Assembly: GCA_032128115.1 (NCBI GenBank) | Contig: JAQBHB010000093.1 | Span: 42,577 to 106,576 of the forward strand | DNA: 64,000 bases | Direction: 5' to 3' | Source: Deltaproteobacteria bacterium | GTDB lineage: Bacteria > Myxococcota_A > UBA9160 > SMWR01 | In this document: piece by piece, positions 1 through 64,000 of the stretch | Position numbering within the stretch: position 1 is the first letter of the stretch | Layout: every line of letters starts with the position of its first letter | Program-made: the position numbers and the translations under genes | The notes under the pieces: model-generated | What the model saw: the letters and a program-made list of their open reading frames with translations, nothing else | What the model was told of the DNA's origin: nothing | The model's database searches: none

Positions 1-628
1 TCTCGGGCGACACGAGTCCCGCCGACATCACCAGCTTGAAGGCGTCTTCCACGCTGATATCCACCTCGCGAATCTCGTCCTCGGGCACCAGCAGGAAGAA
101 ACCAGAGGTCGGGTTCGGGGTCGTGGGCAGGAAGCAGTTGATCGTGGGTCCGCCCGTGGCCGCTCGCACGGGGCCACGGGTCGGGCCCGTGGTGAAGGCC
201 AGAGCCCAGACGCCCTTGCGCGGGTACTCCACGAGCACCACTCGATTGAAGCGCGCCGTCTGGCTCGAGCGGAAGATCGCCTCGAACAGCTGCTTGACCC
301 CGTTGTAGATGTTTCGCGCCACGGGCACGCGCGACAGCAGTCGCTCCCCCATGCGCACCAGCTCGCCGCCGAACAGGTGGCGGGCCACCACGCCAAGCAG
401 GATGATCACCAGGAAGGTGAAGAGGGCTCCCACCAGGAACAGGCGCGGCGGGTCTTCGACCCCGGGCAGCAGCAGCCTCAGCAGGTGGGGCAGCAGCAGA
501 TCGTCGAGTTGGCGGATGATCCAGGCGGTGGCCCAGACCGTGACGCCGATGGGCGCAAAGACCAGCACTCCGGCGACGAAATAGCGTCGGATCGCTTCGA
601 GGATCCAGTTGAGCAGGCCGCGCAGCAT
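1..628 (-). CDS. DUF502-family membrane protein (3' end runs off the left edge of the window)
   Basis: Absent from the ORF track because it is truncated by the window edge. Manual reverse translation from the ATG at 628-626 gives MLRGLLNWILEAIRRYFVAGVLVFAPIGVTVWATAWIIRQLDDLLLP...RNIYNGVKQLFEAIF...VVLVEYPRKGVWALAFTT...TSGFFLLVPEDEIREVDISVEDAFKLVMSAG. This shows two N-terminal TM helices and the conserved DUF502 core pattern. Confidence 0.7.
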   Translation of the reverse strand, partial: MLRGLLNWILEAIRRYFVAGVLVFAPIGVTVWATAWIIRQLDDLLLPHLLRLLLPGVEDPPRLFLVGALFTFLVIILLGVVARHLFGGELVRMGERLLSRVPVARNIYNGVKQLFEAIFRSSQTARFNRVVLVEYPRKGVWALAFTTGPTRGPVRAATGGPTINCFLPTTPNPTSGFFLLVPEDEIREVDISVEDAFKLVMSAGLVSPE

Positions 629-633
629 GCGGT

Positions 634-762
634 CTAGAAGAGCGGGACTTCCCCGTCCGGCGCGTAGGCCGTGATCTCGCAGTCGAGCGGGATCACTTCG
701 AAGCTCGGGGGGGCGTAGCCCGAAGACTCGGGCCGCCGGTCTCGTGTGGACTCGTCGTTCAT
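634..762 (-). CDS. Unannotated 42-aa peptide ORF (MNDESTRDRRPESSGYAPPSFEVIPLDCEITAYAPDGEVPLF), PqqA-like core; candidate modified-peptide precursor
   Basis: Hand-translated and below the ORF-track length cutoff. ATG at 762-760, TAG at 636-634. 38 of 42 codons end in G/C, as expected for coding sequence in this genome. It lies 25 nt after the sulfotransferase stop and 5 nt before the DUF502 start on the same strand. IPLDCEITAY resembles the PqqA E-x3-Y core. Confidence 0.45.
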   Translation of the reverse strand: MNDESTRDRRPESSGYAPPSFEVIPLDCEITAYAPDGEVPLF

Positions 763-787
763 GGCGGCGATTCTAGCCCACCCGGCG

Positions 788-1801
788 TCAGCGCAACAGC
801 ACGTCGCAGGCCTGGCGGATGCGCCGGATCAGCCTTCCGAAGGCGTTGTGGTGGATGTTGCGACGCAAAACGATCAACAGCTTGCGTTCGAGCTTGTATC
901 GAGACAGACCGCCGGCTCTGGAGCGCGCCGCCCCGGTGTCGACGGCGGCCAGCTGGGCCTCCAACTCGTCGCGAGGGTAGCCCCAGGTCGAGAGGTCCTC
1001 ATCGCTGAGGCTCGCAAGGATGCGTTGAGCGCGTTCCACTGCGCCCGGGTTGCCGGCCATGTCCTGCTGCCAGCGCGAGATCGAAGCGGTGATGGGTCGC
1101 TTCTCGCGCGCCACGGTGATGGGGTCGCCCAGTCCGCGCACCGACCGGGCGGCGCCGGCATCGCTGCTGCCGTAATCCACCATTCCCGGCTCGAACTCGA
1201 GCCCGGCGAACTGACACAGCGTCCGCATCTGGGCGTCCGGCTCCGCGACCAGCTCCTCGTAGCGCACCTGGTGCACGGGGGCCGGGCGTTCGCGCAGGAA
1301 GCGCGCCATGGCCGGGACGTAGCGCTCGAGCAACGGGTTGTGATCGTGGGCGGCTTCGTGGTCGCCGTCGAAGAAGGACTGGACGAACGACGACCATATC
1401 GCCAATGGATTTCGCGTGAGCACCACGTAACGGGAGCGCGGATACAGCCGTGCCGCGAAGTCGAGGACCAATGCGTAGGCCGGAGTCTTGTCAAGCAGCA
1501 CGCGACGTCCGGATGCCTCGAGCAGACGCGAGTAGATGGCGTCCGTGTAGGCCCGAAGCGAGGCCAGGTAGTCCTGTTCTCCATCGGGCAGGGCGGCCAC
1601 CAGCTCTCGAATCGCCGCGCGGGTGATGATGGGATCGTACGGCGCCTGCTGGACGCTCTCGTAGTAGCCCAGGTGTGCCAGGGGCGTCAGCAGGTGAGGC
1701 TCGGGTGGAGAGGCCACGGCCGAGTGGGCGCCAAGCATCCGCGCCAGCAGGGTGGACCCGGACCGCGGCGGTCCGATGACGAAGAGGATCTGTTCGTCCA
1801 C
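788..1801 (-). CDS. Sulfotransferase family protein (PAPS-dependent, Sulfotransfer_3-like)
   Basis: The ORF 788..1936 contains the 5'-PSB P-loop GPPRSGSTLL near the N-terminus and a 3'-PB-like VVLTRNP motif. The likely true start is the in-frame GTG at 1801 (VDEQILFVIGPPRSGST), 8 nt after the upstream beta-glucosidase stop. The longer ORF would overlap that gene. Confidence 0.8.
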   Translation of the reverse strand: MDEQILFVIGPPRSGSTLLARMLGAHSAVASPPEPHLLTPLAHLGYYESVQQAPYDPIITRAAIRELVAALPDGEQDYLASLRAYTDAIYSRLLEASGRRVLLDKTPAYALVLDFAARLYPRSRYVVLTRNPLAIWSSFVQSFFDGDHEAAHDHNPLLERYVPAMARFLRERPAPVHQVRYEELVAEPDAQMRTLCQFAGLEFEPGMVDYGSSDAGAARSVRGLGDPITVAREKRPITASISRWQQDMAGNPGAVERAQRILASLSDEDLSTWGYPRDELEAQLAAVDTGAARSRAGGLSRYKLERKLLIVLRRNIHHNAFGRLIRRIRQACDVLLR

Positions 1802-1809
1802 GCCGGAGC

Positions 1810-3165
1810 TCAGCTGTCGAAGCCGTTTTCCGCCGCGACGCGCCCGTACCAGCGGCCCGACTCCTTGAGGGTCCGCTCGGTCCCGGGAAAGTCCACCCAG
1901 GCCAGCCCGAATCGTTGGCGGTAGCCCTCGGACCACTCGAAGTTGTCCAGCAGTGTCCAGGCGTGATAGCCGCGCACGTCCGCTCCGTCTGCGATGGCCC
2001 GGGCCACTGCAGCCAGGTAGCCGCGATAGAAATCGATGCGCCGGCTGTCGCGGATCGTTCCCGACGCGTCCGGGGCGTCCGCATACGAGCAGCCGTTCTC
2101 GGTGATCTCGATGACGGGCCGGTCGTAGTCGCGGGTGATGCGCTGGATCATGTCGTAGAGCGCGTCCGGCCAGACCTCCCAGCCGAAGTCGGTTTTCGGA
2201 CCCTCGTCGCCCCCCATGGGCCCCACGGCCTGGGCGCCCACGCCGTAGGGGTCGTCAGGATTCGCGGCCACCAGGGTGCGCGTGTAGAGATTGATCCCGA
2301 TGAAATCGAGCGGCGTGCGCAGCGACTCCAGGTCGCCGTCGCGCACTCCCATGCGGTCCAGGGGAACACCGTCCACGAAGGCGTCCGGGTAGCGACCGTT
2401 CAACGCCGTCTCCAGGTACCAGAGGTTCACGAGCGCGTGCCAGCGCTCGGCCGCGCTGGCGTCGGCCTCCGAGTCGCCGGCCGGCTCGCAGCTGGACATG
2501 CTGAAGGCGGTTCCAATCACCGCGTCCCCGCGCACGGAGCGCATGGCCCGGAAGGCCTCGGCCTGGGCCCGGTTCACCGTGTGGCTGGCGCGCAGGAAGG
2601 CATCCAGGTCCCGGCGCCCGGGCGCGTGGATGCCGGCCAGGTAGCCCATGACCGTGAAGATCGTGGGCTCGTTGAAGATCATCCAGTTCTCGACCCGGTC
2701 GCCCAGGGCCCTGACCACGGTCTCGGCGTAATCGGCAAAGTGCCCGGCCATGTCGCGTTCAGGCCAGCCGCCGCGATCCTCCAGGGGCTGGGGCAGGTCC
2801 CAGTGATAAAGAGTGGGAAAGGGGCGGATCCCCGCCCCGAGCAGTTCGTCCACCAGGCGGCTGTAGTAGTCGATTCCCTTGGCGTTGACCGCGCCCGATC
2901 CGGTGGGGAGGATGCGGGGCCAGGAGATCGAGAACCGATAGCTGTTGAGGTTCATCTCCTTCATCAGGGAGATGTCGTCGTCGTAGCGGTGGTAGGAATC
3001 ACAGGCCACGTCGCCCGTGTCGCCGTTCTCGACCCGGCCCGGGGTGTGGGTGAAGCGATCCCAGATCGACTCGCCCTTGCCGTCGTCCCGCCAGGCTCCC
3101 TCGATCTGGTAGGAAGCCGTGGCCGTGCCCCAGTGGAAGCCTTCGGGAAAGCGTACCCGCGTCAT
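1810..3165 (-). CDS. GH1 beta-glucosidase
   Basis: 451 aa. FPEGFHWGTATASYQIEGA N-terminus, acid/base MIFNEP and nucleophile ITENG motifs, YRFSISWPRI. This is a textbook glycoside hydrolase family 1 protein. Confidence 0.95.
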   Translation of the reverse strand: MTRVRFPEGFHWGTATASYQIEGAWRDDGKGESIWDRFTHTPGRVENGDTGDVACDSYHRYDDDISLMKEMNLNSYRFSISWPRILPTGSGAVNAKGIDYYSRLVDELLGAGIRPFPTLYHWDLPQPLEDRGGWPERDMAGHFADYAETVVRALGDRVENWMIFNEPTIFTVMGYLAGIHAPGRRDLDAFLRASHTVNRAQAEAFRAMRSVRGDAVIGTAFSMSSCEPAGDSEADASAAERWHALVNLWYLETALNGRYPDAFVDGVPLDRMGVRDGDLESLRTPLDFIGINLYTRTLVAANPDDPYGVGAQAVGPMGGDEGPKTDFGWEVWPDALYDMIQRITRDYDRPVIEITENGCSYADAPDASGTIRDSRRIDFYRGYLAAVARAIADGADVRGYHAWTLLDNFEWSEGYRQRFGLAWVDFPGTERTLKESGRWYGRVAAENGFDS

Positions 3166-3272
3166 CTGTCACCTCTCCTCTGGCGGCGCCGAGGAAATCA
3201 TCATACTCGCCGGCGCGGGCCCGGGCTCCCAGGGGGCTCCCATTTCTGTAGCTTCGCGGGTCAGGTGTTGCG

Positions 3273-4352
3273 GTGAGCGGGGAGCAGAAGCGCCGAAGCG
3301 AGCGGGCCAAGGGCCTGGCCCTGGCCCTGGGCTTCGACCTGGCCGGCGTGGCCCGCGCACTTCCCACTCCCGAAACCGAGTTCCTGCGCGATTGGTTGGC
3401 GCGCGGCTATGCAGGCGAGATGGGTTATCTGGCCCGACGGGTCGACGAGCGGGTGGATCCGCGTCGCGTTCTCGAAGGGGCTCGCAGCGTGGTGGCGGTG
3501 GGTCTCGTTTACGACCCGGGACCCCGCGATCCGACCCGCCCGGGGGAGGGCGACGTGGCTCGCTACGCCGGGGGCGAGGACTACCACGACGTGATGGGCG
3601 ATCGCCTGCGCGCCCTGGAATCGGGCCTCGAGGCCCTCGTGCCCGAGCCGGTCCGGACCCGCAGCTATGTGGACACCGGCCCGGTCCAGGAACGGGTCTT
3701 CGCGGCCCATGCCGGACTGGGATGGATCGGCAAGAACACGTGCCTGATCCATCCAGCTCTGGGGTCGTACGTGTTCCTCGGCGTGGTGCTCACCGACCTG
3801 GAGATGGAGCCTGACGCCCGCGAACCGGACCACTGCGGCAGCTGCCGCGCCTGCCTCGACGCGTGTCCGACCGATGCGTTTGCCGCGCCCCATGTGCTCG
3901 ATGCCACCCGCTGCATCTCGTACACCACGATCGAAGCGCGGGGGGCCATCGATCCGGCGCTTCGGTCGGGGCAGGGCGACCGGGTGTTCGGCTGCGACGT
4001 GTGTCAGGAAGTGTGCCCCTGGAACCTGCGCGAACGCCGCCAGGTGCCACCCGATACCCAGGGGCTGCGCCGGAGGCTGCGGCCGCGTCCCGAGTGGGTG
4101 CGGCCCTCCTTGCGCTGGATCCTGGAGCTTTCGGAAGAAGAATGGCGGGGCGCTACGCACGCCACGGCCGTGGGCCGTGCTCGCTTCCGCGGCCTGATGC
4201 GCAATGCCCTGGTGGCCGCCGGCAACTCGGGCGATGGGAAGCTCGCAGACTCCATCCGCCGCCATGTCCAGGGAGGCGACCCGTTGCTGGAAGAGCACGC
4301 GCGTTGGGCACTCGATCGGCTTGGCGAGGTCGCGGAGGGTCGACCCGACTGA
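3273..4352 (+). CDS. queG: Epoxyqueuosine reductase
   Basis: 359 aa. It has two 4Fe-4S ferredoxin-type motifs (CGSCRACLDACP and CDVCQEVCPWN), CISYTTIE, and a HEAT-like C-terminus, typical of QueG. Confidence 0.9.
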   Translation: MSGEQKRRSERAKGLALALGFDLAGVARALPTPETEFLRDWLARGYAGEMGYLARRVDERVDPRRVLEGARSVVAVGLVYDPGPRDPTRPGEGDVARYAGGEDYHDVMGDRLRALESGLEALVPEPVRTRSYVDTGPVQERVFAAHAGLGWIGKNTCLIHPALGSYVFLGVVLTDLEMEPDAREPDHCGSCRACLDACPTDAFAAPHVLDATRCISYTTIEARGAIDPALRSGQGDRVFGCDVCQEVCPWNLRERRQVPPDTQGLRRRLRPRPEWVRPSLRWILELSEEEWRGATHATAVGRARFRGLMRNALVAAGNSGDGKLADSIRRHVQGGDPLLEEHARWALDRLGEVAEGRPD

Positions 4353-4370
4353 GCCCGAGATCAGCGGCGC

Positions 4371-4430
4371 TCCCTTCGGGCTGCCAGCTCTCCCTTCGGG
4401 CTACCAGCTCTCCCTTCGGGCTACCAACTG
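4371..4430. repeat. 3 x 20-bp tandem direct repeat (TCCCTTCGGGCTRCCARCTS)
   Basis: Read directly: 4371-4390, 4391-4410 and 4411-4430 differ at 1-3 positions. Each unit contains the mini-hairpin CCCTTCGGG. The array spans the stop codon (4401-4403) of the convergent methyltransferase gene and lies 19 nt after the queG stop. Confidence 0.9.
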
Positions 4431-4940
4431 GGCGACGGCTTTCGGCCGGTCGCCCTCGGTGAGCCCCTCCCAGAAGTGGAGCACTGCCAGGTCGGGGAAC
4501 AGCTCCCGAAGCTCGCCCGGCCTCAACAGGAAGTCGGGGTTGCTCGGGCCCCAGCCCAGCTCCGGCTGGCGGGTCGTAAAGGTCTCGTAGAGCAGCAGCC
4601 CGCCCGGTGCGAGCAGGTCGCTGAGGCCTGGCGCCAGCGCGCGAAACAGGAAGCGAAACACGAGAATTACTCCACAACTACCTGATCGGATAGGGATTCC
4701 ATGCCCGCTCTCGAGATCGGCTCGGACCGGATGAATGGGCAGGTGGTGCTGGCGAGCGGTGTTTTGCAGCGCGGCCAGCGCTTCCGGATCTCGATCCAGG
4801 GCCACTACGCGCGCGCCCAGCTCGGCTGCGGCCAGGGCGTGGCGACCACGTCCACAAGCCAAGTCGAGGACGGGGCCTCGAGCCGCTGCTTCGGCCAGAC
4901 GCGATGACTCGGACCGAAGGAACGCGGAGGCCGCGGTCAC
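4401..4940 (-). CDS. Class I SAM-dependent methyltransferase
   Basis: 179 aa. It has the motif I VLDLACGRGRH followed by the acidic VVALDRD, and motif LLAPGGLLLY. Its start overlaps the stop of the upstream gene by 4 nt (ATGA). Confidence 0.75.
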   Translation of the reverse strand: MTAASAFLRSESSRLAEAAARGPVLDLACGRGRHALAAAELGARVVALDRDPEALAALQNTARQHHLPIHPVRADLESGHGIPIRSGSCGVILVFRFLFRALAPGLSDLLAPGGLLLYETFTTRQPELGWGPSNPDFLLRPGELRELFPDLAVLHFWEGLTEGDRPKAVAQLVARRESW

Positions 4941-5752
4941 CCCGCGCTCGTTGCTCGCGCTTCCAGCAGGCCCGCCATCCGGGCCGGGTGGTCGGTCACC
5001 AGGCCGTCGACGCCCAGGTCGAGGAGCGCCTGCATCTCATCGGTTTCGTTGATGGTCCACACGTGCACGACCAGCCCGTGGGCGTGGGCGTGCTCGACAA
5101 AGAGCGGCGTCACGAGAGGGCGCTCGCCGAATGCGGCGGGGACCTGGAGCGCCATGGGCCCGGCCTTGGGCGCCGCGGCGTCCTGGGCCGAGCGGATGAA
5201 GTCGGTCACGTCCCGGGTGCAGGCGCCCTGGGCCACGCGCGATCCGCTGGCTTCGATCTGGGTGCGAAGGTCGAGCATCAAGGCGTCTTCCGCGGCGGTG
5301 AGCAGGGTGCGGTCCTCGCGGTCGGCCTTCGCCACCACTTCCAGGGTTCGCGTCACCAGGCCCGGAAGATCTTCCTTGAGTTCCAGGTTGAAACGCGCGC
5401 CCGGAAAGGCCTCCAGCGCCTCGAGAAGTGTAGGGATCACGAGACCTCGACCCCGGAACGGATGGCTCCTGCCGCCATCTGGCGTGAAGCGATAGCCCGC
5501 GTCGAGCCGCCGAAGCTCCTCCAGCGAGAAGTCCGCCACCCGGCCTTCGCCGTTGGTGTTGCGGTCGACCCGGTGGTCGTGGAGGAGCACCGGGACGCCG
5601 TCGCGGGTCAGGTGCACGTCGCTCTCGAGGATCGCAGCGCCCGCGGCCAGGCCCCGCGCAAACGATGCCAGGGTGTTCTCGGGTACCTCGCCGGCGCAGC
5701 CGCGATGGCCAATTACCGTGGGAACCGCGATGTCGAAGAAGGGATGGGCCAC
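4937..5752 (-). CDS. Glycerophosphodiester phosphodiesterase (GDPD family)
   Basis: 271 aa. VIGHRGCAGEVPENTLASF and ESDVHLTRDGVPVLLHD are the GDPD catalytic His/Glu/Asp signature. TDHP lies near the C-terminus. Confidence 0.85.
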   Translation of the reverse strand: MAHPFFDIAVPTVIGHRGCAGEVPENTLASFARGLAAGAAILESDVHLTRDGVPVLLHDHRVDRNTNGEGRVADFSLEELRRLDAGYRFTPDGGRSHPFRGRGLVIPTLLEALEAFPGARFNLELKEDLPGLVTRTLEVVAKADREDRTLLTAAEDALMLDLRTQIEASGSRVAQGACTRDVTDFIRSAQDAAAPKAGPMALQVPAAFGERPLVTPLFVEHAHAHGLVVHVWTINETDEMQALLDLGVDGLVTDHPARMAGLLEARATSAG

Positions 5753-5766
5753 GCCGATACGGTATC

Positions 5767-6291
5767 ATGCGGCGCCCCATGACCGTTCTCACGCGCGATG
5801 CGATTGTCGCCGAGCTCGATGCGGGGCGCGTCCAGATCTCCCCGTTCTCCCTCGACCAGCTGGGGGCCGCCTCCATCGACCTGACCCTGGGTGACGAGAT
5901 CCGCGTGATCCAGCTCGACGCCAAACCCATTGAGCTGCGCGACGATGCGGACTATCGCAACCACACCCGCATCGAACGCCTGGACGAGCCCTACGTGCTT
6001 GAGCCGGGTTGCACGATCCACGGAATCACCAGGGAGCGCATCGTCCTGCCGCCCAATCTGTGCGGATTTCTCGAGGGAAGAAGTCGCTTTGCACGCCTGG
6101 GTCTGATGATCCACGTGACGTCTGCGTTCGTGCAGCCGGGGGTCGCGAACCGCCAGGTGTTGGAGATGAGCAATGTTTCCGGCCAGGCGCTCCGGATCCA
6201 TCCGGGTGTGCGCCTGTGCCAGCTGGTCCTGATGCGCACGGAGGGTGAGGCCCGCTACAGCGGCCGCTTCGCGCAGCAGGATTCCCTGTAG
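5767..6291 (+). CDS. dcd: dCTP deaminase family protein
   Basis: GRSRFARLGLMIHVTSAFVQPGV and VLEMSNVSG match the Dcd/dUTPase-fold trimer motifs. The longer ORF from 5665 overlaps the divergent GDPD gene, so the ATG at 5767 (or 5779) is the more likely start. Confidence 0.85.
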   Translation: MRRPMTVLTRDAIVAELDAGRVQISPFSLDQLGAASIDLTLGDEIRVIQLDAKPIELRDDADYRNHTRIERLDEPYVLEPGCTIHGITRERIVLPPNLCGFLEGRSRFARLGLMIHVTSAFVQPGVANRQVLEMSNVSGQALRIHPGVRLCQLVLMRTEGEARYSGRFAQQDSL

Positions 6292-6329
6292 GCTTGGCTC
6301 CACCCGCGGAGGCTTGACTCCACCCGCGG
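6290..6329. repeat. 2 x 20-bp tandem direct repeat (AGGCTTGRCTCCACCCGCGG)
   Basis: Read directly: 6290-6309 and 6310-6329 are 19/20 identical. The first unit overlaps the dcd TAG stop. The second unit carries a TTGACT hexamer. Confidence 0.9.
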
Positions 6330-6430
6330 TAGCGGCATCATCACGCGCGGGGGGAATTCAATCCGGATCGTCCGGACAAGTTCTGGCAGCCGTGGGCCTG
6401 GTCCCGCAGCGAGCCGGTGAGGGGGGGGCT

Positions 6431-6796
6431 GTGACCGAATCGAGAAGACTCTGCCTTGCGCTTCTGACCTGTGCGTGCCTGTTGGCGCATCCGGGGTTCG
6501 CGCAGGCCAACGACGAGAATCTGGGCGAGGAAGGCGGGTGGGGTGCGCTCGCCGCTGTGAGTACGCTGGTCTACGGACCCGTGAAGGTCTGCTACGCGAC
6601 GCTGGGTCTTGTGATCGGCGGCATGGCGTGGGGCCTGACGGGAGGCGACGGTGAGGTGATGAAAACCGTCATCACCTCGAGCGTACGCGGTGACTACGTA
6701 GTGACTCCGGACCATCTGCGTGGGACCAGGAGCCTGGAGTTCCTGGGCCGCGATCCGGCGTATCGGAACTCGGAGGTGGTCGCCGACTCCTGGTAG
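6431..6796 (+). CDS. Hypothetical secreted/membrane protein
   Basis: A GTG at 6431, preceded by a G-rich SD-like run, gives VTESRRLCLALLTCACLLAHPGFAQA, a signal peptide with an AQA cleavage site. A Gly-rich hydrophobic segment follows. No family was recognised. Confidence 0.5.
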   Translation: MTESRRLCLALLTCACLLAHPGFAQANDENLGEEGGWGALAAVSTLVYGPVKVCYATLGLVIGGMAWGLTGGDGEVMKTVITSSVRGDYVVTPDHLRGTRSLEFLGRDPAYRNSEVVADSW

Positions 6797-6815
6797 GAGT
6801 TCGAAGGGAGCCCCT

Positions 6816-6857
6816 CCCCCTAGGGGGCTTCTGGCACCCCCTAAGGGGATTCTGGCG
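6816..6857. repeat. 2 x 21-bp tandem direct repeat, each unit carrying a CCCCCTA(A)GGGG(G) palindrome
   Basis: Read directly: CCCCCTAGGGGGCTTCTGGCA (6816-6836) and CCCCCTAAGGGGATTCTGGCG (6837-6857). It lies 20 nt after the stop of the 6431..6796 gene and upstream of ccdA. Confidence 0.9.
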
Positions 6858-6892
6858 CCCGCTGCCGCGAGCGGCGATCCTGTCCGGGCGTC

Positions 6893-7666
6893 ATGGCAGA
6901 ACTGACCTCTCACGCGTATCTCGCGTTTGCGGCTGGCGTGTTGTCGGTGTTGTCTCCGTGTGTCCTTCCGCTGATGCCGGCGTACCTGTCGTTGGTGTCC
7001 GGTATTTCCGTGGAGGAGATGCGGCAGGGCGCCGGCGGCTCGGTTTTGCGTTCCCGGGTCTTGAAGGCCTGCCTGGGCTTCATCGCCGGCTTCTCCACGG
7101 TCTTCATCGTCATGGGCGTGGGCGCGGTCATGGTGGGCCACGTCCTGCGCACCTGGCGTGCCGAGGTATTCGGGATCGAGTTCGGGGCCGCGCAGATCGC
7201 GGGTGCCCTGATCGTCCTGTTGGGCTTGCACATGACGGGGATCACCCCGATCCGCGCGCTCTATCGCGACACGCGCTTCGCGGTGAACCTCAAGCAGCGC
7301 AGTGTGCTCAGCGCCTACCTGGTGGGGGCGGGCTTTTCCCTGGGCTGGTCGCCGTGCATCGGGCCGATCCTGGCGGGCATCCTGGGCATTGCGGGTTCGC
7401 GCGACACGGTGGTGGAAGGCGTGATGCTATTGACGATCTATTCCGCGGGGCTCGGAATTCCGTTCTTGATCGCGGGTTGGAGCATCGAGTACTTCTTCCA
7501 GGCGTTCGACCGGATCAAGCGCCACTTCCGCATGCTCGAGATCGCCTCCGGTGTGATCTTGATGGGAGTGGGATTGTTGATGGCGACGGATCAGTTCACG
7601 CGCCTCAACAGTGAGTTCAGATTCATGAATGACCTGGTCAACGCAGCCGAGAAATGGCTTCAATGA
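6893..7666 (+). CDS. ccdA: Cytochrome c biogenesis protein CcdA (DsbD-family thiol-disulfide transporter)
   Basis: 257 aa polytopic membrane protein with the LSPCVLPLMPAYL and WSPCIGPIL motifs characteristic of CcdA/DsbD transmembrane cysteines. Confidence 0.85.
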   Translation: MAELTSHAYLAFAAGVLSVLSPCVLPLMPAYLSLVSGISVEEMRQGAGGSVLRSRVLKACLGFIAGFSTVFIVMGVGAVMVGHVLRTWRAEVFGIEFGAAQIAGALIVLLGLHMTGITPIRALYRDTRFAVNLKQRSVLSAYLVGAGFSLGWSPCIGPILAGILGIAGSRDTVVEGVMLLTIYSAGLGIPFLIAGWSIEYFFQAFDRIKRHFRMLEIASGVILMGVGLLMATDQFTRLNSEFRFMNDLVNAAEKWLQ

Positions 7667-8175
7667 GGCGACGCCTGTGGGTGGGTGTGCTGGGGCTGGC
7701 ACTGGGGCTTGCCGCGTGCTCGCCGGTCGGGGAGGGCGGACGCGGCACGGGTGAGCCCGCTCCGGACTTCACGCTGCAGGATCTGAACGGCGTGCCGGTG
7801 ACCCTGGCGGAGTTCCTGGGCAAGACCGTCATCATCGACTTCTGGGCCACCTGGTGCCCACCCTGCCTCTTCCAGGTCCCGGAGCTCAACGAGTTCTGGG
7901 CTGCCCACAAGGACGGGGGCGAGGTCATGGTCCTCGGCGTGGCGGTCGACGTGGAGGGGGCCGAAATCGTGGGGCCCTGGGTGGCGGAGCAGAAGGTGGC
8001 GTACCGCATCCTGCTGGGGGAGGAGTCGCTGGCTCGGGAATTCGGAGCCATGGGCTTCCCCACGCTGGTGGTGGTGACACCCGACGGCCAGGTGGAATCG
8101 CGTCACGTGGGCCTGATGGAGGTGGCCGAGCTCGAGGAGATCCTGGCCGAGATCCAGGGCCGAGGCGCCACCTAA
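7663..8175 (+). CDS. TlpA/ResA-family thiol-disulfide oxidoreductase lipoprotein
   Basis: MRRRLWVGVLGLALGLAACS contains a lipobox. Thioredoxin-fold WATWCPPC active site. The ATG at 7663 overlaps the ccdA stop (ATGA), which suggests translational coupling. The ORF track's longest start is 7654. Confidence 0.85.
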   Translation: MRRRLWVGVLGLALGLAACSPVGEGGRGTGEPAPDFTLQDLNGVPVTLAEFLGKTVIIDFWATWCPPCLFQVPELNEFWAAHKDGGEVMVLGVAVDVEGAEIVGPWVAEQKVAYRILLGEESLAREFGAMGFPTLVVVTPDGQVESRHVGLMEVAELEEILAEIQGRGAT

Positions 8176-8218
8176 AGGCCGCGGGGCGGAGCGCCGAAAC
8201 CGCCCGCTGGGGGGATCC

Positions 8219-8860
8219 GTGGCATCCGCAGCTGCATCCGAAGCCGGCGATACGGCTTCCCGCGCCGAATACCAGCGCCTGGTGGACGCGGGCGACGTCA
8301 TCTTCGCCGAGGGTGACCCGGGCGATCACCTGTACGTGATCCGGAGAGGCGAGGTGGAGCTCTCCCGGATGAGCTCGGATGGAGAGCAACCCCTGGCCCG
8401 GCTGGGGCCCGGAGACTTCTTCGGAGAGCTGGGGGTGGTGCTCGGCGAGCCGCTGCCCATGCGCGCCACCGCCGTCAAGCGCACCATCCTGCTCAAGCTC
8501 GACCGCGAAACCCTCGAATCCATGTGCATGGCCCAGCCCGAGATCGGGATCCGCATGATCCGGGTGCTGGCCTCCCGCCTGATCCAGTCGGAGCGCAAGC
8601 TCTGGGCCCTGGCGGCAGACGCCCAGGTGCGGCCGGTGGTCCGCGCGCTGTTGCGCCATGCCCTGCCCGCCGAGGGAGGCAAGGGCATCATGATTCCCCT
8701 CAGCCTGCGGAACCTGGCGGAGGAGGCGGGCCTCTCCATGATCGCGGCCTATCGGGGGCTGCACCGGCTCCTGGACCGGAAGCTGGTGAAGCTGACGGAC
8801 GATTGCCTTCACGCCCCGGACGTGGAGGCCCTTTCGGCCGCCGTCGACAGGCCGGATTAG
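8219..8860 (+). CDS. Crp/Fnr-family transcriptional regulator (cyclic-nucleotide-binding domain)
   Basis: 213 aa. It has a cNMP-binding beta-roll pattern (GDVIFAEGDPGDHLYVIRRGEVEL ... GPGDFFGELGVV ... RATAVKRT) followed by a C-terminal HTH-like region. Confidence 0.75.
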   Translation: MASAAASEAGDTASRAEYQRLVDAGDVIFAEGDPGDHLYVIRRGEVELSRMSSDGEQPLARLGPGDFFGELGVVLGEPLPMRATAVKRTILLKLDRETLESMCMAQPEIGIRMIRVLASRLIQSERKLWALAADAQVRPVVRALLRHALPAEGGKGIMIPLSLRNLAEEAGLSMIAAYRGLHRLLDRKLVKLTDDCLHAPDVEALSAAVDRPD

Positions 8861-8897
8861 CGCCCGGTCCCCTGGTTTCCCGGGGGGCCCCTCCAGT

Positions 8898-8928
8898 TCC
8901 CATTCAGCTCCCATTCAGCTCCCATTCG
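8898..8928. repeat. 2.8 x 11-bp tandem repeat (TCCCATTCAGC)
   Basis: Read directly: TCCCATTCAGC at 8898-8908 and 8909-8919, then TCCCATTCG at 8920-8928. It lies in the 96-nt spacer between the Crp-like gene and lptD. Confidence 0.9.
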
Positions 8929-8956
8929 TTGACCCCGCGGGAATGCCTTTGATAGC

Positions 8957-11419
8957 GTGGCTGCCCGTCTCGGGGTTGGGGGGCGTTTGACACGGATCGC
9001 TGCGACATGGGTCGCACTCGCCGCCGTGGCGGTTGCGGCCCCCGGGATCGCGGCCGTCGAGGCGCCCGACGAGTCCAGCGCCCCCGCCTACCAGCTCACC
9101 TGCGAGTCGCTCGAGTACGTCCCCGCCGACAAGATCTTCGTCGCCCGCGGCTCGGTGGTGCTGCGCCAGGGCGATCGCGTGCTCACCTCCGATTGGATGA
9201 CATTCAGCAATGCGACCCGTCGCGGTGTCGCCAGTGGCAACGTGGTCTTGCGCGAGGGCGACGATGTCCTGCGGGCCCAGTTCATCGCGTTCGACACGCG
9301 GGATCTGACCGGCATCGTGTTCGAGGGGAGCTTCGTCGGCGATGGAGTCTTCCAGCTGTCGGGCGCCGAGATCCGCAAGACCGGAGACGACACCTACGGC
9401 TTCGAGAAGGGTGTGTTCACCTCGTGCCAGTGCGACGACCCCGAGGCGACGGATCCGTGGACGATCAAGGCCGACACTGCCGACCTGGAGGTAGGTGGCT
9501 ACGGCACCGCGCGCAATACCACCTTCGAGGTGCTTGGGGTTCCCGCCGTGTGGTTCCCCTGGATGATCTACCCGCTGAAAACGGAACGCCAGACGGGGTT
9601 CCTGCTGCCGTCGATCGGGTACTCGAGCGGGGGCGCCGAGCTGGGCCTGCCGTTCTTCTGGGCCGCGCGCGACCAACTCAACGTGACCCTCACGCCGGTC
9701 TGGTACTCCAGCCGGGGATTCCAGGGCAATGCGGAGTTCGACTACGTGTACGGTCAGGACTCCCGGGGTGACCTATTCGGCTCCTACATCAATGACCAGG
9801 ACCTCAACCCCAACACCGGCCCCACGCCGTACGACCGCAATCGCTGGCTCGCCATGGGCACACAGGACGCCCAGCTGCCGGGCCGCTTCCGCGCCAAGGC
9901 CGACTTCAAACTGTTCTCGGACAACGATTATCCAGGGGATTTCGTTCCGGCGAGCCGATACCGGTTCGATCGCTACGTGGAGTCGGTGGGCTTCGTGGGG
10001 GGTGCCCTGGGGAGCGCTGGCCGTCTGGGCTTGAGTGCCGCCATCGAGTGGGCCGACGACCTGCAGGCCCCGGACGACACGGACCGGGATCCGTATCTGC
10101 TGCAGCGTCTTCCCACCAGCCAGCTCACCGTATTGCCCACCCCGTTGCGCGGCGCCCGCTTCTTCGTGCCGGCCCTGGATGCCGAGTACACCTATTTCCA
10201 TCCGCGCAAGAACCCGGCGGGACGGCTGCCGTCAGCGGCCGGCACCGATGCCAGCGGCGCGCTCTTCTACGACACCGGAGCCGACGGCATGTTCGACGTG
10301 GACGAGCGCAACGCCGCGGGCATGAAGGTCGGTGTGGACAACCACATGGACAACCTGGGTGCGGGAACGGGTCGCCAGGTAACCGAGCTGGACTCGCTGT
10401 TCCAGGAGGGCGAGCCCCTGGATGACTGGGGCCATCGTCTCCGGATCTCCCCCCGCCTGGGGATGCCCTTTCGTCTGGGCGGCGTGGCGGAGCTGTATCC
10501 CGAGGTGTCGTGGTACGAGACGCTCTACGACAGCAACAAGAAGGGTTTCGAGTCCAGGGGCCTGTTCACGGCGCGGGCCGACCTTCGAACCCGCCTGCGC
10601 CGCCGCTTCGACAACGGCGTCACCCATGTGATGGAGCCCCGCCTGAGCTACGCGCTGGTCACCCAGACGGGGCAATCCGGCGACCCCTTCTTCGTGCCCA
10701 ACACCGCCATCCCCCAGGAACGTCTGCGCGAGCTCGATCTCGAGAACGTGGTGCGCGACCCGGCCGACCGGATCTCGCGCTTCAACGGAATCACCCTGGG
10801 CCTGGGCAACCGCTTCTTCGCGGCGCCAACCGACCGGGAGGGCCCGCGGTTGCTTGCGGATTTCTCGCTCTCGGCGGGCTACGAGTTCTACTCCCAGGAC
10901 TTCGCGGCGATCTACCTGGACGGGCGCACGTTCCCCATGAAAAACCTGGAGGGCCGCGTCAGCGTGGGCTTCGATCCGAAGTCGGTGCAGCTGGACGAGG
11001 CCCTGGCGGAGATGATCTGGAACTTCGACCGGGGCTACGCGGCCGTTGGCTACCGCTATCTGCGCGACGTGCCCAACGTGTACGAGAACTTCCTGTCGGC
11101 CGACCGCTTCAGCGAGTTCTCGAGCTTTCGGCGGGTCAGCCAGCTGGACACCAACCTCCGCTACCAGCTCGGCCAGAGCTGGGCCCTGACCTACCAGCTC
11201 TACTACCAGATCGACGGCTCGTTCCTGGTCGACAACACGGGAGGCGTCGAATACACCTCGAAATGCGGCTGCTGGTCCATGCGGCTCGAAGGGGGCTGGG
11301 ACCGCTCGGGCGGGGTGCAGGTGGGGCTCTTCTACACGCTCACTGGCCTGGGGAGTGACCAGAGCCGCGTCCAGGGCCGCCGCGCGGTGTTGCTTGACGA
11401 CGTGCGAGGCGTGCGATAA
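8957..11419 (+). CDS. lptD: LPS-assembly outer-membrane protein LptD (OstA)
   Basis: 820 aa. It has a signal peptide, then an OstA_N-like beta-jellyroll with repeated GNVVLREGD-type strands, then a large beta-barrel region rich in aromatic-ended strands. GTG start. Confidence 0.85.
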   Translation: MAARLGVGGRLTRIAATWVALAAVAVAAPGIAAVEAPDESSAPAYQLTCESLEYVPADKIFVARGSVVLRQGDRVLTSDWMTFSNATRRGVASGNVVLREGDDVLRAQFIAFDTRDLTGIVFEGSFVGDGVFQLSGAEIRKTGDDTYGFEKGVFTSCQCDDPEATDPWTIKADTADLEVGGYGTARNTTFEVLGVPAVWFPWMIYPLKTERQTGFLLPSIGYSSGGAELGLPFFWAARDQLNVTLTPVWYSSRGFQGNAEFDYVYGQDSRGDLFGSYINDQDLNPNTGPTPYDRNRWLAMGTQDAQLPGRFRAKADFKLFSDNDYPGDFVPASRYRFDRYVESVGFVGGALGSAGRLGLSAAIEWADDLQAPDDTDRDPYLLQRLPTSQLTVLPTPLRGARFFVPALDAEYTYFHPRKNPAGRLPSAAGTDASGALFYDTGADGMFDVDERNAAGMKVGVDNHMDNLGAGTGRQVTELDSLFQEGEPLDDWGHRLRISPRLGMPFRLGGVAELYPEVSWYETLYDSNKKGFESRGLFTARADLRTRLRRRFDNGVTHVMEPRLSYALVTQTGQSGDPFFVPNTAIPQERLRELDLENVVRDPADRISRFNGITLGLGNRFFAAPTDREGPRLLADFSLSAGYEFYSQDFAAIYLDGRTFPMKNLEGRVSVGFDPKSVQLDEALAEMIWNFDRGYAAVGYRYLRDVPNVYENFLSADRFSEFSSFRRVSQLDTNLRYQLGQSWALTYQLYYQIDGSFLVDNTGGVEYTSKCGCWSMRLEGGWDRSGGVQVGLFYTLTGLGSDQSRVQGRRAVLLDDVRGVR

Positions 11420-11455
11420 CAAGCGGAAACTGCAAAGTTTTTCAACTTCCAGCGC

Positions 11456-11490
11456 GAGCCAGCAGACCGTGTAGACCCCGGTTCTGGCTC
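11456..11490 (+). other. Imperfect hairpin between lptD and trpE (possible terminator or leader structure)
   Basis: GAGCCAG (11456-11462) pairs with CTGGCTC (11484-11490). An inner 5-bp stem pairs 11465-11469 with 11479-11483. There is no downstream U-tract. It ends 14 nt before the trpE GTG. Confidence 0.25.
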
Positions 11491-11503
11491 GCCAGAGGCC
11501 CCG

Positions 11504-12991
11504 GTGCTCCGCCCGTCCAAGGAAGCGTTCGAAGCGCTCGCGAAACGAGGGAACCTGATCCCCGTCGTTCGCGAGATGCTGGTCGATCTGGACACGCCGC
11601 TTTCGCTGTTCCGGCGCCTGGACGACGGTCGCACCAGCTTCCTGTTCGAATCCGTGGAGGGGGGCGAGAAGTGGGCCCGCTACAGCTTCCTGGGCAGCGG
11701 GGCCAGGGCCATCTTCCGAGCCCGGGGCTCGGAGGTCGAGTGGGAGGAGGCGGGCCGGACCGAGCGGGTTCGGGTCACCGGCGACCCGCTGGAGTTCCTG
11801 CGCCAGAAGCTCTCGGAACTCCGGTGCGTGACCCCCGAAGAGGTCGAGCTTCCGCGCTTCCTGGGCGGAGCCGTGGGACGGGTGAGCTACGACTGGGTCC
11901 GCTTCGTGGAGAGGATTCCCGACGCGAACCCGGACGAGGTCGACATGCCCGACCTCTGGTTCGTGTTGCCCGAGACGGTGGTGGTGGTCGACAACGTTCG
12001 CCACACCGCCTACCTGGTGCGTCACGTGCAGCTTGCGCCGGGCGCCGACAGCGACCTGCTGTTTCGCCAGGCCGTGGAGGCGCTCGAAGCCATGGTGCGA
12101 AGGCTGCGCCAGCCGCTCCCTGCCGAGGAGCCGGGTGTGCCGGTGCGCGCCCCCATGGACGTGCAGCGCAGCATGACGCGCGAGGCCTTTCACGAGATCG
12201 TCAAGAAGGCCAAGGACTACATCGAGGCCGGCGACATCTTCCAGGTGGTGCTGTCCCTGCAGTTCCGCATCCCGCTGCAGGTGGACCCGTTCACGATCTA
12301 TCGGCACCTGCGCCTGATCAACCCGAGCCCCTATCTGTTCTTCCTGCGCTGCGAGGGACCGGTGGTGATCGGATCGTCGCCAGAGATCCTGGTGCGGCTG
12401 GAGGACGGCCGCGTGGACGTGCGGCCCATTGCCGGAACCCGCCGGCGCGGCCGCGACCAGGAGGAGGACGCGGCTCTCGAGCAGGAGCTGTTGGCCGACC
12501 CCAAGGAGTGCGCCGAGCATCTGATGCTGGTGGACCTGGGCCGGAACGACGTGGGGCGGGTGGCCGAGACCGGCAGTGTCCACGTGAACGAGTTTTCCAA
12601 TGTGGAGCGCTACTCCCACGTGATGCACATCGTCTCGAACGTGCAGGGCCGCCTGCGATCGGGCCTCGACTGGCTGGATCTGCTGCGGGCCACGTTTCCC
12701 GCCGGCACCCTGTCGGGTGCCCCCAAGGTGCGCGCCATGGAGATCATCGACGAGCTCGAGACGCTCCGCCGCGGCCCCTACGGCGGCTGTGTGGGCTACA
12801 TCGACTACTCCGGCAACATGGATACGGCCATCGCCATTCGAACCATGCTGGTGAAGGATGGCGAGATCTTCCTCCGGACCGGTGCCGGGATCGTGGCCGA
12901 CTCCGATCCGGATCTGGAGTTCGACGAGTGCGTGAACAAGGCGCGCGCACTCGTCGAGGCCATCGACTTCGCCCGTGAGGGGATCGACTGA
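11504..12991 (+). CDS. trpE: Anthranilate synthase component I
   Basis: 495 aa. It has the N-terminal LVDLDTPLSLF Trp-feedback region and chorismate-binding motifs (GDIFQVVLS, LINPSPYLFF, GTLSGAPKVRAMEII, GGCVGY, IAIRT). Confidence 0.95.
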   Translation: MLRPSKEAFEALAKRGNLIPVVREMLVDLDTPLSLFRRLDDGRTSFLFESVEGGEKWARYSFLGSGARAIFRARGSEVEWEEAGRTERVRVTGDPLEFLRQKLSELRCVTPEEVELPRFLGGAVGRVSYDWVRFVERIPDANPDEVDMPDLWFVLPETVVVVDNVRHTAYLVRHVQLAPGADSDLLFRQAVEALEAMVRRLRQPLPAEEPGVPVRAPMDVQRSMTREAFHEIVKKAKDYIEAGDIFQVVLSLQFRIPLQVDPFTIYRHLRLINPSPYLFFLRCEGPVVIGSSPEILVRLEDGRVDVRPIAGTRRRGRDQEEDAALEQELLADPKECAEHLMLVDLGRNDVGRVAETGSVHVNEFSNVERYSHVMHIVSNVQGRLRSGLDWLDLLRATFPAGTLSGAPKVRAMEIIDELETLRRGPYGGCVGYIDYSGNMDTAIAIRTMLVKDGEIFLRTGAGIVADSDPDLEFDECVNKARALVEAIDFAREGID

Positions 12992-13016
12992 CCGGCTCGC
13001 CACCGGGGACGAAAGC

Positions 13017-13607
13017 ATGCGTCTCCTGATGATCGATAACTACGACTCCTTCACGTACAACCTCGTCCAGTACCTTGCGGAGTTGGGCGCGCACGTGGAG
13101 GTGGTGCGCAACGATGCCGCTCGAGCCGACGAGCTGCTGGATCGCGGCCCTTCCGGCGTGGTGATCTCGCCTGGCCCGGGACGCCCCGAGGACGCCGGCA
13201 TCACGCTGGACACGGTGCGCGGCTGCGCGCAACGCGGGATTCCCCTGCTGGGAGTCTGCCTGGGACACCAGGCCATCGGGCTCGCCTATGGGGGGCGCAT
13301 CGTGCGGGCCCGTTCGATCATGCACGGCAAGGTGTCGAGCATCGATCACGACGGAGCCGGCGTATTTTGCGACCTGCCGTCTCCCATCCGGGCCACCCGC
13401 TACCACTCGCTGGTGATCGGGAGCGACGGGTTTCCCGACGTGCTGGAGGTGACCGCCCGGACCGCGGACGGCGAGATCATGGGCGTGCGGCACCGGGAGC
13501 AGCCCATCGAGGGTGTGCAGTTCCATCCCGAGTCGATCCTGACCGAGGCGGGCAAGCCCCTGCTCCGGAACTTCCTGGCCCACTGTGGCGGCAATCCGGC
13601 GACATGA
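13017..13607 (+). CDS. trpG: Anthranilate synthase component II (glutamine amidotransferase)
   Basis: MRLLMIDNYDSFTYNLVQYL start, the catalytic GVCLGHQ Cys, and HPES near the C-terminus. The ATG at 13017 is 26 nt after the trpE stop. Confidence 0.93.
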   Translation: MRLLMIDNYDSFTYNLVQYLAELGAHVEVVRNDAARADELLDRGPSGVVISPGPGRPEDAGITLDTVRGCAQRGIPLLGVCLGHQAIGLAYGGRIVRARSIMHGKVSSIDHDGAGVFCDLPSPIRATRYHSLVIGSDGFPDVLEVTARTADGEIMGVRHREQPIEGVQFHPESILTEAGKPLLRNFLAHCGGNPAT

Positions 13608-14617
13608 GCCTCCAGGAAGCGATCGAGGTGGCCGTGACCGGCGAGGAGGTCCCCAGCGACATCCTCGAATCCGCGTTCGAGGAGATCGTCGGGGGCAAGG
13701 CATCGGCCCTATCCATCGCTGCGCTGCTCGTGGCGTTGCGCACCCGCGGCGAGACCGTGGGCGAGATCGCGGCGGCGGCTCGGGTCCTGCGCGCCCACGC
13801 CGAGACGGCCGCGAGGCCCGATCCGCGCAGCGTGGACATCTGTGGCACCGGCGGCGATGGCATGCAGACCTTCAACATCTCCACCACGGCGGCTTTTGTC
13901 GTGGCGGGCGCGGGCGTGCCGGTGGCCAAGCACGGGAATCGTGCGGCCAGCAGCCGTAGCGGGAGCATCGACGTGCTGGAGGCGCTGGGGGTGGCGGTGG
14001 ACCTGTCGGTCGAGGAGTCGGCCGCGATCCTGTCCGAGGTGGGAATCGCTCCGTTCTTCGCGCGGCGCGCCCACCCGGCCATGCGCTTCGTGGCCCGGGC
14101 GCGGGAGCAGCTGGGAATCCGCACGATCATGAACTGCCTGGGGCCCCTGCTCAACCCAGTGGGCGTGCGCTTCCAACTGGTGGGCGTGTACGCCGCGAAC
14201 CTGGTGGAGCCTCTGGCGATGGCGCTGGGCGAGCTGGGTGCCGAGCGCGCCCTGGTGGTGCACGGCTCGGATGGCATGGACGAGGTCACCACCACCGGCA
14301 CCACCCTCGCCGCGCTCTGGGCCCGTGACCACGTGGACATGCTGGAGATCGATCCCGGCGACGTGGGCCTGCCGCGGTCGGTGCCGGGCTCGCTGCGCGG
14401 CGGAGACGTCCATGAGAATGCCAGGATCACCCGCGCCGTGCTCGCGGGCGAGACCGGTGCCCGCCGCGACATCGTCCTGATCAATGCCGCCGCCGCCCTG
14501 TGGGTCGCAGGCGCCTGCGCCGACCTGGGCGAGGGTATGGAGCAGGCGCGCGAGAGCATCGATTCGGGTGCCGCCCGCCGTCGGCTCGATCAGCTGGTGG
14601 CGGCGGGGTCCCGGTGA
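13604..14617 (+). CDS. trpD: Anthranilate phosphoribosyltransferase
   Basis: MSLQEAIE start overlaps the trpG stop (ATGA). GTGGDG, NISTTAAFV and KHGNRA motifs. Confidence 0.93.
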   Translation: MSLQEAIEVAVTGEEVPSDILESAFEEIVGGKASALSIAALLVALRTRGETVGEIAAAARVLRAHAETAARPDPRSVDICGTGGDGMQTFNISTTAAFVVAGAGVPVAKHGNRAASSRSGSIDVLEALGVAVDLSVEESAAILSEVGIAPFFARRAHPAMRFVARAREQLGIRTIMNCLGPLLNPVGVRFQLVGVYAANLVEPLAMALGELGAERALVVHGSDGMDEVTTTGTTLAALWARDHVDMLEIDPGDVGLPRSVPGSLRGGDVHENARITRAVLAGETGARRDIVLINAAAALWVAGACADLGEGMEQARESIDSGAARRRLDQLVAAGSR

Positions 14618-15435
14618 GTGCGCCCGTGAACGAGTCTCCCGGTGGCCGCGTCGCCATTCTCGACGAGATCCTCGGCCACAAGCGTCGCGAGCTGAAAAGG
14701 GCGAGGGCGGCCGTTCCGGCCGGGGAGATGGAGCGGCGCGCGCGCGAGCGGGGGGAGCCGACGCGAGGCTTCCGGGAGGCCCTGCGCACGGCGCCGGCGC
14801 CCCGGGTGATCGCGGAGATCAAGCGGCGGTCTCCCAGCCGCGGGGAGATCCGTGCCGATTTCGACCCCGCGGCGTGTGCGCGGGCCTATGCTTCGGGCGG
14901 GGCGGCGGCGCTCTCGGTGCTGACCGACGAGCACTACTTCGGTGGCCACCTGGACTTCCTGGCGGCCGCTCGCGGGCAGGTAGAGCTCCCGATCCTGCGC
15001 AAGGACTTCATCGTGGACCCCTACCAGGTGGACGAGACCCGAGCCGGCGGAGCCGATGCGGTGCTCCTGATCGTGGCCGCGCTGTCGCCGGCCGACCTGC
15101 GCAGCCTGCGGGAGCGGGCGGTCGCCTGGGGCCTGGACGTCCTGATCGAGGTCCACGAGGAGTCCGAGATCCAGGTGGCTCTCGAGGCGGGTGCCGACCT
15201 GGTGGGCATCAACAACCGTGATCTCCGCAGCTTCCAGGTGGACCTGGGGGTGTGCGAGCGGCTGCTACCGAAGCTGCCGGAAGGGGTTCTGGCGGTGGCA
15301 GAAAGTGGCATCTTCTCGGCGGGCGATGTTACGCGTCTGGAGTCTGTGGGCGCGCACGCTTTCCTGGTCGGTGAAGCGTTGATGCGGGAACGCGACATCG
15401 GCCTCGCGCTACGTCGACTGAGGAGGACCTCGTGA
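14614..15435 (+). CDS. trpC: Indole-3-glycerol phosphate synthase
   Basis: The GTG at 14614 overlaps the trpD stop (GTGA). IAEIKRRSPSRG, LSVLTDEHYFGG, LRKDFIVDPYQ and INNRDL motifs. Confidence 0.92.
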   Translation: MSAPVNESPGGRVAILDEILGHKRRELKRARAAVPAGEMERRARERGEPTRGFREALRTAPAPRVIAEIKRRSPSRGEIRADFDPAACARAYASGGAAALSVLTDEHYFGGHLDFLAAARGQVELPILRKDFIVDPYQVDETRAGGADAVLLIVAALSPADLRSLRERAVAWGLDVLIEVHEESEIQVALEAGADLVGINNRDLRSFQVDLGVCERLLPKLPEGVLAVAESGIFSAGDVTRLESVGAHAFLVGEALMRERDIGLALRRLRRTS

Positions 15436-16061
15436 GCGGTCATATCCGGGTCAAGATCTGCGGGATCACACATCCCGACGACGCGCAGGCGGCGGTGGAC
15501 GCCGGTGCGGATCTGATCGGGCTGAATTTCGTGCCGGGATCTCCCCGCGAGCTGCAGATCAAGGCGGCCGTGGAGATCGCCGACCGTGTGGCGGGTCAGG
15601 TGGAACGGGTGGCGATCTTCTGCGATGCCACGCCCGATGAAGTGGAACGGGTGTTGCGCCGTGTCGAGCTGGAACGCATCCAGTTCCACGGGAGCGAGTC
15701 CGAGGAGGATGTGGAAGCCGTCGACCTGCCCGTGATCAAGTCCATCCGGGGCGCCGATGCGCAAGCCGCCGAAGCGTATCCGGGCACGCTCCTGTTGCTG
15801 GATCACCCATCCGGACCCGCCGGCAGCGGCCAGGCCTGGAGGTGGATCGAATCCCTGCCCCTGATCGAGCAGGGGCACGACGTGATCCTGGCGGGCGGTC
15901 TGGATCCGGACAACGTGGCAGCCGTCCTGGGAGAGTTCGAGGACATGCTGCCCTGGGGTGTAGACGTTGCCACCGGTGTCGAGGGTGACGCACCGCGCAA
16001 GGACGCGGCGCGGATCGCGGCCTTCGTGGAAGCGGTGCGCAAGGCCGAGGTGAGCGAGTGA
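15432..16061 (+). CDS. trpF: Phosphoribosylanthranilate isomerase
   Basis: 209 aa. VKICGIT ... GADLIGLNF ... LLLD ... GGL. It overlaps the trpC stop by 4 nt. Confidence 0.9.
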
Positions 16062-17263
16062 AGAGCGAGGCGGACGAGCACGGACACTTCGGCGAGTACG
16101 GCGGCCGGTACGTGCCGGAGACGCTGGTGGCGGCGCTCGACGAGCTGCGAGAGGCCTACCCCCGGATCTCGGCAACCGCCGTGTTTCGCGCCGAGCTGGA
16201 CGATCTGCTCGCCCGCTACGTCGGGCGCCCCACGCCACTCACCGAGGCGCGGCGCATGACCGCCGACCTGGGCGGCGCCCGCGTGTTCCTCAAGCGCGAG
16301 GACCTGGCCCACACCGGCGCCCACAAGATCAACAATGTGCTTGGGCAGTGCCTGCTGGCGCGCCACATGGGCAAGCGCCGGGTGATCGCCGAGACCGGAG
16401 CCGGACAACACGGCGTGGCCACGGCCACGGCCTGCGCCCTCATGGACCTCGAGTGCGAGGTCTACATGGGGGAGGAGGACATCCGGCGTCAGGAGCTCAA
16501 CCTCTTCCGCATGGAGCTGCTCGGCGCTCGGGTGATTCCGGTGACCAGCGGGTCGCGCACGCTCAAGGACGCCACCAACGAGGCGCTCCGCGATTGGGTG
16601 ACCCATGTGGAGACCACCTACTACTGCATCGGCTCGGTGATGGGGCCGCACCCCTACCCCACGCTCGTGCGCAACTTCCAGCGGGTCATCGGTCTGGAGA
16701 CCCGCGATCAGATCCTGGCCGCCGCGGGCCGCCTGCCCGACGTGTTGATGGCCTGCATCGGCGGCGGTTCGAACGCCCTGGGCCTGTTCCATCCGTTCCT
16801 GGCGGACGGCGACGTGCGCATGATCGGAGTCGAGGCGGCCGGGGAGGGCATCGAGACCGGCCGTCACGGTGCCGCGCTCTGCAGTGGGGTTTCCGGCGTG
16901 TTGCACGGCATGCGCAGCCTGCTGCTCTCGGATGACGACGGACAGATCTTTCCCGCCCACTCGATCTCGGCGGGTCTCGACTATCCCAGCGTGGGCCCGG
17001 AACACGCCTCGCTTCGCGACCGGGGTCGCGCCGAATATGTGTCCGTCAGCGACGAGGAGGCGTTGGACGCGTTCCAGTACCTGTCGCGGCTCGAGGGCAT
17101 CATCCCCGCGCTCGAATCGGCGCACGCGGTGGCGTATGCGCGCAAGTTCGTGCCCGGATTGCCCGCCGAATCCCTGGTGGTGATCAACCTCTCGGGGCGG
17201 GGCGACAAGGATGCGCCCCTGGTTCGCGAGTTGCTCGCGGCGCGCGAGGCCGGGAAGCACTGA
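16058..17263 (+). CDS. trpB: Tryptophan synthase beta chain
   Basis: 401 aa. [21 protein letters not shown] (PLP lysine), GAGQHG and GGGSNA motifs. Confidence 0.97.
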
Positions 17264-18066
17264 TGAGCCGTCTCGCCGGGTGTTTCGCCGCGCTTCGAGC
17301 GCGCGGCGAACGCGCCTTGATTCCCTTCGTGACCGCGGGAGACCCGGACCTGGGCACCACCGCAGAGCTGGTGCTTGCGCTGGCGGATGCGGGCGCCGAT
17401 GCCATCGAACTCGGCGTTCCGTTCTCGGATCCGATGGCCGATGGCCCCACCATCCAGAGGGCCAGCGAGCGTGCCCTGCGCTCGGGCGCGTCGTTGCGCC
17501 GGGTGCTGGAGCTGGTCAAGGGATTGCGGCCGCAAACCGAGATTCCCGTGATCCTGATGGGTTACGCCAACTCGTTCTACACCCTGGGCGTCGACGCGTT
17601 CGCCGAGGGCGCGCGCGAGGCCGGGGTCGACGGGCTGATCTGTGTCGACCTGCCGCCGGAAGAGGGCGAAGACCTGTTTGGCGCGGCGCGTCGCTGCGGC
17701 ATCGACCCGGTGCTGCTGGCGGCGCCCACGACCCGGCCCGAACGCCTGGCCATGTTGGCGGACCAGACCCGGGGCTTCCTCTATTACGTGTCGCTCACCG
17801 GAGTGACCAGCGCACGGGCCCGCGTGGGACAGGGCGTGGAAGCGGCGGTCCGGCAGCTGCGGAACATTTCCGAGATCCCGGTGTGTGTGGGCTTCGGGGT
17901 TTCGAAGCCCGAGCACGCGGCGGAGATCGGGGCCTACGCCGATGGCGTGGTGGTGGGGAGTGCCCTGATCGACCGCCTGGAGAGGGCGAGCAGCCGCGAG
18001 TCGGCCATCAGCGATGCCGCGTCGTTCGTGGCGGCCCTCAAGCAGCCGCTTCGCGCCCGGCCGTAG
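17263..18066 (+). CDS. trpA: Tryptophan synthase alpha chain
   Basis: 267 aa. ALIPFVTAGDP, IELGVPFSDPMADGPTIQ and GFGVS motifs. Its start abuts the trpB stop. Confidence 0.95.
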   Translation: MSRLAGCFAALRARGERALIPFVTAGDPDLGTTAELVLALADAGADAIELGVPFSDPMADGPTIQRASERALRSGASLRRVLELVKGLRPQTEIPVILMGYANSFYTLGVDAFAEGAREAGVDGLICVDLPPEEGEDLFGAARRCGIDPVLLAAPTTRPERLAMLADQTRGFLYYVSLTGVTSARARVGQGVEAAVRQLRNISEIPVCVGFGVSKPEHAAEIGAYADGVVVGSALIDRLERASSRESAISDAASFVAALKQPLRARP

Positions 18067-18691
18067 GATCGTCCTCGCCGGTCAGTTGGGCGTAGAGTTC
18101 CCGCACCTGGCGCAAGGTCGCCTCCGGGGTGCCTGCGTTGTCGATCACGTGGTCTGCCAGCTGCTTCTTGTCCTCTATGGGCATCTGGGAGGCGATGCGG
18201 CGCAGGGCCTCCTCCCGGTCGCAGCCGTCGCGGGCCATCTGTCGGCTCACCTGGATCTCGGGGGGCACGTAGACGAGCACGCTGGCGTCGACGCCCAACT
18301 GGGCGGCACTTCCCGTGCCCGCGGCGCGCCCTTCGAAGAGCAGGGGGATGTCGAGCACGACAAGCGGTGCGCCGGCATCGCGGGCGGCGGCGGTGCGCCG
18401 CGCCATCTCGGCGCCCACCGGGGGGTGCACGATGCGTCCCAGCAGCTCACGCGCAGCCGGGTCGCGGAAGACCAGCGCGCCCAGGGCAACCCGGTCCAGG
18501 CTGCCGTCGGCCGCCTGGACGTCCGGACCGAAGGCCCGGACGATCTCGTCCAGAACCGGGCTGCCGGGTGCCTGGAGTTCGTGCACGATGGCGTCGGCGT
18601 CCACCAGCACGGCACCCAGGGCCACGAGCTGCCTGGCCACGCTGCTCTTGCCCGAGGCGATGCCCCCCGACAACCCGACGATCCGCGTCAC
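18038..18691 (-). CDS. coaE: Dephospho-CoA kinase
   Basis: 217 aa. IVGLSGGIASGKSSV P-loop, VDADAIVHEL and DIPLLFE motifs. It is convergent with trpA and overlaps it by 29 nt. Confidence 0.9.
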   Translation of the reverse strand: MTRIVGLSGGIASGKSSVARQLVALGAVLVDADAIVHELQAPGSPVLDEIVRAFGPDVQAADGSLDRVALGALVFRDPAARELLGRIVHPPVGAEMARRTAAARDAGAPLVVLDIPLLFEGRAAGTGSAAQLGVDASVLVYVPPEIQVSRQMARDGCDREEALRRIASQMPIEDKKQLADHVIDNAGTPEATLRQVRELYAQLTGEDDPTAGREAAA

Positions 18692-18715
18692 CCGGGCAGC
18701 ATACAGCGATCTCGA

Positions 18716-20359
18716 TCAGGGCGTGTCGTCGGGGTCGTCGGCGACGACGCAGTTCTTGCCCTGGTCCTTGGCGCGGTAGAGTGCGCGGTCGGCCGCCTTG
18801 AAGAAGTGCTTGCGGTTGCCGTCGAACTGGGCGGCGCCCACGGAGACCGTGAGGCGCATGGGCCGCATGGACTCGTCGAGGATGAACGAGGCTTCCTGGA
18901 TGGCGGTGCGCACCTTCTCTCCCAGCTGGTAGGCGCCCTCCAGGTCGGTGTTGGAGCACAGCACCACGAACTCTTCGCCTCCGTAGCGGGCCAGCAGGTC
19001 GGTCTCGCGCACCGAATTCATCAGGATCCGCGCCATGCCGCTCAGGAATTCGTCGCCCGCCGCGTGTCCCAGGCGGTCGTTGAGGCTCTTGAAATCGTCG
19101 ATATCGATGATCAGCATGGACAGCGGCTCGTTCACGCGCCCCACACGCTTGATCTCGCGGGTAAGGTGGTCCTGGAAATAGCGGTGGTTGTGGAGCTTGG
19201 TGAGTCCGTCCGTGATGGAGAGCTGGGACAGCACCTCGTTGGCCTGCTCGAGTGACGTGTTTCGATCGCGCAGCTTCCGTTCGGTGGAGTCGATCTCGAC
19301 CTGCTTCCGGCGCAGCTGACGCACCATGTCGTTGAAGACCCGCGTGAGGAGCGAGATCTCGTCGTTCCGCCTGGGCTCGGGAATCTCCACATCGAAACGG
19401 CCCTGGGCGATGCGTCGGGCCCCGTCGGAGAGGGTTTCGATGGGCTTGACCGCCGTTGTGGTGATCGAGAAGGCCAGGAATCCGAAGAAAAGGAGGATGG
19501 CGAGATCCACTGCGAAGGTCTGGGTCACCACCTTCATCAGCGGCTCGAAGGCCCGTTCGAAGGGGACCTCGGCCGCCAGGTGCCAACCCAACGCGCCAAG
19601 GGGCGCGGCGCCGCCAAGCACCTGGCGCCCGTTCACGTCCTTGTAGTCGCGAAGCCCGGGCTCGCCGCTGACCAGGGTCGCTAGAGCGAGACCCGTGCGG
19701 CCCTCGCCCGCGCCGGCTCCCACCAGGACGCGTCCCCGGGCGTCCAACAGGTAGGTGGCGTCGGCCTCGGGCGGGCCGGCTTGTGCCAGGACCGCGCGCA
19801 CGACGGAGGGCCGTAGCGTTCCCACCAGGGCGCCCAGTCGTCGCGTCCCGGTCCCGATGGGAACCGCGATCACGCCGCCGTAGGGGTCCAGATTCGAAGC
19901 CAGGGCCCAGGGGCCGTCGCCCTCCTGCTGGGGAAAACTCCGCTCCAGGACCTCCGACGGCAGCGCCTGGGCGGCGCCGATCGCCATTCGCAGGGCGTGG
20001 TTCCGATCCACGACAGCAAGGCCCGAGAAGTAGTCCGACGCCGCGAGCAACCGCTCGCCGGTGGCCGCCAGCGGAGCCAACCGGCCGGAGCGTTGACGTG
20101 CCATGCCCGGGTTTTGAGCCTGCCTGCGCAGCTCGCGTTCGGCCGCTTCCAGCAGGCTCCGGACGTCTTGCGCGGAGACCGCCAACTCGGCCGGGTAGGA
20201 CCGATCCAGCGCGGCCTGCAACTGGGTACGGGCCGACCAGATCGAGATCCAGCTCACCCCCCCCCCGGTCGTCAGTGTCGACAGGAAGACGAACAGGATG
20301 ATCTTGCTGGCCAGTCCGCTGAGCGGCGGCCGAGCGAGTTCCAGATGCCGTTCCGGCAT
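18716..20359 (-). CDS. Membrane sensor diguanylate cyclase (periplasmic sensor domain-HAMP-GGDEF)
   Basis: It has two TM segments flanking a ~270-aa periplasmic region and a HAMP-like segment (IAQGRFDVEIPEPRRNDEISLLTRVFNDMV). The GGDEF domain has RYGGEEF and an RETD (RxxD) I-site 5 residues upstream. The likely start is MPERHLEL at 20359 rather than the longest ORF start at 20524. Confidence 0.85.
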   Translation of the reverse strand: MPERHLELARPPLSGLASKIILFVFLSTLTTGGGVSWISIWSARTQLQAALDRSYPAELAVSAQDVRSLLEAAERELRRQAQNPGMARQRSGRLAPLAATGERLLAASDYFSGLAVVDRNHALRMAIGAAQALPSEVLERSFPQQEGDGPWALASNLDPYGGVIAVPIGTGTRRLGALVGTLRPSVVRAVLAQAGPPEADATYLLDARGRVLVGAGAGEGRTGLALATLVSGEPGLRDYKDVNGRQVLGGAAPLGALGWHLAAEVPFERAFEPLMKVVTQTFAVDLAILLFFGFLAFSITTTAVKPIETLSDGARRIAQGRFDVEIPEPRRNDEISLLTRVFNDMVRQLRRKQVEIDSTERKLRDRNTSLEQANEVLSQLSITDGLTKLHNHRYFQDHLTREIKRVGRVNEPLSMLIIDIDDFKSLNDRLGHAAGDEFLSGMARILMNSVRETDLLARYGGEEFVVLCSNTDLEGAYQLGEKVRTAIQEASFILDESMRPMRLTVSVGAAQFDGNRKHFFKAADRALYRAKDQGKNCVVADDPDDTP

Positions 20360-20666
20360 GCCCCGAATCTTCCCCTCCGAAGGCTGATATCGACGCGCCC
20401 GGCAACCTGCTTGACTCCTGTCGCATCTCAGCTGCTCTTGAAAAGCGGCGCTGTTTCCGATACTTAGCCAGAGTCGCCAGGGAGTTCGGCGGCGATCCCG
20501 GTGAAATCCGATAACCCCTCGCAATACCGACGGATTTCCCAGAAAGGGTTTGCGTGGACCGAGGGGCTCCAGTATATTGCGCGAGTCTTTTCAATGGGTT
20601 AGCGGACTTTCCGCATCTGGTGGGAGGTGCGCCCCTCTTCCTCCAATCCGCAGCGCCCGGCATGCG

Positions 20667-21827
20667 ATGACGGAAGAGACGATGGCCGAGCCCGGACAGT
20701 CGAGCCCCACAGCCGTTTCGGACGCCGAAACGGAGTTGGCCGGCCTGCGTCGCCGCATCGACGAGGTGGATCAGAAGATTCTGGAGCAACTCAACGATCG
20801 CGCCCGCCTGGTTCAGGAGGTGGGGGAGTTCAAGAAGGGCTGCGGGACGTCGGTCTATGCCGCTGCGCGCGAGCGTGAGATCGTCGAGCGGCTCGAAGCC
20901 GCCAATCCAGGCCCGTTCCCCGCCGCCGGACTGGGACCCGTGTTTCGCGAGATCATCTCTTCCACCCGGTCTCTGGAGTCGGTCCTGCAGGTGGCGTACC
21001 TGGGGCCTGCGGGAACCTTCAGTCACCTGGCGGCGACCCAGCAGTTCGGGAATCTGGCGGAACTCATCCCGGTGTCTTCGCTCGCCGACGTGTTCGCGGC
21101 CGTCGAGCGCGGTCGTGCCGATCTGGGGATCGTGCCCGTGGAGAACACCACCCAGGGGGTGGTCACCGAGACCCTGGACGCGTTTGCCAACTTCGATCTC
21201 ACCGTCTGCGGCGAAGCCCTGCTGCGGATCTCCCAGGATCTCTTCTCGCGCAGCGGTCGTCTGGAAGACGTGCGCCGCGTGGCGTCGCACCCGCAGCCGC
21301 TCGCCCAGTGCCGACACTGGCTGGATCGCAACCTGGCGGATGCAGAACGCGTCGAGACGGCCAGCACCTCGGCCGCCGCGCAGGCCGCCGCCGAGGACGA
21401 AAGCGTTGCCGCCATCGGAAGCGCCATGGCCGGCCGCGCCTACGATCTCCGTACCATCGAGAAGTCGATCGAAGATCGCAGCGACAACACCACGCGTTTC
21501 CTGGTGTTGGGAACGCGCGAGCCCGAAGCCAGCGGCGACGATCTCACGTCGGCTGTCTTCACGATCCGCAAGGACCAGGCCGGGGCGCTGTACCGGCTGA
21601 TCGAGCCGTTCGCGCGCTCCGGGGTGAGCCTCACCTCGATCCAGCAGCGCCCCATCCAGGGGAAGCCCTGGGAGTACCTGTTCTTCGTGGATGTGGAAGG
21701 TCACAGGAGCGAGAAAGCCGTGGCGGAAGCCCTTGCGGCTGCCGCCGAGATCGCCCACTCCCACCGGATCCTGGGTTCGTTTCCGCGTGCGCGCCGAAGC
21801 GAAACGGGTCCCGGAGGGCGTCGCTAG
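20667..21827 (+). CDS. pheA: Bifunctional chorismate mutase / prephenate dehydratase (P-protein)
   Basis: It has a CM type 2 helix (LRRRIDEVDQKILEQLNDRARL), a PDT domain (VAYLGPAGTFSH, GIVPVENTTQG) and an ACT domain with TRF and ESRP-like regions. The ATG at 20667 was chosen over the longest ORF start at 20550. Confidence 0.9.
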   Translation: MTEETMAEPGQSSPTAVSDAETELAGLRRRIDEVDQKILEQLNDRARLVQEVGEFKKGCGTSVYAAAREREIVERLEAANPGPFPAAGLGPVFREIISSTRSLESVLQVAYLGPAGTFSHLAATQQFGNLAELIPVSSLADVFAAVERGRADLGIVPVENTTQGVVTETLDAFANFDLTVCGEALLRISQDLFSRSGRLEDVRRVASHPQPLAQCRHWLDRNLADAERVETASTSAAAQAAAEDESVAAIGSAMAGRAYDLRTIEKSIEDRSDNTTRFLVLGTREPEASGDDLTSAVFTIRKDQAGALYRLIEPFARSGVSLTSIQQRPIQGKPWEYLFFVDVEGHRSEKAVAEALAAAAEIAHSHRILGSFPRARRSETGPGGRR

Positions 21828-21831
21828 GGCC

Positions 21832-22959
21832 ATGGCATTGGAACGCGTCGTCAAGCCCCACGTGCTCTCGCTCGAGCCCTACGAACCCGGCAAGCCGGCG
21901 GAAGAGCTGGACCGGGAGCTGGGGATCGAGGGCTCCATCAAGCTGGCATCCAACGAGAACCCCAACGGTCCGTCACCGCGGGCGGTCGAGGCCGTTCGCG
22001 CTGCCGCCGCAACGGTGCACCGCTATCCGGACGGGGCGAGCTTCGCCTTGCGCCATCGGCTCGCTCGCGATCTGGCAGTGGACGGGTCCCAGTTGGTGTT
22101 CGGCTGCGGAGCCGACGAGTTGCTCGAACTCCTGTGCAAGGTGCTGGTGGGACCTGGCGATGAGGTGGTCTACGCCTGGCCGTCGTTCGCCATGTATCCG
22201 ATCGTGGTGCGCGGAATGGGCGGCACCCCGGTACCCGTGTCTCTGACTCCGGACTTCGTACACGACCTGCCGGCCCTGGCTGCGGCCATCACCAAACGCA
22301 CGCGGCTCGTGCTGGTGTGCAATCCGAACAATCCGACGGGGACCAGCGTGGGTGCCGAGGCCCTGGACGGCTTCCTGGCGGGCCTGCCATCGGACGTGGT
22401 GGTGGCCATCGATGAGGCCTACGTGGACTTCGCGCGGCGCAGCGACTTCCCGGATTCGTTGGCCTGGGTTCGTCGCCGACCGGGGACGATCGTGCTGCGC
22501 ACGTTCTCGAAGATCCTGGGCCTGGCGGGTCTGCGCATCGGCTACGGCGTCGCCGACGCCGAGCTGGCCGACTACCTGCAGCGGGCGCGGCATCCGTTCA
22601 ACGTGAATCGGCTGGCGGAAGTGGCGGCGCTCGCGGCCCTGGACGACCTGGAGCACGTGGAGCGCACGCTGCGCGCCAACGCCGAGGGTGTCGACTACCT
22701 GACCCGGGAACTCGAGGCGCTGGGCGTCCAGGTCTGGCCCACGGACGCGAACTTCCTGCTGGCGCGCACGGGCCCGGGTGTCCAGGAGCGGTTGCTGAGC
22801 GAGGGGGTGATCGTACGTCCCCTCCACGGCTTCGGAATGCCGGAACACGTGCGGATCAGCATCGGTCTGCCCGAAGAGAACGAGCGCCTGGTCAAGACCC
22901 TGCGCCGCCTGAACGAGTCGCGCCCGGGTGAGAGCTCCCGTCGCGAGGGGGTGGCGTGA
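21832..22959 (+). CDS. hisC: Histidinol-phosphate / aromatic aminotransferase (class II)
   Basis: MALERVVKPHVLSLEPYEPGK, LASNENPNGPSP, NPNNPTG and TFSKILGLAGLRIGY (PLP lysine). The ATG at 21832 is 5 nt after the pheA stop. Confidence 0.88.
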   Translation: MALERVVKPHVLSLEPYEPGKPAEELDRELGIEGSIKLASNENPNGPSPRAVEAVRAAAATVHRYPDGASFALRHRLARDLAVDGSQLVFGCGADELLELLCKVLVGPGDEVVYAWPSFAMYPIVVRGMGGTPVPVSLTPDFVHDLPALAAAITKRTRLVLVCNPNNPTGTSVGAEALDGFLAGLPSDVVVAIDEAYVDFARRSDFPDSLAWVRRRPGTIVLRTFSKILGLAGLRIGYGVADAELADYLQRARHPFNVNRLAEVAALAALDDLEHVERTLRANAEGVDYLTRELEALGVQVWPTDANFLLARTGPGVQERLLSEGVIVRPLHGFGMPEHVRISIGLPEENERLVKTLRRLNESRPGESSRREGVA

Positions 22960-23888
22960 CGCCCGATTTCCAGCGGGTGGCGGTTCTGGGACTGGGTCTG
23001 CTGGGAGGCTCGGTTGCGCTGGCGGTCCGTGGTCGGGGCGTGGCGGCCTGCGTCAGCGGTGCGGGCCGACGCCGTGAGGTGGCGGATCGGGCCCTGGCAC
23101 AGGGCGCCATCGACGAGGCCGGGAGCTACGAGGAGGCGGTGAGCGGGGCGGAGCTGGTGGTGCTGGCGACCCCCGTATTCGCCATGAGCGAAATGGTGAG
23201 CAAGATCGCCCCGGCCCTGGCGGAGGGCGCGATCGTCACCGATGTGGGAAGCGTGAAGGGCGCCCTGGTGGAGACGCTGCCGGGACTGCTGCCCCGCGGT
23301 GTCCACTACGTAGGCTCCCACCCCATGGCGGGGAGTCACCAGCGCGGCATCGAGCACGCGCGGGCCGATCTCTTCGAGGGTGCGCCCTGCGTCGTGACGA
23401 CCAGTAGCGATGCGCGGGCGCAGCAGCGCGTGTGCGACTTCTGGAGCGCCCTGGGGGCCGTTGTCCTGATCCGGGACCCGGCGGTGCACGATGAAGAAGT
23501 GGCGTGGATGAGCCATGTGCCCCATGTGCTTGCGTTCGCCTTCGCCCGGGCGCTGGAACGGGCTCCAGCCGGCGCCCACCAGGTGGCCGGCACGGGATTT
23601 CGCGATTTCACCCGGATCGCCCAGAGCGATCCGGAGCTGTGGGGTGGCATCCTCACGGCGAACCGGAAGGCGATCGCCGCGCCGTTGCAATCGGTGGCCG
23701 AGGCCCTGACCGAGCTGGGCCGGGCCATCGAGGCGGACGATGCGGATGCGCTGGAGCGCTGGATTGCCATGGCGCGCGAGGCCCTGTCCTCGATTGATTC
23801 CAACTCCGTAGGGTGCGATGAGCGCACTCCCGCGGACTCCACCCAGACCCTTACGGGGAGCGCAGGCTCTCCAGAGGCAAAGGACTGA
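22956..23888 (+). CDS. tyrA: Prephenate (arogenate) dehydrogenase
   Basis: VAVLGLGLLGGS Rossmann motif, DVGSVK and GSHPMAG. Its GTG start overlaps the hisC stop by 4 nt. Confidence 0.88.
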   Translation: MTPDFQRVAVLGLGLLGGSVALAVRGRGVAACVSGAGRRREVADRALAQGAIDEAGSYEEAVSGAELVVLATPVFAMSEMVSKIAPALAEGAIVTDVGSVKGALVETLPGLLPRGVHYVGSHPMAGSHQRGIEHARADLFEGAPCVVTTSSDARAQQRVCDFWSALGAVVLIRDPAVHDEEVAWMSHVPHVLAFAFARALERAPAGAHQVAGTGFRDFTRIAQSDPELWGGILTANRKAIAAPLQSVAEALTELGRAIEADDADALERWIAMAREALSSIDSNSVGCDERTPADSTQTLTGSAGSPEAKD

Positions 23889-23898
23889 TCAACTTCGA

Positions 23899-25608
23899 AT
23901 GAATGAGGCCACCACGACGGGAGCCGGCGAGAGCTTCGCCGAGCTCTTTGAACAGAGCGTCAAGAACTTCAAGGAGGGCGAGGTCGTCCGCGGCACGGTG
24001 CTGTCGATAGACGAGGATCACGTCCAGATCGACATCGGTTTCAAGTCAGAAGGGCTCGTGCCCACATGGGAGTTCATGGACGAGGATGGAATCCTCCTCG
24101 TGGCTGCCGGCGACACGGTGGACGTGCTGGTGGAGGAGTCCGAGGATTCGTACGGGCGGATCGTGCTTTCCAAGGAGAAGGCCGACCGTCTGCTGATCTG
24201 GGACGAGATCAGCAATGCGTTCAAGGCCGACGAGCCGGTCGAAGGAATCGTCGTGGCCCGGGTGAAGGGCGGTTTGGCGGTGGACATCGGGGTCAAGGCC
24301 TTCCTGCCCGGTTCCCAGGTCGACCTCCGGCCCGTGCGAAATCTGGAGCACGTGGTCGGGCAGAAGCTTCAGTTCAAGATCATCAAATTCAACAAGCGTC
24401 GCGGCAACATCGTGCTCTCTCGGCGCGCTCTGCTCGAGACCGAGCGCCGGAAGCTGCGTGAGACCACGCTCGAGACCCTGGCTCCCGGCCAGATCATCGA
24501 TGGCGTGATCAAGAACCTCACCGACTACGGAGCGTTCATCGACCTGGGCGGGATCGACGGCCTGCTGCACGTGACGGACATGTCGTGGGGGCGGGTCAGC
24601 CACCCCAGCGAGCTGTTCAACGTGGGCGACGAGATCAAGGTCAAGGTGCTCAAGTTCGACGTGGAGAGCGAACGGGTCTCGCTGGGCCTCAAGCAGATCC
24701 AGCCCGATCCCTGGATCGATGCCTCCCTCCGCTACCCGGTGGGCAAGCGGGTCACTGGCAAGGTGGTTTCGCTGGCGGAGTACGGTGCGTTCGTCGAGCT
24801 GGAAGCGGGCATCGAGGGACTGATCCACGTGTCCGAGATGTCCTGGACCAAGCGCGTCAAACATCCCTCCAAGGTGGTGTCCGTGGGCGACGAAGCCGAG
24901 TCGGTCGTCCTGGACGTGGACGAGCGCGAGCGCAAGATCGCCCTGGGCATGAAGCAGATCGAGGAGAATCCCTGGAGCGTGATCGAGGAGTCCTACCCCA
25001 TTGGCACCCGGGTCACGGGGACGATCCGCAACATCACCAACTTCGGAATCTTCGTGGGTCTCGAGGAGGGGATCGACGGCCTCGTGCACGTGTCCGACGT
25101 GTCGTGGACCGAGCAGATCAAGCATCCCGGTGAGAAATTCAAGAAGGGGGATGCGATCGAGGCGGTGGTGCTCAAGATCGACAAGGAGAACGAGAAGTTC
25201 TCCCTGGGCATCAAGCAGCTCGAGGCGAATCCGTGGGAGGAGATCCTCAAGAAGTACCCGGTGGGCAGCGAGGTCACTGGAGAGGTCACGCGAGTGGCGG
25301 ACTTCGGCGCCTTCGTGAAGCTCGAAGAGGGGATCGAGGGGCTGATCTACAGCTCCGAACTCTCGACGGAACGGGTCGATAACCCGACCGAAGTGGTCTC
25401 GGAAGGCCAGCAGCTCACCGCCCTGGTGGTGAAGGTCGATCCGACGGAACAAAAGATCTCGCTCTCGATCAAGGCGCTTAGCGACAAGGAGCAGCGCAAC
25501 ACATTGAAGAAGCTGGCTGTGGAACAGTCGCGAAGCCAGACGGCGACACTTGGCGATCTGCTCGCCGACAAGCTGGCGCAGAAGGCCGATGGGGGTGACG
25601 AGCAATGA
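23899..25608 (+). CDS. rpsA: 30S ribosomal protein S1
   Basis: Six S1 repeats with recurring G.V..I..YGAFV.L..GI.GL.H.S. strands. The ATG at 23899 gives the typical FAELFEQS N-terminus. Confidence 0.97.
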   Translation: MNEATTTGAGESFAELFEQSVKNFKEGEVVRGTVLSIDEDHVQIDIGFKSEGLVPTWEFMDEDGILLVAAGDTVDVLVEESEDSYGRIVLSKEKADRLLIWDEISNAFKADEPVEGIVVARVKGGLAVDIGVKAFLPGSQVDLRPVRNLEHVVGQKLQFKIIKFNKRRGNIVLSRRALLETERRKLRETTLETLAPGQIIDGVIKNLTDYGAFIDLGGIDGLLHVTDMSWGRVSHPSELFNVGDEIKVKVLKFDVESERVSLGLKQIQPDPWIDASLRYPVGKRVTGKVVSLAEYGAFVELEAGIEGLIHVSEMSWTKRVKHPSKVVSVGDEAESVVLDVDERERKIALGMKQIEENPWSVIEESYPIGTRVTGTIRNITNFGIFVGLEEGIDGLVHVSDVSWTEQIKHPGEKFKKGDAIEAVVLKIDKENEKFSLGIKQLEANPWEEILKKYPVGSEVTGEVTRVADFGAFVKLEEGIEGLIYSSELSTERVDNPTEVVSEGQQLTALVVKVDPTEQKISLSIKALSDKEQRNTLKKLAVEQSRSQTATLGDLLADKLAQKADGGDEQ

Positions 25609-25931
25609 CCAAGAGCGGCCTGATCGAGGCGGTCGCCGACAGGACCCCGCACATCTCGAAGAAGGACACGGAGATCGTGGTGAACACGATCTTCGATGCG
25701 ATGGCCGCTGCGCTCAAGCACGGCGAGCGCATCGAGATCCGCGGCTTCGGGAGTTTCCAGGTCAAGGTGCGGGAAGCGCGGGAGGGTCGGAATCCGAAGA
25801 CCGGCGAGCCTGTGCACATTTCCGCCAAGCGCACGCCGTTCTTCAAGGTGGGCAAGGAACTCAAGGAAATGGTCGACGACGCCCCCAAGAGCGAGGATTC
25901 GGCCGCCATGGGGAACTCCGAGTCGGCCTGA
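25605..25931 (+). CDS. ihfB: Integration host factor subunit beta
   Basis: MTKSGLIEAVA ... GERIEIRGFGSF ... GRNPKTGEPV ... FKVGKEL. It is close to the E. coli IhfB pattern and overlaps the rpsA stop by 4 nt. Confidence 0.93.
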   Translation: MTKSGLIEAVADRTPHISKKDTEIVVNTIFDAMAAALKHGERIEIRGFGSFQVKVREAREGRNPKTGEPVHISAKRTPFFKVGKELKEMVDDAPKSEDSAAMGNSESA

Positions 25932-25938
25932 GGGCGCC

Positions 25939-26313
25939 ATGATGCGGATGCGGTTTGCGCGTCGGGCGCTCGGCTTCGGGCTCTTCGTTGGGGCGCTCGC
26001 CCTCGGGTGGGCCTTCGGCGGCAGGAACTCGTCCCCGATCGCCGTGGACTATCTGCTGGGGGTAACCCCGGCGGCGCCGCTGTGGGGCGTGCTGCTGGGT
26101 GCCTTTGCCATGGGAGCCGTCGGCGTGGGTGCCTGGGGCGCCTTCCAGGTGGCGAAGCTGGAGCTGGTAGCCCGCCGTTATCGCAAGCAGGTTCATGGGC
26201 TCGAATCCGAGGTCCACCAGCTTCGGAACCTGCCGCTGGCCGATGAGCCCGGGCGGGGCGACCCGCTGGCCGCCGACATCGCGCCAGGGCCTGCTCTCGG
26301 GCGGGGCGCGTAG
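25939..26313 (+). CDS. lapA: LapA-domain (DUF1049) lipopolysaccharide assembly protein A-like
   Basis: 124 aa. It has two TM helices, then a coiled segment (KLELVARRYRKQVHGLESEVHQLRNLP). Its position immediately after ihfB and before a TPR protein matches the conserved ihfB-lapA-lapB arrangement. Confidence 0.65.
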   Translation: MMRMRFARRALGFGLFVGALALGWAFGGRNSSPIAVDYLLGVTPAAPLWGVLLGAFAMGAVGVGAWGAFQVAKLELVARRYRKQVHGLESEVHQLRNLPLADEPGRGDPLAADIAPGPALGRGA

Positions 26314-26318
26314 TCCGC

Positions 26319-27350
26319 ATGCGCTGGCTCGTGCGGGCGTTCGGGGGGAACGCGCGCGCGCCGCGGGACGTCGATGCGACGCTGCGGTCAGCGCTTCTCG
26401 CCGTGCTGGATCGCAATCTGGACGAAGCGGAGTCCTTGCTGACGCGGGCGGTGCGGATCGATTCGACCGCGACGGAGCCCTACCAGGCGCTGGCTCGCCT
26501 GTACCGAGCGCGCGGGGAGATCGGCCGGGCGATTCGCATCCACCAGAACCTGCTGATGCGCGCCGACCTGCGCACCGAGCCGGGTGTTTCGGTGCTGGCG
26601 GATCTGGCCGAGGACTTTCGGCGCGGGGGCTTCCTGCGCCGGGCGATCGCGTCGTATCGCGAGGTCGTGCGCCACGACCCTCGCCACCGCCGCGCCCTGC
26701 AGGCGCTGGTGGATTTATTGTCGGAGGTGCGGGATTTCGAGGCGGCAATCGGGATGGAGCGGCGACTCGCCCGCCTGGAGCGACGCGGCTCGGGCACGGG
26801 GGAGGCGCGGCTGCGCGTGGCCATGGCGCAGGCCGCTCGGGCCGAGGGGCGTGGCGACGACGCCCTGCGCGCGGTGAAACAGGCACTGCGCAAGGATCGC
26901 CAGCTGTCGGACGCCTGGATCGTCCTGGGAGAGCTGGAATCGGAACGCGGTCGTGTGCGTTCGGCGGTGAAGGCCTGGAAGCGCGCCTCCGAGATCGATC
27001 GGAACAGCGGCGCCCGGGTCTACCCACGGCTGGCTGCGGCCTACGCCAGCCTGGATCGCGCGGTCGAGTACGAGAACTGGCTGCGCCAGGGAATCGAAGG
27101 CCACGCCGACGATGTGGAGGCTCGCCTCGCCCTGGCGCGCTCGCTGGCGGGCCGAGGCGACGCGGCGTCGGCCCTCGACGAGCTGCGCCGGGGGCTGGAA
27201 CGGCATCCCGAGAACCTCGAGCTGCGCGGGACCCTGGGTCGCATCCTGCTCTCCGAGCACCGGGACCCGGATGCGATCGTTGCGTATGCGGAGCTGTTGG
27301 ACGTGATCGAGCGCGGCTCTTCGAAACCTGGAGCGGAGCACCTGTCGTGA
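26319..27350 (+). CDS. TPR-repeat protein, LapB(YciM)-like but lacking an obvious N-terminal TM helix and the C-terminal rubredoxin-type Cys motifs
   Basis: 343 aa of TPR-like helices (YQALARLYRARGEIGRAIRIHQNLL...). Synteny after lapA supports the call. No CxxC pairs are present in the translation. Confidence 0.55.
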   Translation: MRWLVRAFGGNARAPRDVDATLRSALLAVLDRNLDEAESLLTRAVRIDSTATEPYQALARLYRARGEIGRAIRIHQNLLMRADLRTEPGVSVLADLAEDFRRGGFLRRAIASYREVVRHDPRHRRALQALVDLLSEVRDFEAAIGMERRLARLERRGSGTGEARLRVAMAQAARAEGRGDDALRAVKQALRKDRQLSDAWIVLGELESERGRVRSAVKAWKRASEIDRNSGARVYPRLAAAYASLDRAVEYENWLRQGIEGHADDVEARLALARSLAGRGDAASALDELRRGLERHPENLELRGTLGRILLSEHRDPDAIVAYAELLDVIERGSSKPGAEHLS

Positions 27351-30070
27351 AGCGCTCGGCTCTCGAGACCCCGATGATGCGCCACTATCTGAGCATCAAG
27401 GCGAAGCACCCGGACGCCATCGTGTTCTATCGGATGGGTGACTTCTACGAGATGTTCCTCAGGGACGCAGAGCTGGCGGCTCCGCTACTCGACATCGCAC
27501 TCACCACCCGGGATCGTGGCAAGACCGATCCGGTTCCCATGTGCGGGATCCCCGTACACAGCGCCGATGGCTACGTGAAGCGATTGGCCGAGCTCGGCCA
27601 CCGGGTGGCCATCTGTGAGCAGGTGGAAGACGCCCGGGCGGCCGCGGGCAAGCGCCTGGTGCGGCGCGATGTCGTGGAGGTGGTGACCCCCGGCCTGGTG
27701 GGTGACCCGGAAGGCATCGAGGCGGTTCGCGAGCTCACCCTGGTGGCCGTCTACCCGGGAGAATCGACGGGCCTGGCCGTGCTTGACGCCTCCACCGGCG
27801 ACCTGCGCGCAACCCGGGTGGACACGCTGGGCCAGGGCAGGCTTGCCCCCGCGCTCCTCGAGGAACTCCAGCGCGTGGAGCCTCGCGAGCTGCTGCTGTC
27901 GGAAGCGGCCGACGGACCCCTGGCCGCGCGCCTTCAGGCGTTGCTTCCGCGGGTGGCAATCACGCGCGTGGCGCCCGCAAGCTTCGAGCCCTCGCGCGCG
28001 CCTGCAGAACCGGACGGCTTCGACGCGAACGCCAGCGATGCGGCCCAGTGCGCGGCGGCCGCCCTGTTGGCGTACCTGCACGCGAACCAGCCGTTCGCAC
28101 TTGCGCAGATCTCGCGACTTCGGCTCTACCGGCTCAGCGACAGCATGATCCTGGATGCGGCCACGTGTTCGCACCTGGAGCTGTTCCGAAACGGCGAAGA
28201 CGGATCGCGGCGCTTCACCCTGATCGAGCGCCTGGATCGCACGCGCACGCCGTTGGGAGCGCGGCGTTTGGCGCGTTGGATGGCGTATCCGCTCACGGAC
28301 CCGGACACGATCCGGAATCGCCAGGATGGCGTGGCGTTCCTCGCCGATCGGGATCGGCAGCGGGCGCGTTTGCGCGATGCCCTGCGGAGCGTGCGCGACA
28401 TGGAACGCCTGCTGGCCAAGACCGCGCGGCCGGGCGCCACGCCCCGTGACCTGGCCGCCCTGCGCGATTCCCTCGAAGCGATTCCGGCGGTGCGGAGCAG
28501 CCTCGAGGATCCGGGCGCCGCGTCTCTCGCGGCGCGCGATGAGAAACGCGGATTGGGCCTGGATCTCGCCGATGGCAGGGATGCGTCGACCTTGACCCTG
28601 CCCGAGCCGGTTCCGCAGCTCGCGGAGCTCCTTCGCACGGGCCTGGTGGACCAGCCGACTGCGGTGGCGCGCGGATCGCGCGGGGCCGGCGAGACCGGGT
28701 ACATCCGGGTCGGATTCCACGCAGAACTCGACGGTGTGCGCGGCGCCATGCACAAGGGCCGCGAGTGGATCGCGGGCCTGGAGGCGCGAGAACGCGGCCG
28801 CACGGGCATCGCCAATCTCAAGATCCGATTCCACCCGGTGCACGGCTACGGGATCGAGGTCACCCGATCCAATCTCGAACGGGTTCCCGACGACTACGAA
28901 CGCAAGCAGACCCTGGCCAACGCGGAGCGCTTCACGACCCCGGAGCTGCGGGCCGAAGAACAAGGCGTGCGCGGCGCTGGCGACCGCGCGGCGGCCCTGG
29001 AACGCGAGATTTTCGAATCCCTGCGCCAGTCTGCGCTTGCGAGCGCGTCGGCGATCCGCGCGGCGGCCGAGGCGGTGGCCGAACTCGATGCGCTGGCTTC
29101 GTTGGCGGAAGTGGCGCGCCAGGACGGCTGGGTGCGGCCCCTGGTGGATGCCGGCGAAGGCCTCGAGATCCGGGCCGGCCGCCATCCGGTCGTCGAACCC
29201 GTGCTGGCCTCCCAGGGCGGCGAGCCCTTCGTGCCCAACGACACGGATCTCGATCCAAGCGGAGTGGCGTTGCTGGTGCTGACCGGGCCGAACATGTCCG
29301 GTAAGAGCACCTACCTGCGACAGGTGGCGCTGCTGGTCCTGCTGGCCCAGATGGGGAGCTTCGTGCCCGCTGAAAGCGCACGCGTGGGCGTGGTGGATCG
29401 GGTCTTCACGCGGGTGGGCGCCAGCGATCGACTGGCGCGGGGCGAGTCCACCTTCATGGTGGAGATGCGCGAGACGGCCGACATCCTGGCCCACGCCTCG
29501 CGCCGGAGTCTCCTGATCCTGGACGAGATCGGCCGGGGCACCAGCACCTACGACGGCCTCTCGATCGCGTGGGCGGTGGCCGAGTACCTCCACGACACCC
29601 CGGGGCTGAGCGCGCGAACTCTGTTCGCCACCCACTATCACGAACTTTCGGATCTGGCGCGCACCAAGGCGCGAGTGCAGAACGCCCACTTCGAAGCCCG
29701 CGAGTGGAACGATACGGTGGTGTTCCTGCGTCGGCTCGTGCCCGGCGCGGCAAGCCGCTCCTACGGTATCCAGGTGGGGCGCCTGGCGGGGCTACCCGAA
29801 CCGGTGTTGGTGCGCGCGCGCGAGATCCTTTCCAACCTGGAACACGAGGAACTCGACGAGCGGGGCCGGCCGCGGATCGCCGGGGGCGTCGGCGCGGCAC
29901 CTGCCCCCGACGACCAGCTTCCGCTCTTCTCCGGGCGCTCGCCGGCGCCGGGGGAGGCGGAGGCCCTGGAGGCCCTGCGCGCAATCGATCCCGATCGCAC
30001 CACGCCGTTGGACGCCCTGGAGCTTCTCACGCGCCTCTCGAAACGGCTCTCGGACACGGGGGGAGCCTGA
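27347..30070 (+). CDS. mutS: DNA mismatch repair protein MutS
   Basis: TPMMRHYLSIKAKHPDAIVFYRMGDFYEMF N-terminus (Phe-x-Glu mismatch motif region), Walker A GPNMSGKST, and DEIGRGTSTYDG. The GTG at 27347 overlaps the upstream stop. The 1291-aa ORF in the track is an artefactual N-terminal extension. Confidence 0.95.
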   Translation: MKRSALETPMMRHYLSIKAKHPDAIVFYRMGDFYEMFLRDAELAAPLLDIALTTRDRGKTDPVPMCGIPVHSADGYVKRLAELGHRVAICEQVEDARAAAGKRLVRRDVVEVVTPGLVGDPEGIEAVRELTLVAVYPGESTGLAVLDASTGDLRATRVDTLGQGRLAPALLEELQRVEPRELLLSEAADGPLAARLQALLPRVAITRVAPASFEPSRAPAEPDGFDANASDAAQCAAAALLAYLHANQPFALAQISRLRLYRLSDSMILDAATCSHLELFRNGEDGSRRFTLIERLDRTRTPLGARRLARWMAYPLTDPDTIRNRQDGVAFLADRDRQRARLRDALRSVRDMERLLAKTARPGATPRDLAALRDSLEAIPAVRSSLEDPGAASLAARDEKRGLGLDLADGRDASTLTLPEPVPQLAELLRTGLVDQPTAVARGSRGAGETGYIRVGFHAELDGVRGAMHKGREWIAGLEARERGRTGIANLKIRFHPVHGYGIEVTRSNLERVPDDYERKQTLANAERFTTPELRAEEQGVRGAGDRAAALEREIFESLRQSALASASAIRAAAEAVAELDALASLAEVARQDGWVRPLVDAGEGLEIRAGRHPVVEPVLASQGGEPFVPNDTDLDPSGVALLVLTGPNMSGKSTYLRQVALLVLLAQMGSFVPAESARVGVVDRVFTRVGASDRLARGESTFMVEMRETADILAHASRRSLLILDEIGRGTSTYDGLSIAWAVAEYLHDTPGLSARTLFATHYHELSDLARTKARVQNAHFEAREWNDTVVFLRRLVPGAASRSYGIQVGRLAGLPEPVLVRAREILSNLEHEELDERGRPRIAGGVGAAPAPDDQLPLFSGRSPAPGEAEALEALRAIDPDRTTPLDALELLTRLSKRLSDTGGA

Positions 30071-31227
30071 TGCGTCGCGCGTGGCCGTGGCTGGCCCTGC
30101 CGCTGCTGCTCGGGTTGCTGGGAATCGAGCGGCCGCGGGGCCTGGGCGATGTGGTGGAAGTGCGCCACTGGTCCTACCCGGACTACACACGGGTGGTGGT
30201 CGAGTTCGACCGGCCGGTGGACAGCCGCGTTCTCCATCTCTCTGCCGACCCGAAAGCCAGGCGGACCGAGCGCTTGTATCTGGACGTCGACGGGATCTGG
30301 GTCGGCAGGCGCTACATCGAGGGCGTCCCGGTGGGCGACGGGCTGCTGAAGGCCGTGCGCCTGGGTCAGAACACGCTGACCACGACGCGGGTGGTGATCG
30401 ACGTGGAGCACTACGAGCGCCACCGCCTGCTGACCCTGACCCATCCGGACCGGCTGGTCGTGGACGTCTATGGCCCGCGCCGTGGCGAGAAGCCCCGGCC
30501 CGCCGATGGGCGCAGACTCTCGTCGCACCTGCGGCCGGTGCGCACCATCGTCGTCGACGCGGGCCACGGCGGCCGCGATCCCGGCGCCATCGGGGTGGGT
30601 AACATCCAGGAAAAGGCGGTGACCCTGCGTCTTGCCAAGGGGCTGGGAAAGCGACTGAAGGCGCTCGGATTCCAGGTGGTCCAGACCCGGGATGACGATC
30701 GCAGCATCGGCCTGGAGGAACGCACCGCCATTGCCGAGGCCGCACAGGGTGATCTGTTCGTGTCGCTGCACGCCAACGCGGCCAAGCGGCGCTCGACTCG
30801 CGGAATCGAGACCTACTACCCGGCAGAGGGCCACGCGCGTCACAGCCTGGGTCTGGCGGCGCGCGAGAACGGAATCAAGCGGGACCAGGTCGACGCGCTC
30901 CAGAGGACGCTGGCCTCGCTCCGGGTCTCGGAGACCTCGCTGAGTTCCCAGCATCTGGCCACGCTGGTACAGGGCCGGATCGTCCAGGGCATCGGGGCTT
31001 CCTACGGTCCCGTGACCAATCTGGGCGTGAAGGAGGGGCCCTTCTACGTGCTCTTCCTGTCCAACATGCCGGCGATCCTGGTGGAGGCGGGGTTCCTCAC
31101 CAACCGTGAGGAGGCGAAACGGTTGCGCGACGACAAGTACCTGGACGCGGTAGCCACCCAGATCGCCCGGGGTCTGCAGAATTACAGCGACGGCCAGACG
31201 GAACTGGCCATGGGGAGCATCGAGTGA
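30070..31227 (+). CDS. N-acetylmuramoyl-L-alanine amidase (AMIN domain + Amidase_3)
   Basis: It has a signal peptide and an AMIN-like segment (VRHWSYPDYTRVVVEFDRPV). The Amidase_3 core is IVVDAGHGGRDPGA ... LFVSLHANA ... ETYY ... PAILVEAGFLTN. Its ATG overlaps the mutS TGA by 1 nt. Confidence 0.9.
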   Translation: MRRAWPWLALPLLLGLLGIERPRGLGDVVEVRHWSYPDYTRVVVEFDRPVDSRVLHLSADPKARRTERLYLDVDGIWVGRRYIEGVPVGDGLLKAVRLGQNTLTTTRVVIDVEHYERHRLLTLTHPDRLVVDVYGPRRGEKPRPADGRRLSSHLRPVRTIVVDAGHGGRDPGAIGVGNIQEKAVTLRLAKGLGKRLKALGFQVVQTRDDDRSIGLEERTAIAEAAQGDLFVSLHANAAKRRSTRGIETYYPAEGHARHSLGLAARENGIKRDQVDALQRTLASLRVSETSLSSQHLATLVQGRIVQGIGASYGPVTNLGVKEGPFYVLFLSNMPAILVEAGFLTNREEAKRLRDDKYLDAVATQIARGLQNYSDGQTELAMGSIE

Positions 31228-33944
31228 TCTCGGCTCCGTCGGTGAACGCCTTCCTCGAGAGTTTCGACGGCGCGCGGCCCGGAGCGGCCGGGGGCAAACG
31301 CGCCGTGGGCAAGGCCGTGCGCGAGTACTGTGGCGCCGTGCGGTCGTACCTGCGCGACCATCGCCGCGAGATCGGGGCGGGACAGGGTCTCAACGAGCGC
31401 CATTCGGATTTCATGGACCAGCTCGTTCGACGCCTGTTCGCGTTGGCCGAGGAGGCCTACTTCTCCGGATCCGGCGACCCGCCGTCCGCCCTCTGCGTGC
31501 TGGCAGTGGGTGGCTACGCCCGACGCGAGATGAGCATCTACTCGGACATGGACCTGCTCTTCCTCCACGGCGGCGAGATCACACCCCACGTGGCATCCGT
31601 GACCGAGGCGATCCAGCACTGGCTCTGGGACGCCGCCCTCTCCGTGGGCTGCGCCACGCGAACCATCGAGCAGACCATCGAGCTGGCGGCCATCGACCCT
31701 ACGGTGCGCACGGGGTTGCTGGAGACGCGTTTCCTGGTGGGGAGTGGGGCCCTGTTCCAGGTGTTCAGCGAGGTTGGCCAGGAGGAGTTGTTCTCGGCGC
31801 CCGACCGGTTCATCGCCGACCAGCTCGAGACCATGCGGGCTCGCCACGCCCACTACGGCGATTCGCTGTATCTGCTGCAGCCGAATCTGAAGGAGGGCGC
31901 CGGAGGATTGCGGGACTATCACGTGGCCTACTGGGCAATGCAGGCCACCCAGGCCCACGCTCGTGGCCGCGAGAACTTTCTGTACCTGGGTCTGCTCACC
32001 GACACCGAACTCCACGAGTACACGCGCGCCCTGGATTTTCTGTGGCAGGCGCGCAATGAGCTGCACCTGATCGCAGGTCGCAAGGGTGACCAGATGAGCT
32101 TCGAGCTGCAGGAGCGCATCGCCAGGTCCCTGGGCTACGAGGAGGCAGGGCGCGAGCTCCCCGTGGAGCAGTTCATGGGCGACTACTATCGTCATGCCCG
32201 CGCCGTGAGCAGCTACTCGTCGCTCGTGATCGAACAGTGTTACTCCCGCGTGCATCGGGAGCCCGCCTCCGAGCCGCCGCGGGAGGTGGAGGATGGCTTC
32301 CGGATCGCCAGGGACCGGCTCGAGATCCCGCACGCGCGCCACCTGCGAGAAGACCCGTTGCGTCTGCTCCGGGTTTTCGCCGTGGCCCAGGACAACGAGG
32401 TGGCGCTCACCCGCAAGGCCGGGCGCATGGTTCGCGAGACCGTCTCCCTCATCGACGATGACTTCCGGACCCGCCCCGAGGCCGCGGAACTCTTCCTGCG
32501 GATCCTGTCGTCCGAGCGGTGGGTCATGCGTTCGCTGATGGCGATGAACGAGATGGGCGTGCTGGCGGCGTTCCTGCCCGAGTGGGAGCACATCGTATGT
32601 CGCTGGCAGCACGTGATGTACCACACGTATACGGTCGACGTGCACTCGATCTTCCTCGTGGAAGAGTTGCGACGTCTGTGGCGCGGCAAGTACGAAGAGG
32701 AGCAGCCGGAGCTGACCGAGCTGGTGCGGGAGAACGAGGACCTGCCGGTTTTATACCTGGGGTGTCTGCTCCATGACATCGGCAAGGGGCTCGGCGGCGA
32801 TCACTCCAATCGCGGCGCCGACCGGGCACGCAGCTGCGTCGAACGCCTGGGGCTCGACCCGGACCGGATCGAGCGCGTGGTGTTCCTGGTCCGCCAGCAT
32901 CTGCTCATGTCGCACCTGGCGCAGCGCCGGGATCTCTCGGACCCGAAGCTGATCCTCGAGTTCGCCCGCATCGTCGGGGACCGGGAGAACCTCCGGAAGC
33001 TGTACCTGATCACGTTCGCCGACATCCGCGCGTCTTCCGCCGCGGCCTGGACCGACTGGAAGGGACGACTGCTGCGCGAACTCTTCGAGCGCACTTCGGA
33101 GTTGCTGGAGGCGGGAGCCGACGATCCCAGCGCGGCCATCGAGATCATCGAGCGGCGCGCGGAGTCGCGGCGGGAGGCGGCCGGCGCCGAGATGCGCGAC
33201 GGCGGTGTCGATGACGAGCAGATCCAGAACTACTGCGACGACATGCCGCGCCGCTATTTCACCGCCCACTCACCGCGCGAGATTTCTCGTCATGCCCGGG
33301 TGGTGTTGGAATTCAACCGCGATCGCATTTCGGCTACCGCCGTGCGCGAGCTTCCCGGAGGTTCGAGCGAGTTCATCCTCTGCGCCCGGGACATCCACGG
33401 CCTCTACTCGAAAGTTGCCGGCGTGCTGACGGCATACAACCTGAACATCCTGGGATCGCATGTGTACAGCACGCGCACGGGGCTCGCGCTGGAGATCTAC
33501 CGGCTCACGACGCCCCGGGGCGGCGATGCGGAGCGACGCCTGGCCTGGTCGGCGATGGTGGATTCCCTGGATCAGGTGCTCACGGAGCGGCTCGACGTGG
33601 CTGCGCTGCTGCGTCGCCGCGGGCGCCCGGTGGGGCTCGATGTGGCCCCGCGTCGGCAGCCGGCGTCGGTCTCCGTGTCGAACGAGGAATCGGACTTCTA
33701 CACGATTGTCGATGTCACCGCGAACGATCGCCTGGGCCTGCTCCACGATCTGACCCGGGTCATCGCCGATCACGGCTTCGAGATCTATATCTCGAAGGCC
33801 GCCACCATCATGGATCAGGTGGCCGACACCTTCTATCTGAAGGACGACAAGGGACGAAAGCTGCGCGAACCGGACGCGATCGAGCGGCTGTGCGCATCGC
33901 TTCGTGACGCCGCCAACCGGGAGGAGGTGGGTCGTGGCGGCTGA
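31224..33944 (+). CDS. glnD: [Protein-PII] uridylyltransferase / uridylyl-removing enzyme
   Basis: 906 aa. It has a nucleotidyltransferase region (LAVGGYARREMSIYSDMDLLF), an HD domain (LLHDIGKG) and two C-terminal ACT domains. Its GTG overlaps the upstream stop. Confidence 0.9.
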   Translation: MISAPSVNAFLESFDGARPGAAGGKRAVGKAVREYCGAVRSYLRDHRREIGAGQGLNERHSDFMDQLVRRLFALAEEAYFSGSGDPPSALCVLAVGGYARREMSIYSDMDLLFLHGGEITPHVASVTEAIQHWLWDAALSVGCATRTIEQTIELAAIDPTVRTGLLETRFLVGSGALFQVFSEVGQEELFSAPDRFIADQLETMRARHAHYGDSLYLLQPNLKEGAGGLRDYHVAYWAMQATQAHARGRENFLYLGLLTDTELHEYTRALDFLWQARNELHLIAGRKGDQMSFELQERIARSLGYEEAGRELPVEQFMGDYYRHARAVSSYSSLVIEQCYSRVHREPASEPPREVEDGFRIARDRLEIPHARHLREDPLRLLRVFAVAQDNEVALTRKAGRMVRETVSLIDDDFRTRPEAAELFLRILSSERWVMRSLMAMNEMGVLAAFLPEWEHIVCRWQHVMYHTYTVDVHSIFLVEELRRLWRGKYEEEQPELTELVRENEDLPVLYLGCLLHDIGKGLGGDHSNRGADRARSCVERLGLDPDRIERVVFLVRQHLLMSHLAQRRDLSDPKLILEFARIVGDRENLRKLYLITFADIRASSAAAWTDWKGRLLRELFERTSELLEAGADDPSAAIEIIERRAESRREAAGAEMRDGGVDDEQIQNYCDDMPRRYFTAHSPREISRHARVVLEFNRDRISATAVRELPGGSSEFILCARDIHGLYSKVAGVLTAYNLNILGSHVYSTRTGLALEIYRLTTPRGGDAERRLAWSAMVDSLDQVLTERLDVAALLRRRGRPVGLDVAPRRQPASVSVSNEESDFYTIVDVTANDRLGLLHDLTRVIADHGFEIYISKAATIMDQVADTFYLKDDKGRKLREPDAIERLCASLRDAANREEVGRGG

Positions 33945-34884
33945 GCGGGGCCGCCAGCTGGCCAGGGCGGTCGATGGCTTCCTGACCCACGCGGCCGTGG
34001 AGCGGGGTCTTTCGCCGCGCACGATCGAGGCCTACTCACGCGACCTGGCCCGCTTCGTTCACCACCTGGACGGACACGGAGTGCGACACACGGATCAGGT
34101 ACGGCGCGAACACGTGCGAAGCTTCGCGGTATCGCTGGCGCGTCGGGGGCTCGCGGCTCGCAGTCGAGCCCGAGCCCTGGTGGCCACGCGTCGTATGCTC
34201 CGCCACGCGGGCGCCGGCGAGGCGGTGCGCGAAGAGCCGGGAGGGCCGCGCGCCGGCCCGCAGGTGGGCGTGAGCCTGCCCCGCATTCTCAGGATCGACG
34301 AGACCGAAGCGCTGATCGAGGCTGCCGACCCGTCCACGCCGCTGGGTGTGCGCGACCGGGCCATGCTGGAGGTGTTGTATGGCGCGGGTCTGCGTGTGAG
34401 CGAGCTGGTGTCGCTGCCGCTGGCGGGCCTGGATCGACGCGCGGGCCTGCTGCGTGTAATGGGCAAGGGCCGGCGCGAGCGGATCGTACCGTTGGGGGCG
34501 CCGGCGTTGGAAGCGCTGGACGCCTACCTGGAGGAGGGCCGCCCGCGCCTGTGTGCCGCCTCCGCGACGCGCGACGACCGCGTCTTCCTGTCGCGCCGCG
34601 GCCGCGCCATGACGCGCCAGAACTTCTTCGTCCGCTTGCGGAAGCTGGCCCGCGTGGCCGGAATCCCCAGCGATCGTGTCTCGCCCCATGTGTTGCGCCA
34701 CGCCTTTGCCACCGACCTGCTGGAGGGCGGCGCCGACCTGCGGTCGGTCCAGACTCTCCTGGGGCATGCCGATCTGTCGACGACACAGATCTACACCCAC
34801 GTCAGCCGCAGCCGGCTTCGCGAGACCGTCGAGCGGCGACACCCTCGCGGTCGGGGAAGGCGGCGCGAGTCGGACCCGAGGTGA
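33934..34884 (+). CDS. xerD: Site-specific tyrosine recombinase XerD
   Basis: ERGLSPRTIEAYSRDLARF N-terminal SAM-like domain. The catalytic region has R...HVLRHAFAT...LGHADLSTTQIYTHV. The GTG at 33934 is preceded by GAGGAGG and overlaps the glnD stop. Confidence 0.85.
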   Translation: MAAERGRQLARAVDGFLTHAAVERGLSPRTIEAYSRDLARFVHHLDGHGVRHTDQVRREHVRSFAVSLARRGLAARSRARALVATRRMLRHAGAGEAVREEPGGPRAGPQVGVSLPRILRIDETEALIEAADPSTPLGVRDRAMLEVLYGAGLRVSELVSLPLAGLDRRAGLLRVMGKGRRERIVPLGAPALEALDAYLEEGRPRLCAASATRDDRVFLSRRGRAMTRQNFFVRLRKLARVAGIPSDRVSPHVLRHAFATDLLEGGADLRSVQTLLGHADLSTTQIYTHVSRSRLRETVERRHPRGRGRRRESDPR

Positions 34885-36215
34885 CGAAGGCCACCTCGGC
34901 GGAGTTCCTGGCTGCGATCCCCGCGCCCGCGGCGAGCCTGGTCGTGGAGCTGGTGTCGGTGGCGGATGCCCAGGGCCTGTCCCTATACGTGGTGGGCGGC
35001 CCCGTGCGCGACCTGCTGCTGGGTCTCCCGGTGGGCGACGTGGATCTGGTGGTGGAGGGCCGGGACGGGAAGGGCGCCGTCGAGCTGGTGCAGGCGGCCG
35101 CACCCGGATCAGCACGTCTCACCGCGCACGACCGCTTCGGGACGGTCAGCTTGCGTCTGGATGCGGCGTCGCTCGACGTGGCCACGGTGCGCAGCGAGAC
35201 CTATGCCCACGACGGGGCTCTGCCCGCCGTGGCGGCGGGCAGCCTGGAGGACGACCTGCGGCGACGAGACTTCAGCGTGAACGCATTGGCGCTGCCCCTG
35301 TCGAAGAAGGCGCGCGCGCGCCACAGTGGGATCGTGGACCTGGAAGGCGGCTTGCGCGACCTGGAGAACCGCCGGCTGCGTGTGTTGCACGAGCGCAGCT
35401 TTCACGACGATCCAACGCGCGCTCTTCGAGCGGCCCGGTTCGGCCCCCGTCTGGGCTTCTCGCTGACCCGGGGCTCGCGCCGCGCCTTGCGCGACGCCCT
35501 GCGCGATGGTGCCTTCGGCCGCGTCAGCGGCGATCGCCTGCGCCGCGAGCTGGTCAAACTCTTCGACGACGCCCACAAGGGACTCGATCCGGTGCCTGCG
35601 CTGCGGCTGCTAGACGAGTGGCATCTGCTTGGCGCGCTGGAGCCCGGGCTGACGCTGGACCGGAGCGTGGCCCCGGCGCTTCGGGCCCTGGGCCGCGCCA
35701 CCGCGTCGCCGCCCTGGCCCGGGGGACGCTGGCGCCCCTGGGCCTCGGGGCTGGCCGTGTGGCTCGCGCCGCTGGCGGCCAGCCTGCGGCGCCGGACCCT
35801 GCAGCGCTTCGCAGTGCGCGGTGCGGCGGCGACCCGCATCGCCGACTTTCCCAAGGCCCAGAAGCGCTGGCTTCGCGCCCTGGAACGGGCGCGCGGCCGC
35901 GGGGCCATCGACGAGGTGCTGAGCGAGCTCGACGAGGATGAACTGCACGCTCTGTGGGCGTGTGCGTCGCCGGCCATGCGACGTCGCGTCGTGCGTTACG
36001 CACAAGAGGATCGCTCCCGTCGGGTGCCGGTGAACGGGGACGACCTGGTGGAGCTGGGTCTCTCGGGGCCGGCATTGGGTCTTGCCCTGGTGCGCCTGCG
36101 CGCGGCCTATCTGGACGGTGCCGCGACCCGGCGGGAAGATCTGCTGGCACTGGCGCGAGAACTGGCGGGCGCGGACCGGGCGCGCAGCTCGCGCCGTGGG
36201 GCGGGGCGGCGTTGA
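34881..36215 (+). CDS. cca: CCA-adding enzyme / poly(A) polymerase-family tRNA nucleotidyltransferase
   Basis: GGPVRDLLLGLPVGDVDLVV head-domain motif and RRDFSVNAL. The GTG at 34881 overlaps the xerD stop (GTGA). The upstream part of the 554-aa ORF is an out-of-gene extension. Confidence 0.8.
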   Translation: MTKATSAEFLAAIPAPAASLVVELVSVADAQGLSLYVVGGPVRDLLLGLPVGDVDLVVEGRDGKGAVELVQAAAPGSARLTAHDRFGTVSLRLDAASLDVATVRSETYAHDGALPAVAAGSLEDDLRRRDFSVNALALPLSKKARARHSGIVDLEGGLRDLENRRLRVLHERSFHDDPTRALRAARFGPRLGFSLTRGSRRALRDALRDGAFGRVSGDRLRRELVKLFDDAHKGLDPVPALRLLDEWHLLGALEPGLTLDRSVAPALRALGRATASPPWPGGRWRPWASGLAVWLAPLAASLRRRTLQRFAVRGAAATRIADFPKAQKRWLRALERARGRGAIDEVLSELDEDELHALWACASPAMRRRVVRYAQEDRSRRVPVNGDDLVELGLSGPALGLALVRLRAAYLDGAATRREDLLALARELAGADRARSSRRGAGRR

Positions 36216-36302
36216 CGTCTGCTTGCCGCCGAGCGTGCGATTCTCCATACTCCCAGCACCCCCCCACAGCAATGTTTTCGTGCGCGCGTACGTGGAGCCC
36301 GG

Positions 36303-37139
36303 ATGTCTTCAGCGTTGACTGGTGATCTCGGCGCGACAGGCTCGAACCGGGCCCCGGCAGAACCTCGCTATGCCGTGTGCCTGCCCGTCTTCGAGGGTCC
36401 GCTCGACCTGTTGCTGCACCTGATCCGGCTCAACGAGGTCGACATCACCGACATCCCCATCGCGCGCGTCGCCGAGCAGTACGTGGAGTATCTCGACCTG
36501 ATGCGCGAGCTCGATCTGGACGTCGCGGGTGAGTACCTGCTGATGGCGGCGACGCTGGCGTGGCTCAAGTCTCGCACCCTGCTGCCCGTGGAGAGTGAGG
36601 CGGACGAGGAGGACGGCCCCGATCCCCGTGCGGAACTGATCGCGCGCCTGATCGAGTATCGCCGCTTCAAGGAAGCGGCGGGCGAGCTGGGCGGGCGCCA
36701 GTTGCTTGGGCGTGACGTCTTCACCGGGTCCGGGCAGGACCTGGAGCCGCTTCCCGACGGCGAGCGCGAGATCGAGGTGGGCGTGTTCGACCTGATCGAG
36801 GCCTACCGGCGGGTGCTGCGCACCGCCACCGAGACTCCGGCAGCCCACGAGATCGAGGCCGAGGCCATCACCGTTCACGAGAGGATGGTGGCGGTGATGC
36901 GGGCCCTCGAGGGCCTCGAATCCATGGAGTTCGAGCGAGTCTTCGTGGACTACGACGGGCACCGCCCGACGCGGCTGGTGTTCGTCGCCACGTTCCTCGC
37001 GATCCTCGAGCTCACGCGTCTTGCCGCCCTGCGGCTCTACCAGGGCTTGAGCGACGAAGGGGCCCCGGAGGGGCCCATCCATCTGCGGCCGGTGGCCCCG
37101 GGCGACGAAAGCTGGATGTCGGCCGTCCCGAACGTGTGA
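36303..37139 (+). CDS. scpA: Segregation and condensation protein A
   Basis: 278 aa. FEGPLDLLLHLIRLNEVDITDIPIARVAEQYVEYL is the ScpA kleisin N-terminal signature. Confidence 0.9.
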   Translation: MSSALTGDLGATGSNRAPAEPRYAVCLPVFEGPLDLLLHLIRLNEVDITDIPIARVAEQYVEYLDLMRELDLDVAGEYLLMAATLAWLKSRTLLPVESEADEEDGPDPRAELIARLIEYRRFKEAAGELGGRQLLGRDVFTGSGQDLEPLPDGEREIEVGVFDLIEAYRRVLRTATETPAAHEIEAEAITVHERMVAVMRALEGLESMEFERVFVDYDGHRPTRLVFVATFLAILELTRLAALRLYQGLSDEGAPEGPIHLRPVAPGDESWMSAVPNV

Positions 37140-37148
37140 GGCGAGACA

Positions 37149-37823
37149 ATGGATGACTCGGAGAAGCGGGGGATCGCGGAGGCCCTGATCGTGGCGTCGG
37201 GGGAGCCTCTCCCGGCGGCCAAGCTGGCGTCGTTGGTCCCGCGGTGCACGCCCAAGCAGGCCCGCAGCCTGGTGGAGGAGCTCAACGCGGAGTACGTCGC
37301 GCAACAGCGATCGTTCGAGATTCGCGAGGTTGCCGGAGGGTTTCAGTTGCGAACCCTGCCTGAGTACGCGAGCTATCTGCAGAAGCTCCGACCGACCCGG
37401 CCGCTGCGTCTATCCCATGCGGCGCTCGAGTCGCTGGCCATCGTGGCGTACCGCCAACCCGTGACGCGCGCAGAGGTGGAGTACGTGCGGGGCGTCGACG
37501 CGGGCCCGGTGCTGCGCAGCCTGTTGGAGCGCAAGCTGGTGAAGATCGCGGGACACCGCGAGGTGCCGGGGCGACCGATGCTCTATGCCACCACGAAGCG
37601 CTTCCTCGAAGTCTTCGGCCTGTCGAAGCTCGACGACCTGCCCACGCTCCGGGACCTGGAGGACCTGGCGGCTTCCGAGGACAATCCCGTGGGCAACCCA
37701 GCTGACGAACCGGCCGCATCATCCCCCGGGGCCGCATCATCCCCCGGGTTGGAGAGCGAGCCCCATGCGCTGGCCGCCCTGGTGTCGCTCTCCGCTCTGG
37801 AGCCCCGCGGCGAACCCCACTGA
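37149..37823 (+). CDS. scpB: Segregation and condensation protein B
   Basis: AEALIVASGEPL, LRTLPEYA, LESLAIVAYRQPVTRAEVEYVRGVD and ATTKRFLEVFGL motifs. The C-terminal tail contains an exact AASSPG-AASSPG duplication. Confidence 0.9.
   Translation: MDDSEKRGIAEALIVASGEPLPAAKLASLVPRCTPKQARSLVEELNAEYVAQQRSFEIREVAGGFQLRTLPEYASYLQKLRPTRPLRLSHAALESLAIVAYRQPVTRAEVEYVRGVDAGPVLRSLLERKLVKIAGHREVPGRPMLYATTKRFLEVFGLSKLDDLPTLRDLEDLAASEDNPVGNPADEPAASSPGAASSPGLESEPHALAALVSLSALEPRGEPH
37713..37748. repeat. Perfect 2 x 18-bp in-frame tandem duplication inside the scpB tail
   Basis: GCCGCATCATCCCCCGGG occurs at 37713-37730 and again at 37731-37748. It encodes AASSPG twice. Confidence 0.95.
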
Positions 37824-37839
37824 ACGCCGGGCGGGCCCG

Positions 37840-38575
37840 TTGCTGCGCCTGCAGAAGATCCTGGCAGCGGCCGGTCTGGCCTCGCGGCGAGGCTGTGAAG
37901 ACCTGCTGCGCGAGGGTCGTGTCACCGTGAACGGGGCTCCCGCCTCGCTGGGGGAGTCTGCCGATCCGGAACGCGATGTGGTGGCCGTGGACGGCGTCGC
38001 CATTCACCCCGAGGCCCTGGAGTACTGGCTGCTGCACAAGCCGGCCGGTGTGCTGTCCACGGTGAGCGACCCCTTCGGGCGGGCACACGTGGTCGAGCTG
38101 GTTCCGCAGCGGAGTGGTCGCCTGTTTCCGGTGGGAAGACTCGATCTCGATACGGAGGGGTTGGTGCTGCTCACCAATGATGGCGCCCTGGCCCACCGGT
38201 TGCTGCACCCGTCCCACGAAGTGGAGCGGGAGTACCGGATCAGCCTGGCCGGGCGCGTGAACGGCCGCGATCTGCGGCCACTCGGTCACGGCCTGCTGCT
38301 CGACGACGGACCCATGGCGCCGGCGCGAGTGGGCCGAACACGGTACGACCCGGCCGCCGATCTCACGCACTTCCATCTGACGTTGATCGAGGGGCGAAAA
38401 CGCGAGATCCGGCGTGCGCTCGAGCAGCTGGGCCATCCGGTCGTCCGGCTGGTGCGCGTGCGCATGGGACCCCCTGGAGCTGGGGCAACTGGCGTCCGGC
38501 TGCGCGCGGCGCCTGTCGGCGGACGAACTCCGCGCCCTGGAATCCGCGGGCGCACGAGTGCACGCGGGTCTTTAG
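37840..38575 (+). pseudogene. rluB: Pseudouridine synthase RluB/RsuA family with an apparent +1 frameshift in a C5 run at 38470-38474
   Basis: It has an S4 domain (LQKILAAAGLASRRGCEDLLREGRVTVNG) and a catalytic VGRLDLDTEGLVLLTNDG. After RVRMGP the annotated frame turns into Arg/Gly/Pro junk and runs to 38781. Skipping one C restores LELGQLASGCARRLSADELRALESAGARVHAGL-stop (TAG 38573-38575), the canonical family C-terminus. The start is uncertain; TTG 37840 is proposed. Confidence 0.75.
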
Positions 38576-38683
38576 CCGCAACGTTTACCGGCGCATGCGC
38601 GCGCAGCTGCCCTCCCAAGTCCACGGGCTGCGAACCGAACTCCATCGAGACCTCGAAACGATCTGGGAAATCTCTCTATCCCA

Positions 38684-38713
38684 TTGAATTCGCGTATGTT
38701 TTCCATCTATCAT
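38684..38713 (+). promoter_or_regulatory. Sigma-70-like promoter candidate (TTGAAT - 18 nt - TATCAT) in a locally AT-rich patch
   Basis: Read directly: TTGAAT at 38684-38689 and TATCAT at 38708-38713. It lies upstream of the ATG codons at 38736 and 38745 of the secreted hypothetical protein. Confidence 0.3.
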
Positions 38714-38735
38714 GCGAGTTGGAAGTTCACCCGGA

Positions 38736-39620
38736 ATGGATCTCATGCAGCGCTGTGCAGCCCCCGGTTCTCTCCTGCTGATCGCGGGGCTCGTGCTCGT
38801 GTGGAGCGCGCCGGCCGCCGCGTCGAAATCGATCATCGGCATCTGCCCCGACGGCAGCATGTTCATCGTGAAGCGCGCGGATCTGATTCCGTGTCGCGAG
38901 GCGAAACTGGTGGAGCCGGACGAGGTTCCGCCGATCAAGGGCGAGTACCTGCCGCGACCCTACGCGTGGGAGATCTTCAACCGCCGAAACGATCCCAACA
39001 ATCCCTACAACCTGATCGATGCCGCCCGCCAGGCGCGCGCGGCGCGCGGTGAAGGCCCGCTCCCGGGAAGCCCCGTGGCGCCGGAGCCGATCGACGAGAC
39101 GCCTCAGGTCTCGTCCGCACCGCCGTCGCGGTCGGGGCCGTCCGCCGCTGGGGTGCGGGAGACCGCCAATCTGGCGCTGAGCGAGGACGATCTGCACAAC
39201 CTGACCTTGATCATCGACCTGGCTCAGCAACGGGCCCCGGCTTCCTTCGAGCGTCAGGGGAGCGACGGAGCGCCCGGTCTGGTGCTGCAGCTGGCGCGCT
39301 CCCAGGCGTTCGAAGCGGCCCTGGTGCAGGACTTCGCGGACCAGGGGAGTCGCGTGAGCGGTCCCGTCCTGCTGTTCGCCGCCACCGCCGCACAACCCCA
39401 GGCCTTCCACCCGAACCTCACGTTCGTCCAGGGACATAGGGCCTACCATCCGAACGCGGAGGATCCGAAGCAGCTGGGAATGCTGCGCGGAAGCCTTGCG
39501 CGGGTGACCCCCGAGCAGCCCGCACTGGGCTACGCGGTGCTCCCCGAGCACCTGGACCTCACGAATCCCATCGACATCTACTGGGACGACCAGCGCGTCA
39601 CCGCGACCCTGGTTCACTGA
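38736..39620 (+). CDS. Hypothetical secreted protein (no family recognised)
   Basis: MDLMQRCAAPGSLLLIAGLVLVWSAPAAAS signal peptide. It is followed by a two-Cys N-terminal module, a Pro/Ala-rich linker and a ~170-aa C-terminal domain. The longest ORF starts at 38712, but that ATG overlaps the candidate -10 box. Confidence 0.6.
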   Translation: MDLMQRCAAPGSLLLIAGLVLVWSAPAAASKSIIGICPDGSMFIVKRADLIPCREAKLVEPDEVPPIKGEYLPRPYAWEIFNRRNDPNNPYNLIDAARQARAARGEGPLPGSPVAPEPIDETPQVSSAPPSRSGPSAAGVRETANLALSEDDLHNLTLIIDLAQQRAPASFERQGSDGAPGLVLQLARSQAFEAALVQDFADQGSRVSGPVLLFAATAAQPQAFHPNLTFVQGHRAYHPNAEDPKQLGMLRGSLARVTPEQPALGYAVLPEHLDLTNPIDIYWDDQRVTATLVH

Positions 39621-39677
39621 ACGGCACGCGCCCCCGGCGCTTGCTGGCACGCGCCTCTGGCGCCTGCGGTCGGCGAA

Positions 39678-40196
39678 CTAGCGCGGATAGGTGAGATAGA
39701 CCTGCGTGTAGAGCAGGGAGCCGTCTGCCGCGCGCGAGATCCCGATGCCGGTCGCATTGAAGGAGGGAGCCAGCAGGTTGCGCCGATGGACGGGCGAGGC
39801 CAGCCAGCCCTGTAGGATCTCCCGGTTCGGTTCGGCCCGATCGGTGGATCCCAGGTTCTCCGCCGCCAGGCTGAACCCCGGAGCGGCTGCGGTGCGGATG
39901 CGGTCCACCGGGTCGAGCCCCTCGGGCGTGATGTGATCCAGGAACCCGCGACGGGCCATGTCGCGGCTGTGGGAGCGCGCCACGCCGTCGAGCTCGGGCC
40001 TGCGTTGCAGGGGAACCAGGTGATGCCGCGCCCTCTCCGCGTTCACGGCGCGATACAGGAACTCCTCGAGCTCTGCCACCTCCGGAGACGGATCGCTGCT
40101 CTCCGCGCTCACGAAGCCGCCGCCGAAGGGGGAGAGCCACAGGGCGAACCAGAAGCCCAGCACGAATCCGATCGCCTGGCCAATCGTCCGAGGCAC
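39678..40196 (-). CDS. CAP/SCP/PR1-like (YkwD-type) domain protein with N-terminal membrane anchor
   Basis: 172 aa. AVNAERARHHLVPLQRRPELDGVARSHSRDMARRGFLDHITPEG ... AENLG ... GWLASPVHRRNLL ... TGIGI matches the bacterial CAP-domain pattern. Its start is 3 nt after the upstream lipoprotein stop. Confidence 0.8.
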   Translation of the reverse strand: MPRTIGQAIGFVLGFWFALWLSPFGGGFVSAESSDPSPEVAELEEFLYRAVNAERARHHLVPLQRRPELDGVARSHSRDMARRGFLDHITPEGLDPVDRIRTAAAPGFSLAAENLGSTDRAEPNREILQGWLASPVHRRNLLAPSFNATGIGISRAADGSLLYTQVYLTYPR

Positions 40197-40199
40197 GAT

Positions 40200-41618
40200 C
40201 TAGCGCTCCGAGGATCCGGAGCGGCTCCCGCCCAGGGCGGACGGATCCAGCAGCTCGCGCCGGGCGAGCTTGCCCGACTCGTAGTGGGAGATCAGGTCGA
40301 TCGCGCCGTCGCCGTTGCGATCTTCTTCCTTGCGCGTGACGCGTCCCCGGTCGTCGTAATAGAGGATCGCGTCGGTGCTCCCGTCGGCATCCTCGTCGAG
40401 TTCTTCGCGCTCGAGGAGGCCACCGCGATAGAAGCCGACACGGTTCCGGAAACCATCAGCGGTGGTGTCGCGCTCGTGGCGTGTGATCTCGCCGTTCGAG
40501 TAGAAGCTCCAGGTGTCCACCTGTCCGTCGCCATCGGCGTCCGCGCGCCGCCGGATGACCGAGCCGTCGCGATAGTCGGTCCACGAATCCGGCGAGCCGT
40601 CATGATTCGCGTCCTCTTCGATGCTGCTCACCCGGTGGCTCTGCGGGTCGTAGACGATGCCGCGGTCCGGGCGGCCGTCGGCGTTCTCGTCGAAGGTCTC
40701 GCGCACGATTTCGCCCTGCTCGCGATAGATCCAGTGATCGATGTGTCCGTCCCCGTCGCGGTCGATGATGCCATGGGCCGGCGCGGGCGACGTCGCGTTC
40801 CCAGGGGTCCGCGGTACGGATGCGTTCAGGGTCGACGGGGTGGCAGGGGCGGTCGTCCGCGGCGCGGGCGTCGACACGGGCGTGCGCTGCATGGCGTCCA
40901 GTTCTTCGGCGATCGAGAAGCGGGGCCGCGATCCCGCGCCGGGGGTCACCGCCGCAGTACGCGTCGCCGGCGCCCCGGTGGCGCCCGCCTGTTGCGTCTC
41001 CCGATCTTCCAGCTCGCGCGCAAGGTCCTGGAGTTGGGACGATTCGTAGTCGGGCAGGGCCTGCGCGCGCACCGGCCGGGCGGGAGCCGTGGTGGCGCGG
41101 GGCACCTCGGGGCCCGGCTCGCGGTCGTCGCGCATGGCTTCCGCGGCGGCCTTGAACGGCGCTGCGGCCAGCGCGAAGGGCAGGGCCACGTATTTGTACC
41201 AGATGGGTTCCTCGCGGTATTCCACGTGGCGCTGTTCGTCCTGTTGGGCGCCGCCGATCATGGTGATGTTCCCGGTGCCCGCAGGCACATGGGACGACTG
41301 GCCGGTCCAGCGGCCGGGCTCGCCGGACGAGGACGTGGTGCTCCCGCTGCCCGATTGCGTGGACGCTCCGGAGCCCCGTTCGGGGGGGGCCTGACCGGGC
41401 GCCCCCTGACCGGGCGGCCCCTGACCGGGCGCCCCCGGACGCCTCGGCTCGCCAGGCATGGGCGGCGACTCGCCCGGCATGAGGATGGTGGCCCCGGCGC
41501 CCGTGTTGACGATCGGGGTCCGGTCGATGTCGCCGACACCGCGGCCGAACGAGAAGCAGCCCACGAGTGTCGCGGCGGACACGATCAGGAATACCTGGGA
41601 TCTTCCAGTTGTGGTCAT
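40200..41618 (-). CDS. Lipoprotein with low-complexity Pro/Gly/Thr linkers and seven C-terminal ~24-aa DxDxDG-type (Ca-binding-like) repeats
   Basis: MTTTGRSQVFLIVSAATLVGC carries a lipobox. The C-terminal repeats are DRDGDGHIDHWIY, DENADGRPDRGIVY, DANHDGSPDSWTDY, DADGDGQVDTWSFY, DTTADGFRNRVGFY, DEDADGSTDAILYY and DRNGDGAIDLISHY. The start was chosen at M18 of the 489-aa ORF. Confidence 0.65.
   Translation of the reverse strand: MTTTGRSQVFLIVSAATLVGCFSFGRGVGDIDRTPIVNTGAGATILMPGESPPMPGEPRRPGAPGQGPPGQGAPGQAPPERGSGASTQSGSGSTTSSSGEPGRWTGQSSHVPAGTGNITMIGGAQQDEQRHVEYREEPIWYKYVALPFALAAAPFKAAAEAMRDDREPGPEVPRATTAPARPVRAQALPDYESSQLQDLARELEDRETQQAGATGAPATRTAAVTPGAGSRPRFSIAEELDAMQRTPVSTPAPRTTAPATPSTLNASVPRTPGNATSPAPAHGIIDRDGDGHIDHWIYREQGEIVRETFDENADGRPDRGIVYDPQSHRVSSIEEDANHDGSPDSWTDYRDGSVIRRRADADGDGQVDTWSFYSNGEITRHERDTTADGFRNRVGFYRGGLLEREELDEDADGSTDAILYYDDRGRVTRKEEDRNGDGAIDLISHYESGKLARRELLDPSALGGSRSGSSER
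41389..41433. repeat. 3 x 15-bp in-frame tandem repeat inside the lipoprotein gene (encodes GAPGQ/GPPGQ/GAPGQ)
   Basis: Read directly: GCCTGACCGGGCGCC, CCCTGACCGGGCGGC and CCCTGACCGGGCGCC. Confidence 0.9.
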
Positions 41619-41749
41619 TGCAAACCCCCGGGCCGTGGGGCTGCAAGAAACGTGCGATCGGGCGCGCATGCCCGGATTCCCGACTCCCCGCCGGGAGATG
41701 GAGCGAACGCCTGCCGCCGGCTTGCGTGCGGACGAGAGCGGCCCGAAGG

Positions 41750-41782
41750 GAAGCCAGTTGCCCAGATCGGGTAGCTGGCTTC
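41750..41782 (-). terminator. Strong GC-rich hairpin overlapping the DUF368 stop codon (no U-tract)
   Basis: GAAGCCAG (41750-41757) pairs with CTGGCTTC (41775-41782). Roughly six further inner pairs, including G-U pairs, enclose a 5-nt loop. It sits between the DUF368 gene and the downstream lipoprotein gene. Confidence 0.3.
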
Positions 41783-42836
41783 AGCCGCCGCCGTCGTCGC
41801 TGGCGGCCTCCGGGGTGCTCTCGTGACCCAGGCGACCGATCACCAGGGTGGCCCCGAAGCCCGCCAGCACCAGGGCCAACGAGGACCCCACCTGGCCCGC
41901 GCTCGGTCTGAAGGGCTCGACGGGCCAGTACTTGGGGGCGATGTCGGGGGCGTTTGCGGCCGTGACGATGCGACCGCGCACGCTTTCCCCCACCGCTGGC
42001 GGGCGGCCCTCCTGGAAGGGCCACAGACCCACCACAGCGCCGAACAGCAGACCCAGCAGGGCACCCAGCGTGGCCTTGGCGTACCGGTCCAGGAGCCAGC
42101 GAACCAGGTTGCTGACGCCCACGACGCCGACCACGACGCCCACGCCCACGGGAAACAGCTGCACGGACGCAGTGAGAATTGCCGGAATCTCCGGTGCAAA
42201 GCCTGCGCCCGAGGCTCCCACGAGTCCGAGTCGCAGGTTCTCGATCGTGCCCAGGATCGGCTCGTACTGTCCGAGCAACAGCAGCAGGTAACCGCCGCTC
42301 ACCCCAGGCAGGATCATGGCCGCGGATCCCAGGAGTCCGGCCGCGAAGAAGAGCAGGGCGTCGGGCTCTCCATCGACCGTTCCGCTCTCCCCCAGGAGTG
42401 CCATCGCGGCGAGCGGCACGAAGGCCAACACGGCGCCCACGACGATCGCCGGTGAAAGGGGCCGCGCCATGCGCCACACCAGGGGAACCCCGCCCAGGGT
42501 GAGCCCGATGAACAGGCTGTACATGACCCAGCGCTGGGTCTCCACCAGGCCCTTGACGGTGCCCGCGAGCGTCACGATGCCGAGCCCAGCGGCGGCGGCG
42601 ATCGTCGCCAGTAGCACCAGGGATGCGGTTCGGAAGCGCAGGTTGGTGATCTCGGCGATGGCGCCGATGAATCGCGGGTAGACGCCCATGGCGAGCAGCA
42701 TGGTGCCGCCGCTGATTCCGGGCACCAGGTTCGCAAGCCCCATGAGGGTGCCTCCCGCCACCGCTCGCAACGAGAGTGCAGCGAGGATCCTCGCGGCCAG
42801 GGAGCCCTCATCGCCTGCGGGTTCCGCTTCGAACAT
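41781..42836 (-). CDS. DUF368-family membrane protein (family recently assigned as undecaprenyl-phosphate translocase, PopT-type)
   Basis: It has two internal repeats with the hallmark motifs ANLVPGISGGTMLLAMG and MILPGVSGGYLLLLLG. The likely start is MFEAEP at 42836; the upstream 92 codons of the longest ORF are non-membrane junk. Confidence 0.8.
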   Translation of the reverse strand: MFEAEPAGDEGSLAARILAALSLRAVAGGTLMGLANLVPGISGGTMLLAMGVYPRFIGAIAEITNLRFRTASLVLLATIAAAAGLGIVTLAGTVKGLVETQRWVMYSLFIGLTLGGVPLVWRMARPLSPAIVVGAVLAFVPLAAMALLGESGTVDGEPDALLFFAAGLLGSAAMILPGVSGGYLLLLLGQYEPILGTIENLRLGLVGASGAGFAPEIPAILTASVQLFPVGVGVVVGVVGVSNLVRWLLDRYAKATLGALLGLLFGAVVGLWPFQEGRPPAVGESVRGRIVTAANAPDIAPKYWPVEPFRPSAGQVGSSLALVLAGFGATLVIGRLGHESTPEAASDDGGG

Positions 42837-42888
42837 GTTCTGCTCCCGGACGAAGACGCGGTACTGTAGCAGCAGGAACTCGACTGCC

Positions 42889-43566
42889 GTGTGTGGACGC
42901 TTCACGCTCACCTCGACGCCTGAGCTGTTGGCGCGCCGCTTCGGTCTCGGAGAGGCGCCCGCCGGACTGGTCCCGCGATTCAACATCGCTCCCAGCCAGG
43001 ACGTGGCGACGATCCGCGCCCGGGAGAACGGGACGCGGGTTCTCGAGATGCGCCGTTGGGGTCTGGTGCCCTCGTGGGCTCGGGATCCGAAGATCGGAAA
43101 TCGCATGATCAACGCCCGCTCGGAGACGGTGTCCGAGAAGCCGGCCTTCCGCGAGGCCTATCGGAGCCAGCGTTGCCTGGTGCCGGCCGACGGTTTCTAC
43201 GAGTGGGCGGCGGGCAAGAGTCCGCGCCAGCCGTACCACATCGGGCTGGCGGACGGCGGCCCGTTCGCCATCGCCGCTCTGTGGGAACGCTGGTCTCACG
43301 GCGACACCGACCCGATCGATTCGTGCACCCTGCTCACCACCCGTGCCAACGCGCGCCTGACGGCGGTGCACGACCGCATGCCCGTGATTCTCGACCCTGC
43401 AGACCATGCGCTGTGGCTCGATCCCAGTGTGCGAGGAGGGGAGCCGCTGCACGCGCTGCTGCGGCCGCTGGCCGACGATCGCATTGCGATCCAGCCGGTG
43501 AGCCGGCACGTGAACGACCCCCGTCACGACGATCCGGAATGCGTGGCCCCCGCGGCCACACCCTGA
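42889..43566 (+). CDS. SOS response-associated peptidase (SRAP/YedK) abasic-site processing protein
   Basis: A GTG followed directly by TGT gives the obligatory N-terminal (M)CGRF. NIAPSQ, RWGLVPSWA, NARSET and VPADGFYEW motifs. Confidence 0.88.
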   Translation: MCGRFTLTSTPELLARRFGLGEAPAGLVPRFNIAPSQDVATIRARENGTRVLEMRRWGLVPSWARDPKIGNRMINARSETVSEKPAFREAYRSQRCLVPADGFYEWAAGKSPRQPYHIGLADGGPFAIAALWERWSHGDTDPIDSCTLLTTRANARLTAVHDRMPVILDPADHALWLDPSVRGGEPLHALLRPLADDRIAIQPVSRHVNDPRHDDPECVAPAATP

Positions 43567-43571
43567 ACCCT

Positions 43572-43799
43572 GTGCGCCGCTGTGTGCGACGCGTGCTGCT
43601 CGGCCTGGTCGCCGGGCTCTATCTGCTGTCGATTCCCTGGTATCGGGAGTCCGGGGCCTCTGCTCCCCTGGTGTTCGGCCTGCCCGACTGGGTGGCCGTG
43701 GCCCTTGGCTGCTACGTGGCGGTCGCCATCCTCAACTCCATCGCCTGGCTTCTCACCGACGTGCAGGACCCGGAAGATCCCGGGGGTGACGCCGCGTGA
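43572..43799 (+). CDS. DUF3311-like small membrane protein (accessory subunit of the adjacent symporter)
   Basis: About 75 aa. It has two TM helices (VLLGLVAGLYLLSIPWY and LPDWVAVALGCYVAVAILNSIAWLL). Its stop overlaps the symporter GTG (GTGA). This is the typical small-ORF-plus-SSS gene pair. Confidence 0.6.
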   Translation: MRRCVRRVLLGLVAGLYLLSIPWYRESGASAPLVFGLPDWVAVALGCYVAVAILNSIAWLLTDVQDPEDPGGDAA

Positions 43800-45313
43800 G
43801 CTTTGACGAGCTCGGGGTGGTGGGCCTGGGCATCTACCTGCTGGCCCTTCTGGCGGTGGCCGAGGTGGCGAGGCGGGCGCGCCGGGATGCATCGCCCGCC
43901 GATCACTTCCTGGCGGGCCGCGACCTGGGCGTGTTCGTGCTGTTCCTCACGCTCTACGCCACGGCCTACAGCGGGAATTCGCTGCTCGGGTATCCGGGCG
44001 AGGCGTATCGCCGGGGCTTCTCGTGGATCATGGCCACCGGGTTCATGATGTCCATCATCGTGGTGTTCCACCTGCTGGTGCCGCGCCTGCGTCCGCTGGC
44101 GGTGGCCTTCGAGTTCGTGAGTCCGGGCGACTGGGTGCGCCACCGTTTCGGCGCCGATCGTGGCGGGCGGGCGCTGCTGCTGGGTGTAGGCCTGTTGATG
44201 ACCGTGGCGCTGGCAAACTTCCTGTTCGCCCAGCTCAAGGCCATGGGCGTGATGGCGGCGCAGGTCACCGGGGGCATCGTCAGCTACGAGGTGGGCGTTG
44301 CGCTGCTGGCCGGGACGGTCCTCTTCTACGAGACGCTCGGCGGCATGCGAGCCGTGGCCTGGACCGACGCCGCCCAGGCCCTGCTCATGATGGTGGGTCT
44401 CTCCATCCTGCTGGTCTGGCTGTTGGGAGTCTCCGGTGGGCTGGGGGAGATGACCCTGGCGATCCTCGAATCGCGGCCGGACGCGGCGGCGGTTCCGGAC
44501 GCGGTCGAGTGCGCCAACTGGGCCAGCACGATCCTGCTGATGGGATTGGCCAGTGTGGTGTACCCCCAGGCCATCCAGCGCATCTACGCGGCGCGCAGTG
44601 GCCGCAGCCTGCGGCAATCGTTCGCGCTGATGACGTTCATGCCGCTGGGCACCACGCTGGTGGTGACACTGATCGGCCTCGCGGCCATTCCCCGCTTTCA
44701 CGACCTGGGCGGCGTGGAAGCGGATCGCGTCATGCCGCTGCTGCTCGGAGAGTGGGCTGCCTCGGGCCCACTCGCATCGGTTGCGGCGTTGCTGGTGCTG
44801 TTGGGCGCGGTTGCCGCCATCATGTCGACCGCTGACTCGGTGCTGCTGTCCCTGGGCTCCCAGGTGGTTCGGGACGTGATGGGCCGTTCCCACCGTGCGG
44901 ACTCGACGACGCGCCTGGGCAAGCGCATCGCGGTGGGAGTGATGATTGCCATGGCGGCCCTGGCCATGGCCGCCCGCAACATCTCCCTGTGGGGACTCAT
45001 CGAACTCAAGATGGAGCTGTTGGTCCAGTGCGTTCCGGCATTTCTGATCGCCGCTCACTGGTCCCGCTTGCGCGCTCGCCCCACCCTGCTGGGCCTCGTC
45101 GTGGGAAGCCTGATTGCCATCGCGGGGGTATTCCTGGACGTGAAGCGGATCGGCGGCGTTCACACGGGCGTGATCGGTCTTGCCGTCAACACCGCCATCG
45201 CCACGCTGGGCTCCCTGCTCTCGTCCGCCCCGCACTCGTCCGCCCCGCAGACTTCGGCTGCCCCGCCTACAAGGTGGCGAGCGGCTCAGTCGGGCCAGCC
45301 GTCCACGAGCTGA
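43796..45313 (+). CDS. Sodium:solute symporter (SSS) family transporter
   Basis: 505 aa polytopic protein. FLAGRDLG near the N-terminus and TAYSGNSLLGYPGEAY are typical of the SSS family. Confidence 0.85.
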   Translation: MSFDELGVVGLGIYLLALLAVAEVARRARRDASPADHFLAGRDLGVFVLFLTLYATAYSGNSLLGYPGEAYRRGFSWIMATGFMMSIIVVFHLLVPRLRPLAVAFEFVSPGDWVRHRFGADRGGRALLLGVGLLMTVALANFLFAQLKAMGVMAAQVTGGIVSYEVGVALLAGTVLFYETLGGMRAVAWTDAAQALLMMVGLSILLVWLLGVSGGLGEMTLAILESRPDAAAVPDAVECANWASTILLMGLASVVYPQAIQRIYAARSGRSLRQSFALMTFMPLGTTLVVTLIGLAAIPRFHDLGGVEADRVMPLLLGEWAASGPLASVAALLVLLGAVAAIMSTADSVLLSLGSQVVRDVMGRSHRADSTTRLGKRIAVGVMIAMAALAMAARNISLWGLIELKMELLVQCVPAFLIAAHWSRLRARPTLLGLVVGSLIAIAGVFLDVKRIGGVHTGVIGLAVNTAIATLGSLLSSAPHSSAPQTSAAPPTRWRAAQSGQPSTS

Positions 45314-46125
45314 AGCTCTGCGCACAGCTTCTGGGCGTGCACGGTCGACCCGTTCAGGGCGGCGGCCTCCGGAGACGCCGCCAGCCACGCCACGACCGAG
45401 CCCGGAACTCGCGGCGGCGCGCCGCGCAGCTTCTCGAATCCCTGTTCCTCCAGCGTCAGCTCCATCATCTCGGTGATCACGAATCCCGGGTCCAGATTGA
45501 AGAAGGTCACGCCCGAATCCGCGTGCTCCACCGCCAGCACACCCACCATGCGGTGGAAGGCGCCCTTGGACGCGGCGTAACCCAGGCCCCAGCCTCCCTC
45601 ACCGGCGGGGGCCGGCGGGTCGGCGCAGGCGACATGGGAGGTCAGGTTGATGATGGCGCCTCGACCCCTTTCCAACATGCCGGGAAGCACGAGTTGCGTG
45701 AGCTGAAGCTGCGACAGCACGTTCGCCCGCAGGATGCGTTCGGCCACCGGGAGAGGCAGGTCCAGTGTGCGGTCCATGCTTCCCGGGCCGGTGTAGACCG
45801 CGTTGTTGACCAACACGTCCACATGCCCCCAGGTGTCCAGGGCCCGACTCACGGCCGCCACCAAGGAGTCGGGCTCCAGCAGATCGAGGGTCAACACCAG
45901 GGCTTCGCGACCGCACTCGCGCACGTCGCGCGCCGTGGTTTCCAGGCTGCCCGGAACCGGACGGGTGTCGCTGCGCTTGACCGTTGCGGAGTGTTCGCGT
46001 TGCTCGCCCTCGCGCAGGGTCCGCGCCGTCACCACCACATCGAAGCCCGCGCGGGCAAGGGCCACGGCGCTCGCCTTGCCAATCCCGCGACTGGCGCCGG
46101 TGACGAACGCGATCCGGCGATCCAT
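45286..46125 (-). CDS. SDR-family oxidoreductase
   Basis: MDRRIAFVTGASRGIGKA (TGxxxGxG), NNAV and YAASK catalytic motifs. The start at 46125 was chosen because the 923-aa ORF in the track is an upstream shadow extension. Confidence 0.85.
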   Translation of the reverse strand: MDRRIAFVTGASRGIGKASAVALARAGFDVVVTARTLREGEQREHSATVKRSDTRPVPGSLETTARDVRECGREALVLTLDLLEPDSLVAAVSRALDTWGHVDVLVNNAVYTGPGSMDRTLDLPLPVAERILRANVLSQLQLTQLVLPGMLERGRGAIINLTSHVACADPPAPAGEGGWGLGYAASKGAFHRMVGVLAVEHADSGVTFFNLDPGFVITEMMELTLEEQGFEKLRGAPPRVPGSVVAWLAASPEAAALNGSTVHAQKLCAELQLVDGWPD

Positions 46126-46175
46126 GGCTCCCCTCCCCGCGACTGGCGACGGATCAGGGTACACGGATCGCGACG

Positions 46176-48341
46176 TCAGTGGGGTGTCTCCACCCAGGCG
46201 CGCCCCTCGCGATACATCGCCAGGCGTCCCTCGATTTCCGACGCGAGGTCGGCGCGCCCCACGGCCCTGGCGCGTTGCGATGCCTCCCGCGCCACGCGCA
46301 CGGCCTCGTCGAAACGGCCCGCGGCCGCGCAGCCCGCCGCCAGGGTGTCGAGCAGGGCCGGGTGGGGCGCCGCATCCTGCGCCAGGGCGGCACGCGCGAT
46401 CCGGATCGCCTCCTCGGGCTGCCGGATGTCGGCGGAGGGATGCGTGGCCAGCAGCCAGGCCAGGTTGTTTCCGGCGGTGCGAGACTCGGGCGCGAGCGCA
46501 AGCGCCGCGTAGAAGTGACGCACCGCGAGCTCCGGCTCGCCGGCAGCCAGGGACAGCTCGGCCAGGCTGATCTGGAGATCGGCTGACTGCACGCCGAGCG
46601 CGTCCGCGCGCGCAAGCTGCGGGCGCGCCTCCTCTGGGCGTTCCATCCGGATGAGCAGGAGACCCAGATTCGCCCGGGCTTCGCCCAGGGCCGGGTCGAG
46701 CGCGACGGCACGCCGGTAGTGATCCAGGGCCGCGTCGAGATCGCCCTGGTCGGTGAGCGCGCGCGCCAGCTGGGCGTGGATGCGCGGGCGGTTGACCTCG
46801 CGGGCCCGTTCGAGGGCGACGCGCAGCTGGCGCGCGGCGCGATTGGGGTGGCCGGTTTCCAGCAGCGCCATGCCCAGCTGAACGCGTGCGCGCGCATTCT
46901 TGGGGGCCAATTCCACGGCCTTCTCGAAGTGGCGCAGGGCGCCCGCGAGATCTCCCTGCTTTTCCAGCACCTCTCCCAGACCCAGCTCCGCGGCGGGCCA
47001 GCGCGGCTTCATCCGCGCCGCTTCGGCGTAGTGGTGCCCGGCTTCTTCGGTGCGGCCCTGCAACAGCAACAGACCCGCGAGCCCGTGGTGGGCCACGAAA
47101 TTGTCGTCGGTGACGGCCAGTGCCCGCTGGAACAGGGCCTCGGTGTCGCGCCAGTGTGCGAGCTGACGCGAGCTGACGAGGGCGAGCACCAGCATCGAGG
47201 CCACTCCGGCCGCGGACAAGGCGTTGCGACCGAAGCGGCGACCTCGCAGCAGGTCGCGGGCACCCCACGCCACCGCCAGGCTCGCTCCGATCAACGGCAG
47301 GTACATGTAGCGGTCGGCGCGGGCTTGCATTCCCACCTGGATCAGACCGATCACGGGAACGAGGGTTCCCAGCATCCAGAGCCAGCCCACGATCCACCAG
47401 GGTCGCGAGGCGGCCGCGCGGATCGCGGCGGCGGTGGCGCCCGCCAGGAGCACGCCGGCGCCGAGGCTTTGCGTCAGGGGGAGGCTGCGCAGCGGATGCG
47501 GATAGAACACCGCGAGCCCGCTGGGCCAGAAGCTCTTCAGCGCATACCAGACATAGGAGTGGAGGGCGTTCTGGAGACGGGGCCCCAGGGGCAGGGCGGG
47601 TTCCGGGGCCATGGCGCCGGTTTCGCGCTGCACCTGGAAGGTCACGAAGCAGACCGCGGCCGCGATTGCGAACAGGGGGATCTTCTCGACCACGGCGCGT
47701 CCCAGGCGACGCGGGTCGGGAGCCGCCCGCTGTGTGCCGTTTCCCAGCCTTGCCAGGGGCCAGTAGTCCAGCAATAGCAACACGAACGGAAGCGTCACCA
47801 GCATCGGTTTGGCCAGGAGACCCAGGAGCATCGCTACGGCCACCAGCAGGTAGCGGCCGAGCGATTCCGGCCGCCGGGTCCAGCTCACGTAGGCGTGCAG
47901 CGCGAGCATGAAGAACACCGCGCTCAGCACGTCCTTGCGTTCCGAGGCCCAGGCCACGGATTCCACGTGCAGTGGGTGCAGGGCGAAGACGGCGGCGGCG
48001 AAGGCGCTGGGCCCCAGGGCGCCGGTCATGCGCACGAGGACCGACAACAACAGCCATGTGCTGAGGATGTGGAGGGCGAAATTCGTGAGGTGATAGCCTG
48101 CGGGCTCGAGTTCGTGGAGGGCGTAGTCGAGCTGGAGGGAGATCCAGGTGAGGGGAATCCAGTTGGTCTCGTAGGGCGTGGTGAAGGCGCGCACGACACC
48201 AGAAAGACCTGCGGAAAGGTTCGGGTTCTCCAGGATGTAGACCCGGTCGTCGTAGTTGACGAAGTCGTGATTGCGAACCGGGAGGTAGACTGCACCCGTC
48301 ACGGCCACGAGCAGCAACGACACGAGTGCCTGGCGACGCAT
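46176..48341 (-). CDS. TMTC-like GT-C glycosyltransferase: PMT_2/DUF1736 membrane domain fused to C-terminal TPR repeats
   Basis: 721 aa. It has the loop-1 acidic motif FVNYDD, the DUF1736-like HPLHVESVAWASERKDVLSAVFF, roughly 10 TM helices and roughly 8 TPR units (ALRHFEKAVELAPKNARARVQLG...). Confidence 0.7.
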   Translation of the reverse strand: MRRQALVSLLLVAVTGAVYLPVRNHDFVNYDDRVYILENPNLSAGLSGVVRAFTTPYETNWIPLTWISLQLDYALHELEPAGYHLTNFALHILSTWLLLSVLVRMTGALGPSAFAAAVFALHPLHVESVAWASERKDVLSAVFFMLALHAYVSWTRRPESLGRYLLVAVAMLLGLLAKPMLVTLPFVLLLLDYWPLARLGNGTQRAAPDPRRLGRAVVEKIPLFAIAAAVCFVTFQVQRETGAMAPEPALPLGPRLQNALHSYVWYALKSFWPSGLAVFYPHPLRSLPLTQSLGAGVLLAGATAAAIRAAASRPWWIVGWLWMLGTLVPVIGLIQVGMQARADRYMYLPLIGASLAVAWGARDLLRGRRFGRNALSAAGVASMLVLALVSSRQLAHWRDTEALFQRALAVTDDNFVAHHGLAGLLLLQGRTEEAGHHYAEAARMKPRWPAAELGLGEVLEKQGDLAGALRHFEKAVELAPKNARARVQLGMALLETGHPNRAARQLRVALERAREVNRPRIHAQLARALTDQGDLDAALDHYRRAVALDPALGEARANLGLLLIRMERPEEARPQLARADALGVQSADLQISLAELSLAAGEPELAVRHFYAALALAPESRTAGNNLAWLLATHPSADIRQPEEAIRIARAALAQDAAPHPALLDTLAAGCAAAGRFDEAVRVAREASQRARAVGRADLASEIEGRLAMYREGRAWVETPH

Positions 48342-48350
48342 CGAGGCGGC

Positions 48351-49838
48351 CTAGTCCGACCGGGTGGGCTCGCCCTCGCCAGGCTGTGCCGTGTCGGAGG
48401 TTCCCGGTTCCGGAGCGTCCACGTATCCCAGGGCCTGCAGGGCATCGAGATCGTCGGAGGAGAGCTGTTGGGGAGTCTCGTCCCGCAGCTCCAGGCCCTT
48501 GCGCAGGATCATCAGGCGCTTGCGCAACGAGGAGGCGATCTCGGGAGCCGGGGCTACCAGATTCACCGTCTCCTTCCCCCTTCGGAAGAGCTGGCCGTGT
48601 CCCACGGTGCCTTCCAGGGAGACGATGAACTTGTAGTCCCCGTCCACTACGGCGAATCGACGCACGGCGCCCGCGCCCAGCGTCGCCATGTACGGGACGC
48701 TGTTCTCCGCATCGGCGCCCAGCGCCAGCACGTCCCGACCGCGGGGCGACCCCTCGGGCATCACGCCCAACAGGGAAAGCACCGTGGGGTAGAGGTCCAC
48801 GGCCGACACCAGGTCGTCGCGCCGCGCGGGACGCAGCTCCGGGGAGCGCACCATCAGGGGGACCCGCACGAAGGCATCCATCAGGTGCTCGCCGTGGGAG
48901 AACCAGTAGTCGCCCTCGCCCAGGGCTTCGCCGTGATCGGCCGAGAACACCACGAGGGCGTTGCGGTCGAGCCCGCGCTCACGCAGGCCGTCGAGCAGGC
49001 GCCCGACCTCCCGATCCATATAGGCCACCTCGGCGGCGTAGCCCGCGCGGTAGAAGGCGATCTCATGCTGGCCGTCCAGATACTGGTATCGGGGGATGGC
49101 GCCACGCCCGCTGTCCCCCGTCCCCTGCAGGGGGAGGCGTCGCAGGCCGCCCTCGACCCCGCGCTCGCGCGCAAGCTGAGAGTCGCGGGAGCCCGCCGGC
49201 GGGGTGTATGGCCCGTGCGGATCCTGGTAGTGCACCCAGACGAAGCAGGGCGTCGCCCGGCCATCGGTGCAGGCATCCAGCGTACCCAGGAAGGCGTCGG
49301 TCGTGTCGACCGCGACGCGTTCCGGCCAGCGGCGCACCGCTTCACGTTGGGGGAAGTCGTCGTCGTAGACGTCGAATCCGGCCGCGAGTCCCGACGAGGC
49401 CCGCAGTACGAAGTTGCTGACGACCGCGGCGGTTCGCCAGCCGTGTTGCCGCAGGCTGGCCGCCAGCGAGGGCACGTCTGCCGGAACCGCCGACTCGTTG
49501 TTGATGAGACCCAACTCTTCGGGATAACGCCCGGTGAGCAGAGCGCTGATGGAGGGGAGGGTGAGCGACGTGGCGGAGTATGCGGCTGTGAAGACGACGC
49601 TCTCGTCCGCCAGGGCGTCCAGATTCGGCGTCAGACCGCGGTCGCTTCCGTAGGCGCCCAGGTAGTCGGCGCGCAGGGTATCCACCGTGATCAGGACGAA
49701 CAGGCGAGGCGCGGGCGGACTGCAGCCCGTCCCCGCGGCGGTCAGGGTGATGGCCGGAAACACGGCGACGAGAAGGGTCGCGACCACCCGCGCCAACGCG
49801 ACCAGGGCCGGCTTCCGGGGGGTCCGCGGGCGCCTCAT
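48351..49838 (-). CDS. Sulfatase-fold (alkaline-phosphatase superfamily) lipoprotein with Thr in the nucleophile position
   Basis: It has a signal/lipobox region (LTAAGTGC), metal-site ITVDTLRAD and SATSLTLPSISALLTGRYP. The last aligns with CxPSR of true sulfatases but reads T-L-P-S-I. HGEALGE lies later in the sequence. The start was chosen at 49838. Confidence 0.75.
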   Translation of the reverse strand: MRRPRTPRKPALVALARVVATLLVAVFPAITLTAAGTGCSPPAPRLFVLITVDTLRADYLGAYGSDRGLTPNLDALADESVVFTAAYSATSLTLPSISALLTGRYPEELGLINNESAVPADVPSLAASLRQHGWRTAAVVSNFVLRASSGLAAGFDVYDDDFPQREAVRRWPERVAVDTTDAFLGTLDACTDGRATPCFVWVHYQDPHGPYTPPAGSRDSQLARERGVEGGLRRLPLQGTGDSGRGAIPRYQYLDGQHEIAFYRAGYAAEVAYMDREVGRLLDGLRERGLDRNALVVFSADHGEALGEGDYWFSHGEHLMDAFVRVPLMVRSPELRPARRDDLVSAVDLYPTVLSLLGVMPEGSPRGRDVLALGADAENSVPYMATLGAGAVRRFAVVDGDYKFIVSLEGTVGHGQLFRRGKETVNLVAPAPEIASSLRKRLMILRKGLELRDETPQQLSSDDLDALQALGYVDAPEPGTSDTAQPGEGEPTRSD

Positions 49839-49981
49839 GGAGATCGGAAACGTAGCACGCCGCCGGCCCGGGGCGGCTGTGGGGCTGCCCGCATTGCCCG
49901 CTGCGCGGGCGTGTGCGATGGTGGTCTGCCGCCGAATCCCACCATGTTTCTTCGCACCTCGCGCCATCCGGAACCCGCCCG

Positions 49982-51604
49982 ATGACGGACCCGATCGGCG
50001 CCCTGCCTCGCGGCGCGCTCACCGCCGTCCTGGTCGCTGCCAGCGTGCTCTTCGTCGCGTTGCGAGCGCCCTACTGGTCGGTTCCCCTGGAGCGCGACGA
50101 GGGCGAGTACGCCTACGTGGCACAGCGCATGCTGCAGGGCGAGGTTCCGTACCGCGACGCTTTCGACCAGAAGCCGCCTGGCGTTTTCCTGGTCTACGCC
50201 GCGGCGTTCGTCGCGTTCGGCGAGTCGATCGAATCCATCCATGGAATGATGCACCTCTTCAGTGCGGCCACCGCCCTGGTGTTGTGGTTGCTGGTGCGTC
50301 GCCTGGCGGGAGACGCCGCTAGCGCCTTTTCGGTACTGGCTTTCGCCGTGATGTCCACCGACTCGCGGATCGTGGCCACGGCGGCCAACACCGAGATCTT
50401 CATGCTGTTGCCCCTCTCGCTCTGCATGCTTGCACTGGTGCGAGCGCTGGAGGACGGTCGGGCGCGCTGGTGGCTGGCGTGCGGTGCGTTCGCGCTGGGC
50501 GCGTGCTGGATCAAGCAGGTGGCGGCGGTCAACACGGTGTTCGTGGGCCTGTTCGCGGTGGGAAGTCTGGTCCGGCGGCGAGCCGGGGCCAGGCGTGTGC
50601 TTCGCGCGGTCGCTCTCATGCTGGCCGGCGGTGCTGTGGTCTCACTGCCGCTCGCGGCGTACTTCGCGTGGCATGGAGCCTGGGCGGAGTTCGTGGATGC
50701 GGTATTCCTGCACAATCTGGCGTACAGCCAACGCATGTCGTGGGCGGCCGGATGTCGCAACGCCTGGATCGCCCTGGGACACCAGGCCCCGAGCCTTGCC
50801 GTCTTCTGGATCCTGACGCTCGCGGCGATCGTCTGGCCGCGCGCGGCGCCGCGCGAGATCCGGATCCTGCTGGCGGGGTGGACCGTGGCCTCCCTGCTGG
50901 GGGTGTCGATCGGGCTGTATTTCCGGCCCCATTACTTCATCCAGATGCTGCCGCCGCTGGCCGCCGCCGCGGGCGTGGCGGCCGGGGCAGTGGTGGGGGC
51001 CCTTCCGGCCCAACGGGCCCTGGTGCGAGGCGCGGTCGTGGCGGCTGCGATCGGAGTGCTTGGCGCGCCCGCCGTGGTGGCCAACTGGGCAACCCTGACT
51101 GCCGGGTCCCCCAACGCCGTGTCGCGCAGGATCTACGGACTGAACCCCTTCCCCGAGTCCCTGGAGATCGCCAAGTACATCCGGCGCACCAGTTCCCCGG
51201 ACGATTCGATCTACGTGATGGGATCCGAGCCCCAGATCTTCTTCTACGCCGAGCGCCGGAGCGCTACCCGTTACATCTTCTTCTATCCGTTGATGGGGGC
51301 ATTTCCCGACGCGGGCCAGCGACAGCGGGAATTGATTCGCGAGGTCCAGGCCGCGAATCCACGCTATGTGGTGGTTGCCAACCTTTCCACGTCGCTGATG
51401 GCGAACTCCAACACGGATCCCTACGTGTTCGACGAGACGAGGCGCTGGCTCGCGCGCCACTACCGGCTCGAATTCGTGGCGATTCCCCAGGCCGGGAAAC
51501 GCGAATTCGATTTCATCTACGGGAGCGGCGCTCGCGCAGCCATGGGCGATTCGGACGCTCGAGCGGCGCCCCGGGCCTGGGTCGCGGTCTTCCGGCGCTC
51601 CTGA
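49982..51604 (+). CDS. GT-C fold membrane glycosyltransferase (ArnT/PMT-like, GT39/GT83-type)
   Basis: About 540 aa. It has a first-loop acidic motif ERDEGEYAYVAQRMLQGEVPYRDAFDQKPPG, roughly 11 TM helices and a soluble C-terminal domain. Confidence 0.65.
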   Translation: MTDPIGALPRGALTAVLVAASVLFVALRAPYWSVPLERDEGEYAYVAQRMLQGEVPYRDAFDQKPPGVFLVYAAAFVAFGESIESIHGMMHLFSAATALVLWLLVRRLAGDAASAFSVLAFAVMSTDSRIVATAANTEIFMLLPLSLCMLALVRALEDGRARWWLACGAFALGACWIKQVAAVNTVFVGLFAVGSLVRRRAGARRVLRAVALMLAGGAVVSLPLAAYFAWHGAWAEFVDAVFLHNLAYSQRMSWAAGCRNAWIALGHQAPSLAVFWILTLAAIVWPRAAPREIRILLAGWTVASLLGVSIGLYFRPHYFIQMLPPLAAAAGVAAGAVVGALPAQRALVRGAVVAAAIGVLGAPAVVANWATLTAGSPNAVSRRIYGLNPFPESLEIAKYIRRTSSPDDSIYVMGSEPQIFFYAERRSATRYIFFYPLMGAFPDAGQRQRELIREVQAANPRYVVVANLSTSLMANSNTDPYVFDETRRWLARHYRLEFVAIPQAGKREFDFIYGSGARAAMGDSDARAAPRAWVAVFRRS

Positions 51605-51690
51605 GGATCCGCGGCCGGTATGCGATAAGCTCGGCACGGCAGTTTCACGGCCCCCCGTTTGCGGACGGGCCCGCCACAGGAGGGATTCCA

Positions 51691-52473
51691 ATGAACCGCA
51701 TCACTTCGGGACTTCTCGTCGTGTCCATGGCGCTCCTCGCCAGCGCCTGCGTGGTGATCGAGGATGGCGAGGTCGGTGTATCCAAGAGCTTCGGATCCAT
51801 CCGCGACGAGCCGGTGGGTCAGGGCATCGTGATCCAGGTGCCGGTGATCCGGACCGTGGAAACCTGGGACGTCAAGCTTCAGGAGCTGAAGGAGACGGCG
51901 CAGGTGCCGTCGTCCGAGGGCCTCATCGTCGGCCTGGATACCTCCATGTTGTTCCAGGTGCAGCCCGAAATGGCGCCGAGTATCCGCAAGACGGTGGGGT
52001 GGAACTACGTGAACACCCTGATCGTGCCCTATTTCCGCAACGCCGTGCGCGACGTGGTGAGTGGATATCCGGTGCGGAACATCTACGGCGAGGAGGGCCG
52101 CAAGGAGATCGCCCGCAAGGTGCGTGAGTTCCTGATCGAGAACCTGGAGCCCCGCGGCATCATCGTGGTGGACGTGCTCCTGCGCGACGTGAAGCTCCCG
52201 GAGAAGTTCAAGGATTCGATCGAGGCCAAGCTGACCGCCCAGCAAGTGGTGGCCCAGAAGCAGTTCGAGCTCGAGCAGGCCAAGAAGGACGCCGAGATCG
52301 AGGTGGCCCGGGCGAAGGGCGCCGCCGAGGCCCAGGAAATCGTGCGCTCGACCCTGAGCGACTCGTATCTGCAGTACCTGTGGATCAAGACCCTGAACGA
52401 GAATCCCAACGTGATCTACGTGGCCACCGAGGCCAACATGCCGATCTTCAAGAATGCGGCCGGGAGACGCTGA
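51691..52473 (+). CDS. SPFH/Band-7 (prohibitin-type) lipoprotein
   Basis: It has an AGGAGGG SD, and MNRITSGLLVVSMALLASAC carries a lipobox. An SPFH core and a coiled AQQVVAQKQFELEQAKKDAEIEVARAKGAAEAQ segment follow. Confidence 0.85.
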   Translation: MNRITSGLLVVSMALLASACVVIEDGEVGVSKSFGSIRDEPVGQGIVIQVPVIRTVETWDVKLQELKETAQVPSSEGLIVGLDTSMLFQVQPEMAPSIRKTVGWNYVNTLIVPYFRNAVRDVVSGYPVRNIYGEEGRKEIARKVREFLIENLEPRGIIVVDVLLRDVKLPEKFKDSIEAKLTAQQVVAQKQFELEQAKKDAEIEVARAKGAAEAQEIVRSTLSDSYLQYLWIKTLNENPNVIYVATEANMPIFKNAAGRR

Positions 52474-52476
52474 GCT

Positions 52477-53853
52477 TCAACGCCGGCGCATGCGATAGAC
52501 GACGCGTTCCGACCCGACCAGGGGTGTGGCGTCCTCCAGCGTGAAGCGCGTCGCGAACGCGGCCTCGAAGCCATTGCGGCTGTAGTCGGGAAACACGTCC
52601 TCGCGGGTCGCCAGCATGGTCTGGACCCTGGGATCGCTCTTGGGCACGAACTCGACGATCAGACCCTCGGCCAGATCGGCGAAAAAACTGGCCACCTGGG
52701 GCAGGGGCACGTTGTTTCCGATGGCCAGGTGGTGCACCAGGGCCAGGGCCAGCAGCGCGTCGGCGCTCGCGCGATCCGCGAGCGAGGCGCGCTCCGCGTG
52801 GGCCCAGCCCAGCGCCGGACTGGGGTTGGTGAGATCCAGGACCAGCGGCAGCAGCTTCGACTCGCCGGTGTCGCGAGCGCGCCGGTAGCTGCGGTCGATG
52901 CAGGCCGGATCCTTGTCAAAGGAAATGGTCTGGATGCCGCGCTCGGAGGCGATTCGACTGAACTCGCCGGTGTTTGCGCCCAGGTCCCAGACCCGGCCCG
53001 GCGCCAGCGTGTCCAGGTGCTGGGACACGAGTCGTTGCTTGTGCTCGTGGGATGCCGGGGCGTAGCTGACACCCGCTGCGTAGTCGGCCCACTCGGTGCC
53101 GTCTGCGCGCCAACGGAGCCTCTTCACCGCAGACTCGAGCGCGCGGATCAGGTTTGCGTGGGCGGACTTCGAGAGCGGGCGCACCTTGGCGGCGGCGTCC
53201 GTGTCGGACCGGTAGCGCTGCTGGTATCCCGCGTGCATCCGGATGTGAAGGAACAGGTGCACGTTCAGCCAGGCCCGGGCTGGAAGCAGGCTTCGCGCCA
53301 GGTCGAGCGGGATTCCGTCCAGGTGGACGCGCAGCAGGCTCGAGAGTCTCACGTCCCGATACGCCATGAGCGCCAGGGGCGCCAGGAAGTGCTGGCAGAA
53401 CTGCCGGTACCCGACCCACGGAGACCCCTCCCGGTAGCGCTCGAAGGAGAGCGTGTCGATCCACAGCGGTCGGCCCCGGTGGAACTGCACGTTGTAGGCG
53501 CTGGCATCCTTGAGGGTCATATCGAAGCGCAGCGCCAGCTGTTGCACCTGCAGGGTGGCCAGTGCAGCATCCTGAAGCTGGCTGAACGACCACTCGTAGG
53601 GGTACGACACGAAATCCACGCGCTCGGGTCGCAGGATGCGGTGGGCTTCGCCCCGGGAGGCGGGCTCCCCTCGGGCTTCTTCGTGGGGGATCAGGAGATT
53701 TCGTTCCGTGAGCTCCCGGTACAGGCCGGATTCGACCAGGTGGTCGTAGTCGGGGGCGTATCGGGGGTTCACCTGGCGGTGAAGGATCCCGTCCCGCTCG
53801 AAGACGAAGCCGCTGGGGTCTCGGAAGGAGGAGCCGAGGGGCTCGTCAGCCAT
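52477..53853 (-). CDS. Two-domain protein: N-terminal protein-kinase-like fold + C-terminal class I SAM methyltransferase
   Basis: The N-terminal half has a Brenner-like LKDASAYN (D-x4-N) followed by LWIDTLSFE. The C-terminal half has MTase motif I VWDLGANTGEFS and post-I ISFDKD. The ATG at 53853 overlaps the upstream small ORF stop by 8 nt; the longest ORF start is 53868. Confidence 0.6.
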   Translation of the reverse strand: MADEPLGSSFRDPSGFVFERDGILHRQVNPRYAPDYDHLVESGLYRELTERNLLIPHEEARGEPASRGEAHRILRPERVDFVSYPYEWSFSQLQDAALATLQVQQLALRFDMTLKDASAYNVQFHRGRPLWIDTLSFERYREGSPWVGYRQFCQHFLAPLALMAYRDVRLSSLLRVHLDGIPLDLARSLLPARAWLNVHLFLHIRMHAGYQQRYRSDTDAAAKVRPLSKSAHANLIRALESAVKRLRWRADGTEWADYAAGVSYAPASHEHKQRLVSQHLDTLAPGRVWDLGANTGEFSRIASERGIQTISFDKDPACIDRSYRRARDTGESKLLPLVLDLTNPSPALGWAHAERASLADRASADALLALALVHHLAIGNNVPLPQVASFFADLAEGLIVEFVPKSDPRVQTMLATREDVFPDYSRNGFEAAFATRFTLEDATPLVGSERVVYRMRRR

Positions 53854-54133
53854 CGTTGCGACGTGCACCCTTCTCGTCGTGGGAGGCTCTCTCGTCGTGG
53901 GCGGGCATCTGGGCGGGTCGGAAGAACTTCACGATCCTCTTCCAGTACGCGTTGAGGGCCACCACCGCGCCCGCGATCATCGCCACCAGGGCCTGCAGGA
54001 TGAAGCTCCCCGCGCCAGGATCCACATAGGCGAGGCGGAGCGCGGTTGCATCCAGTGTTGCAGCCGAGGCGGCGAGCCCCGTGGATGCCACCAGGGCCAG
54101 GGCGAGGACCAGAGGGCGTCGGCAGCGCGGCAT
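53846..54133 (-). CDS. Small membrane protein (95 aa), signal/anchor + one TM, YVDPGAGSFILQ motif
   Basis: MPRCRRPLVLALALVASTGLAASAA, then YVDPGAGSFILQALVAMIAGAVVAL, then a basic tail. It appears translationally coupled to the downstream methyltransferase gene. Confidence 0.45.
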   Translation of the reverse strand: MPRCRRPLVLALALVASTGLAASAATLDATALRLAYVDPGAGSFILQALVAMIAGAVVALNAYWKRIVKFFRPAQMPAHDERASHDEKGARRNDG

Positions 54134-54234
54134 GGAGTTCCTCGGATGGGTCGCGAATGCCCCCGTGGGCCCCATTGTGCCATTCTCCCCATCCCGCTTT
54201 CAACCGCGGCGCGCGGCGGGGGGTAGGGTTGTGG

Positions 54235-56100
54235 GTGCCATTGGACGCCGAAGCCACCTCCCACGGCGACCCGGTCCGCCGGGCGATCGATGTGCTCGGC
54301 CCCCTCGGCCTGGTGGCGCTGTTCGCAGCGCTGGCAGCCTGGAGCTGGGGCAAGTGGACCGATGTCCAGATCGATTTCGGTACCGAACTCTACCTGCCGT
54401 GGCGGATCAGCCTGGGCGATGCCCTCTATCGCGATCTCGCATCGCGCAATGGGCCCCTGTCTCATCATCTGAACGCGCTGTGGTTCCTGCTCTTCGGGGT
54501 CTCGTTGCGGACGCTGGTGTTCGCCAACCTCGCGATTCTCGCGGCGATCTCCGCCATGACCTGGGCGATCTTCCGAAGCGCTTGCGGTGCGGCGACCGCG
54601 ACCGGGGTGTGCGCCGTCCTGCTGACCGTTTTTGGCTTCTCCCAGTATGTGGCCATCGGCAATTACAACTATGTGACGCCCTATCAGCACGCCCAGACCC
54701 ACGGTCTGGCGTTGTCGATCGCGATGCTGCTGGCCCTGGCCCGGTACCTTCGGAGCCGTCGCCTCGGGTGGATGGCACTCGCCGGGGCGTGTCTCGGTCT
54801 GGTGCTTCTCACCAAGGCGGAGATCGCGGTGGCCGCGGTTTCGGCTGCCGTGGTGGGCGGGGTGTGCGTCGGCGTGTCGGAGCCGCGCGATCCGAAGCGG
54901 TGGGCGAAGCTCGCGCTCGCGTTCGCCGGCGCTGCCTGCGTTCCTCCGCTGCTTGCTTTTGCCTGGCTCGCGGCGTGCATGCCGCCGGACATGGCCCGCG
55001 TCGGCGTTCTCGGTAACTGGGCCTACCTGGACGTCGACCTGGTGAGGGATCATTTCTACGTGCACGGCGCGGGCTTCGATCGGCTGGGTGCGAACCTGGC
55101 GCGGGCGCTGGGCATGGGTCTCGCGATCGGCGCACTTCCAGCGGCGGCGTGGGCCGTGGAGCGCACCGCACCACCCGGTCGCTGGCGGACTCCGGCCGCG
55201 CTGGTCGCGGCAGGTCTCGGCTACGGCATCCTGGCGGCCCCGGGGGTGGTGCCCTGGCTGCAGGTGCCTCGGGGCCTGCCCGTCACGACACTTGCCATCG
55301 GCACCGCGGTGGCCTCGATCTGTTGGCAACGGCGAGGCGACCGGGAAGCCGTGGCGCAGTGGGGGCCGCTGGTGCTGTGGTCGGTCTTCGCCCTGGTGCT
55401 GCTGGGCAAGATGATCCTGCGCGCCCGCATCCACCAATACGGTTTCGCGCTGGCGATGCCCGCGACCCTGCTGCTGGTGGCGGCCCTGGTCCGCCTGCTT
55501 CCCGCCTGGTCCCGCGCGCGCTTGCGCGGCGGCTTGTTCAGTCTGGCGCTGGGACTCGCGGGGGTGGCGGCGGGGGTTGGTTTCTACCTGCAGCGATCGA
55601 ACGACTTCTACGCGCACAAGGACTTCGCGGTGGGAAGCGGCGGCGATCGCCTCCTGGTAGAGCCGGCGCCGGTGAACGCCCGCGGGCCGCGGGTGGCCGA
55701 GACGCTTGCGCGCCTGGGGGAGGTCGCCCCGGTCGGCTCGAGTCTTCTGGTTCTGCCTGAGGGGCTGATCCTCAACTATTGGCTTCGACTTGAAAATCCA
55801 GCCCGGTATGGTCTCTTTCTTCCAACCGAAATCGCTGCCGCGGGGGGCGGCGTCGCCATGTTGGATGACGTGCGCGCGGCCGCCCCCGACACCATCGTGT
55901 TGATGCACCGGGATCTCGCCGAGTTCGGGACACCGGCGTTCGGAAAAGCGTTGAGCAGTGGCCTCGAAATATTCGAGTGGGTGCAGGCCCACTACGAACG
56001 CACGCTGCTCATCGGCCCGCCGCCGTTCGGCGATAGCTTCGGCATCGAGATCCTCCGCCGCCGCGCGGGCTCGGGCGGACCTTCCTCAGGGCTCGACTGA
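54235..56100 (+). CDS. GT-C-like polytopic membrane glycosyltransferase (ArnT/PMT-like)
   Basis: About 620 aa. It has a first-loop acidic segment DVQIDFGTELYLPWRISLGDALYRD, 12 or more TM helices and a C-terminal soluble domain. The start is uncertain (GTG 54235 or TTG 54241). Confidence 0.5.
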   Translation: MPLDAEATSHGDPVRRAIDVLGPLGLVALFAALAAWSWGKWTDVQIDFGTELYLPWRISLGDALYRDLASRNGPLSHHLNALWFLLFGVSLRTLVFANLAILAAISAMTWAIFRSACGAATATGVCAVLLTVFGFSQYVAIGNYNYVTPYQHAQTHGLALSIAMLLALARYLRSRRLGWMALAGACLGLVLLTKAEIAVAAVSAAVVGGVCVGVSEPRDPKRWAKLALAFAGAACVPPLLAFAWLAACMPPDMARVGVLGNWAYLDVDLVRDHFYVHGAGFDRLGANLARALGMGLAIGALPAAAWAVERTAPPGRWRTPAALVAAGLGYGILAAPGVVPWLQVPRGLPVTTLAIGTAVASICWQRRGDREAVAQWGPLVLWSVFALVLLGKMILRARIHQYGFALAMPATLLLVAALVRLLPAWSRARLRGGLFSLALGLAGVAAGVGFYLQRSNDFYAHKDFAVGSGGDRLLVEPAPVNARGPRVAETLARLGEVAPVGSSLLVLPEGLILNYWLRLENPARYGLFLPTEIAAAGGGVAMLDDVRAAAPDTIVLMHRDLAEFGTPAFGKALSSGLEIFEWVQAHYERTLLIGPPPFGDSFGIEILRRRAGSGGPSSGLD

Positions 56101-57489
56101 CGCCGCGTTCCGGTAGAGCGCCCAGTGGAATCCGGAGATCGCGGCGTGCGGGAACTCCGCCACCAGCGTGTAGAGGTGGCCCCGATCGTCGCGGATGCTC
56201 TCCGGCACCCGGGCCGGGTTCTCGAGCGCATGCCGGATCACCCATTCGGGTCCTCCCGGCGGCCGCTGCTCGGCCGTGCGGTAGTCCAGACGTCGGTTCG
56301 CCGGGAGCTCGCGCGCGTAGAAGCGCAGAACCGTTCCGTTTCGGAAGTCGTGGTCACTCGAGACCACGATCGCGGGCGAATCCGTCTCCCGCGCCATCCG
56401 CAACAGCGCCTCGCGATACCCGCCGCGCCCGTACTCGAGGAAGCCCCGGATGTGGACGGCGTTGCCCGCCAGGAAACCCGCCAGGAGCACCAGACTCGCG
56501 ATTCGCCGCGCCCCTCCCCGCCGGTACAGGTCGCCAAGCAGGAAGGCCGAGAGCAGCAGCAACAAAGCGAGCGAGATCAGGAAGTAGCGGACGGCCACCA
56601 CCTCGGGTCGCAGGCTGAGCATCACCGCGACGGGCGCGATCCCGATGGCGATCGCGTACAGGATCCAGCTGTCGTCGCGCTGGCGTCGCAGCTGGCGGAT
56701 CCCGAGCGCGAGAAGGCTCGCTCCCAGGCAGGCGTACGCGAAGCCCAGGTCGCGGCTCACCCGAAGCCCCAGGCCGAAGCCGAACGTGCGCGCCAGGACC
56801 TGGTCGGCGACTGCGGGAGGGCCTCCGCCCACGGTCATCGTGTGCAGGTCGACGGCGTACAGCGCCGCCAACCCCACCAGCGGCAGGACGTGGAGCGCGG
56901 CCAGGGCCCTCACGGCGCCGGGGCGTTGCCCCAGTTGTCGCCACGACCAGACCACCGCACCCGCGTAGAAGAAGCCGAAGGCCAGGTGCGACAGGAATCC
57001 CAGAAGGGCGCTGACCGCGAACAGGGCGCGGCACCCGGGCCGGTCGCGTTCGAGGGCCCAGAGGCAGATCAGCGCGAAGAACACAGCGTACGCGTAACCG
57101 CGTGCCTCGGAGGAGAAATGCACCAGGGCGAACGACCCGGCCGCGAGCCAGGCCGCGAATACCGCCTCCGGGCGGCCCTTCCGCCAGGCGATGGCCGCCG
57201 CCAGGCCCACGCTGGCCACGCCGGCCGCGAACGCGGGCACCCGGTACCACCACCAGTCCACATGCTCGCCCAGGGCGTAGTAGATCAGGGTGTTCAGATG
57301 GTGGTTGTTCGACTGGTGGATCCGCGTGAACACCTGCAGCGGCGAGTCCAACATGCGCATGCTGGACCAGGTCCAGATCTCGTCCAGCCAGAAGTCGCCG
57401 AAGACCGGGGGCCATCGCACCGCGGCAGCAACCGCCACCGCGGCGAGGCAAAGCGCCAGGGCGAGCCGCGACCGGGTTGTTTCGCTCAC
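56086..57489 (-). CDS. GT-C fold membrane glycosyltransferase (GT39/83-like)
   Basis: 467 aa. FWLDEIWTW acidic loop-1 motif, roughly 10 TM helices and a ~110-aa C-terminal soluble domain. Its start overlaps the stop of the upstream paralogue by 4 nt. Confidence 0.6.
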   Translation of the reverse strand: MSETTRSRLALALCLAAVAVAAAVRWPPVFGDFWLDEIWTWSSMRMLDSPLQVFTRIHQSNNHHLNTLIYYALGEHVDWWWYRVPAFAAGVASVGLAAAIAWRKGRPEAVFAAWLAAGSFALVHFSSEARGYAYAVFFALICLWALERDRPGCRALFAVSALLGFLSHLAFGFFYAGAVVWSWRQLGQRPGAVRALAALHVLPLVGLAALYAVDLHTMTVGGGPPAVADQVLARTFGFGLGLRVSRDLGFAYACLGASLLALGIRQLRRQRDDSWILYAIAIGIAPVAVMLSLRPEVVAVRYFLISLALLLLLSAFLLGDLYRRGGARRIASLVLLAGFLAGNAVHIRGFLEYGRGGYREALLRMARETDSPAIVVSSDHDFRNGTVLRFYARELPANRRLDYRTAEQRPPGGPEWVIRHALENPARVPESIRDDRGHLYTLVAEFPHAAISGFHWALYRNAASVEP

Positions 57490-59003
57490 CGCCGCCTCTC
57501 ATGGATCACCACGCCCTCGTAATCGCTCACACTTTCGAAGTGGTGGATCCGGATGTCCTCGCGGTTGCCCCAGGCGATGTCCGGAGCCGCGAGGACGTGG
57601 CGGTCGTAGACGTCGGGAGACAGGGATTCCAGCAGGATCTGTCGCACCCGTCTCTCCTCCCGGGTGTGGGCGTGGCGGCGCAGGATCAACCACTCGGCGT
57701 TCGCGGCCGGCGTGAGATCTTCTCCGGTGAGACCGCCCACGACCCGGAGATCGGTGTAGAACTTCACGGGGAGATCGCCATAGGTGATCGCCAGCGTATC
57801 GCCGGGCCGCGCGTGTTGGCGCAGGAATTCGACGATCCCCTCGATGGGACCGTCGTAGTCGTGGCTGAGCTCGTGGAGATAGGGAAACAGATTGCCGCAG
57901 ACGGCCACCCAGAGGACGATCAGCGCAGCGCCCAGGAGCCGCGAGCGGCGGATCACGGCGCCCACTGCAAGCCCCGCCAGCAACAGAAGAGGCGGCGCCA
58001 GGGGTGCCAGGTAGCGCACGTAGGCGCCCGGGCTGGTGAGTGACAGGGCGGCCACGGTGACACCGCAGTAGAGCACCAGCAGCCACACGCCGCTTCGGGT
58101 GGCGCCGTCGGGGCCAGCTGCAGGTCTGCGGGCGATGGCGCGCCAGAGCAGGATTCCTGGCGGCACCAACAGGAACAGCGGGTGCAGGAAATCCGAGAGC
58201 GCGAGGCGCAGGTAGCGTCGCGCGTAGCGCAACGAACTGGCCGGATCCAGCAGGCGATCCGCGTAGTTCGCATGGTAGTTCCCGCTCCCGAACCACACGA
58301 TCCAGGGCGCGTTGACCGCTGCGGTGGCGATCGCCGCGATCAGCGTATCCCTGAATCGGCTGCGCTCGAAAATCGCAGCGTGGATCAGCAGGGCTGCAAG
58401 TGTAGTCGCCGCGTACAGGTAGTGGCTGTGGAAGAGCAGGGTGGCGGCGATCCCCAACAGGACGATCGGCTTGCGCGAGCCCGGCGTCAAACGCGTGTAG
58501 GCGTGCAGGGCCAGCAGCGAGAAGAAGGCCGCCGCCAGATACCAGCGAGACTGTCGGGCCAGGAGCAGGAAGGGCACGCAGAGCGCCAACAGGATCGCCG
58601 CGGCCAGCGCCGAGCCGCGGTCGCGCCACAGGGCCAGGCCCGTGAAATACGTGAGCAGCACGCTGGCGATGCCCAGGAGCGCGAAGGGCAGTCGCGCCGC
58701 ACCGGCGCTCTCTCCGAACAGGGCGAACGACGACGCCACCAGATAGAAGGACAACCACGGATGCCACTTCCAGATGCCGTCGTCGCCGTACTCCGCCCCG
58801 AGTTCCTGGGAGAAGGAGTTGCGGCCATCGCTGCCCAGGGGAATTCCGTTCTCCAGGGTCGAGCGTGCCAGGAGTGCCGTCTGGGCCTCGTCCTGCCACA
58901 GGTAGCGGTTGCCCAGACCGGGGAGCAGGAGCGCCGCCGCCAGCAGCAGCAACAGCATCACTTGGATTGGTTCGACGCCTCGAAGGGCCTGGCTGAGACG
59001 CAA
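57486..59003 (-). CDS. GT-C fold membrane glycosyltransferase (GT39/83-like)
   Basis: 505 aa. LWQDEAQTALLARSTLENGIP acidic loop-1 motif, roughly 11 TM helices and a C-terminal soluble domain. It has a TTG start at 59003, with an alternative ATG at 58958. Confidence 0.65.
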   Translation of the reverse strand: MRLSQALRGVEPIQVMLLLLLAAALLLPGLGNRYLWQDEAQTALLARSTLENGIPLGSDGRNSFSQELGAEYGDDGIWKWHPWLSFYLVASSFALFGESAGAARLPFALLGIASVLLTYFTGLALWRDRGSALAAAILLALCVPFLLLARQSRWYLAAAFFSLLALHAYTRLTPGSRKPIVLLGIAATLLFHSHYLYAATTLAALLIHAAIFERSRFRDTLIAAIATAAVNAPWIVWFGSGNYHANYADRLLDPASSLRYARRYLRLALSDFLHPLFLLVPPGILLWRAIARRPAAGPDGATRSGVWLLVLYCGVTVAALSLTSPGAYVRYLAPLAPPLLLLAGLAVGAVIRRSRLLGAALIVLWVAVCGNLFPYLHELSHDYDGPIEGIVEFLRQHARPGDTLAITYGDLPVKFYTDLRVVGGLTGEDLTPAANAEWLILRRHAHTREERRVRQILLESLSPDVYDRHVLAAPDIAWGNREDIRIHHFESVSDYEGVVIHERRR

Positions 59004-59146
59004 CGGTCACCCCGCCACGCGGGTCCCGGAAGTGGGCGCCGCGCGAGGATAGCGAGGCCCGCGCGGGCCCGACGCGTGTCGGGTTCGCGGCGCTATGAGG
59101 TACCGTGCTTCGCTGCACAGGATCCAGAACGGGAGGGCGCCGGGCG

Positions 59147-61489
59147 ATGAAGCCGGGTAGATTGGGAGGCGGGCAGGCGATCCGGATCCTCGCTCCGACC
59201 GGCCTCTTCCTGCTGGCGTTCGGGATTCGCGCCCTTCCCTGGCGCGCGGTGCTGGACGGGAGCCAGACCCACCTGTTCGGCAACGACGCTTTCTACCACT
59301 TGCGCCGCATCGCCTACTCGGTTCAGAACTTTCCCGACATCCTCGAGTTTGATCTCTACATCAATTTTCCGGACGGGGCAGTTCCAATCTGGACTCCGTA
59401 TCTGGATTGGATGATTGCCGGGATCATGGTCGCGGTGGGGATCCGGGACATGGAGGTGGTGGAGCGCGCGGCAGTCTGGCTGCCGCCGCTCCTGGGTGCG
59501 TTCACGGTCCTGACCCTGTATCGGGTCGCCCGCCGCCACTTCGGAGGGGCGACGGCCGCGGGGGCCGGCCTGATCCTGAGCCTGCTTTCCGCCCACTTCT
59601 GGTATTCGCAGATCGGTTTCGTCGACCACCACGCCGCGGTGGCGTTGGCGTCCACGCTGATTCTGGGCGCGGGCATGGCCCTGGTGTCGCAAGACGGAGC
59701 GTCCGGGTCCGGATGGGGGAGCGGCTGGCCCGCCGCCATGGCCACTGGAGTGGCCCTGGGGGTCAGTCTGCTGGTGTGGCCGGGAAGCCTGCTTCACGTC
59801 GTGCTGGCTGAGACTGGCTTCCTGGGATTCCTGCTCAGCCGCCGCGATCGCGCGGGCGCGGACGGATTCGCGCTGCGATGGATGGTTGCCAACGCGGTGG
59901 CGCTTGGGGTGGTGCTTCCCGCGTCCCTGTCCAGCCATTGGCCCCAGTGGGGCCGTTTCAGTCCGGTGGTCCTCACGGGCTTCCAACCGTGGCTGTTCGG
60001 TGTGCTGCTGGTGTTCGGCGGGATCTGCACGGGCCTTTGGCGCTCCCGGGTCGCCGGCTCGGGGCTCGCACGCCGGGCGGGCACCGGGCTGGCTGTTGGC
60101 GTGGCATTGCTCGCCGTCAGCGCATGGCTTCTTCCCGAGCTGGGGACCGGCGCCGAAGACGCCTGGCGTTGGATCGCCAAGCGCGAGAACTTCCAGGTGC
60201 GAGTGGCCGAATCCCAGCCCCTGTTGTTCCAGGGCGGCCACTTCGTGGGCGACGTGGCGTCGTCGCGCTTGTCGTACTTCGTTTTCGTGTTCCCGCTGGC
60301 CCTGGGGATCGCCGCCCGTTCCGCGCGCCGCGAGGGCGCGCCGCTGGGATTGTTCGTGTGGTGGTCGGCCGGGCTGTTCCTGGTGACGCTGGTACAGAAG
60401 CGCTTCTTCAACTCTTTCTCGGTATCCCTGGCCCTGATGATGGCCTGGAGTGTGCGTTGGGCTCTGGCGGCACTTCCCGAGCCCTGGCGCAGCGATCCGA
60501 CCCGATGGAATGCGGTCCGGGTGGCTGCGTGCGCGATCGTGGCGGCGTGTCTGTTTCCCACGCTCGCCAGCTACCGGCCCTACCTGGTGAATCAATGGCG
60601 CCTCGTGGGAGACGAAAATCTCCAGCTCGAGAATTCCTCGGCGCTACGGCGAGCCAGCGAGCAGGCGGCGCGCTGGCTGGAACGCTACTCCGTGAAGACC
60701 TCGGGCTGGCTGGACGAGCGCGTTCCGGAATACGGGGTGCTGGCCCCCTGGCCCATCGGCCACGTGATCGAATACCGGGGCCGGCGTCCCACGGTCACGG
60801 ACAACTTCGGCGACGACATCGGGGAGGAGAATTTCGAGAAGGCCAGGCGTTACTACCTGGCGGACGAGGAGGCGGCCTCTGAGATCCTGGAAGAGCTGGG
60901 TGTGCGGTACGTCTTCGCCCAGTCTGCCGCAAACTTCCTGGGCGAGGAGCCGGGCCGCTACTCCATGTTCCACGGCCTGTATGAACTCGATGGGATCGGT
61001 TTCGATCCCCCGGAAGACGATTCCGCACAGGGGCGCGTCAAGCCCCTTGCGCGGCACCGCCTGATCTACGAGTCCAGCCACCTGGCCCAGATGGGCCCGG
61101 GCAAGCCGGCCAGCTTCAAGATCTTCGAGTTCGTGGGCGGCGCCCAGATCGTTGGCACGGCGGCCCCGGGGGCCCTGGTGCGGGCAAGCGTTCCGCTTCG
61201 CACCAACCGCAAGCGAGACCTGTTGTACGCAACGTCGACGCGGGCCGACGCACGCGGGCGCTACGTGCTCCGGGTTCCCTACGCCAACGAGGGAGGGCCC
61301 ATGGCGACCCAGGTAGGCCCGGTCTACCAGCTCGAGTGCGAGGGTCAGATGAAGACCGCGATCATCTCGGAGGCCAAGGTCAAACGGGGCGGAAGCGTCC
61401 GGGGGCCACGCCTGTGCCGGCGCCCGGGTCGCAGCTCCGACGATGCGCCGGAGCGCGAATCGAGTCGCGCCGGGCCGGCGCTGCTATAG
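59147..61489 (+). CDS. STT3/AglB/PglB-family oligosaccharyltransferase-like protein with a degenerate WWDYG motif
   Basis: GNDAFYHLRR (first acidic motif, AglB-like D-x-x-YYH-R), GFVDHH (second acidic motif) and VAESQP (SVSE/TIXE-type EL5 motif, 60203-60220). PWPIGH (60746-60763) sits where WWDYG(H) is expected, followed by TVTDNFG. The ATG at 59147 lies 9 nt after GGGAGGG. Confidence 0.65.
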   Translation: MKPGRLGGGQAIRILAPTGLFLLAFGIRALPWRAVLDGSQTHLFGNDAFYHLRRIAYSVQNFPDILEFDLYINFPDGAVPIWTPYLDWMIAGIMVAVGIRDMEVVERAAVWLPPLLGAFTVLTLYRVARRHFGGATAAGAGLILSLLSAHFWYSQIGFVDHHAAVALASTLILGAGMALVSQDGASGSGWGSGWPAAMATGVALGVSLLVWPGSLLHVVLAETGFLGFLLSRRDRAGADGFALRWMVANAVALGVVLPASLSSHWPQWGRFSPVVLTGFQPWLFGVLLVFGGICTGLWRSRVAGSGLARRAGTGLAVGVALLAVSAWLLPELGTGAEDAWRWIAKRENFQVRVAESQPLLFQGGHFVGDVASSRLSYFVFVFPLALGIAARSARREGAPLGLFVWWSAGLFLVTLVQKRFFNSFSVSLALMMAWSVRWALAALPEPWRSDPTRWNAVRVAACAIVAACLFPTLASYRPYLVNQWRLVGDENLQLENSSALRRASEQAARWLERYSVKTSGWLDERVPEYGVLAPWPIGHVIEYRGRRPTVTDNFGDDIGEENFEKARRYYLADEEAASEILEELGVRYVFAQSAANFLGEEPGRYSMFHGLYELDGIGFDPPEDDSAQGRVKPLARHRLIYESSHLAQMGPGKPASFKIFEFVGGAQIVGTAAPGALVRASVPLRTNRKRDLLYATSTRADARGRYVLRVPYANEGGPMATQVGPVYQLECEGQMKTAIISEAKVKRGGSVRGPRLCRRPGRSSDDAPERESSRAGPALL

Positions 61490-61497
61490 GTACGGCC

Positions 61498-62898
61498 ATG
61501 GCGGAAGCAAGCTTCGATCTCATCGTGGTAGGGGGAGGTCCCGGCGGCTACACGGCGGCCATACGCGCCAGCCAGCTCGGCATGAATACCGCGCTCGTGG
61601 AGCGGGAGCATCTGGGCGGGATCTGCCTGAACTGGGGCTGTATCCCCACCAAGGCGTTGTTGCATGCTTCGGAGATTCGTCACCTGCTGGGGCGGCTTTC
61701 CGAGTTCGGATTCGAAGCCGGGGAGGTGACGTTCGCACTCGACAAGGTGGTGGCGCGTTCGCGAAAGGTGGCGAAGCGACTCAACGGGGGCGTCAAGCAC
61801 CTGATGAAGAAGAACGGGATCCGCGTTTTCGACGGCCAGGGCCGTCTGGCGGGTTCGGGACTTTCGGTAACGGCATCCGATGGGAGCACGACGGAGCTGC
61901 AGGCGCCTCATCGCGTGCTCGCGACCGGAGCCCGCGCACGAATCCTGCCCGGGCTCGAGCCCGATGGGGAACGGATCTGGACGTACAAGGAGGCGATGGT
62001 CCCCGACGTGATGCCGGAACGCCTGCTGGTGGTGGGCTCTGGGGCCATTGGTATCGAGTTCGCGAGCTTCTACCGCGACATGGGGTCAGAAGTCACCGTA
62101 GTGGAGATCCTGCCGCGAATCCTGCCGGCCGAAGACGAGGAGATCGCCGGGCTGGCACGCAAGTCGTTCGAACGAGAGGGAATCAGCATCCACACCGGCG
62201 CGCGGGTGGTCTCGACGACGCCCTCGGGCGATGGGGTGAGGGCCGTCCTCGAGCTCGCGGACGGCACCTCCCAGGAACTGGAAGTGGACCGGGTGATCTC
62301 CGCCGTTGGAATCGTGGGCAACACCGAGGACCTGGGCCTTGCGGGGACCGGGGTACAGGTGGACCGGGATCACGTGGTGGTCGACGAGTGGCAGCGGACC
62401 GGAGAGGCCGGCGTCTACGCCATCGGGGATCTGGTGGGCCCTCCCTGGCTGGCGCACAAGGCGAGCCACGAGGGCGTGCTTTGCGTCGAAAAGATCGCCG
62501 GGGTGGAGGGCGTGCACCCGCTCGATCGCAGCCTGATCCCCGGCTGCACCTACTGCCGGCCGCAGGTCGCCAGTGTCGGACTCAGCGAGGAGAAGGCCCG
62601 CGAGGAGGGCTACGAATTGAAGGTGGGTCGGTTCCCGTTCATCGCGAACGGAAAGGCGCTGGCCCTGGGCGAAAGCGAAGGCCTCGTCAAGACGATCTTC
62701 GATGCGCGCACCGGCGAGCTGCTGGGAGCCCACCTGTTCGGCGCCGATGTGACCGAGTTGATCCAGGGTTATGTGATCGCCCGCACGCTGGAAACCACCG
62801 AGGCTGAACTCATGCGCGCGGTGTTTCCGCATCCGACCCTCTCCGAGGCCATGCACGAGTCGGTGCTCGACGCCTGGGATCGGGCCCTCAACAGCTGA
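61498..62898 (+). CDS. lpdA: Dihydrolipoyl dehydrogenase
   Basis: DLIVVGGGPGGYTAA FAD motif, redox-active GGICLNWGCIPTK disulfide, VVGSGAIGIEF NAD motif and HPTLSE near the C-terminus. Confidence 0.93.
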   Translation: MAEASFDLIVVGGGPGGYTAAIRASQLGMNTALVEREHLGGICLNWGCIPTKALLHASEIRHLLGRLSEFGFEAGEVTFALDKVVARSRKVAKRLNGGVKHLMKKNGIRVFDGQGRLAGSGLSVTASDGSTTELQAPHRVLATGARARILPGLEPDGERIWTYKEAMVPDVMPERLLVVGSGAIGIEFASFYRDMGSEVTVVEILPRILPAEDEEIAGLARKSFEREGISIHTGARVVSTTPSGDGVRAVLELADGTSQELEVDRVISAVGIVGNTEDLGLAGTGVQVDRDHVVVDEWQRTGEAGVYAIGDLVGPPWLAHKASHEGVLCVEKIAGVEGVHPLDRSLIPGCTYCRPQVASVGLSEEKAREEGYELKVGRFPFIANGKALALGESEGLVKTIFDARTGELLGAHLFGADVTELIQGYVIARTLETTEAELMRAVFPHPTLSEAMHESVLDAWDRALNS

Positions 62899-63034
62899 CC
62901 CGCACCCGGTCCCTCCTGCTCCTGGGCTCCGGTACGGGGTCCTGTTATGGGGTCCGGAAGCGGCCAGTCTTTCGTGGAGGCGAGGGAATACTCTCCGCGA
63001 GGCCCGGGAGTCCGGGAGCGTGAAGGAGGTTCCC

Positions 63035-63658
63035 ATGACGGCGGCGGCGATCGGTTACAGCATCCTGGAAAGCGAGCTGGGACATCTGTTGGTGGCGGCG
63101 ACCCGTCGCGGCGTATGCCGGGTGCGCTTCGGTCAAGGAGCCGCGCTCCTGGTGGCGGCCCTGCGCGACGAGTTCCCGTTCGCCGAGATCCACCCGGAGC
63201 CCGCGCGTCTGGAGCCCTGGGTGGCGGCCTTCCGGGCGTACCTGGAGGGGCGTGCGGCACACCTGGACGTGCCCCTGGACGTACGCGCCAGCCAGTTCCA
63301 GCGCCGCGTCTGGGATGCGCTCCAGTCGATCCCGTACGGGTGCACGCGCTCCTACTCGGAGGTGGCCCGTCAGGTGGGACAGCCCCGGGCTGCCCGCGCC
63401 GTGGCAAAGGCCTGCGGCGCCAATCCGGTGGCGCTGGCGGTGCCGTGCCACCGGGTGGTGGCCAAGGGCGGAGACGTGGGCGGCTACCACTGGGGCGTCG
63501 AGCGCAAGCGCTGGCTCCTCCGCATGGAGGCGGGCGAGGTCGCGGTCGCTCCTCCGCATGGAGGCGGGCGAGGTCGTGGCCGCACAACGACCCCTGCTTC
63601 CGCTTCGCTCGCGGGTCAATTCGGCCGCTGCAGATCGATCTCGAGGATGGCCCGCTGA
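63035..63658 (+). CDS. ogt: Methylated-DNA--protein-cysteine methyltransferase, with its C-terminal tail altered by a 34-bp tandem duplication
   Basis: FQRRVWDALQSIPYGCTRSYSEVA and the active site VPCHRVV. The ATG at 63035 is preceded by GAAGGAGG. The tail after WLLRMEAGEV is Gly/Arg-rich and arises from the out-of-frame second repeat copy. Confidence 0.85.
   Translation: MTAAAIGYSILESELGHLLVAATRRGVCRVRFGQGAALLVAALRDEFPFAEIHPEPARLEPWVAAFRAYLEGRAAHLDVPLDVRASQFQRRVWDALQSIPYGCTRSYSEVARQVGQPRAARAVAKACGANPVALAVPCHRVVAKGGDVGGYHWGVERKRWLLRMEAGEVAVAPPHGGGRGRGRTTTPASASLAGQFGRCRSISRMAR
63514..63581. repeat. 2 x 34-bp tandem duplication at the 3' end of ogt
   Basis: GCTCCTCCGCATGGAGGCGGGCGAGGTCGCGGTC (63514-63547) and GCTCCTCCGCATGGAGGCGGGCGAGGTCGTGGCC (63548-63581) are 32/34 identical. 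Confidence 0.95.
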
Positions 63659-64000
63659 TGGATGCGACCACTCAGGCGCGAAAGCGCGTTGGTGAGCCGC
63701 ATCTGCCAGCCGTATTTCCGGAGCAGGGCGTCATAGGCGGCGGCGACGCTGTCGGGATCGTCCGTCCGACGAGCCGATCCCTCGAGCCACGGGCCCTTGA
63801 TCCCGCCGCGCACGCCACAGGCGGCAACCCGCACCCTCGGGTCGTTGCGCAGTCGTTTCAACTTGCCCGCATCTTCCGCCGTGAAGACGTAGAGCCGCCC
63901 AGCGTGCGCCGCGAACCACACGGGCGTCTCGACGGCATTTCCGTTGCGCCGAAAGGTCGCCAGGCTGATGTAGGCTTCGCGGTCCAGGGCGGTCAGAGGC
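63616..64000 (-). CDS. Pyridoxamine 5'-phosphate oxidase-fold (PPOX-class, possibly F420/FMN-binding) protein, 5' end beyond the window
   Basis: Manual extension of the 101-aa ORF upstream to the window edge reads PLTALDREAYISLATFRRNGNAVETPVWFAAHAGRLYVFTAEDAGKLKRLRNDPRVRVAAC. This is the typical split-barrel PPOX N-terminal pattern. Confidence 0.65.
   Translation of the reverse strand, partial: PLTALDREAYISLATFRRNGNAVETPVWFAAHAGRLYVFTAEDAGKLKRLRNDPRVRVAACGVRGGIKGPWLEGSARRTDDPDSVAAAYDALLRKYGWQMRLTNALSRLSGRIHQRAILEIDLQRPN

Follow-up and report, generated by a model that had tools for sequence, protein, structure and literature searches.

The question raised by this locus is what is encoded by a small open reading frame (ORF) that lies, without annotation, between a sulfotransferase gene and a DUF502 gene at one end of the window, by which we mean the whole stretch of DNA analysed here (64 kb, part of a 241.6-kb contig). 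The initial annotation had offered two alternatives, an orphan PqqA-like peptide or the substrate of the adjacent sulfotransferase. The first is supported by the family profile, the hhalign comparison and the C-terminal tail, and the second is not supported, given the lack of consistent co-occurrence. The 42-aa ORF was found as described at 634..762 on the reverse strand, with the ATG at 762..760 and the TAG at 636..634, and its translation is MNDESTRDRRPESSGYAPPSFEVIPLDCEITAYAPDGEVPLF. The high G/C content at third codon positions was also found, although the exact count was 37 of 42 codons instead of the 38 given before. On its upstream side, a Sulfotransfer_3 gene of 337 aa with a GTG start (788..1801, reverse strand; PF13469, E 5e-35) has its stop codon at 788..790, which leaves 25 nt to the ATG of the ORF, and on its downstream side only 5 nt separate the TAG from the ATG (628) of the gene for a DUF502 membrane protein (1..628, reverse strand; PF04367, E 1.5e-32). 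The latter runs off the window, and in locus L001 its product has 231 aa. A GH1 beta-glucosidase gene (1810..3165, reverse strand; PF00232, E 1e-160; TIGR03356) is the syntenic upstream neighbour. Both gaps and the common strand of all these genes agree with the earlier description.

In this work, the ORF was found to be a real, strongly conserved gene under strong selection at the amino-acid level. A word search returned 128 small homologues, a profile search of 1.84 billion proteins gave 111, and over 200 small proteins of uncultured Myxococcota-like bacteria have a common C-terminal block of the form [W/Y]-x-x-P-x-F-E-V-I-x-L-x-C-E-I-[T/S]-[A/S]-Y-A-P-D...P-L-F. All nucleotide variation at the invariant amino-acid columns is synonymous, and the Ser column is encoded by both TCN and AGC codons. 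Conservation in relatives, which the initial annotation had left to be checked, is thus evident, since the frame is intact in all 94 distinct loci and no frame-breaking change was seen among them. Furthermore, conservation is near 100% in the tail and in the Phe21-Pro35 block, compared with 41–80% identity for the neighbouring proteins. An RNA element was dropped as an explanation, because an Rfam scan of positions 1..3400 gave no match at the ORF. The idea of a small folded protein was likewise rejected, because AlphaFold2 with the family alignment predicted no secondary structure and no autonomous fold for the window peptide (pTM 0.20). When the family profile was searched against PDB sequences, the matches were all spurious and fell on Strep-tag II (WSHPQFE) fusions, and nothing specific on an orphan PqqA-like family in Myxococcota was found in the literature.

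On sequence grounds, the family is homologous to PqqA, as judged from its W/Y-x-x-P start, its E-x3-Y, which never varies, and a tail like that of Sinorhizobium (YAP-DG-acidic-P-(I)LF). The E-x3-Y core that had been noticed before is present in this small peptide as E29-I-T-A-Y33. Glu29 (codon GAG, 676..678, reverse strand) and Tyr33 (codon TAC, 664..666, reverse strand), four residues further on, are invariant throughout the family in both family alignments (A1 and A2) and also in the operon-linked PqqAs (alignment A3), and the two residues are the predicted donor and acceptor of a Glu-Tyr C-C cross-link. The residues cross-linked by PqqE in PqqA are Glu16 and Tyr20 (PMC10906245). Glu29 and Tyr33 lie, with the PqqA-like spacing, in the block F21-P35 (FEVIPLDCEITAYAP; 658..702, reverse strand), the columns of which are invariant or at least 90% conserved in A1 and which corresponds to the body of the PqqA model. 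Two YAP motifs had been proposed, and of these the second (Y33-A-P) is invariant, whereas the first (Y16-A-P) is not kept as such. Across the family, W or Y stands at its position, with variable residues after it, and Y16-A-P-P-S (703..717, reverse strand) with the invariant Pro19 matches the W-x-x-P start of PqqA, in which W and P are invariant at the same spacing (A3) and the columns of which are paired with it by hhalign. In canonical systems this start is the PqqD-binding part of PqqA. The C-terminal tail APDGEVPLF (A34-F42; 637..663, reverse strand) has nearly invariant A-P-D and P-L-F in the family and is shared with the PqqA of Sinorhizobium meliloti (...YAPADGDEPILF). On the other hand, residues 2–15 (718..759, reverse strand) form a hypervariable N-terminal extension, which is unconserved apart from a loosely kept M-x-[ND]-[DE] at the start and has a length of 15 to about 45 residues in the family.

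The evidence from hidden Markov models needs to be read at the level of the family. The window peptide itself matched neither PF08042 nor TIGR02107, even at E<=10, so the check proposed for it failed. This counts against its being a pqqA product, as does the fact that no family member reached the curated TIGR02107 cutoff of 20 bits. The empty scan of the single peptide gained meaning only when all of the family was scanned as well. TIGR02107 was then the sole NCBIfam model matched by family members (25 of 58, all sub-threshold). The best score, 19.9 bits for P0119 against the cutoff of 20, extended over the full model, which aligned end to end (model positions 1–21) over the equivalent segment WERPAFEVIPLDCEITAYAPA, and the remaining scored members reached 13.3–13.6 bits, above the 12.7 bits of P0215, a PqqA encoded in a pqq operon. 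The low score of this operon-encoded peptide means that the curated cutoff (20 bits, 21-position model) misses true members and excludes true relatives, some of them operon-encoded. Profile homology to peptides of pqqABCDE operons was obtained in two further ways. The family profile retrieved P0228, P0215 and P0226 as weak matches, each inside a pqqB-C-D-E cluster (3/3 with long enough contigs), and hhalign of the family (A1) against eight independent operon-linked PqqAs from annotated plasmids (A3) gave a probability of 92.1% (E 6.3e-7). A homologue search with P0215 found 3 proteins only. Moreover, when 7.3 Gb of plasmids were searched by tblastn with the family consensus, 67 of the 69 matches fell on the pqqA locus of Sinorhizobium meliloti pSymB, whose product has the same tail as the family (…CAMEITRYAPADGDEPILF). 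The peptide is therefore a PqqA homologue, and its gene is probably an unannotated, stand-alone PqqA precursor gene.

The pSymB peptide (MAWHKPKFIEVSCAMEITRYAPADGDEPILF), annotated as ‘pyrroloquinoline quinone precursor peptide PqqA’, has the W/Y-x-x-P-x-F start of the window peptide, an E-I-T-x-Y core at equal spacing, and an end in Y-A-P-(A)-D-G-acidic-P-(I)-L-F. The differences are that it has 31 aa and no N-extension, whereas the window peptide has a variable one of 15 residues, that Met stands before Glu in place of Cys, and that its gene lies immediately upstream of pqqBCDE, while the window gene is unlinked from pqq genes. The three operon-linked peptides of metagenomic contigs share the core, with Cys before Glu and the pattern L/V-x-C-E-[IV]-x-x-Y. 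In addition, P0226 has A-Y-A-P and P0215 has a long N-extension as in the window family. Unlike the window gene, they adjoin pqqB-C-D-E, ahead of pqqB or, in L109, behind pqqE, and they come from low-GC lineages and have no P-L-F end. The canonical short PqqA of the Rahnella, Burkholderia and Acinetobacter type (23–24 aa; TIGR02107/PF08042) has W/Y, P, E and Y invariant at a spacing identical to that of the window family, with an hhalign probability of 92%. Both are small ribosomal peptides, and the window peptide is, like the canonical kind, predicted to be unstructured. However, canonical PqqA starts with M-(x)-W, ends 3–4 residues after Tyr and is encoded in pqqABCDE(F), whereas the window peptide fails the curated cutoffs.

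The neighbouring genes were compared across loci. Both flanks were available at 44 distinct loci. Of these, 22 have the sulfotransferase gene upstream of the peptide and 19 have DUF502, and the two occur independently of each other (9/13/10/12 table), with the peptide core unchanged either way, so a consistent co-occurrence, which the initial annotation had proposed to test, was not found. It had been proposed that the peptide is a Tyr-sulfated RiPP, like RaxX/RaxST of Xanthomonas, and the substrate of the adjacent PAPS-type enzyme. The likeness to that system is limited to a small Tyr-containing ORF beside a sulfotransferase gene, which directly precedes the ORF in the window and at roughly half of the related loci. 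Acidic residues close to Tyr33 and a weak similarity of the enzyme to tyrosylprotein sulfotransferases (TPST1/2, E about 1e-5) would also fit the proposal. This proposal is highly improbable, because the same peptide core is found where the enzyme is missing, in 22 of the 44 loci, and in a whole second syntenic context (context B), from which the enzyme is absent. In the L012 inversion, moreover, the sulfotransferase stays with GH1 and the peptide with DUF502. The best solved relative of the enzyme is the polyketide sulfotransferase CurM (E 1e-21), to which it is much nearer than to tyrosylprotein sulfotransferases, and among NCBIfam models it is most similar to that of the carbohydrate sulfotransferase NoeE (114 bits). 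About half of the family has Trp in place of Tyr16, so this Tyr is not a conserved target in acidic context, and Rax-type export or peptidase genes (peptidase-ABC exporter) appear in none of the context tables. A small ORF beside a tailoring enzyme is evidence for a substrate only if the pair co-occurs across relatives. Thus, the sulfotransferase is a neighbour and not an obligate partner, and together with GH1 and DUF502 it is a syntenic neighbour with no required role.

The position of DUF502 brings up another explanation, in which the ORF would control DUF502 translation in cis as a leader or arrest peptide. It would fit an invariant peptide whose ORF ends, in the window, 5 nt ahead of DUF502, the joint inversion of both in L012, and the fact that DUF502 is the commonest directly downstream gene (37 loci, median gap 55 nt). 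We regard it as very improbable, because 25 of the 44 loci do not have DUF502, the gap ranges between 5 and about 60 nt, and the conservation is accounted for by homology to PqqA. The next gene in the loci without DUF502 is unrelated or convergent, namely cvpA (opposite strand), Pterin_4a, Amidohydro_2 (opposite strand), a 231-aa unknown or a PQQ-repeat propeller. It is extremely improbable that the peptide is a precursor of another RRE-dependent RiPP class, such as a lasso peptide, although by eye Y16-x-x-P19-x-F21 and T31-A32 fit Y-x-x-P-x-[L/F]...T-x, a motif that resembles lasso leaders. Lasso precursors have a cyclase and B1/B2 genes nearby, and their core, about 13 residues or longer, carries Asp or Glu at position 7–9. 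No cyclase, B1/B2 or any RiPP enzyme was present in any context, YAPDGEVPLF, which would be the core, is too short with 10 residues and has acidic residues at positions 4 and 6 and none at 7–9, and no NCBIfam lasso model matched. The lasso and arrest-peptide explanations were both rejected on gene context.

The claim that the ORF, the sulfotransferase gene and DUF502 form one operon is weakened by a promoter-like element directly before the peptide ATG. A conserved extended -10 element (TGnTAnnnn) 6–8 nt before the ATG is a new observation made here. TAnnnn occurs at this distance in 70 of 92 distinct loci, and 57 of those 70 also have the extended -10 TGn, while the background rate in this DNA is 0.78% of its ATGs. 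In the window, the predicted -10 hexamer is TAGAAT (770..775, reverse strand), 7 nt upstream of the ATG. The element was recognised only by comparison between loci, and a generic sigma-70 scan passed it over owing to the poor -35. Judged from the motif, an extended -10 so close to the start codon would mean that the gene is transcribed separately into a leaderless mRNA.

In canonical systems, pqqA normally adjoins pqqB, C, D and E, a feature which is usual and not universal. The earlier statement that neither pqqBCDE nor a radical-SAM gene is present in the window is confirmed, since tblastn (E<=1) detected no pqqB/C/D/E homologue in the 64 kb, and no radical-SAM domain or pqq gene was recognised by Pfam in the large ORFs scanned. 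The search with two PqqB-E sets was extended to 106 loci, with flanks of up to 10 kb on either side of each family locus (823 kb including the window, of which about 760 kb are related flanks), and no pqqB-E was detected there either. The gene thus stands apart from pqqBCDE at every locus seen, and the 94 distinct loci without pqqB, C, D or E nearby weigh against its being pqqA. An Rv1681-like radical-SAM gene was noted near the peptide in two loci only (L078 and L105), on the opposite strand.

On this basis, a peptide derived from PqqA might no longer feed PQQ synthesis, in a clade without pqqBCDE, and might be matured by unrelated distant enzymes into another product or act as an unmodified small binding peptide. 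This is unlikely, although it would agree with the 94 loci in which pqqBCDE is never adjacent, the fixed core-genome position with its own promoter, the scores below the curated PqqA cutoffs, and the near-complete conservation of the Phe21-Pro35 block and the tail relative to the neighbours. Against it, all invariant features are those required of PqqA (W/Y-x-x-P, E-x3-Y), the seemingly special tail is also found in the Sinorhizobium PqqA from a pqqABCDE operon, no alternative maturase recurs, and there are proven PQQ producers with an unlinked pqqA. Quite unlikely is a more specific form, in which the clade has no pqqBCDE at all and has kept the peptide at a fixed core-genome site, with a leaderless promoter and a near-invariant 20-residue block, for maturation by unrecognised unlinked enzymes into a PQQ-like or different cofactor, or as an unmodified ligand. 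The peptide might then have as its partner the DUF502 membrane protein, often encoded next door, or the beta-propeller with PQQ repeats (PF01011, E 1.3e-26) whose gene comes next in L022 and L099. The propeller scores far below the cutoffs of true PQQ-dehydrogenase models and resembles BamB equally, so it was not confirmed as a true quinoprotein. Should pqqBCDE prove to be missing from these genomes, the family would offer a rare example of a precursor peptide for a cofactor that has taken on a different role.

We hypothesize that the ORF is this organism's pqqA and probably encodes the ribosomally made precursor peptide of pyrroloquinoline quinone (PQQ). Its own promoter would give the leaderless mRNA of a pqqA-type gene, and a high output would suit a precursor of which one molecule is consumed per cofactor. 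The W/Y-x-x-P-x-F segment would be held by the PqqD chaperone, the radical-SAM enzyme PqqE, encoded elsewhere, would link Glu29 to Tyr33, and proteases, PqqB and PqqC would then free and oxidise the Glu-Tyr pair to PQQ. The invariant Glu and Tyr, the lack of a predicted fold and the PQQ-repeat propeller gene that follows the ORF in L022 and L099 would all fit this hypothesis. The extended -10 at leaderless distance thereby offers a testable picture of a stoichiometrically consumed precursor that is expressed apart from its enzymes. In Methylosinus trichosporium OB3b, pqqA was found at a locus separate from pqqBCDE, where it had been missed by automatic annotation, and it has its own transcript and is highly expressed (PMC3615186). 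An unlinked and initially unannotated pqqA would thus be common to this bacterium and the window clade, although M. trichosporium OB3b is a proven PQQ producer in which pqqBCDE and pqqFG are identified, whereas no pqqBCDE was found in the locus regions searched for the clade. A whole clade of uncultured Myxococcota-like bacteria has a pqqA-type gene that is overlooked by the curated cutoffs and left blank or ‘hypothetical’ in annotation, so that metabolic reconstructions would score the clade as having no PQQ precursor.

The 42-aa ORF at complement(634..762), with the product MNDESTRDRRPESSGYAPPSFEVIPLDCEITAYAPDGEVPLF, lies in a row of minus-strand genes that begins with a GH1 beta-glucosidase gene (1810..3165) and continues through a Sulfotransfer_3 gene (788..1801; PF13469, E 5e-35) and the ORF to a DUF502 gene (..628; PF04367, E 1.5e-32). 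Translation and coordinates confirmed the position and spacing given in the initial annotation, with 25 nt between the sulfotransferase stop and the ORF's ATG and 5 nt between its TAG and the DUF502 ATG. The recount of codons with G or C in the third position gave 37 of 42 instead of 38, a bias to be expected, at a genomic G+C of 68%, of any gene read in its correct frame. The ORF is a real, conserved gene, and the proposed check for conservation in relatives was positive. A word-indexed search found 128 homologous small proteins of 26-72 aa, and 1.84 billion representatives searched with a profile yielded 111 homologues at E<=0.001. Behind a hypervariable N-terminus, all members share the C-terminal block [W/Y]-x-x-P-x-F-E-V-I-x-L-x-C-E-I-[T/S]-[A/S]-Y-A-P-D-(2-6 residues)-P-L-F. 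The two contig scans looked for IPLDCEIT and LxCEIS[AS]YAP, which by itself accounts for part of the invariance of these columns in the DNA obtained; the profile search (111 hits), free of any such pattern, likewise has L, C, E, and Y invariant. The frame is intact in 94 of 94 distinct loci for which DNA was obtained, and all nucleotide differences in fixed amino-acid columns are synonymous (CCG/CCC/CCT, CTC/CTG/TTG, TGC/TGT, GAG/GAA, ATC/ATT, TAC/TAT, GCN). At the Ser column, TCN codons occur as well as AGC. Thus, selection acts on the peptide and not on the RNA, and an Rfam scan of the ORF region matched no family. AlphaFold2 predicted no secondary structure for the peptide (pLDDT 70, pTM 0.20). 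The host MAGs are labelled mostly as Myxococcota, Myxococcaceae or 'delta proteobacterium'. In four longer predicted proteins of 49-120 aa (P0151, P0158, P0161, and P0224), the family motif is joined to unrelated sequence; P0161, for instance, starts like a tRNA-thiolation enzyme. Errors of gene calling or assembly probably created these chimeras.

By its sequence, the family is homologous to PqqA, the precursor peptide of the redox cofactor PQQ. The likeness first noted for the window peptide holds at the family level, whereas for the peptide alone a cutoff as loose as E<=10 gave no Pfam or NCBIfam match. In an NCBIfam scan of 58 members, TIGR02107 (PqqA) was the sole model matched, by 25 members with a best E of 5e-4, and PF08042 was matched by 7 members of the same set. 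One member, P0119, aligned to the full 21-position TIGR02107 model with 19.9 bits against a cutoff of 20, and other scored members reached 13.3-13.6 bits, which is above the 12.7 bits of P0215, a PqqA encoded directly upstream of pqqB-pqqC-pqqD-pqqE. P0215 likewise shares the long variable N-terminal extension of the family. The weakest matches of the family profile resemble ordinary PqqA, and all three on long enough contigs belong to pqq clusters, where P0228 and P0215 precede pqqB and P0226 follows pqqE by 10 nt. The cluster at L109:331-3510 has the order pqqB-C-D-E-A, with the precursor gene after pqqE (10-nt gap) and not before pqqB. Furthermore, an independent set of five annotated and three unannotated PqqAs from pqq operons of annotated plasmids was aligned, in which W, P, E, and Y are invariant. 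Its comparison with the family by hhalign gave 92.1% probability and E 6.3e-7, with W/Y, P, E, and Y paired in register. The 'YAP...PLF' tail also matches that of Sinorhizobium meliloti PqqA (MAWHKPKFIEVSCAMEITRYAPADGDEPILF), so it is not special to the family and already exists in a bona fide operon-encoded PqqA. Of the 69 matches that tblastn of the family consensus gave in 7.3 Gb of plasmids, 67 are the pqqA locus of Sinorhizobium. The annotated pqqC of a plasmid from Methylocella tundrae (NZ_LR536451.1; L110:2459-3223) is isolated, without pqqB, pqqD or pqqE beside it.

The other reading offered was that the peptide is a sulfated RiPP, modified by the adjacent PAPS-type sulfotransferase. 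There are two main syntenic settings of the gene. In context A, the order is queG, divergent from GH1, then an optional sulfotransferase, the peptide, an optional DUF502, Pterin_4a or Amidohydro_2 gene, and a convergent cvpA. In context B, the peptide gene stands between a divergent MshEN/T2SSE ATPase gene and a gene for a 231-aa protein without a family match. In the 44 distinct loci whose flanks are long enough on either side, sulfotransferase and DUF502 are both present in 9, sulfotransferase alone in 13, DUF502 alone in 10, and neither in 12. The occurrence of one gene is thus independent of the other, and of the peptide, whose core is unchanged whichever of them is present. Moreover, an in-place inversion in L012-L014 has turned the peptide and DUF502 together and left the sulfotransferase beside GH1. 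The sulfotransferase matches the CurM polyketide sulfotransferase (E 1e-21) far more strongly than tyrosylprotein sulfotransferases (E about 1e-5), and a partial NoeE-like match was also obtained. The upstream 'YAP' Tyr is replaced by Trp in many members. Taken together, the presence of the sulfotransferase in 22 of the 44 loci, the inversion, the CurM likeness, and the Tyr to Trp change do not support sulfation by the neighbouring enzyme. That the peptide serves as a leader for DUF502, present in 19/44 loci, is unlikely for the same reason of independent assortment. Several further features of these neighbourhoods were observed. The inverted pair (L012:10001-10933, also L013 and L014) is reversed relative to GH1-sulfotransferase and cvpA, with the other synteny retained. 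A Peptidase_M50 and CBS-domain gene separates sulfotransferase and peptide in two loci (L004:8335-9990; L017, between 2684 and 3889). A conserved single protein of 1271-1284 aa, a fusion of FGGY kinase N/C, 2-hydroxyacid dehydrogenase, SCP2, and class II aldolase domains, is encoded a few genes downstream in context A (L001:10321-14136, also L002, L005, L006, L007, and L012). The 231-259 aa protein of context B (L009:8719-9414, homologues in L015 and L023-L026) starts with a signal-peptide-like segment and matches nothing in Pfam or NCBIfam. In L078 (10455-11396) and L105 (2165-3462), a Pterin_4a dehydratase gene downstream of the peptide is followed, on the opposite strand, by a radical-SAM gene of Rv1681-like type, which is confined to these two loci.

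Of 92 distinct loci, 70 have a TAnnnn hexamer 6-8 nt ahead of the ATG, and in 57 of them a preceding TGn makes it an extended -10 element (TGCTATAAG, TGCTAGAAT, TGCTATCCC, and similar), against a background rate of 0.78% when every ATG of this DNA is counted. The copy in the window reads TAGAAT (775..770, minus strand) and falls in the 25 nt that separate the sulfotransferase stop from the ATG (763-787); context B has an additional TTGAGG -35 at 16-18 nt. With this spacing, transcription would begin at the ATG itself or no more than about 2 nt away, so we infer a leaderless mRNA from the gene's own promoter, which would explain the missing Shine-Dalgarno sequence. Some sublineages have GGAGG 5-8 nt upstream of the ATG instead. 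It may be that the clade uses leaderless mRNAs generally and that the conserved TGnTAnnnn so close to the ATG is a reflection of this.

The initial annotation had reported no pqqBCDE or radical-SAM gene in the window. In agreement, tblastn with two PqqB-E sets found no pqqB-E near the peptide in 823 kb, made up of the window and 106 loci with at most 10 kb of flank on either side, and Pfam scans of twenty large window ORFs found no quinoprotein, radical-SAM or pqq gene. On two short contigs (L022 and L099), a PQQ-repeat beta-propeller gene follows the peptide by 59 nt (PF01011, E 1.3e-26); it is far below true quinoprotein cutoffs and equally like BamB, and is only a hint of a link to PQQ. An unlinked pqqA has a precedent in Methylosinus trichosporium OB3b, where the gene was at first unannotated and is highly expressed (PMC3615186). 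It is fairly probable that these genomes contain pqqBCDE and the gene is an ordinary but unannotated pqqA. That they are without pqqBCDE, and the PqqA-derived peptide has gained another fate, is rather improbable. As an unlinked pqqA, and following the established PQQ pathway (PMC10906245), its product would be held at the W/Y-x-x-P-x-F segment by PqqD, PqqE would abstract hydrogen from Glu29 and link this Glu to Tyr33 four residues on, and proteolysis, PqqB, and PqqC would then lead to PQQ, with PqqD, PqqE, and the other maturation enzymes encoded elsewhere in the genome. The analysis itself showed the PqqA homology, the invariant Glu29 and Tyr33, the independent promoter-like element, and the lack of linked maturases. 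Two findings are of use outside this locus: a whole lineage is missed by curated PqqA cutoffs, and the precursor gene has a conserved promoter of its own, of the predicted leaderless type. Elsewhere in the window, three PMT_2-type glycosyltransferase genes (49913-51604, 54046-56100, and 57486-59003) are clustered with an STT3/AglB-like oligosaccharyltransferase (59105-61489) and a sulfatase (48351-49967), and this region (48351-61489) looks like a bacterial protein-glycosylation locus.

Follow-up and report, generated by a model that had tools for sequence, protein, structure and literature searches.

Six large polytopic proteins (G1, G3, G7, G8, G9, and G10) encoded within 15.3 kb of DNA are GT-C-fold glycosyltransferases, and the locus that they share looks like an uncharacterized cell-surface glycosylation pathway. 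Enzymes of this fold draw on polyprenyl-(P/PP)-linked donors at the extracytoplasmic face. On balance, we lean towards reading the locus as a periplasmic glycosylation module of variable content, built entirely from GT-C enzymes, supplied with donors made elsewhere, and acting probably on protein. The initial annotation had proposed a candidate periplasmic glycosylation system; the co-localization of six GT-Cs without GT-A/GT-B, Wzx, or Wzy genes supports this in part, while the mosaic membership of the locus, and accessory genes linked to it by synteny, qualify it.

The window, a stretch of 64,000 nucleotides, comes from a Myxococcota/"Deltaproteobacteria" MAG, the host being an uncultured marine Myxococcota bacterium; the loci compared are all MAG-derived. 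GC3 frame analysis and gene calls made independently for the contig placed the ten genes of the 15-kb locus at or near the coordinates first given, with likely starts corrected for G2, G4, G5, G7, and G9 (Table 1). The six GT-C genes occupy five strand blocks and not the four transcription units originally described, and the locus genes as a whole form five or six, which rules out a single operon. A search for a shared regulatory motif in the three divergent promoter regions of the locus found none. Among the ORFs scanned, the other 48.7 kb of the window yielded housekeeping genes and no GT-C, the window as a whole no GT-A/GT-B, Wzx, or Wzy gene, as previously noted, and the vicinity of the locus no WaaL or ABC-exporter gene. 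Genes for donor synthesis, a flippase, or a candidate acceptor were likewise not found in the window.

Table 1. Genes of the locus and its flanks, with positions in the window
Gene	Position	Strand	Assignment and features	EL1 motif
PopT/DUF368-family polyprenyl-phosphate transporter	41781..42836	-	PF04018 E 3.9e-41; 3.3 kb left of locus	
Classical SDR	45286..46125	-	adh_short E 3.6e-29; 50 bp downstream of G1, same strand	
G1	46176..48341	-	TMTC-like GT-C; polytopic N-terminal ~400 aa with EL1 DD motif, fused to periplasmic TPR	FVNYDD
G2	48351..49838	-	Sulfatase-fold (alkaline-phosphatase superfamily) lipoprotein	
G3	49982..51604	+	PMT_2 (ArnT/PMT-like) GT-C	ERDEGEY
G4	51691..52473	+	SPFH/Band-7 lipoprotein; PF01145 E 2.1e-32; lipobox LLASAC	
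G5	52477..53853	-	458 aa, cytoplasmic; weak class I SAM-methyltransferase C-terminal domain	
G6	53846..54133	-	95 aa, two hydrophobic segments; overlaps G5 start	
G7	54157..56100	+	PMT_2 GT-C; EL1 D-x-x-(I/V)-DFG-x-ELY	DVQIDFGTELY
G8	56086..57489	-	GT-C; EL1 W-L-D-E-I-W	FWLDEIW
G9	57486..58958	-	PMT_2 GT-C; EL1 LWQDEAQT	LWQDEAQ
G10	59147..61489	+	AglB-L-type STT3 homologue (GT66-like); PWPIG replaces WWDYG	GNDAFYH
lpd-like pyridine-nucleotide-disulfide oxidoreductase	61498..62898	+	Pyr_redox_2 + Pyr_redox_dim; 8 bp downstream of G10	

The acidic EL1 motifs from which GT-C identity had been proposed lie directly after the first hydrophobic segment (TM1) in all six proteins, and each is kept among the relatives of its protein. 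HMM and structure searches led to GT-C for all six, and not mostly to non-GT families such as transporters: three through PMT_2, G10 as an AglB/STT3 homologue, and G8 and G1 through AlphaFold and Foldseek. The PF13231 scores of G3, G7, and G9 (54.7, 33.9, and 31.3 bits) exceed the cutoff of 26.1. ERDEGEY is invariant in four of the five G3 orthologues found, the exception being ERDEGDY in locus L050, and LWQDEAQT is invariant in five G9 orthologues; the G7 motif is kept in ten orthologues, including those of the paralogous loci L012, L021, and L039.

Pfam, NCBIfam, and PDB sequence searches gave no match for G8, which has at least 264 homologues, many of them sharing a contig with a G10 homologue. 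Its AF2 model (pLDDT 93.7) matched ALG12 best in Foldseek (E 2e-6, TMq 0.61), followed by STT3, ALG9, ArnT (TMq 0.58), AglB, PglB, and DPY19; the scores against ALG, STT3, ArnT, and AglB are all alike, and therefore indicate no specific orthology. Among 38 G8 homologues, conservation of D36 and E37 reaches at least 90%.

G1 had been described as TMTC-like with DUF1736 and TPR domains, of which the TPR and the TMTC-like architecture stand. Its C-terminal region matches ~20 TPR-type Pfam families; its N-terminal domain has no Pfam match, and DUF1736 was undetected even at E ≤ 10. The AF2 model of the N-terminal domain (pLDDT 86.9) matched Pmt4 first (E 1.6e-4), then AglB, STT3, PglB, and ArnT. 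D31 and D32 are invariant among 38 homologues, and the segment FALHPLHVESV resembles FAVHPIHT of TMTC3 (PMC7801869), prokaryotic TMTC homologues being noted in the same paper. The G1 family is very large (all 8000 candidates that were scored reach E ≤ 0.001), with relatives mostly named "TPR repeat protein" and PMT_2 matches in some. Between the six GT-Cs themselves, phmmer found clear kinship only for G3 with G7 (7e-7) and G8 with G9 (1e-5). This mutual divergence excludes tandem duplication, and the presence of six different GT-C subfamilies suggests distinct linkages rather than redundancy.

G10, the protein called STT3-like in the initial annotation, is a full-length AglB/STT3 homologue that matches STT3, AglB_core-like, and AglB_L1 in Pfam. 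It scores 312 bits against the euryarchaeal AglB model TIGR04154, under the cutoff of 450, and aligns with Archaeoglobus fulgidus AglB-L (3waj) at E 1.8e-20, with GNDAFYH, GFVDHH, RVAE, QKRF, and APWPIGH opposite GNDPWYY, GFNDHH, TIAE, QNRF, and SWWDYGH; PglB is absent from its PDB sequence matches at E ≤ 0.01. The arginine of the Q-x-R-F motif, aligned with QNRF, is presumably the phosphate-binding Arg. The bacterial family to which G10 belongs is large (>150 clusters at 50% identity) and uncharacterized. In an alignment of 259 members, D47 is present in all 246 ungapped sequences, each position of D-H-H in about 250 of 251, V-x-E in 257, and Q417 and R419 in all 259; no catalytic or phosphate-binding residue of archaeal AglB is lost from the family.

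The WWD of WWDYG reads the +2 Ser/Thr of the sequon. Throughout the G10 family, this sequon-binding motif is replaced by xW-x-x-GH: the first W is Pro in 164 of the 259 members, with Trp outside the six commonest residues, and the third position is Asp in just 33. G10 must therefore follow an acceptor rule other than N-x-S/T, canonical N-x-S/T glycosylation is not to be assumed, and the case for a protein acceptor is weakened. The absence of WWDYG from this STT3-like protein had been overlooked in the initial annotation.

In the remaining genes of the locus, earlier assignments fared unequally. G2 (PF00884, E 2.8e-48; also PF01663) carries Thr where sulfatases have their nucleophile, the formylglycine Cys, as proposed, with TLPSI aligned to CAPSR of arylsulfatase 6hhm. 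It has a signal peptide and lipobox, is free of the EptA-type TM domain, weakly resembles EptA, LtaS, and CptA in NCBIfam, and is a candidate phosphotransferase or phosphoesterase; its orthologues stay near G10 but shift position (L003, L009, L044, L049, and L050). G4 proved to be the SPFH lipoprotein described, with orthologues 71–79% identical in seven loci. G5 had been taken for a kinase-like/SAM-methyltransferase fusion. The methyltransferase part persists weakly (Methyltransf_23, 20.8 bits, under its cutoff), and the kinase-like call for the N-terminal domain, which has no family assignment, was not confirmed. A profile of seven orthologues found nothing in the PDB but small methyltransferases, with E-values no better than 0.04. 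Hydropathy shows no TM segment in G5, and G6 matches nothing in Pfam or NCBIfam. G5 is always accompanied by the co-conserved G6 in related loci (L003, L004, L007, L009, L025, and L052), and in these G4 joins the pair wherever the contig extends that far. Synteny is the single tie that joins the SPFH gene, the methyltransferase-like gene, and the 95-aa gene to glycosylation.

On the flanks, the lpd-like gene is the neighbor of G10 in 12 loci or more, overlapping it by 4 bp in L051, and is probably co-transcribed with it. The PopT homologue, a candidate carrier-lipid recycler, scores 107 and 93 bits against the NCBIfam polyprenyl-phosphate transporter models, below cutoff. The SDR gene may be co-transcribed with G2-G1 and is missing from this position in L003.

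Orthologues of the locus genes are co-localized, not scattered, in related MAGs, where the locus has the same flanks (PopT-SRAP-SSS on the left, lpd-ogt on the right); the order PopT-SRAP-SSS-[locus] is kept in L003 and L046. GT-C content varies between these relatives, with the AglB-like gene as the anchor: the sets comprise G1 and G3–G10 (L025/L052), G3 and G7–G10 (L050), G4 and G7–G10 (L036), G3, G4, G7, and G10 (L046), G1–G6 and G10 (L009), G1, G2, G4–G6, and G10 (L003), or G8 and G10 (L006/L011/L051). Recurrence is confined to G10, the G8-G10 pair, and the G4-G5-G6 trio, in an otherwise mosaic membership that resembles that of surface-glycan loci. The most faithful neighbor of the AglB-like gene is a G8-type GT-C, which is found next to it in 12 loci, among them those of the distant paralogues L022, L027, L028, and L045. 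No GT-C was detectable within 10 kb in 26 of 50 G10-family loci; G10 can evidently do without partners nearby, and history could account for part of the co-location.

That donors are made elsewhere, as the initial annotation held, is strengthened by ArnC/AglJ/PgfS-like GT2 genes beside GT-Cs in paralogous loci with an AglB-like gene. L053 holds ~8 polytopic GT-C-like genes and a PgfS/ArnC-like GT2 (258 bits to PgfS); L054 a polyprenyl synthase, a PMT_2+TPR gene, and an AglJ/PpgS-like GT2; and L055 two AglJ/ArnC-like GT2 genes, three GT-Cs, a Phosphodiest gene, and an acyltransferase_3 gene. These small GT2s and the polyprenyl synthase fit lipid-phosphate sugar donors.

From fold and family assignments, conserved motifs, synteny, and locus variability, we infer a single pathway, with donors, order of steps, and acceptor as follows. 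Sugars would be activated on a polyprenyl phosphate carrier in the cytoplasm by genes outside the window, and then flipped to the periplasmic face. G1, G3, G7, G8, and G9 would each add one residue from a polyprenyl-P-monosaccharide to the growing or already attached glycan, and G10 would transfer the lipid-linked glycan to its acceptor. G2 would probably add or remove a phospho-substituent on the product, and the released carrier lipid could be recycled by the nearby PopT. Envelope proteins are the most likely acceptors of G10, because it keeps the peptide-binding C-terminal domains of AglB and because G1 is TMTC/PMT-like with a TPR.

The same pathway logic could serve a non-protein acceptor, which we consider unlikely but worth serious weight. 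The GT-Cs would then decorate LPS/O-antigen, exopolysaccharide, periplasmic glucans, or a glycolipid; G10 would be ligase- or hydrolase-like, moving glycan onto an acceptor other than peptide or setting oligosaccharide free, which PglB is also able to do; and phosphoglycerol or phosphoethanolamine would be attached by G2 in the manner of OpgB, EptA, and GacH. The family-wide loss of the sequon-reading residues suits such an acceptor, as do the diderm host, which encodes LptD, the PMT_2/ArnT-like G3, G7, and G9, the ArnT likeness of the G8 model, and the weak similarity of the Thr-nucleophile G2 to EptA, LtaS, CptA, and YejM. A G10 paralogue in L056 lies beside KdsA, an MsbA-like ABC transporter, and LptFG, the acyltransferase_3 genes of L055 are typical of polysaccharide decoration, and O-antigens and cell-wall glycans are modified by known three-component systems (PMC11127046). 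Against this, G10 retains the AglB_core-like and AglB_L1 domains, soluble peptide-site domains in AglB, and every characterized STT3/AglB/PglB member that we know of glycosylates protein; the nearest fold to G1 is a protein O-mannosyltransferase, and its TPR is a protein-interaction domain; and Wzx, Wzy, WaaL, and ABC-exporter genes are absent nearby.

Less probable still is that there is no pathway, independent envelope-modifying GT-C paralogues having accumulated between housekeeping genes, each serving a separate target from a separate donor; examples would be lipid A/core modifiers of ArnT type, an O-glycosyltransferase resembling TMTC, and a relic AglB. Any of G1, G2, G3, G5-G6, G7, G8, and G9 is missing in some close relatives, half of the G10 loci lack a GT-C neighbor, the strand blocks share no promoter motif, and the huge G1 family is widespread independently of G10. 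However, a concentration of six GT-Cs within 15 kb, with none found across the other 49 kb, is far from random. G8-G10 adjacency is repeated in several deeply diverged paralogue groups (37–60% identity), and the combination of an AglB-like gene, several GT-Cs, and GT2 donor synthases recurs in independent paralogous loci, which argues for selection on linkage. That some PMT_2-like proteins, notably G9 or G8, are translocators (scramblases) of lipid-linked sugars for G10 rather than transferases is very improbable: the window has no recognizable flippase (Wzx, GtrA, MATE, or PglK), and the sole NCBIfam match of G9 is TIGR03663, "flippase activity-associated protein Agl23", with a precedent in Haloarcula hispanica Agl23, which translocated M5GN2-PP-Dol in proteoliposomes and rescued a yeast rft1 deletion (PMC11182771), but G9 scores 28.5 bits against a cutoff of 126 and so falls outside that family, it exceeds the PMT_2 gathering score, and W-x-D-E is strictly conserved in G8 and G9 at the position of the GT-C catalytic base.

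The preferred reading, a glycosylation pathway with envelope proteins as probable acceptors, has archaeal N-glycosylation among its closest counterparts. G10 has the domain order of A. fulgidus AglB-L (3WAJ), with a 13-TM-type STT3 N-terminal region, AglB core, and AglB_L1, and shares its catalytic residues (D47, D-x-H, (T/V)-x-E, and the Q-x-R-F Arg). The GT2s adjoining G10 paralogues match AglJ, a Dol-P-hexose synthase of the archaeal pathway, and Dol-P-hexose transferase best, and an oligosaccharyltransferase paired with a further outer-face GT-C resembles AglB together with AglS, its outer-face GT-C helper in Haloferax. The locus differs in its bacterial host, where the carrier lipid is presumably undecaprenyl rather than dolichyl, in xW-x-x-GH for WWDYG and the sub-cutoff TIGR04154 score, in five additional GT-Cs as opposed to one, and in the absence of agl-type cytoplasmic GT genes. 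Eukaryotic N-glycan assembly in the ER lumen (ALG3/9/12, ALG6/8/10, then STT3) likewise combines several divergent GT-Cs with an STT3-family transferase and uses polyprenyl-P-monosaccharide donors at the non-cytoplasmic face, as proposed here, and ALG12 is the top PDB match of the G8 model, with ALG9 and STT3 close behind. However, the HMM assignments here are to PMT_2 and not to ALG families.

Bacterial three-component systems (reviewed in PMC11127046), including Gtr O-antigen glucosylation, ArnC/ArnT, GT136 ribofuranosylation, and streptococcal PgfS, combine a GtrB/ArnC-type GT2, a flippase, and a GT-C. They share GT-Cs with small periplasmic domains, Und-P-sugars, the GT2 type that adjoins G10 paralogues, and strain-variable gene content, as in seroconversion loci, but have one GT-C, rarely two, in place of six, no STT3/AglB homologue, and a GT2 and flippase that are missing from the window. 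Campylobacter pgl also has a bacterial STT3-family enzyme, PglB, considered an acquisition from Euryarchaeota (Lombard 2016, PMC4973528); PglB, however, has WWDYG and the MI motif without AglB_L1, and its locus carries cytoplasmic GT-Bs, PglC as initiating transferase, and PglK as ABC flippase, all of which the G1–G10 locus lacks. The best-known bacterial GT-C cluster, mycobacterial aftA-embCAB, together with PimE and AftB/D, acts serially at the outer face with polyprenyl-P-sugar donors, and AftA, AftB, PimE, and Emb are among the Foldseek matches of the G8/G1 models; these enzymes belong to GT53, GT85, and GT87, include no OST-like member, and act on the cell-wall polysaccharide of another envelope type. 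Metazoan TMTC1-4 protein O-mannosyltransferases differ from G1, whose bacterial family is uncharacterized, in that the Pfam DUF1736 loop model misses G1, but match it in architecture, with lumenal or periplasmic TPRs that follow an N-terminal GT-C in which the EL1 DD is strictly conserved.

At a GC content of about 69%, the window yields raw ORF lists crowded with spurious frames. Genes were called from GC3 frame bias and compared with gene predictions made independently for this sequence. Contig JAQBCR010000011.1 (MAG GCA_032125055.1) and a Logan contig are identical to the window. The ten genes of the initial annotation (G1–G10) were recovered, with some starts shifted slightly by the independent calls. 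They fall into strand blocks running SDR–G1–G2 (leftward), G3–G4 (rightward), G5–G6 (leftward), G7 (rightward), G8–G9 (leftward) and G10–lpd (rightward), so that the six GT-C genes, originally placed in four transcription units, occupy five blocks. The convergent G7 and G8 3' ends overlap by 15 bp (56086-56100) and only 3 bp separate the stop codons of G4 and G5 (52473-52477), leaving no room for a terminator between the convergent blocks. The three divergent intergenic regions share no regulatory motif, having only GC-rich 8-9-mers in common. A recent horizontally acquired island was rejected, as the GC content of the locus (0.66-0.72) is like that of the rest of the window.

Genes of the GT-C locus and its immediate neighbours (window positions)
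Feature	Position	Strand	Description
Lipoprotein-like ORF	40200-41780	-	Long Pro/Gly/Ala/Thr-rich linker; about eight Dx[DN]xDG calcium-binding-like repeats
PopT	41781-42836	-	DUF368 polyprenyl-phosphate transporter, 3.3 kb left of the locus
SDR	45286-46125	-	Classical short-chain dehydrogenase; co-oriented with G1, 50 bp downstream
G1	46176-48341	-	TMTC/PMT-like GT-C with TPR domain
G2	48351-49838	-	Sulfatase-fold lipoprotein
G3	49982-51604	+	PMT_2 GT-C
G4	51691-52473	+	SPFH/Band-7 lipoprotein (Pfam)
G5	52477-53853	-	Cytoplasmic; sub-threshold class I methyltransferase signal in C-terminal half
G6	53846-54133	-	95 aa, two hydrophobic segments
G7	54157-56100	+	PMT_2 GT-C
G8	56086-57489	-	GT-C by predicted fold
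G9	57486-58958	-	PMT_2 GT-C
G10	59147-61489	+	AglB-like STT3 homologue
lpd	starts 61498	+	Pyridine-nucleotide-disulfide oxidoreductase-like, 8 bp past the G10 stop (61489)

Judged by its sequence, G10 is an AglB-type transferase that lacks the WWD reader. It matches Pfam STT3 (PF02516), and its C-terminal soluble domain matches AglB_core-like (PF22627, E = 2.5e-9) and AglB_L1 (PF18079, E = 5.3e-16), both above cutoff; it is an AglB-type domain with a central core and a peripheral P1 unit. Against NCBIfam TIGR04154 (archaeosortase-A-associated oligosaccharyltransferase, euryarchaeal AglB) it scores 312 bits (E = 9.4e-93, cutoff 450) and is a relative, not a member. A phmmer search of PDB sequences returned only archaeal AglB, with A. 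fulgidus AglB-L (3waj) at E = 1.8e-20; PglB and eukaryotic STT3 were absent at E ≤ 0.01.

The HMMER alignment of G10 with 3waj, which ends just before the C-terminal DK/MI motif, pairs the first catalytic Asp in extracytoplasmic loop EL1 (GNDAFYH in G10, GNDPWYY in AglB-L), the second metal-binding motif (DxD/DxH/ExD; GFVDHH and GFNDHH), the TIXE/SVSE motif of loop EL5 (RVAE and TIAE) and a further motif (QKRF and QNRF). Among bacterial homologues of G10 (the G10 family), the catalytic D47 is present in 246/246 members, D, H and H each in about 250/251, the EL5 Val and Glu in 248/259 and 257/259, respectively, and Q417 and R419 in 259/259. WWDYG is the motif to which the +2 Ser/Thr of a sequon binds. 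At its position AglB-L has SWWDYGH and G10 has APWPIGH; across the family the first W is replaced (by Pro in 164/259, with Trp not among the six commonest residues), the third position is Asp in only 33/259, and conservation is confined to W, G and H. The xWDxGH minority (33/259) may represent the basal state. The members of the G10 family look like active enzymes, are under purifying selection and have lost the sequon-reading residues.

The family comprises 215 clusters at 90% identity, and an exhaustive search gave more than 150 representatives (50% identity) at E < 1e-138 and 1743 matches at E < 1e-30. In Lombard 2016, the bacterial STT3 homologues mentioned are few and nest within Euryarchaeota. 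Literature on AglB or oligosaccharyltransferase together with Myxococcota yielded nothing relevant, and we found no paper describing a WWDYG-less bacterial AglB-like family of the G10 type. This large family, absent from the initial annotation, is the most interesting feature of the locus. To our knowledge, N-x-S/T recognition goes through WWDYG in all STT3-family enzymes studied to date; a large, conserved and evidently active family without this motif would show how acceptor specificity in the STT3 superfamily can be rewired, and such enzymes could serve glyco-engineering with new site rules.

A gene for exosortase H (XrtH; 88.6 bits, cutoff 86; also like archaeosortase B) lies 2.6 kb downstream, about 120 bp past the right end of the window (9953-10597 of L001, which extends past the window). 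It drew attention as the best NCBIfam model for G10 is an 'archaeosortase A system-associated' oligosaccharyltransferase. The exosortase link was dropped, since no exosortase lies close to any other G10 homologue.

Pfam, NCBIfam, predicted structures and fold search confirm, with minor corrections, the original assignment of all six large polytopic proteins (G1, G3, G7, G8, G9 and G10) as GT-C enzymes, and their catalytic motifs are intact. G3, G7 and G9 pass Pfam PMT_2 (PF13231) with 54.7, 33.9 and 31.3 bits, respectively (gathering score 26.1). G8 has no Pfam match, PF13231 included, even at E ≤ 10, and neither G8 nor the G1 membrane domain has a match in Pfam, NCBIfam or PDB sequences; when PDB sequences were searched by phmmer and profile with the G1 N-terminal domain, G8 and G5, the outcome was nothing or noise. 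PMT_2 matches are precomputed for a few G8-family members. In hhalign the G8 family reached a probability of 49% against G9, and 49-57% over all comparisons with G9 and the G1 family; structure prediction settled the fold of G8. Homologues were collected for G8 and G1 beforehand. The G8 model (pLDDT 93.7) retrieved 22 PDB matches at E ≤ 1e-3, every one a GT-C, with ALG12 best (E = 2e-6, TMq 0.61) and yeast and human STT3, ALG9, ArnT, AglB, AftA, PglB and DPY19 among the others. The model of the G1 N-terminal domain (pLDDT 86.9) matched Pmt4 best (E = 1.6e-4), then AglB, STT3, PglB, ArnT, Pmt1/2 and DPY19. Both are thus predicted to share the GT-C fold of solved enzymes, and G8 represents at least one GT-C family missed by current HMM libraries.

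The acidic EL1 motifs on which the six proteins had first been recognized lie directly after the first hydrophobic segment in each and are conserved. D31 and D32 of G1 are invariant in 38 homologues; W-L-D-E of G8 is found in at least 90% of homologues and in 12/12 neighbours of G10-like genes; ERDEGEY of G3 is kept in 4/5 orthologues found (ERDEGDY in locus L050), and D-x-x-(I/V)-DFG-x-ELY of G7 and LWQDEAQT of G9 in every orthologue found. The six GT-Cs are almost undetectable to one another by phmmer and so represent six subfamilies, not recent duplicates; tandem duplication was rejected on the same ground. G1 shares with metazoan TMTC a DD motif in EL1 and, C-terminally, a TPR domain facing away from the cytoplasm (PMC7801869), TPR-type Pfam families matching its C-terminal region. 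TMTC has a DUF1736 loop between TM7 and TM8, whereas G1, which had been credited with one, gives no match to PF08409 over residues 1-420 at E ≤ 10.

G2 carries a lipobox and a sulfatase fold (PF00884, E = 2.8e-48). It has T-L-P-S-I where arylsulfatase 6hhm has C-A-P-S-R and so cannot make formylglycine; a formylglycine (S1) sulfatase was rejected for want of the C/S-x-P-x-R motif. Its nucleophile is Thr, as is usual for phosphotransferases and phosphodiesterases of the sulfatase-fold superfamily. An EptA/LtaS-type membrane phosphotransferase was also set aside: the Thr is present, but G2 has a single N-terminal hydrophobic segment and no multi-TM domain, and it scores 20-26 bits against NCBIfam cutoffs of 400-1200. 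For G5, first described as a kinase-like/SAM-methyltransferase fusion, the methyltransferase part has a signal below threshold, with nothing useful from Pfam at E ≤ 10, and the kinase-like part remains a motif seen by eye ('LKDASAYN...IDTLSF'), the N-terminal 250 residues matching nothing even with a seven-sequence profile. The domain pair sought in G5 was that of a WbdD-like glycan terminator, which joins a protein-kinase-like domain to a SAM methyltransferase domain. G6 matches no family in Pfam (including E ≤ 10) or NCBIfam.

A scan with the G10 profile, at one genome per species, gave 47 loci, all from MAGs and labelled Myxococcota, Myxococcales or Deltaproteobacteria, bar a few labelled Spirochaetales, Phycisphaerae, Proteobacteria or 'uncultured bacterium', which may be mis-binned. 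The loci were searched with window proteins and family HMMs, and Pfam-annotated neighbourhoods of eight further homologues were inspected as well. Orthologous loci are bounded by the same genes, PopT-SRAP-SSS to their left and lpd-ogt to their right, yet are mosaic in content: G1 and G3-G10 without G2 (L025/L052); G3, G7, G8, G9 and G10, with a G2-like gene downstream of lpd (L050); G4, G7, G8, G9 and G10 (L036); G7, G8, G9 and G10 (L049); G3, G4, G7 and G10 (L046); G4-G7 and G10 (L007); G1-G6 and G10 (L009); G1, G2, G4-G6 and G10 (L003); and G8 and G10 only (L006/L011/L051). G8 lies directly upstream of G10, also in distant paralogue groups (L022, L027, L028, L045). G5 and G6 always occur together, with G4 alongside wherever the contig reaches that far, and G2-type genes remain nearby in shifting positions. 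No GT-C neighbour was detectable in 26/50 loci.

The order PopT-SRAP-SSS-[GT-C locus] is kept in L003 and L046, so a carrier-lipid recycler may travel with the locus. The lipoprotein-like ORF next to PopT belongs to no Pfam family and gave only a 22-bit match to the Leptospira adhesin Lsa25.6. At least 12 loci have lpd next to G10, and in L051 the two overlap by 4 bp (12262-12265); this suggests co-transcription, a functional reason for which is not obvious. A distant G10 paralogue group (L015, L017, L018, L024, L029, L056) is likewise flanked by SDRs, at an identity of only about 30%; the SDRs could modify a lipid-linked sugar, or their presence could be coincidence.

Elsewhere the window carries housekeeping genes. 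Pfam identifies trp and phe/tyr biosynthesis genes, LptD and ribosomal protein S1, and reading the translations by eye adds MutS, an amidase, GlnD, XerD, ScpAB and RluB (~27.4-38.7 kb). As noted earlier, the ORFs scanned across the window, a set leaving out short ORFs and several stretches such as ~13.6-14.4 kb (probably trpD) and ~27.4-38.7 kb, include no GT-A/GT-B enzyme, Wzx, Wzy or ABC exporter, and likewise no initiating phosphoglycosyltransferase, flippase or polymerase. In gene content the locus resembles neither a classical Wzx/Wzy- or ABC-dependent O-antigen/EPS cluster nor a pgl-type locus.

Donor-synthase genes are found in paralogous loci. L053, the most GT-C-rich of these, has about eight polytopic GT-C-like genes around its AglB-like gene and a GT2 (PgfS 258 bits, ArnC 175 bits); L054 combines a polyprenyl synthase with a PMT_2+TPR gene and an AglJ/PpgS-like GT2; in L055, acyltransferase_3 genes and a Phosphodiest-family gene accompany three GT-Cs and two AglJ/ArnC-like GT2 genes; and L057 has an AglB-like/PMT_2 operon. 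The AglB-like family is thus repeatedly linked with other GT-Cs and polyprenyl-phosphate sugar synthases. Directly upstream of the AglB-like gene of L053 lies a membrane protein of DUF2142 (8044-9456), which we take to be another GT-C-like family. A G10 paralogue in L056 (973-7939) lies beside KdsA, an MsbA-like ABC transporter, LptF/G and nucleotidyltransferases, a neighbourhood that may link this branch to LPS. Single MAGs can hold three AglB-like paralogues in different contexts (L019/L032/L045 in MFD05684.bin.2.192; L026/L028/L030 in OC6_3000m_MAG_334), implying several parallel systems per cell.

GT-C enzymes work at the extracytoplasmic face, and their donors are linked to polyprenyl-P or -PP. 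Three-component systems of GT2, flippase and GT-C decorate bacterial glycans and proteins (PMC11127046). We propose that the GT-Cs of the locus would add single residues taken from Und-P-sugars whose synthesis is encoded elsewhere in the genome, that G2 would add or remove a phospho-substituent, and that G10 would move a lipid-linked glycan to an acceptor by a rule other than N-x-S/T; the mosaic content may reflect diversification of glycan structure. A protein acceptor is favoured because G10 keeps the AglB peptide-site domains and G1, with its TPRs, is TMTC/PMT-like. A serious rival is an acceptor other than protein (LPS, EPS, periplasmic glucan or free oligosaccharide), for which the loss of WWD in G10 and the ArnT/EptA-like flavour of several members speak. 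Membership of G9 in the Agl23 family was rejected at 28.5 bits against a cutoff of 126, and that it is instead a flippase of this kind has a low probability. The initial reading of the locus as a candidate periplasmic glycosylation system is supported in its main thrust, that of GT-C-based extracytoplasmic glycosylation with an STT3-family member, and falls short of proof that the genes form a single system.

Among prokaryotes, nothing found here comes closer to lumenal N-glycan assembly than this bacterial locus, in which an oligosaccharyltransferase homologue is combined with five outer-face GT-Cs. Its hosts are Myxococcota, which often figure in discussions of eukaryogenesis. A tentative history, which we hold to be possible and rather less than probable, is that a Myxococcota lineage gained an archaeal AglB-L and rebuilt its acceptor site through loss of WWD, its partners being a changeable battery of periplasmic GT-Cs. 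Under such an acquisition of AglB-L, the acceptor could be protein sites other than N-x-S/T or a non-protein molecule. The locus would then be a bacterial counterpart of the ALG/STT3 assembly line of the ER lumen, with en bloc glycosylation under a new acceptor rule, and would constitute a third, mechanistically distinct branch of bacterial STT3-family glycosylation.

Follow-up and report, generated by a model that had tools for sequence, protein, structure and literature searches.

The locus and its gene neighbourhood

The window (the whole stretch of DNA that was analysed, 64,000 nucleotides) contains a gene for an STT3/AglB homologue beside the genes of four other GT-C glycosyltransferases, one of which represents a new family. 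The genes of this region are as follows.

48351 to 49838, - strand: sulfatase-family protein (Pfam PF00884, E = 3e-48), found in 10 related loci
49982 to 51604, + strand: 540-aa PMT_2-type GT-C glycosyltransferase (called gene; Pfam PF13231, 54.6 bits)
54157 to 56100, + strand: 647-aa PMT_2-type GT-C glycosyltransferase (called gene; Pfam PF13231, 33.6 bits), found in 8 related loci
56086 to 57489, - strand: 467-aa membrane protein of an uncharacterised GT-C-fold family, with an invariant W-L-D-E-I-W in the first loop
57486 to 58958, - strand: 490-aa PMT_2-type GT-C glycosyltransferase (called gene; Pfam PF13231, 31.3 bits against a cutoff of 26.1)
59147 to 61489, + strand: STT3/AglB homologue (open reading frame; 780 aa, about 13 TM helices, periplasmic core domain and C-terminal AglB_L1 beta-domain)
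61139 to 61396, + strand: C-terminal AglB_L1 peripheral beta-domain of this homologue, residues 665-750 (Pfam PF18079, E = 5e-16; aligned to AfAglB-L 766-864)
61498 to 62898, + strand: dihydrolipoyl-dehydrogenase-like flavoprotein (called gene; Pfam Pyr_redox_2 / Pyr_redox_dim)

The open reading frame of the STT3 homologue covers 59105/59147-61489 (+), and the public assemblies place the start at the ATG at 59147, giving the 780-aa product; an identical gene is called in both NCBI GCA_032125055.1 and a Logan assembly. The flavoprotein gene begins 8 nt past the STT3 stop codon and lies directly downstream in at least 11 loci. No terminator-like site was found between the two genes, which are probably co-transcribed; promoter, terminator, Rfam and tRNA scans yielded nothing. 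On the other side, the 490-aa PMT_2-type gene is divergent from the STT3 gene, and its orthologues are adjacent in four related loci (L025, L037, L034 and L050).

The most persistent neighbour of the STT3 homologue is the 467-aa protein, which occurs upstream in at least nine loci, some of them only 38-40 % identical. It showed no sequence match in Pfam, NCBIfam or the PDB, and its profile-profile comparison with the STT3 clade was not significant (probability 10 %). Its AF2 model (pLDDT 93.6) was matched by Foldseek to ALG12 (0.61), ArnT (0.57), ALG9 (0.57) and Pmt4 (0.55), and on this predicted fold it is a GT-C glycosyltransferase family. A sulfatase is also encoded near STT3 homologues from several lineages, including P0057, P0116, P0249 and P0275, and LptF/G together with an ABC exporter is found near the STT3 homologue in five loci. 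The presence of LptD in the window and of LptF/G in related loci indicates a diderm host.

Neither a GT-A/GT-B glycosyltransferase nor a flippase or an initiating transferase was found near the gene, among nearly all of the called genes of the window and among the recurrent neighbour clusters. A pgl/agl-type assembly operon was thus discarded, the neighbours being only GT-C enzymes, sulfatases and LptF/G-ABC components. About 2.6 kb downstream lies the gene of an XrtH-type exosortase (TIGR04177, 88.6 bits, cutoff 86), and the best NCBIfam match of the STT3 homologue is the archaeosortase-associated AglB; yet tblastn detected this exosortase in 0 of 47 related loci, so the link was rejected and the adjacency appears coincidental. 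The name Agl23 was likewise dropped for a 505-aa neighbour, which scored 28.5 bits against the TIGR03663 cutoff of 126; the literature found under that name concerns mostly unrelated plant MADS-box genes.

Homology, fold and catalytic motifs

The product of 59147-61489 is a genuine STT3/AglB homologue, as the original prediction had proposed from the sequence, and so a bacterial member of the family whose enzymes couple sugar chains to proteins in every domain of life. The similarity is far greater than chance would give. Pfam PF02516 (STT3), PF22627 (AglB_core-like) and PF18079 (AglB_L1) all score above their gathering cutoffs, and the profile of the clade matches A. fulgidus AglB-L (5GMY/3WAJ) with E = 4.6e-51. 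The AF2 model (pLDDT 88.7, pTM 0.89) superposes in Foldseek on AfAglB (7E9S) with a TM of 0.77 and E = 4.9e-30, compared with 0.52-0.60 for eukaryotic STT3, 0.55 for DPY19 and 0.48 for PglB. Pfam, AF2 and Foldseek together give the multi-span N-terminal domain and C-terminal core of the GT-C fold of GT66/PF02516. The TIGR04154 score (archaeosortase-A-associated AglB) is below the cutoff, 312 against 450 bits, and the name given by the current automatic annotation, 'dolichyl-diphosphooligosaccharide--protein glycosyltransferase', probably over-states what is known.

The motifs ascribed to the catalytic centre are located as follows.

59279 to 59308, + strand: GNDAFYHLRR, residues 45-54, first acidic (DXD-type) motif in external loop 1, with D47; aligned to AfAglB GNDPWYYYR
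59615 to 59632, + strand: GFVDHH, residues 157-162, second acidic/metal motif D160-H161-H162; aligned to AfAglB GFNDHH
60200 to 60220, + strand: RVAESQP, residues 352-358, TIXE/SVSE-type motif in external loop 5 (EL5), with E355; aligned to AfAglB TIAEVYP
60395 to 60409, + strand: QKRFF, residues 417-421, with the conserved Arg R419, equivalent to AfAglB R426; aligned to AfAglB QNRF

The strings quoted in the original prediction, GNDAFYHLRR, GFVDHH, (V)RVAESQP, APWPIGH (residues 533-539) and TVTDNFG (within residues 546-557), are all present in the protein, and HMMER pairs the first three with their AfAglB counterparts, as had been expected of the acidic motifs. [quoted passage not shown]

Conservation was measured over 243 full-length relatives, down to about 31 % identity. 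In this set the per-site variability of the catalytic residues falls in the 0-4th percentile: the entropy is 0.00 bits at D47 (which aligns to AfAglB D47), Q417 and R419, 0.04-0.08 bits at D160, H161 and H162, and 0.08 bits at E355, with the neighbouring V353 likewise conserved. The lower pLDDT of the EL5 region, 68-72, is as expected for a mobile loop. For six locus pairs the whole-gene dN/dS was 0.15-0.43, and these genes are therefore not pseudogenes. The suggestion that the enzyme could be catalytically altered finds no support, given the near invariance of D47, D160/H161/H162, E355 and R419 and this purifying selection.

The closest known protein, both by sequence and by structure, is A. 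fulgidus AglB-L (3WAJ, 3WAK, 5GMY, 7E9S; TIGR04154 subfamily), which has the same order of domains (STT3 TM domain, AglB core, AglB_L1 peripheral beta-domain) and shares GND..Y, G-F-x-D-H-H, the TIXE-type Glu and the Q-x-R-F Arg. That subfamily is euryarchaeal, whereas the host here is a diderm bacterium with a bacterial XrtH-type exosortase nearby. Campylobacter PglB (3RCE, 5OGL, 6GXC) is likewise a single-subunit bacterial STT3-family protein with the GT-C fold, and the catalytic Asp/Glu logic is common to both; its WWDYG, MI motif and pgl glycan-assembly operon, however, have no equivalent here, and the clade profile found none of the PglB chains at E <= 1.

Motifs of the acceptor pocket

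The WWDXG motif has been described as shared by STT3, AglB and PglB, the fourth position being the only one at which variation is reported (PMC11407970; PMC5131992), and it is given as the structural reason for the requirement of N-glycosylation for Ser/Thr at +2 (PMC8342417). The corresponding slot and the other regions of the acceptor pocket were mapped as follows.

60743 to 60763, + strand: APWPIGH, residues 533-539, WWDYG slot; ungapped to SWWDYGH (3WAJ/5GMY) and WWDYGN (3VGP/3VU0)
60782 to 60817, + strand: RRPTVTDNFGDD, residues 546-557, DGGK/DNXT slot after WWDYG; aligned to HRMPIANPFQAG (AglB-L) and KKAVVANNFQ (AglB-S1)
60923 to 60979, + strand: SAANFLGEEPGRYSMFHGL, residues 593-611, DK/MI-equivalent region, mapping tentative; profile alignment to AglB-S1 3VGP 'DEITMKD---ANNTKFPAIM'

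The HMMER alignment of the first slot contains no gaps, and YGV and GH anchor it on either side. Pro534 stands in place of the first Trp, Pro536 in place of the Asp and Ile537 in place of the Tyr; the second Trp (W535), G538 and H539 are kept. A search for WWD elsewhere in the 780-aa protein found none; the sole other WW is the WWS at 405-407, situated within a predicted helix (H398-417) of the protein's hydrophobic N-terminal half, and therefore no canonical WWDYG is concealed in another part of the chain. The predicted replacement of WWDYG thus withstood the check set for it beforehand.

This replacement extends to the relatives, 258 of 259 of which lack WWD. The entropy percentiles along the slot are 49 % for P534, 7 % for W535, 96 % for P536, 85 % for I537, 1 % for G538 and 2 % for H539; W535 is conserved at 94 %, G538 and H539 are invariant, and the Asp-equivalent site 536 belongs to the most variable 4 % of sites. 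Even close relatives differ at the Asp position, which may be Gly, Pro, Thr, His, Tyr, Phe or another residue; Asp or Glu is found there in 64 of the 259, and Asp one position later in 41. A nested pair, P0249 and P0260, reads WWDLG. The string PWPIG, for which the original prediction had raised the question whether it defines a clade, is rare (about 9 of the 259, the preceding residue being ignored) and cannot serve as a marker, as the third and fourth slot positions differ even among close relatives; the clade is defined instead by [AS]-x-W-x-x-G-H, with the core x-W-x-x-G-H.

In the second slot R547, P548, N553, F554 and G555 are conserved. TVTDNFG is aligned by HMMER to PIANPFQ of A. fulgidus AglB-L, so that D552-N553-F554-G555 stands opposite NPFQ/NNFQ in the Archaeoglobus AglBs; this segment matches neither DGGK nor the DNXT sequon. 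The mapping of the third region comes from a low-confidence stretch of one profile alignment, AfAglB-L itself being unaligned across it, and tentatively equates the Asp of the DK/MI motif with S593, the Met with F597, the Lys with M607 and the Ile/Met with L611. Positions 593-596 lie in the 93rd-99th entropy percentile and L611 in the 8th. On this tentative alignment the DK motif has apparently lost its Asp and Lys. Part of the +2 pocket may survive, because W535 and L611, the latter at the tentative hydrophobic position of DK/MI, are kept. Compared with A. fulgidus AglB-L, which has WWDYG, the 780-aa protein thus has PWPIG, and in its clade the DK Asp and Lys are not conserved (tentative mapping); residues ~616-765 of AglB-L are without counterpart in the alignment to the clade.

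The relatives originate from uncultured Myxococcota-type bacteria, all members of the clade being derived from MAGs or metagenomes. Further, more distant WWD-less branches include Thermoanaerobaculia, the sole deeper branch of known taxonomy. Intact full-length ORFs were found in about 250 clusters, and two to three paralogues are maintained per genome. Paralogues in one genome differ in the slot (TAWGDGH, APWG[YF]GH, xxWTHGH), and each slot is identical or nearly so in orthologues only 43-58 % identical overall, which suggests that the paralogous lineages could have lineage-specific acceptor rules. Ranked by association with subgroup, position 536 comes 7th among 734 columns and 15th among 722 (top 1-2 %), a moderate support for such tuning; within the subgroups its entropy is 1.3-2.3 bits, so that relaxed constraint at 536 is possible instead of a tuned specificity.

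A bacterial AglB-type protein that retains the motif, P0275, is placed by the NJ tree outside the WWD-less group. Its neighbours include a sigma-54 enhancer-binding protein, with a sulfatase nearby, which indicates a bacterial origin. The N-terminal motifs of the clade recur in it almost unchanged, as GNDAWYHL and GFVDHH, but it keeps WWDYG and the archaeal-type 'HRIPNANPTQ', where the clade has x-W-x-x-G-H followed by 'RRPxVxDNFGDD'. Bacterial Stt3/AglB homologues have been noted by Lombard 2016 (PMC4973528). No description of WWD-less bacterial STT3/AglB homologues was found in the literature, subscription-only papers aside, and as far as that literature goes the clade is previously undescribed.

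Possible function and meaning of the altered pocket

The protein may be an active AglB-type (GT66, GT-C fold) oligosaccharyltransferase of an uncultured Myxococcota-like diderm bacterium, in which recognition of the +2 Ser/Thr has been rebuilt; from the sequence evidence we give this reading an even chance of being correct. The AfAglB equivalents of D47, D160 and H161/H162 surround the divalent metal; those of R419 and W211 are R426 and W215, the former of which is near the phosphate of the lipid carrier; and those of D47 and E355 (in the mobile EL5) activate the acceptor carboxamide. Since the complete AglB/STT3 catalytic apparatus is kept, transfer of a polyprenyl-phosphate-linked glycan is the most likely activity, the donor being presumably located at the periplasmic face of the inner membrane. 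The acceptor would thread under EL5 and receive the glycan en bloc; an Asn in a secreted or envelope protein is the most probable candidate. The neighbouring ALG/ArnT/PMT-like GT-C enzymes would probably build or extend the glycan in the periplasm from polyprenyl-phosphate monosaccharides. The position of the AglB-type gene beside several PMT_2/GT-C genes resembles the situation in Haloferax volcanii, where AglB acts with AglS, a PMT_2/GT-C Dol-P-mannose transferase at the outer face of the membrane; that system, encoded with an agl gene cluster, uses dolichol carriers and a canonical WWDYG.

The pocket of characterised oligosaccharyltransferases reads the +2 Ser/Thr hydroxyl (PMC8342417). In the present protein it is changed, with WWD replaced by P-W-x, the DK Asp and Lys apparently gone and only W535 and the hydrophobic L611 left. 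With the WWD/DK pocket altered in this way, the acceptor site would not be chosen by the canonical N-x-S/T hydrogen-bond network, and a different glycosylation rule is probable, because the catalytic centre is intact and WWD is replaced. The loss of +2 reading that had been inferred originally is thus upheld in part: the absence of WWD in 258 of 259 relatives, the 96th percentile of the Asp site and, on the tentative alignment, the apparent loss of the DK residues speak for it, while the retention of W535 and L611 speaks against a complete loss. A non-canonical Asn site, an O-linked site and a non-protein molecule are the candidate acceptors that were named with this inference.

These retained residues are also the basis for regarding the enzyme as a conventional N-x-S/T oligosaccharyltransferase, in which the Ser/Thr pocket is rebuilt with other hydrogen-bond partners around W535 and L611, together with nearby conserved residues, be it H539, R547 or, in the W-G-D-G-H variants, a shifted Asp. 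Residual Ser/Thr reading is possible, given that W535 and L611 are still there and that Asp or Glu fills the Asp position in about a quarter of the members, and the WWDLG of P0249 and P0260 implies that the scaffold is still able to host the canonical motif. We nevertheless consider this explanation unlikely, in view of the high variability of the Asp-equivalent position, the apparent loss of the polar DK residues (tentative alignment) and the restriction of reported WWDXG variation to the fourth position. To our knowledge both Trp and the Asp are effectively invariant in characterised oligosaccharyltransferases, and their mutation is strongly deleterious.

Retention of the donor and metal site together with loss of the peptide-reading motifs would suit a non-protein acceptor as well (an envelope polysaccharide, an LPS/lipid component or a periplasmic glycan), or hydrolysis of the lipid-linked oligosaccharide with release of free oligosaccharide. 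The envelope-related neighbours (PMT_2/ArnT-like GT-Cs, sulfatases, LptF/G and the ABC exporter in five loci) agree with this, and neither a glycoprotein substrate nor a pgl/agl operon could be identified nearby. A precedent for other acceptor chemistry on the same fold is the C-mannosyltransferase DPY19 (7ZLG/H/I; TM 0.55), which shares the GT-C architecture with ALG, PMT and ArnT and reads another peptide acceptor on an STT3-like fold without WWD; beyond the fold, however, there is no detectable sequence homology to DPY19, ALG, PMT or ArnT, and the clade keeps AglB-specific motifs and C-terminal domains. The Glu of TIXE/SVSE is taken to activate the Asn amide. The invariance of E355, the conservation of V353 and an EL5 kept with its typical flexibility in the AF2 model are peptide/Asn-specific features and would be unexpected for a glycan or lipid acceptor, so that a non-protein acceptor or hydrolysis seems rather unlikely, even though hydrolysis of lipid-linked oligosaccharides is known for oligosaccharyltransferases (PMC8342417). 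That the protein is an inactive relic, decaying or purely structural, might be supposed from the loss of a motif held essential for catalysis in all characterised enzymes (PMC11407970; PMC5131992), but it is very improbable: the residues that bind metal, phosphate and carboxamide do not vary across hundreds of sequences, the dN/dS values are low, the ORFs and paralogues are maintained and the model is confidently folded.

A wider proposal, more tentative than that of an active transferase with rebuilt recognition and one that may well prove wrong, is that of a large bacterial AglB-type radiation which N-glycosylates without the supposedly universal N-x-S/T rule, with a paralogue-tuned +2 determinant or none, and which acts with periplasmic ALG/PMT-like GT-Cs in a 'lumenal-type' pathway of Myxococcota-like bacteria. 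ALG1/ALG2-type machinery has recently been reported to be functional in Polyangia (bioRxiv 10.1101/2025.10.15.682550), and such a GT-C/AglB-type pathway may be its missing outer half.

In this clade of hundreds of sequence clusters the catalytic residues are under purifying selection and the WWD and DK positions are free to vary, and it may therefore be regarded as a natural experiment in which the choice of the acceptor site is uncoupled from catalysis. If the enzymes do act on proteins, they would disclose a new rule for choosing acceptor sites, bring N-glycosylation to a bacterial phylum not so far known for it and provide single-subunit enzymes for glyco-engineering at sequon-less sites; if their acceptors are not proteins, they would be the first case of the STT3 family proper being re-purposed.

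Homology and the WWDYG slot of the STT3 homologue

The open reading frame of the STT3 homologue occupies positions 59105/59147-61489 on the + strand of the window; the ATG at 59147 is the called start in NCBI GCA_032125055.1 and in a Logan assembly, and gives a protein of 780 residues. The five motif strings quoted in the original prediction were all found in the protein, each aligned to its counterpart in Archaeoglobus fulgidus AglB-L (AfAglB).

Motifs of the STT3 homologue and their AfAglB counterparts
Residues 45-54: GNDAFYHLRR; AfAglB GNDPWYYYR
Residues 157-162: GFVDHH; AfAglB GFNDHH
Residues 352-358: RVAESQP; AfAglB TIAEVYP
Residues 533-539: APWPIGH; AfAglB SWWDYGH
Within residues 546-557: TVTDNFG; AfAglB PIANPFQ

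The alignment crosses the WWDYG slot (residues 533-539) without gaps, with a YGV anchor before it and a GH anchor after it. No WWD is present elsewhere in the 780-aa protein, the sole other WW being the WWS at 405-407, located in a helix predicted for the hydrophobic N-terminal half. The Pfam domains STT3, AglB_core-like and AglB_L1 were all recognised over their gathering cutoffs. No NCBIfam model accepts the protein, the top one being TIGR04154 (archaeosortase-A-associated oligosaccharyl transferase) with 312 bits, below its 450-bit cutoff.

Among solved structures, the single query sequence matched A. fulgidus AglB-L (3WAJ/5GMY) with E = 2e-20; a profile of 45 clade sequences matched it with E = 4.6e-51 and human STT3A with just E = 4e-4, and gave no match to Campylobacter PglB. 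The AlphaFold2 model, computed from an alignment of the clade (pLDDT 88.7, pTM 0.89), was nearest in Foldseek to AfAglB (TM 0.77, E = 5e-30), followed by eukaryotic STT3 (TM 0.52-0.60), DPY19 (0.55) and PglB (0.48). Since a canonical WWDYG was sought elsewhere in vain, and since the Pfam domains, the AglB-L profile match and the Foldseek result all confirm homology, the original prediction that an STT3 homologue carries PWPIG in place of WWDYG is upheld. By descent and fold the protein belongs to the STT3/AglB family, nearest to euryarchaeal AglB-L and not of the PglB type.

Slot variation, descent and hosts

A word-indexed search returned 215 relatives; the best 120 of these 215 were examined and are almost all full length (~640-850 aa), with the same Pfam domains as the query. 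When all 1.84 billion cluster representatives were scanned with HMMER, 530 matched below 1e-30, and the slot was aligned in 259 of these, with identity down to ~31 %. The consensus across the 259 is [AS]-x-W-x-x-G-H. The first Trp position holds Pro in 165/259, the second retains Trp in 244/259, and the final Gly and His are retained in 255/259 and 254/259, respectively. The Asp position is occupied by Gly (53), Glu (33), Asp (31), Pro (30), Thr (26), Ser (24) and others, and the Tyr position mostly by Leu (90), Asp (41) and Ile (35).

A WWDLG slot was found only in the relative P0249 and in the later-found P0260 (58 % identical to P0249; locus L052), together with the clade-specific RRPTVVDNFGDD segment. 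A search seeded with P0249 reached deeper WWD-less branches, one of which, including a Thermoanaerobaculia protein, has the slot APWS[LA]GH and DQH instead of DHH, while a second has H[AP]NLGH. The only proteins with canonical WWDYG in that search were P0275/P0281 and P0278-P0280, the last three being of the archaeosortase-A type.

In a neighbour-joining tree rooted on these canonical sequences, all WWD-less proteins formed one group with the P0249/P0260 pair nested within it, so that the WWD of this pair may be a secondary regain. The topology fits one ancestral loss of WWD followed by such a regain, a reading that is provisional because the tree carries no bootstrap values. At locus L053 the gene of P0275 adjoins that of a sigma-54 enhancer-binding protein, which marks P0275 as bacterial; therefore WWD was probably lost within Bacteria, after the AglB-type gene had come from Euryarchaeota. 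This is consistent with Lombard 2016 (PMC4973528), where the few Stt3 homologues known from bacteria were placed within the euryarchaeal clade. In its N-terminal motifs P0275 hardly differs from the WWD-less clade, yet its WWDYG is canonical; it is a candidate intermediate before motif loss.

The host survey, in which one genome per species was scanned, gave 47 loci, mostly from MAGs labelled Myxococcota, Myxococcales or Deltaproteobacteria, the remaining labels being Spirochaetales/Spirochaetaceae, Phycisphaerae, Proteobacteria and 'uncultured bacterium'. In its gene content the window is an ordinary stretch of bacterial chromosome, with LptD, the trp operon, RpsA and GlnD, as well as a XerC/D-type recombinase, ScpAB and an AmiC-type amidase.

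Several of the surveyed genomes contain 2 or 3 paralogues. Their slots read TAWGDGH, APWGYGH and AFWTHGH in OC6_3000m_MAG_334, and TAWGDGH, APWGFGH and SLWTHGH in MFD05684.bin.2.192; orthologues across genomes have identical or nearly identical slots at merely 43-58 % overall identity, and paralogues are 37-48 % identical to one another. Column-wise association with subgroup was ranked at a tighter (734 columns) and a looser (722 columns) clustering cut. Position 536 ranked 7th/734 and 15th/722, and position 537 ranked 23rd/722 at the looser cut but just 339th/734 at the tighter one; the entropy of position 536 inside subgroups is still 1.3-2.3 bits. From these alignments position 536 may be read as a fast-evolving, partly lineage-specific site, and the slot pattern would be compatible with diversification of acceptor specificity, though it does not speak against relaxed constraint.

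Gene neighbourhood

The STT3 gene is divergent from the genes of a 490-aa PMT_2 protein (a GT-C glycosyltransferase family of Pfam) and a 467-aa membrane protein; two more PMT_2 proteins, a sulfatase and a Band_7 protein are also encoded upstream.

Features around the STT3 homologue
788-1936, - strand: sulfotransferase (PF13469)
1810-3165, - strand: GH1 glycoside hydrolase
41781-43112, - strand: VCA0040-like/DUF368 protein (Pfam 'undecaprenyl phosphate translocase-like', E = 4e-41)
48351-49838, - strand: sulfatase-family gene, a recurrent neighbour
56086-57489, - strand: 467-aa membrane protein, GT-C fold predicted
61498-62898, + strand: lpd-like (dihydrolipoyl-dehydrogenase-like) gene, starting 8 nt past the STT3 stop codon
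~64116-64760, just beyond the window end (locus L001, 9953-10597): XrtH exosortase (TIGR04177, 88.6 against an 86-bit cutoff)

The 467-aa protein has no sequence match in Pfam, NCBIfam or PDB. It belongs to a family of >260 proteins with an invariant first-loop W-L-D-E-I-W, and its model (pLDDT 93.6) shows a GT-C fold, with scores of 0.61 to ALG12, 0.57 to ArnT, 0.57 to ALG9 and 0.55 to Pmt4. In at least 9 loci, some just 38-40 % identical to the query, the gene is found upstream of the STT3 homologue, as a rule directly next to it, and the arrangement recurs in independently called contigs. The family appears to comprise undescribed GT-C glycosyltransferases linked to WWD-less AglB genes.

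In many lineages, sulfatase genes are found at a distance of a few kb from AglB-type genes (also at loci L050, L051, L052 and L053), among them one next to the WWDLG member and one near the canonical-WWDYG P0275. The glycan may be sulfated, or the sulfatase may itself be a substrate. LptF/G and an ABC exporter are found upstream of the STT3 homologue in five loci, and no pgl/agl-type assembly operon was present at any locus examined.

The lpd-like gene directly follows the STT3 homologue in at least 11 related loci, and the gap between the two contains no terminator-like site; a flavoprotein of this kind beside a membrane glycosyltransferase is an odd pairing. The XrtH exosortase is followed by a 171-aa ORF without a family match, and a link of the exosortase to STT3 was rejected, the adjacency being kept in 0/47 related loci. 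The VCA0040-like/DUF368 gene precedes the GT-C cluster by 16 kb and may bear on lipid-carrier recycling. The longest ORFs of the sulfotransferase and GH1 genes overlap by ~125 nt, so that one true start is probably further in. GC3-based calling gave no clear gene in 27350-29600 or 34880-36300; the candidate ORFs at 27485-29689 (-, 734 aa) and 34676-35941 (+, 421 aa) have no Pfam match, and the former is overlapped by a 1291-aa ORF at 26195-30070 (+).

Acceptor recognition and standing in the family

Per-site entropy among 243 full-length relatives
D47: 0.00 bits, percentile 0
D160: 0.04 bits, percentile 1
H161: 0.04 bits, percentile 1
H162: 0.08 bits, percentile 2
W211: 0.15 bits, percentile 4
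E355: 0.08 bits, percentile 2
Q417: 0.00 bits, percentile 0
R419: 0.00 bits, percentile 0
P534 (slot): 2.17 bits, percentile 49
W535 (slot): 0.32 bits, percentile 7
P536 (slot, Asp position): 3.37 bits, percentile 96
I537 (slot): 3.07 bits, percentile 85
G538 (slot): 0.04 bits, percentile 1
H539 (slot): 0.08 bits, percentile 2

The conserved residues from D47 to R419 correspond to D47, D161-H163, W215, E360 and R426 of AfAglB. In PglB and AglB, D47 and the Glu of TIXE hold the acceptor carboxamide, and the DK/MI motif forms the other half of the Ser/Thr pocket. The DK/MI region was alignable only via the minimal AglB-S1 domain (3VGP), and the mapping, which is tentative, puts S593 at the Asp position, F597 at that of Met, M607 at that of Lys and L611 at that of Ile/Met; residues 593-596 are at the 93rd-99th entropy percentile and L611 is at the 8th. 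If this mapping is right, the pocket would have lost all its polar residues (Trp1, Asp, DK-Asp and DK-Lys), and the two retained, W535 and L611, would be hydrophobic or aromatic. In the AfAglB structure, D161 and H162 lie near the metal, R426 lies near the phosphate site, and the TIXE segment pairs with the sequon backbone (PMC8342417). The metal, phosphate and TIXE-type residues are matched in the query, whereas WWDYG has become PWPIG.

On these comparisons the likeliest reading, at about even odds, is that the protein is an active AglB-type transferase. As in AfAglB, it would bind a divalent metal together with a glycan linked to polyprenyl phosphate, D47 and E355 would activate the acceptor carboxamide, and the site would be chosen without the canonical hydrogen-bond network to the +2 hydroxyl; the neighbouring GT-C enzymes would plausibly assemble or extend the glycan at the periplasmic side. 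A non-protein acceptor, or a role as hydrolase, would suit the envelope-related neighbours and the disappearance of the peptide-reading motifs, but is rather unlikely, as E355 is invariant, V353 is conserved and the TIXE-type segment serves peptide-backbone pairing in AfAglB. It is likewise improbable that the enzyme still uses N-x-S/T through a rebuilt pocket: W535, L611 and the acidic residues that are often present would agree with this, and the free variation at the Asp position speaks against it. A pseudo-enzyme is very hard to credit, being contradicted by the conservation pattern and by whole-gene dN/dS, which at 0.15-0.43 in six locus pairs indicates that the genes are maintained and are not relics.

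In PMC11407970, PMC5131992 and PMC8342417 the WWDXG motif is presented as a shared feature of STT3, AglB and PglB that varies at position 4 alone, and uncharacterised variation in some archaeal paralogues receives passing mention only. A literature search found no account of a WWD-less bacterial STT3/AglB clade, and annotation pipelines name the relatives as ordinary oligosaccharyltransferases. As the STT3 homologue lacks WWDXG, and on the alignment probably the DK/MI motif too, it is not to be classed as a canonical N-x-S/T oligosaccharyltransferase.
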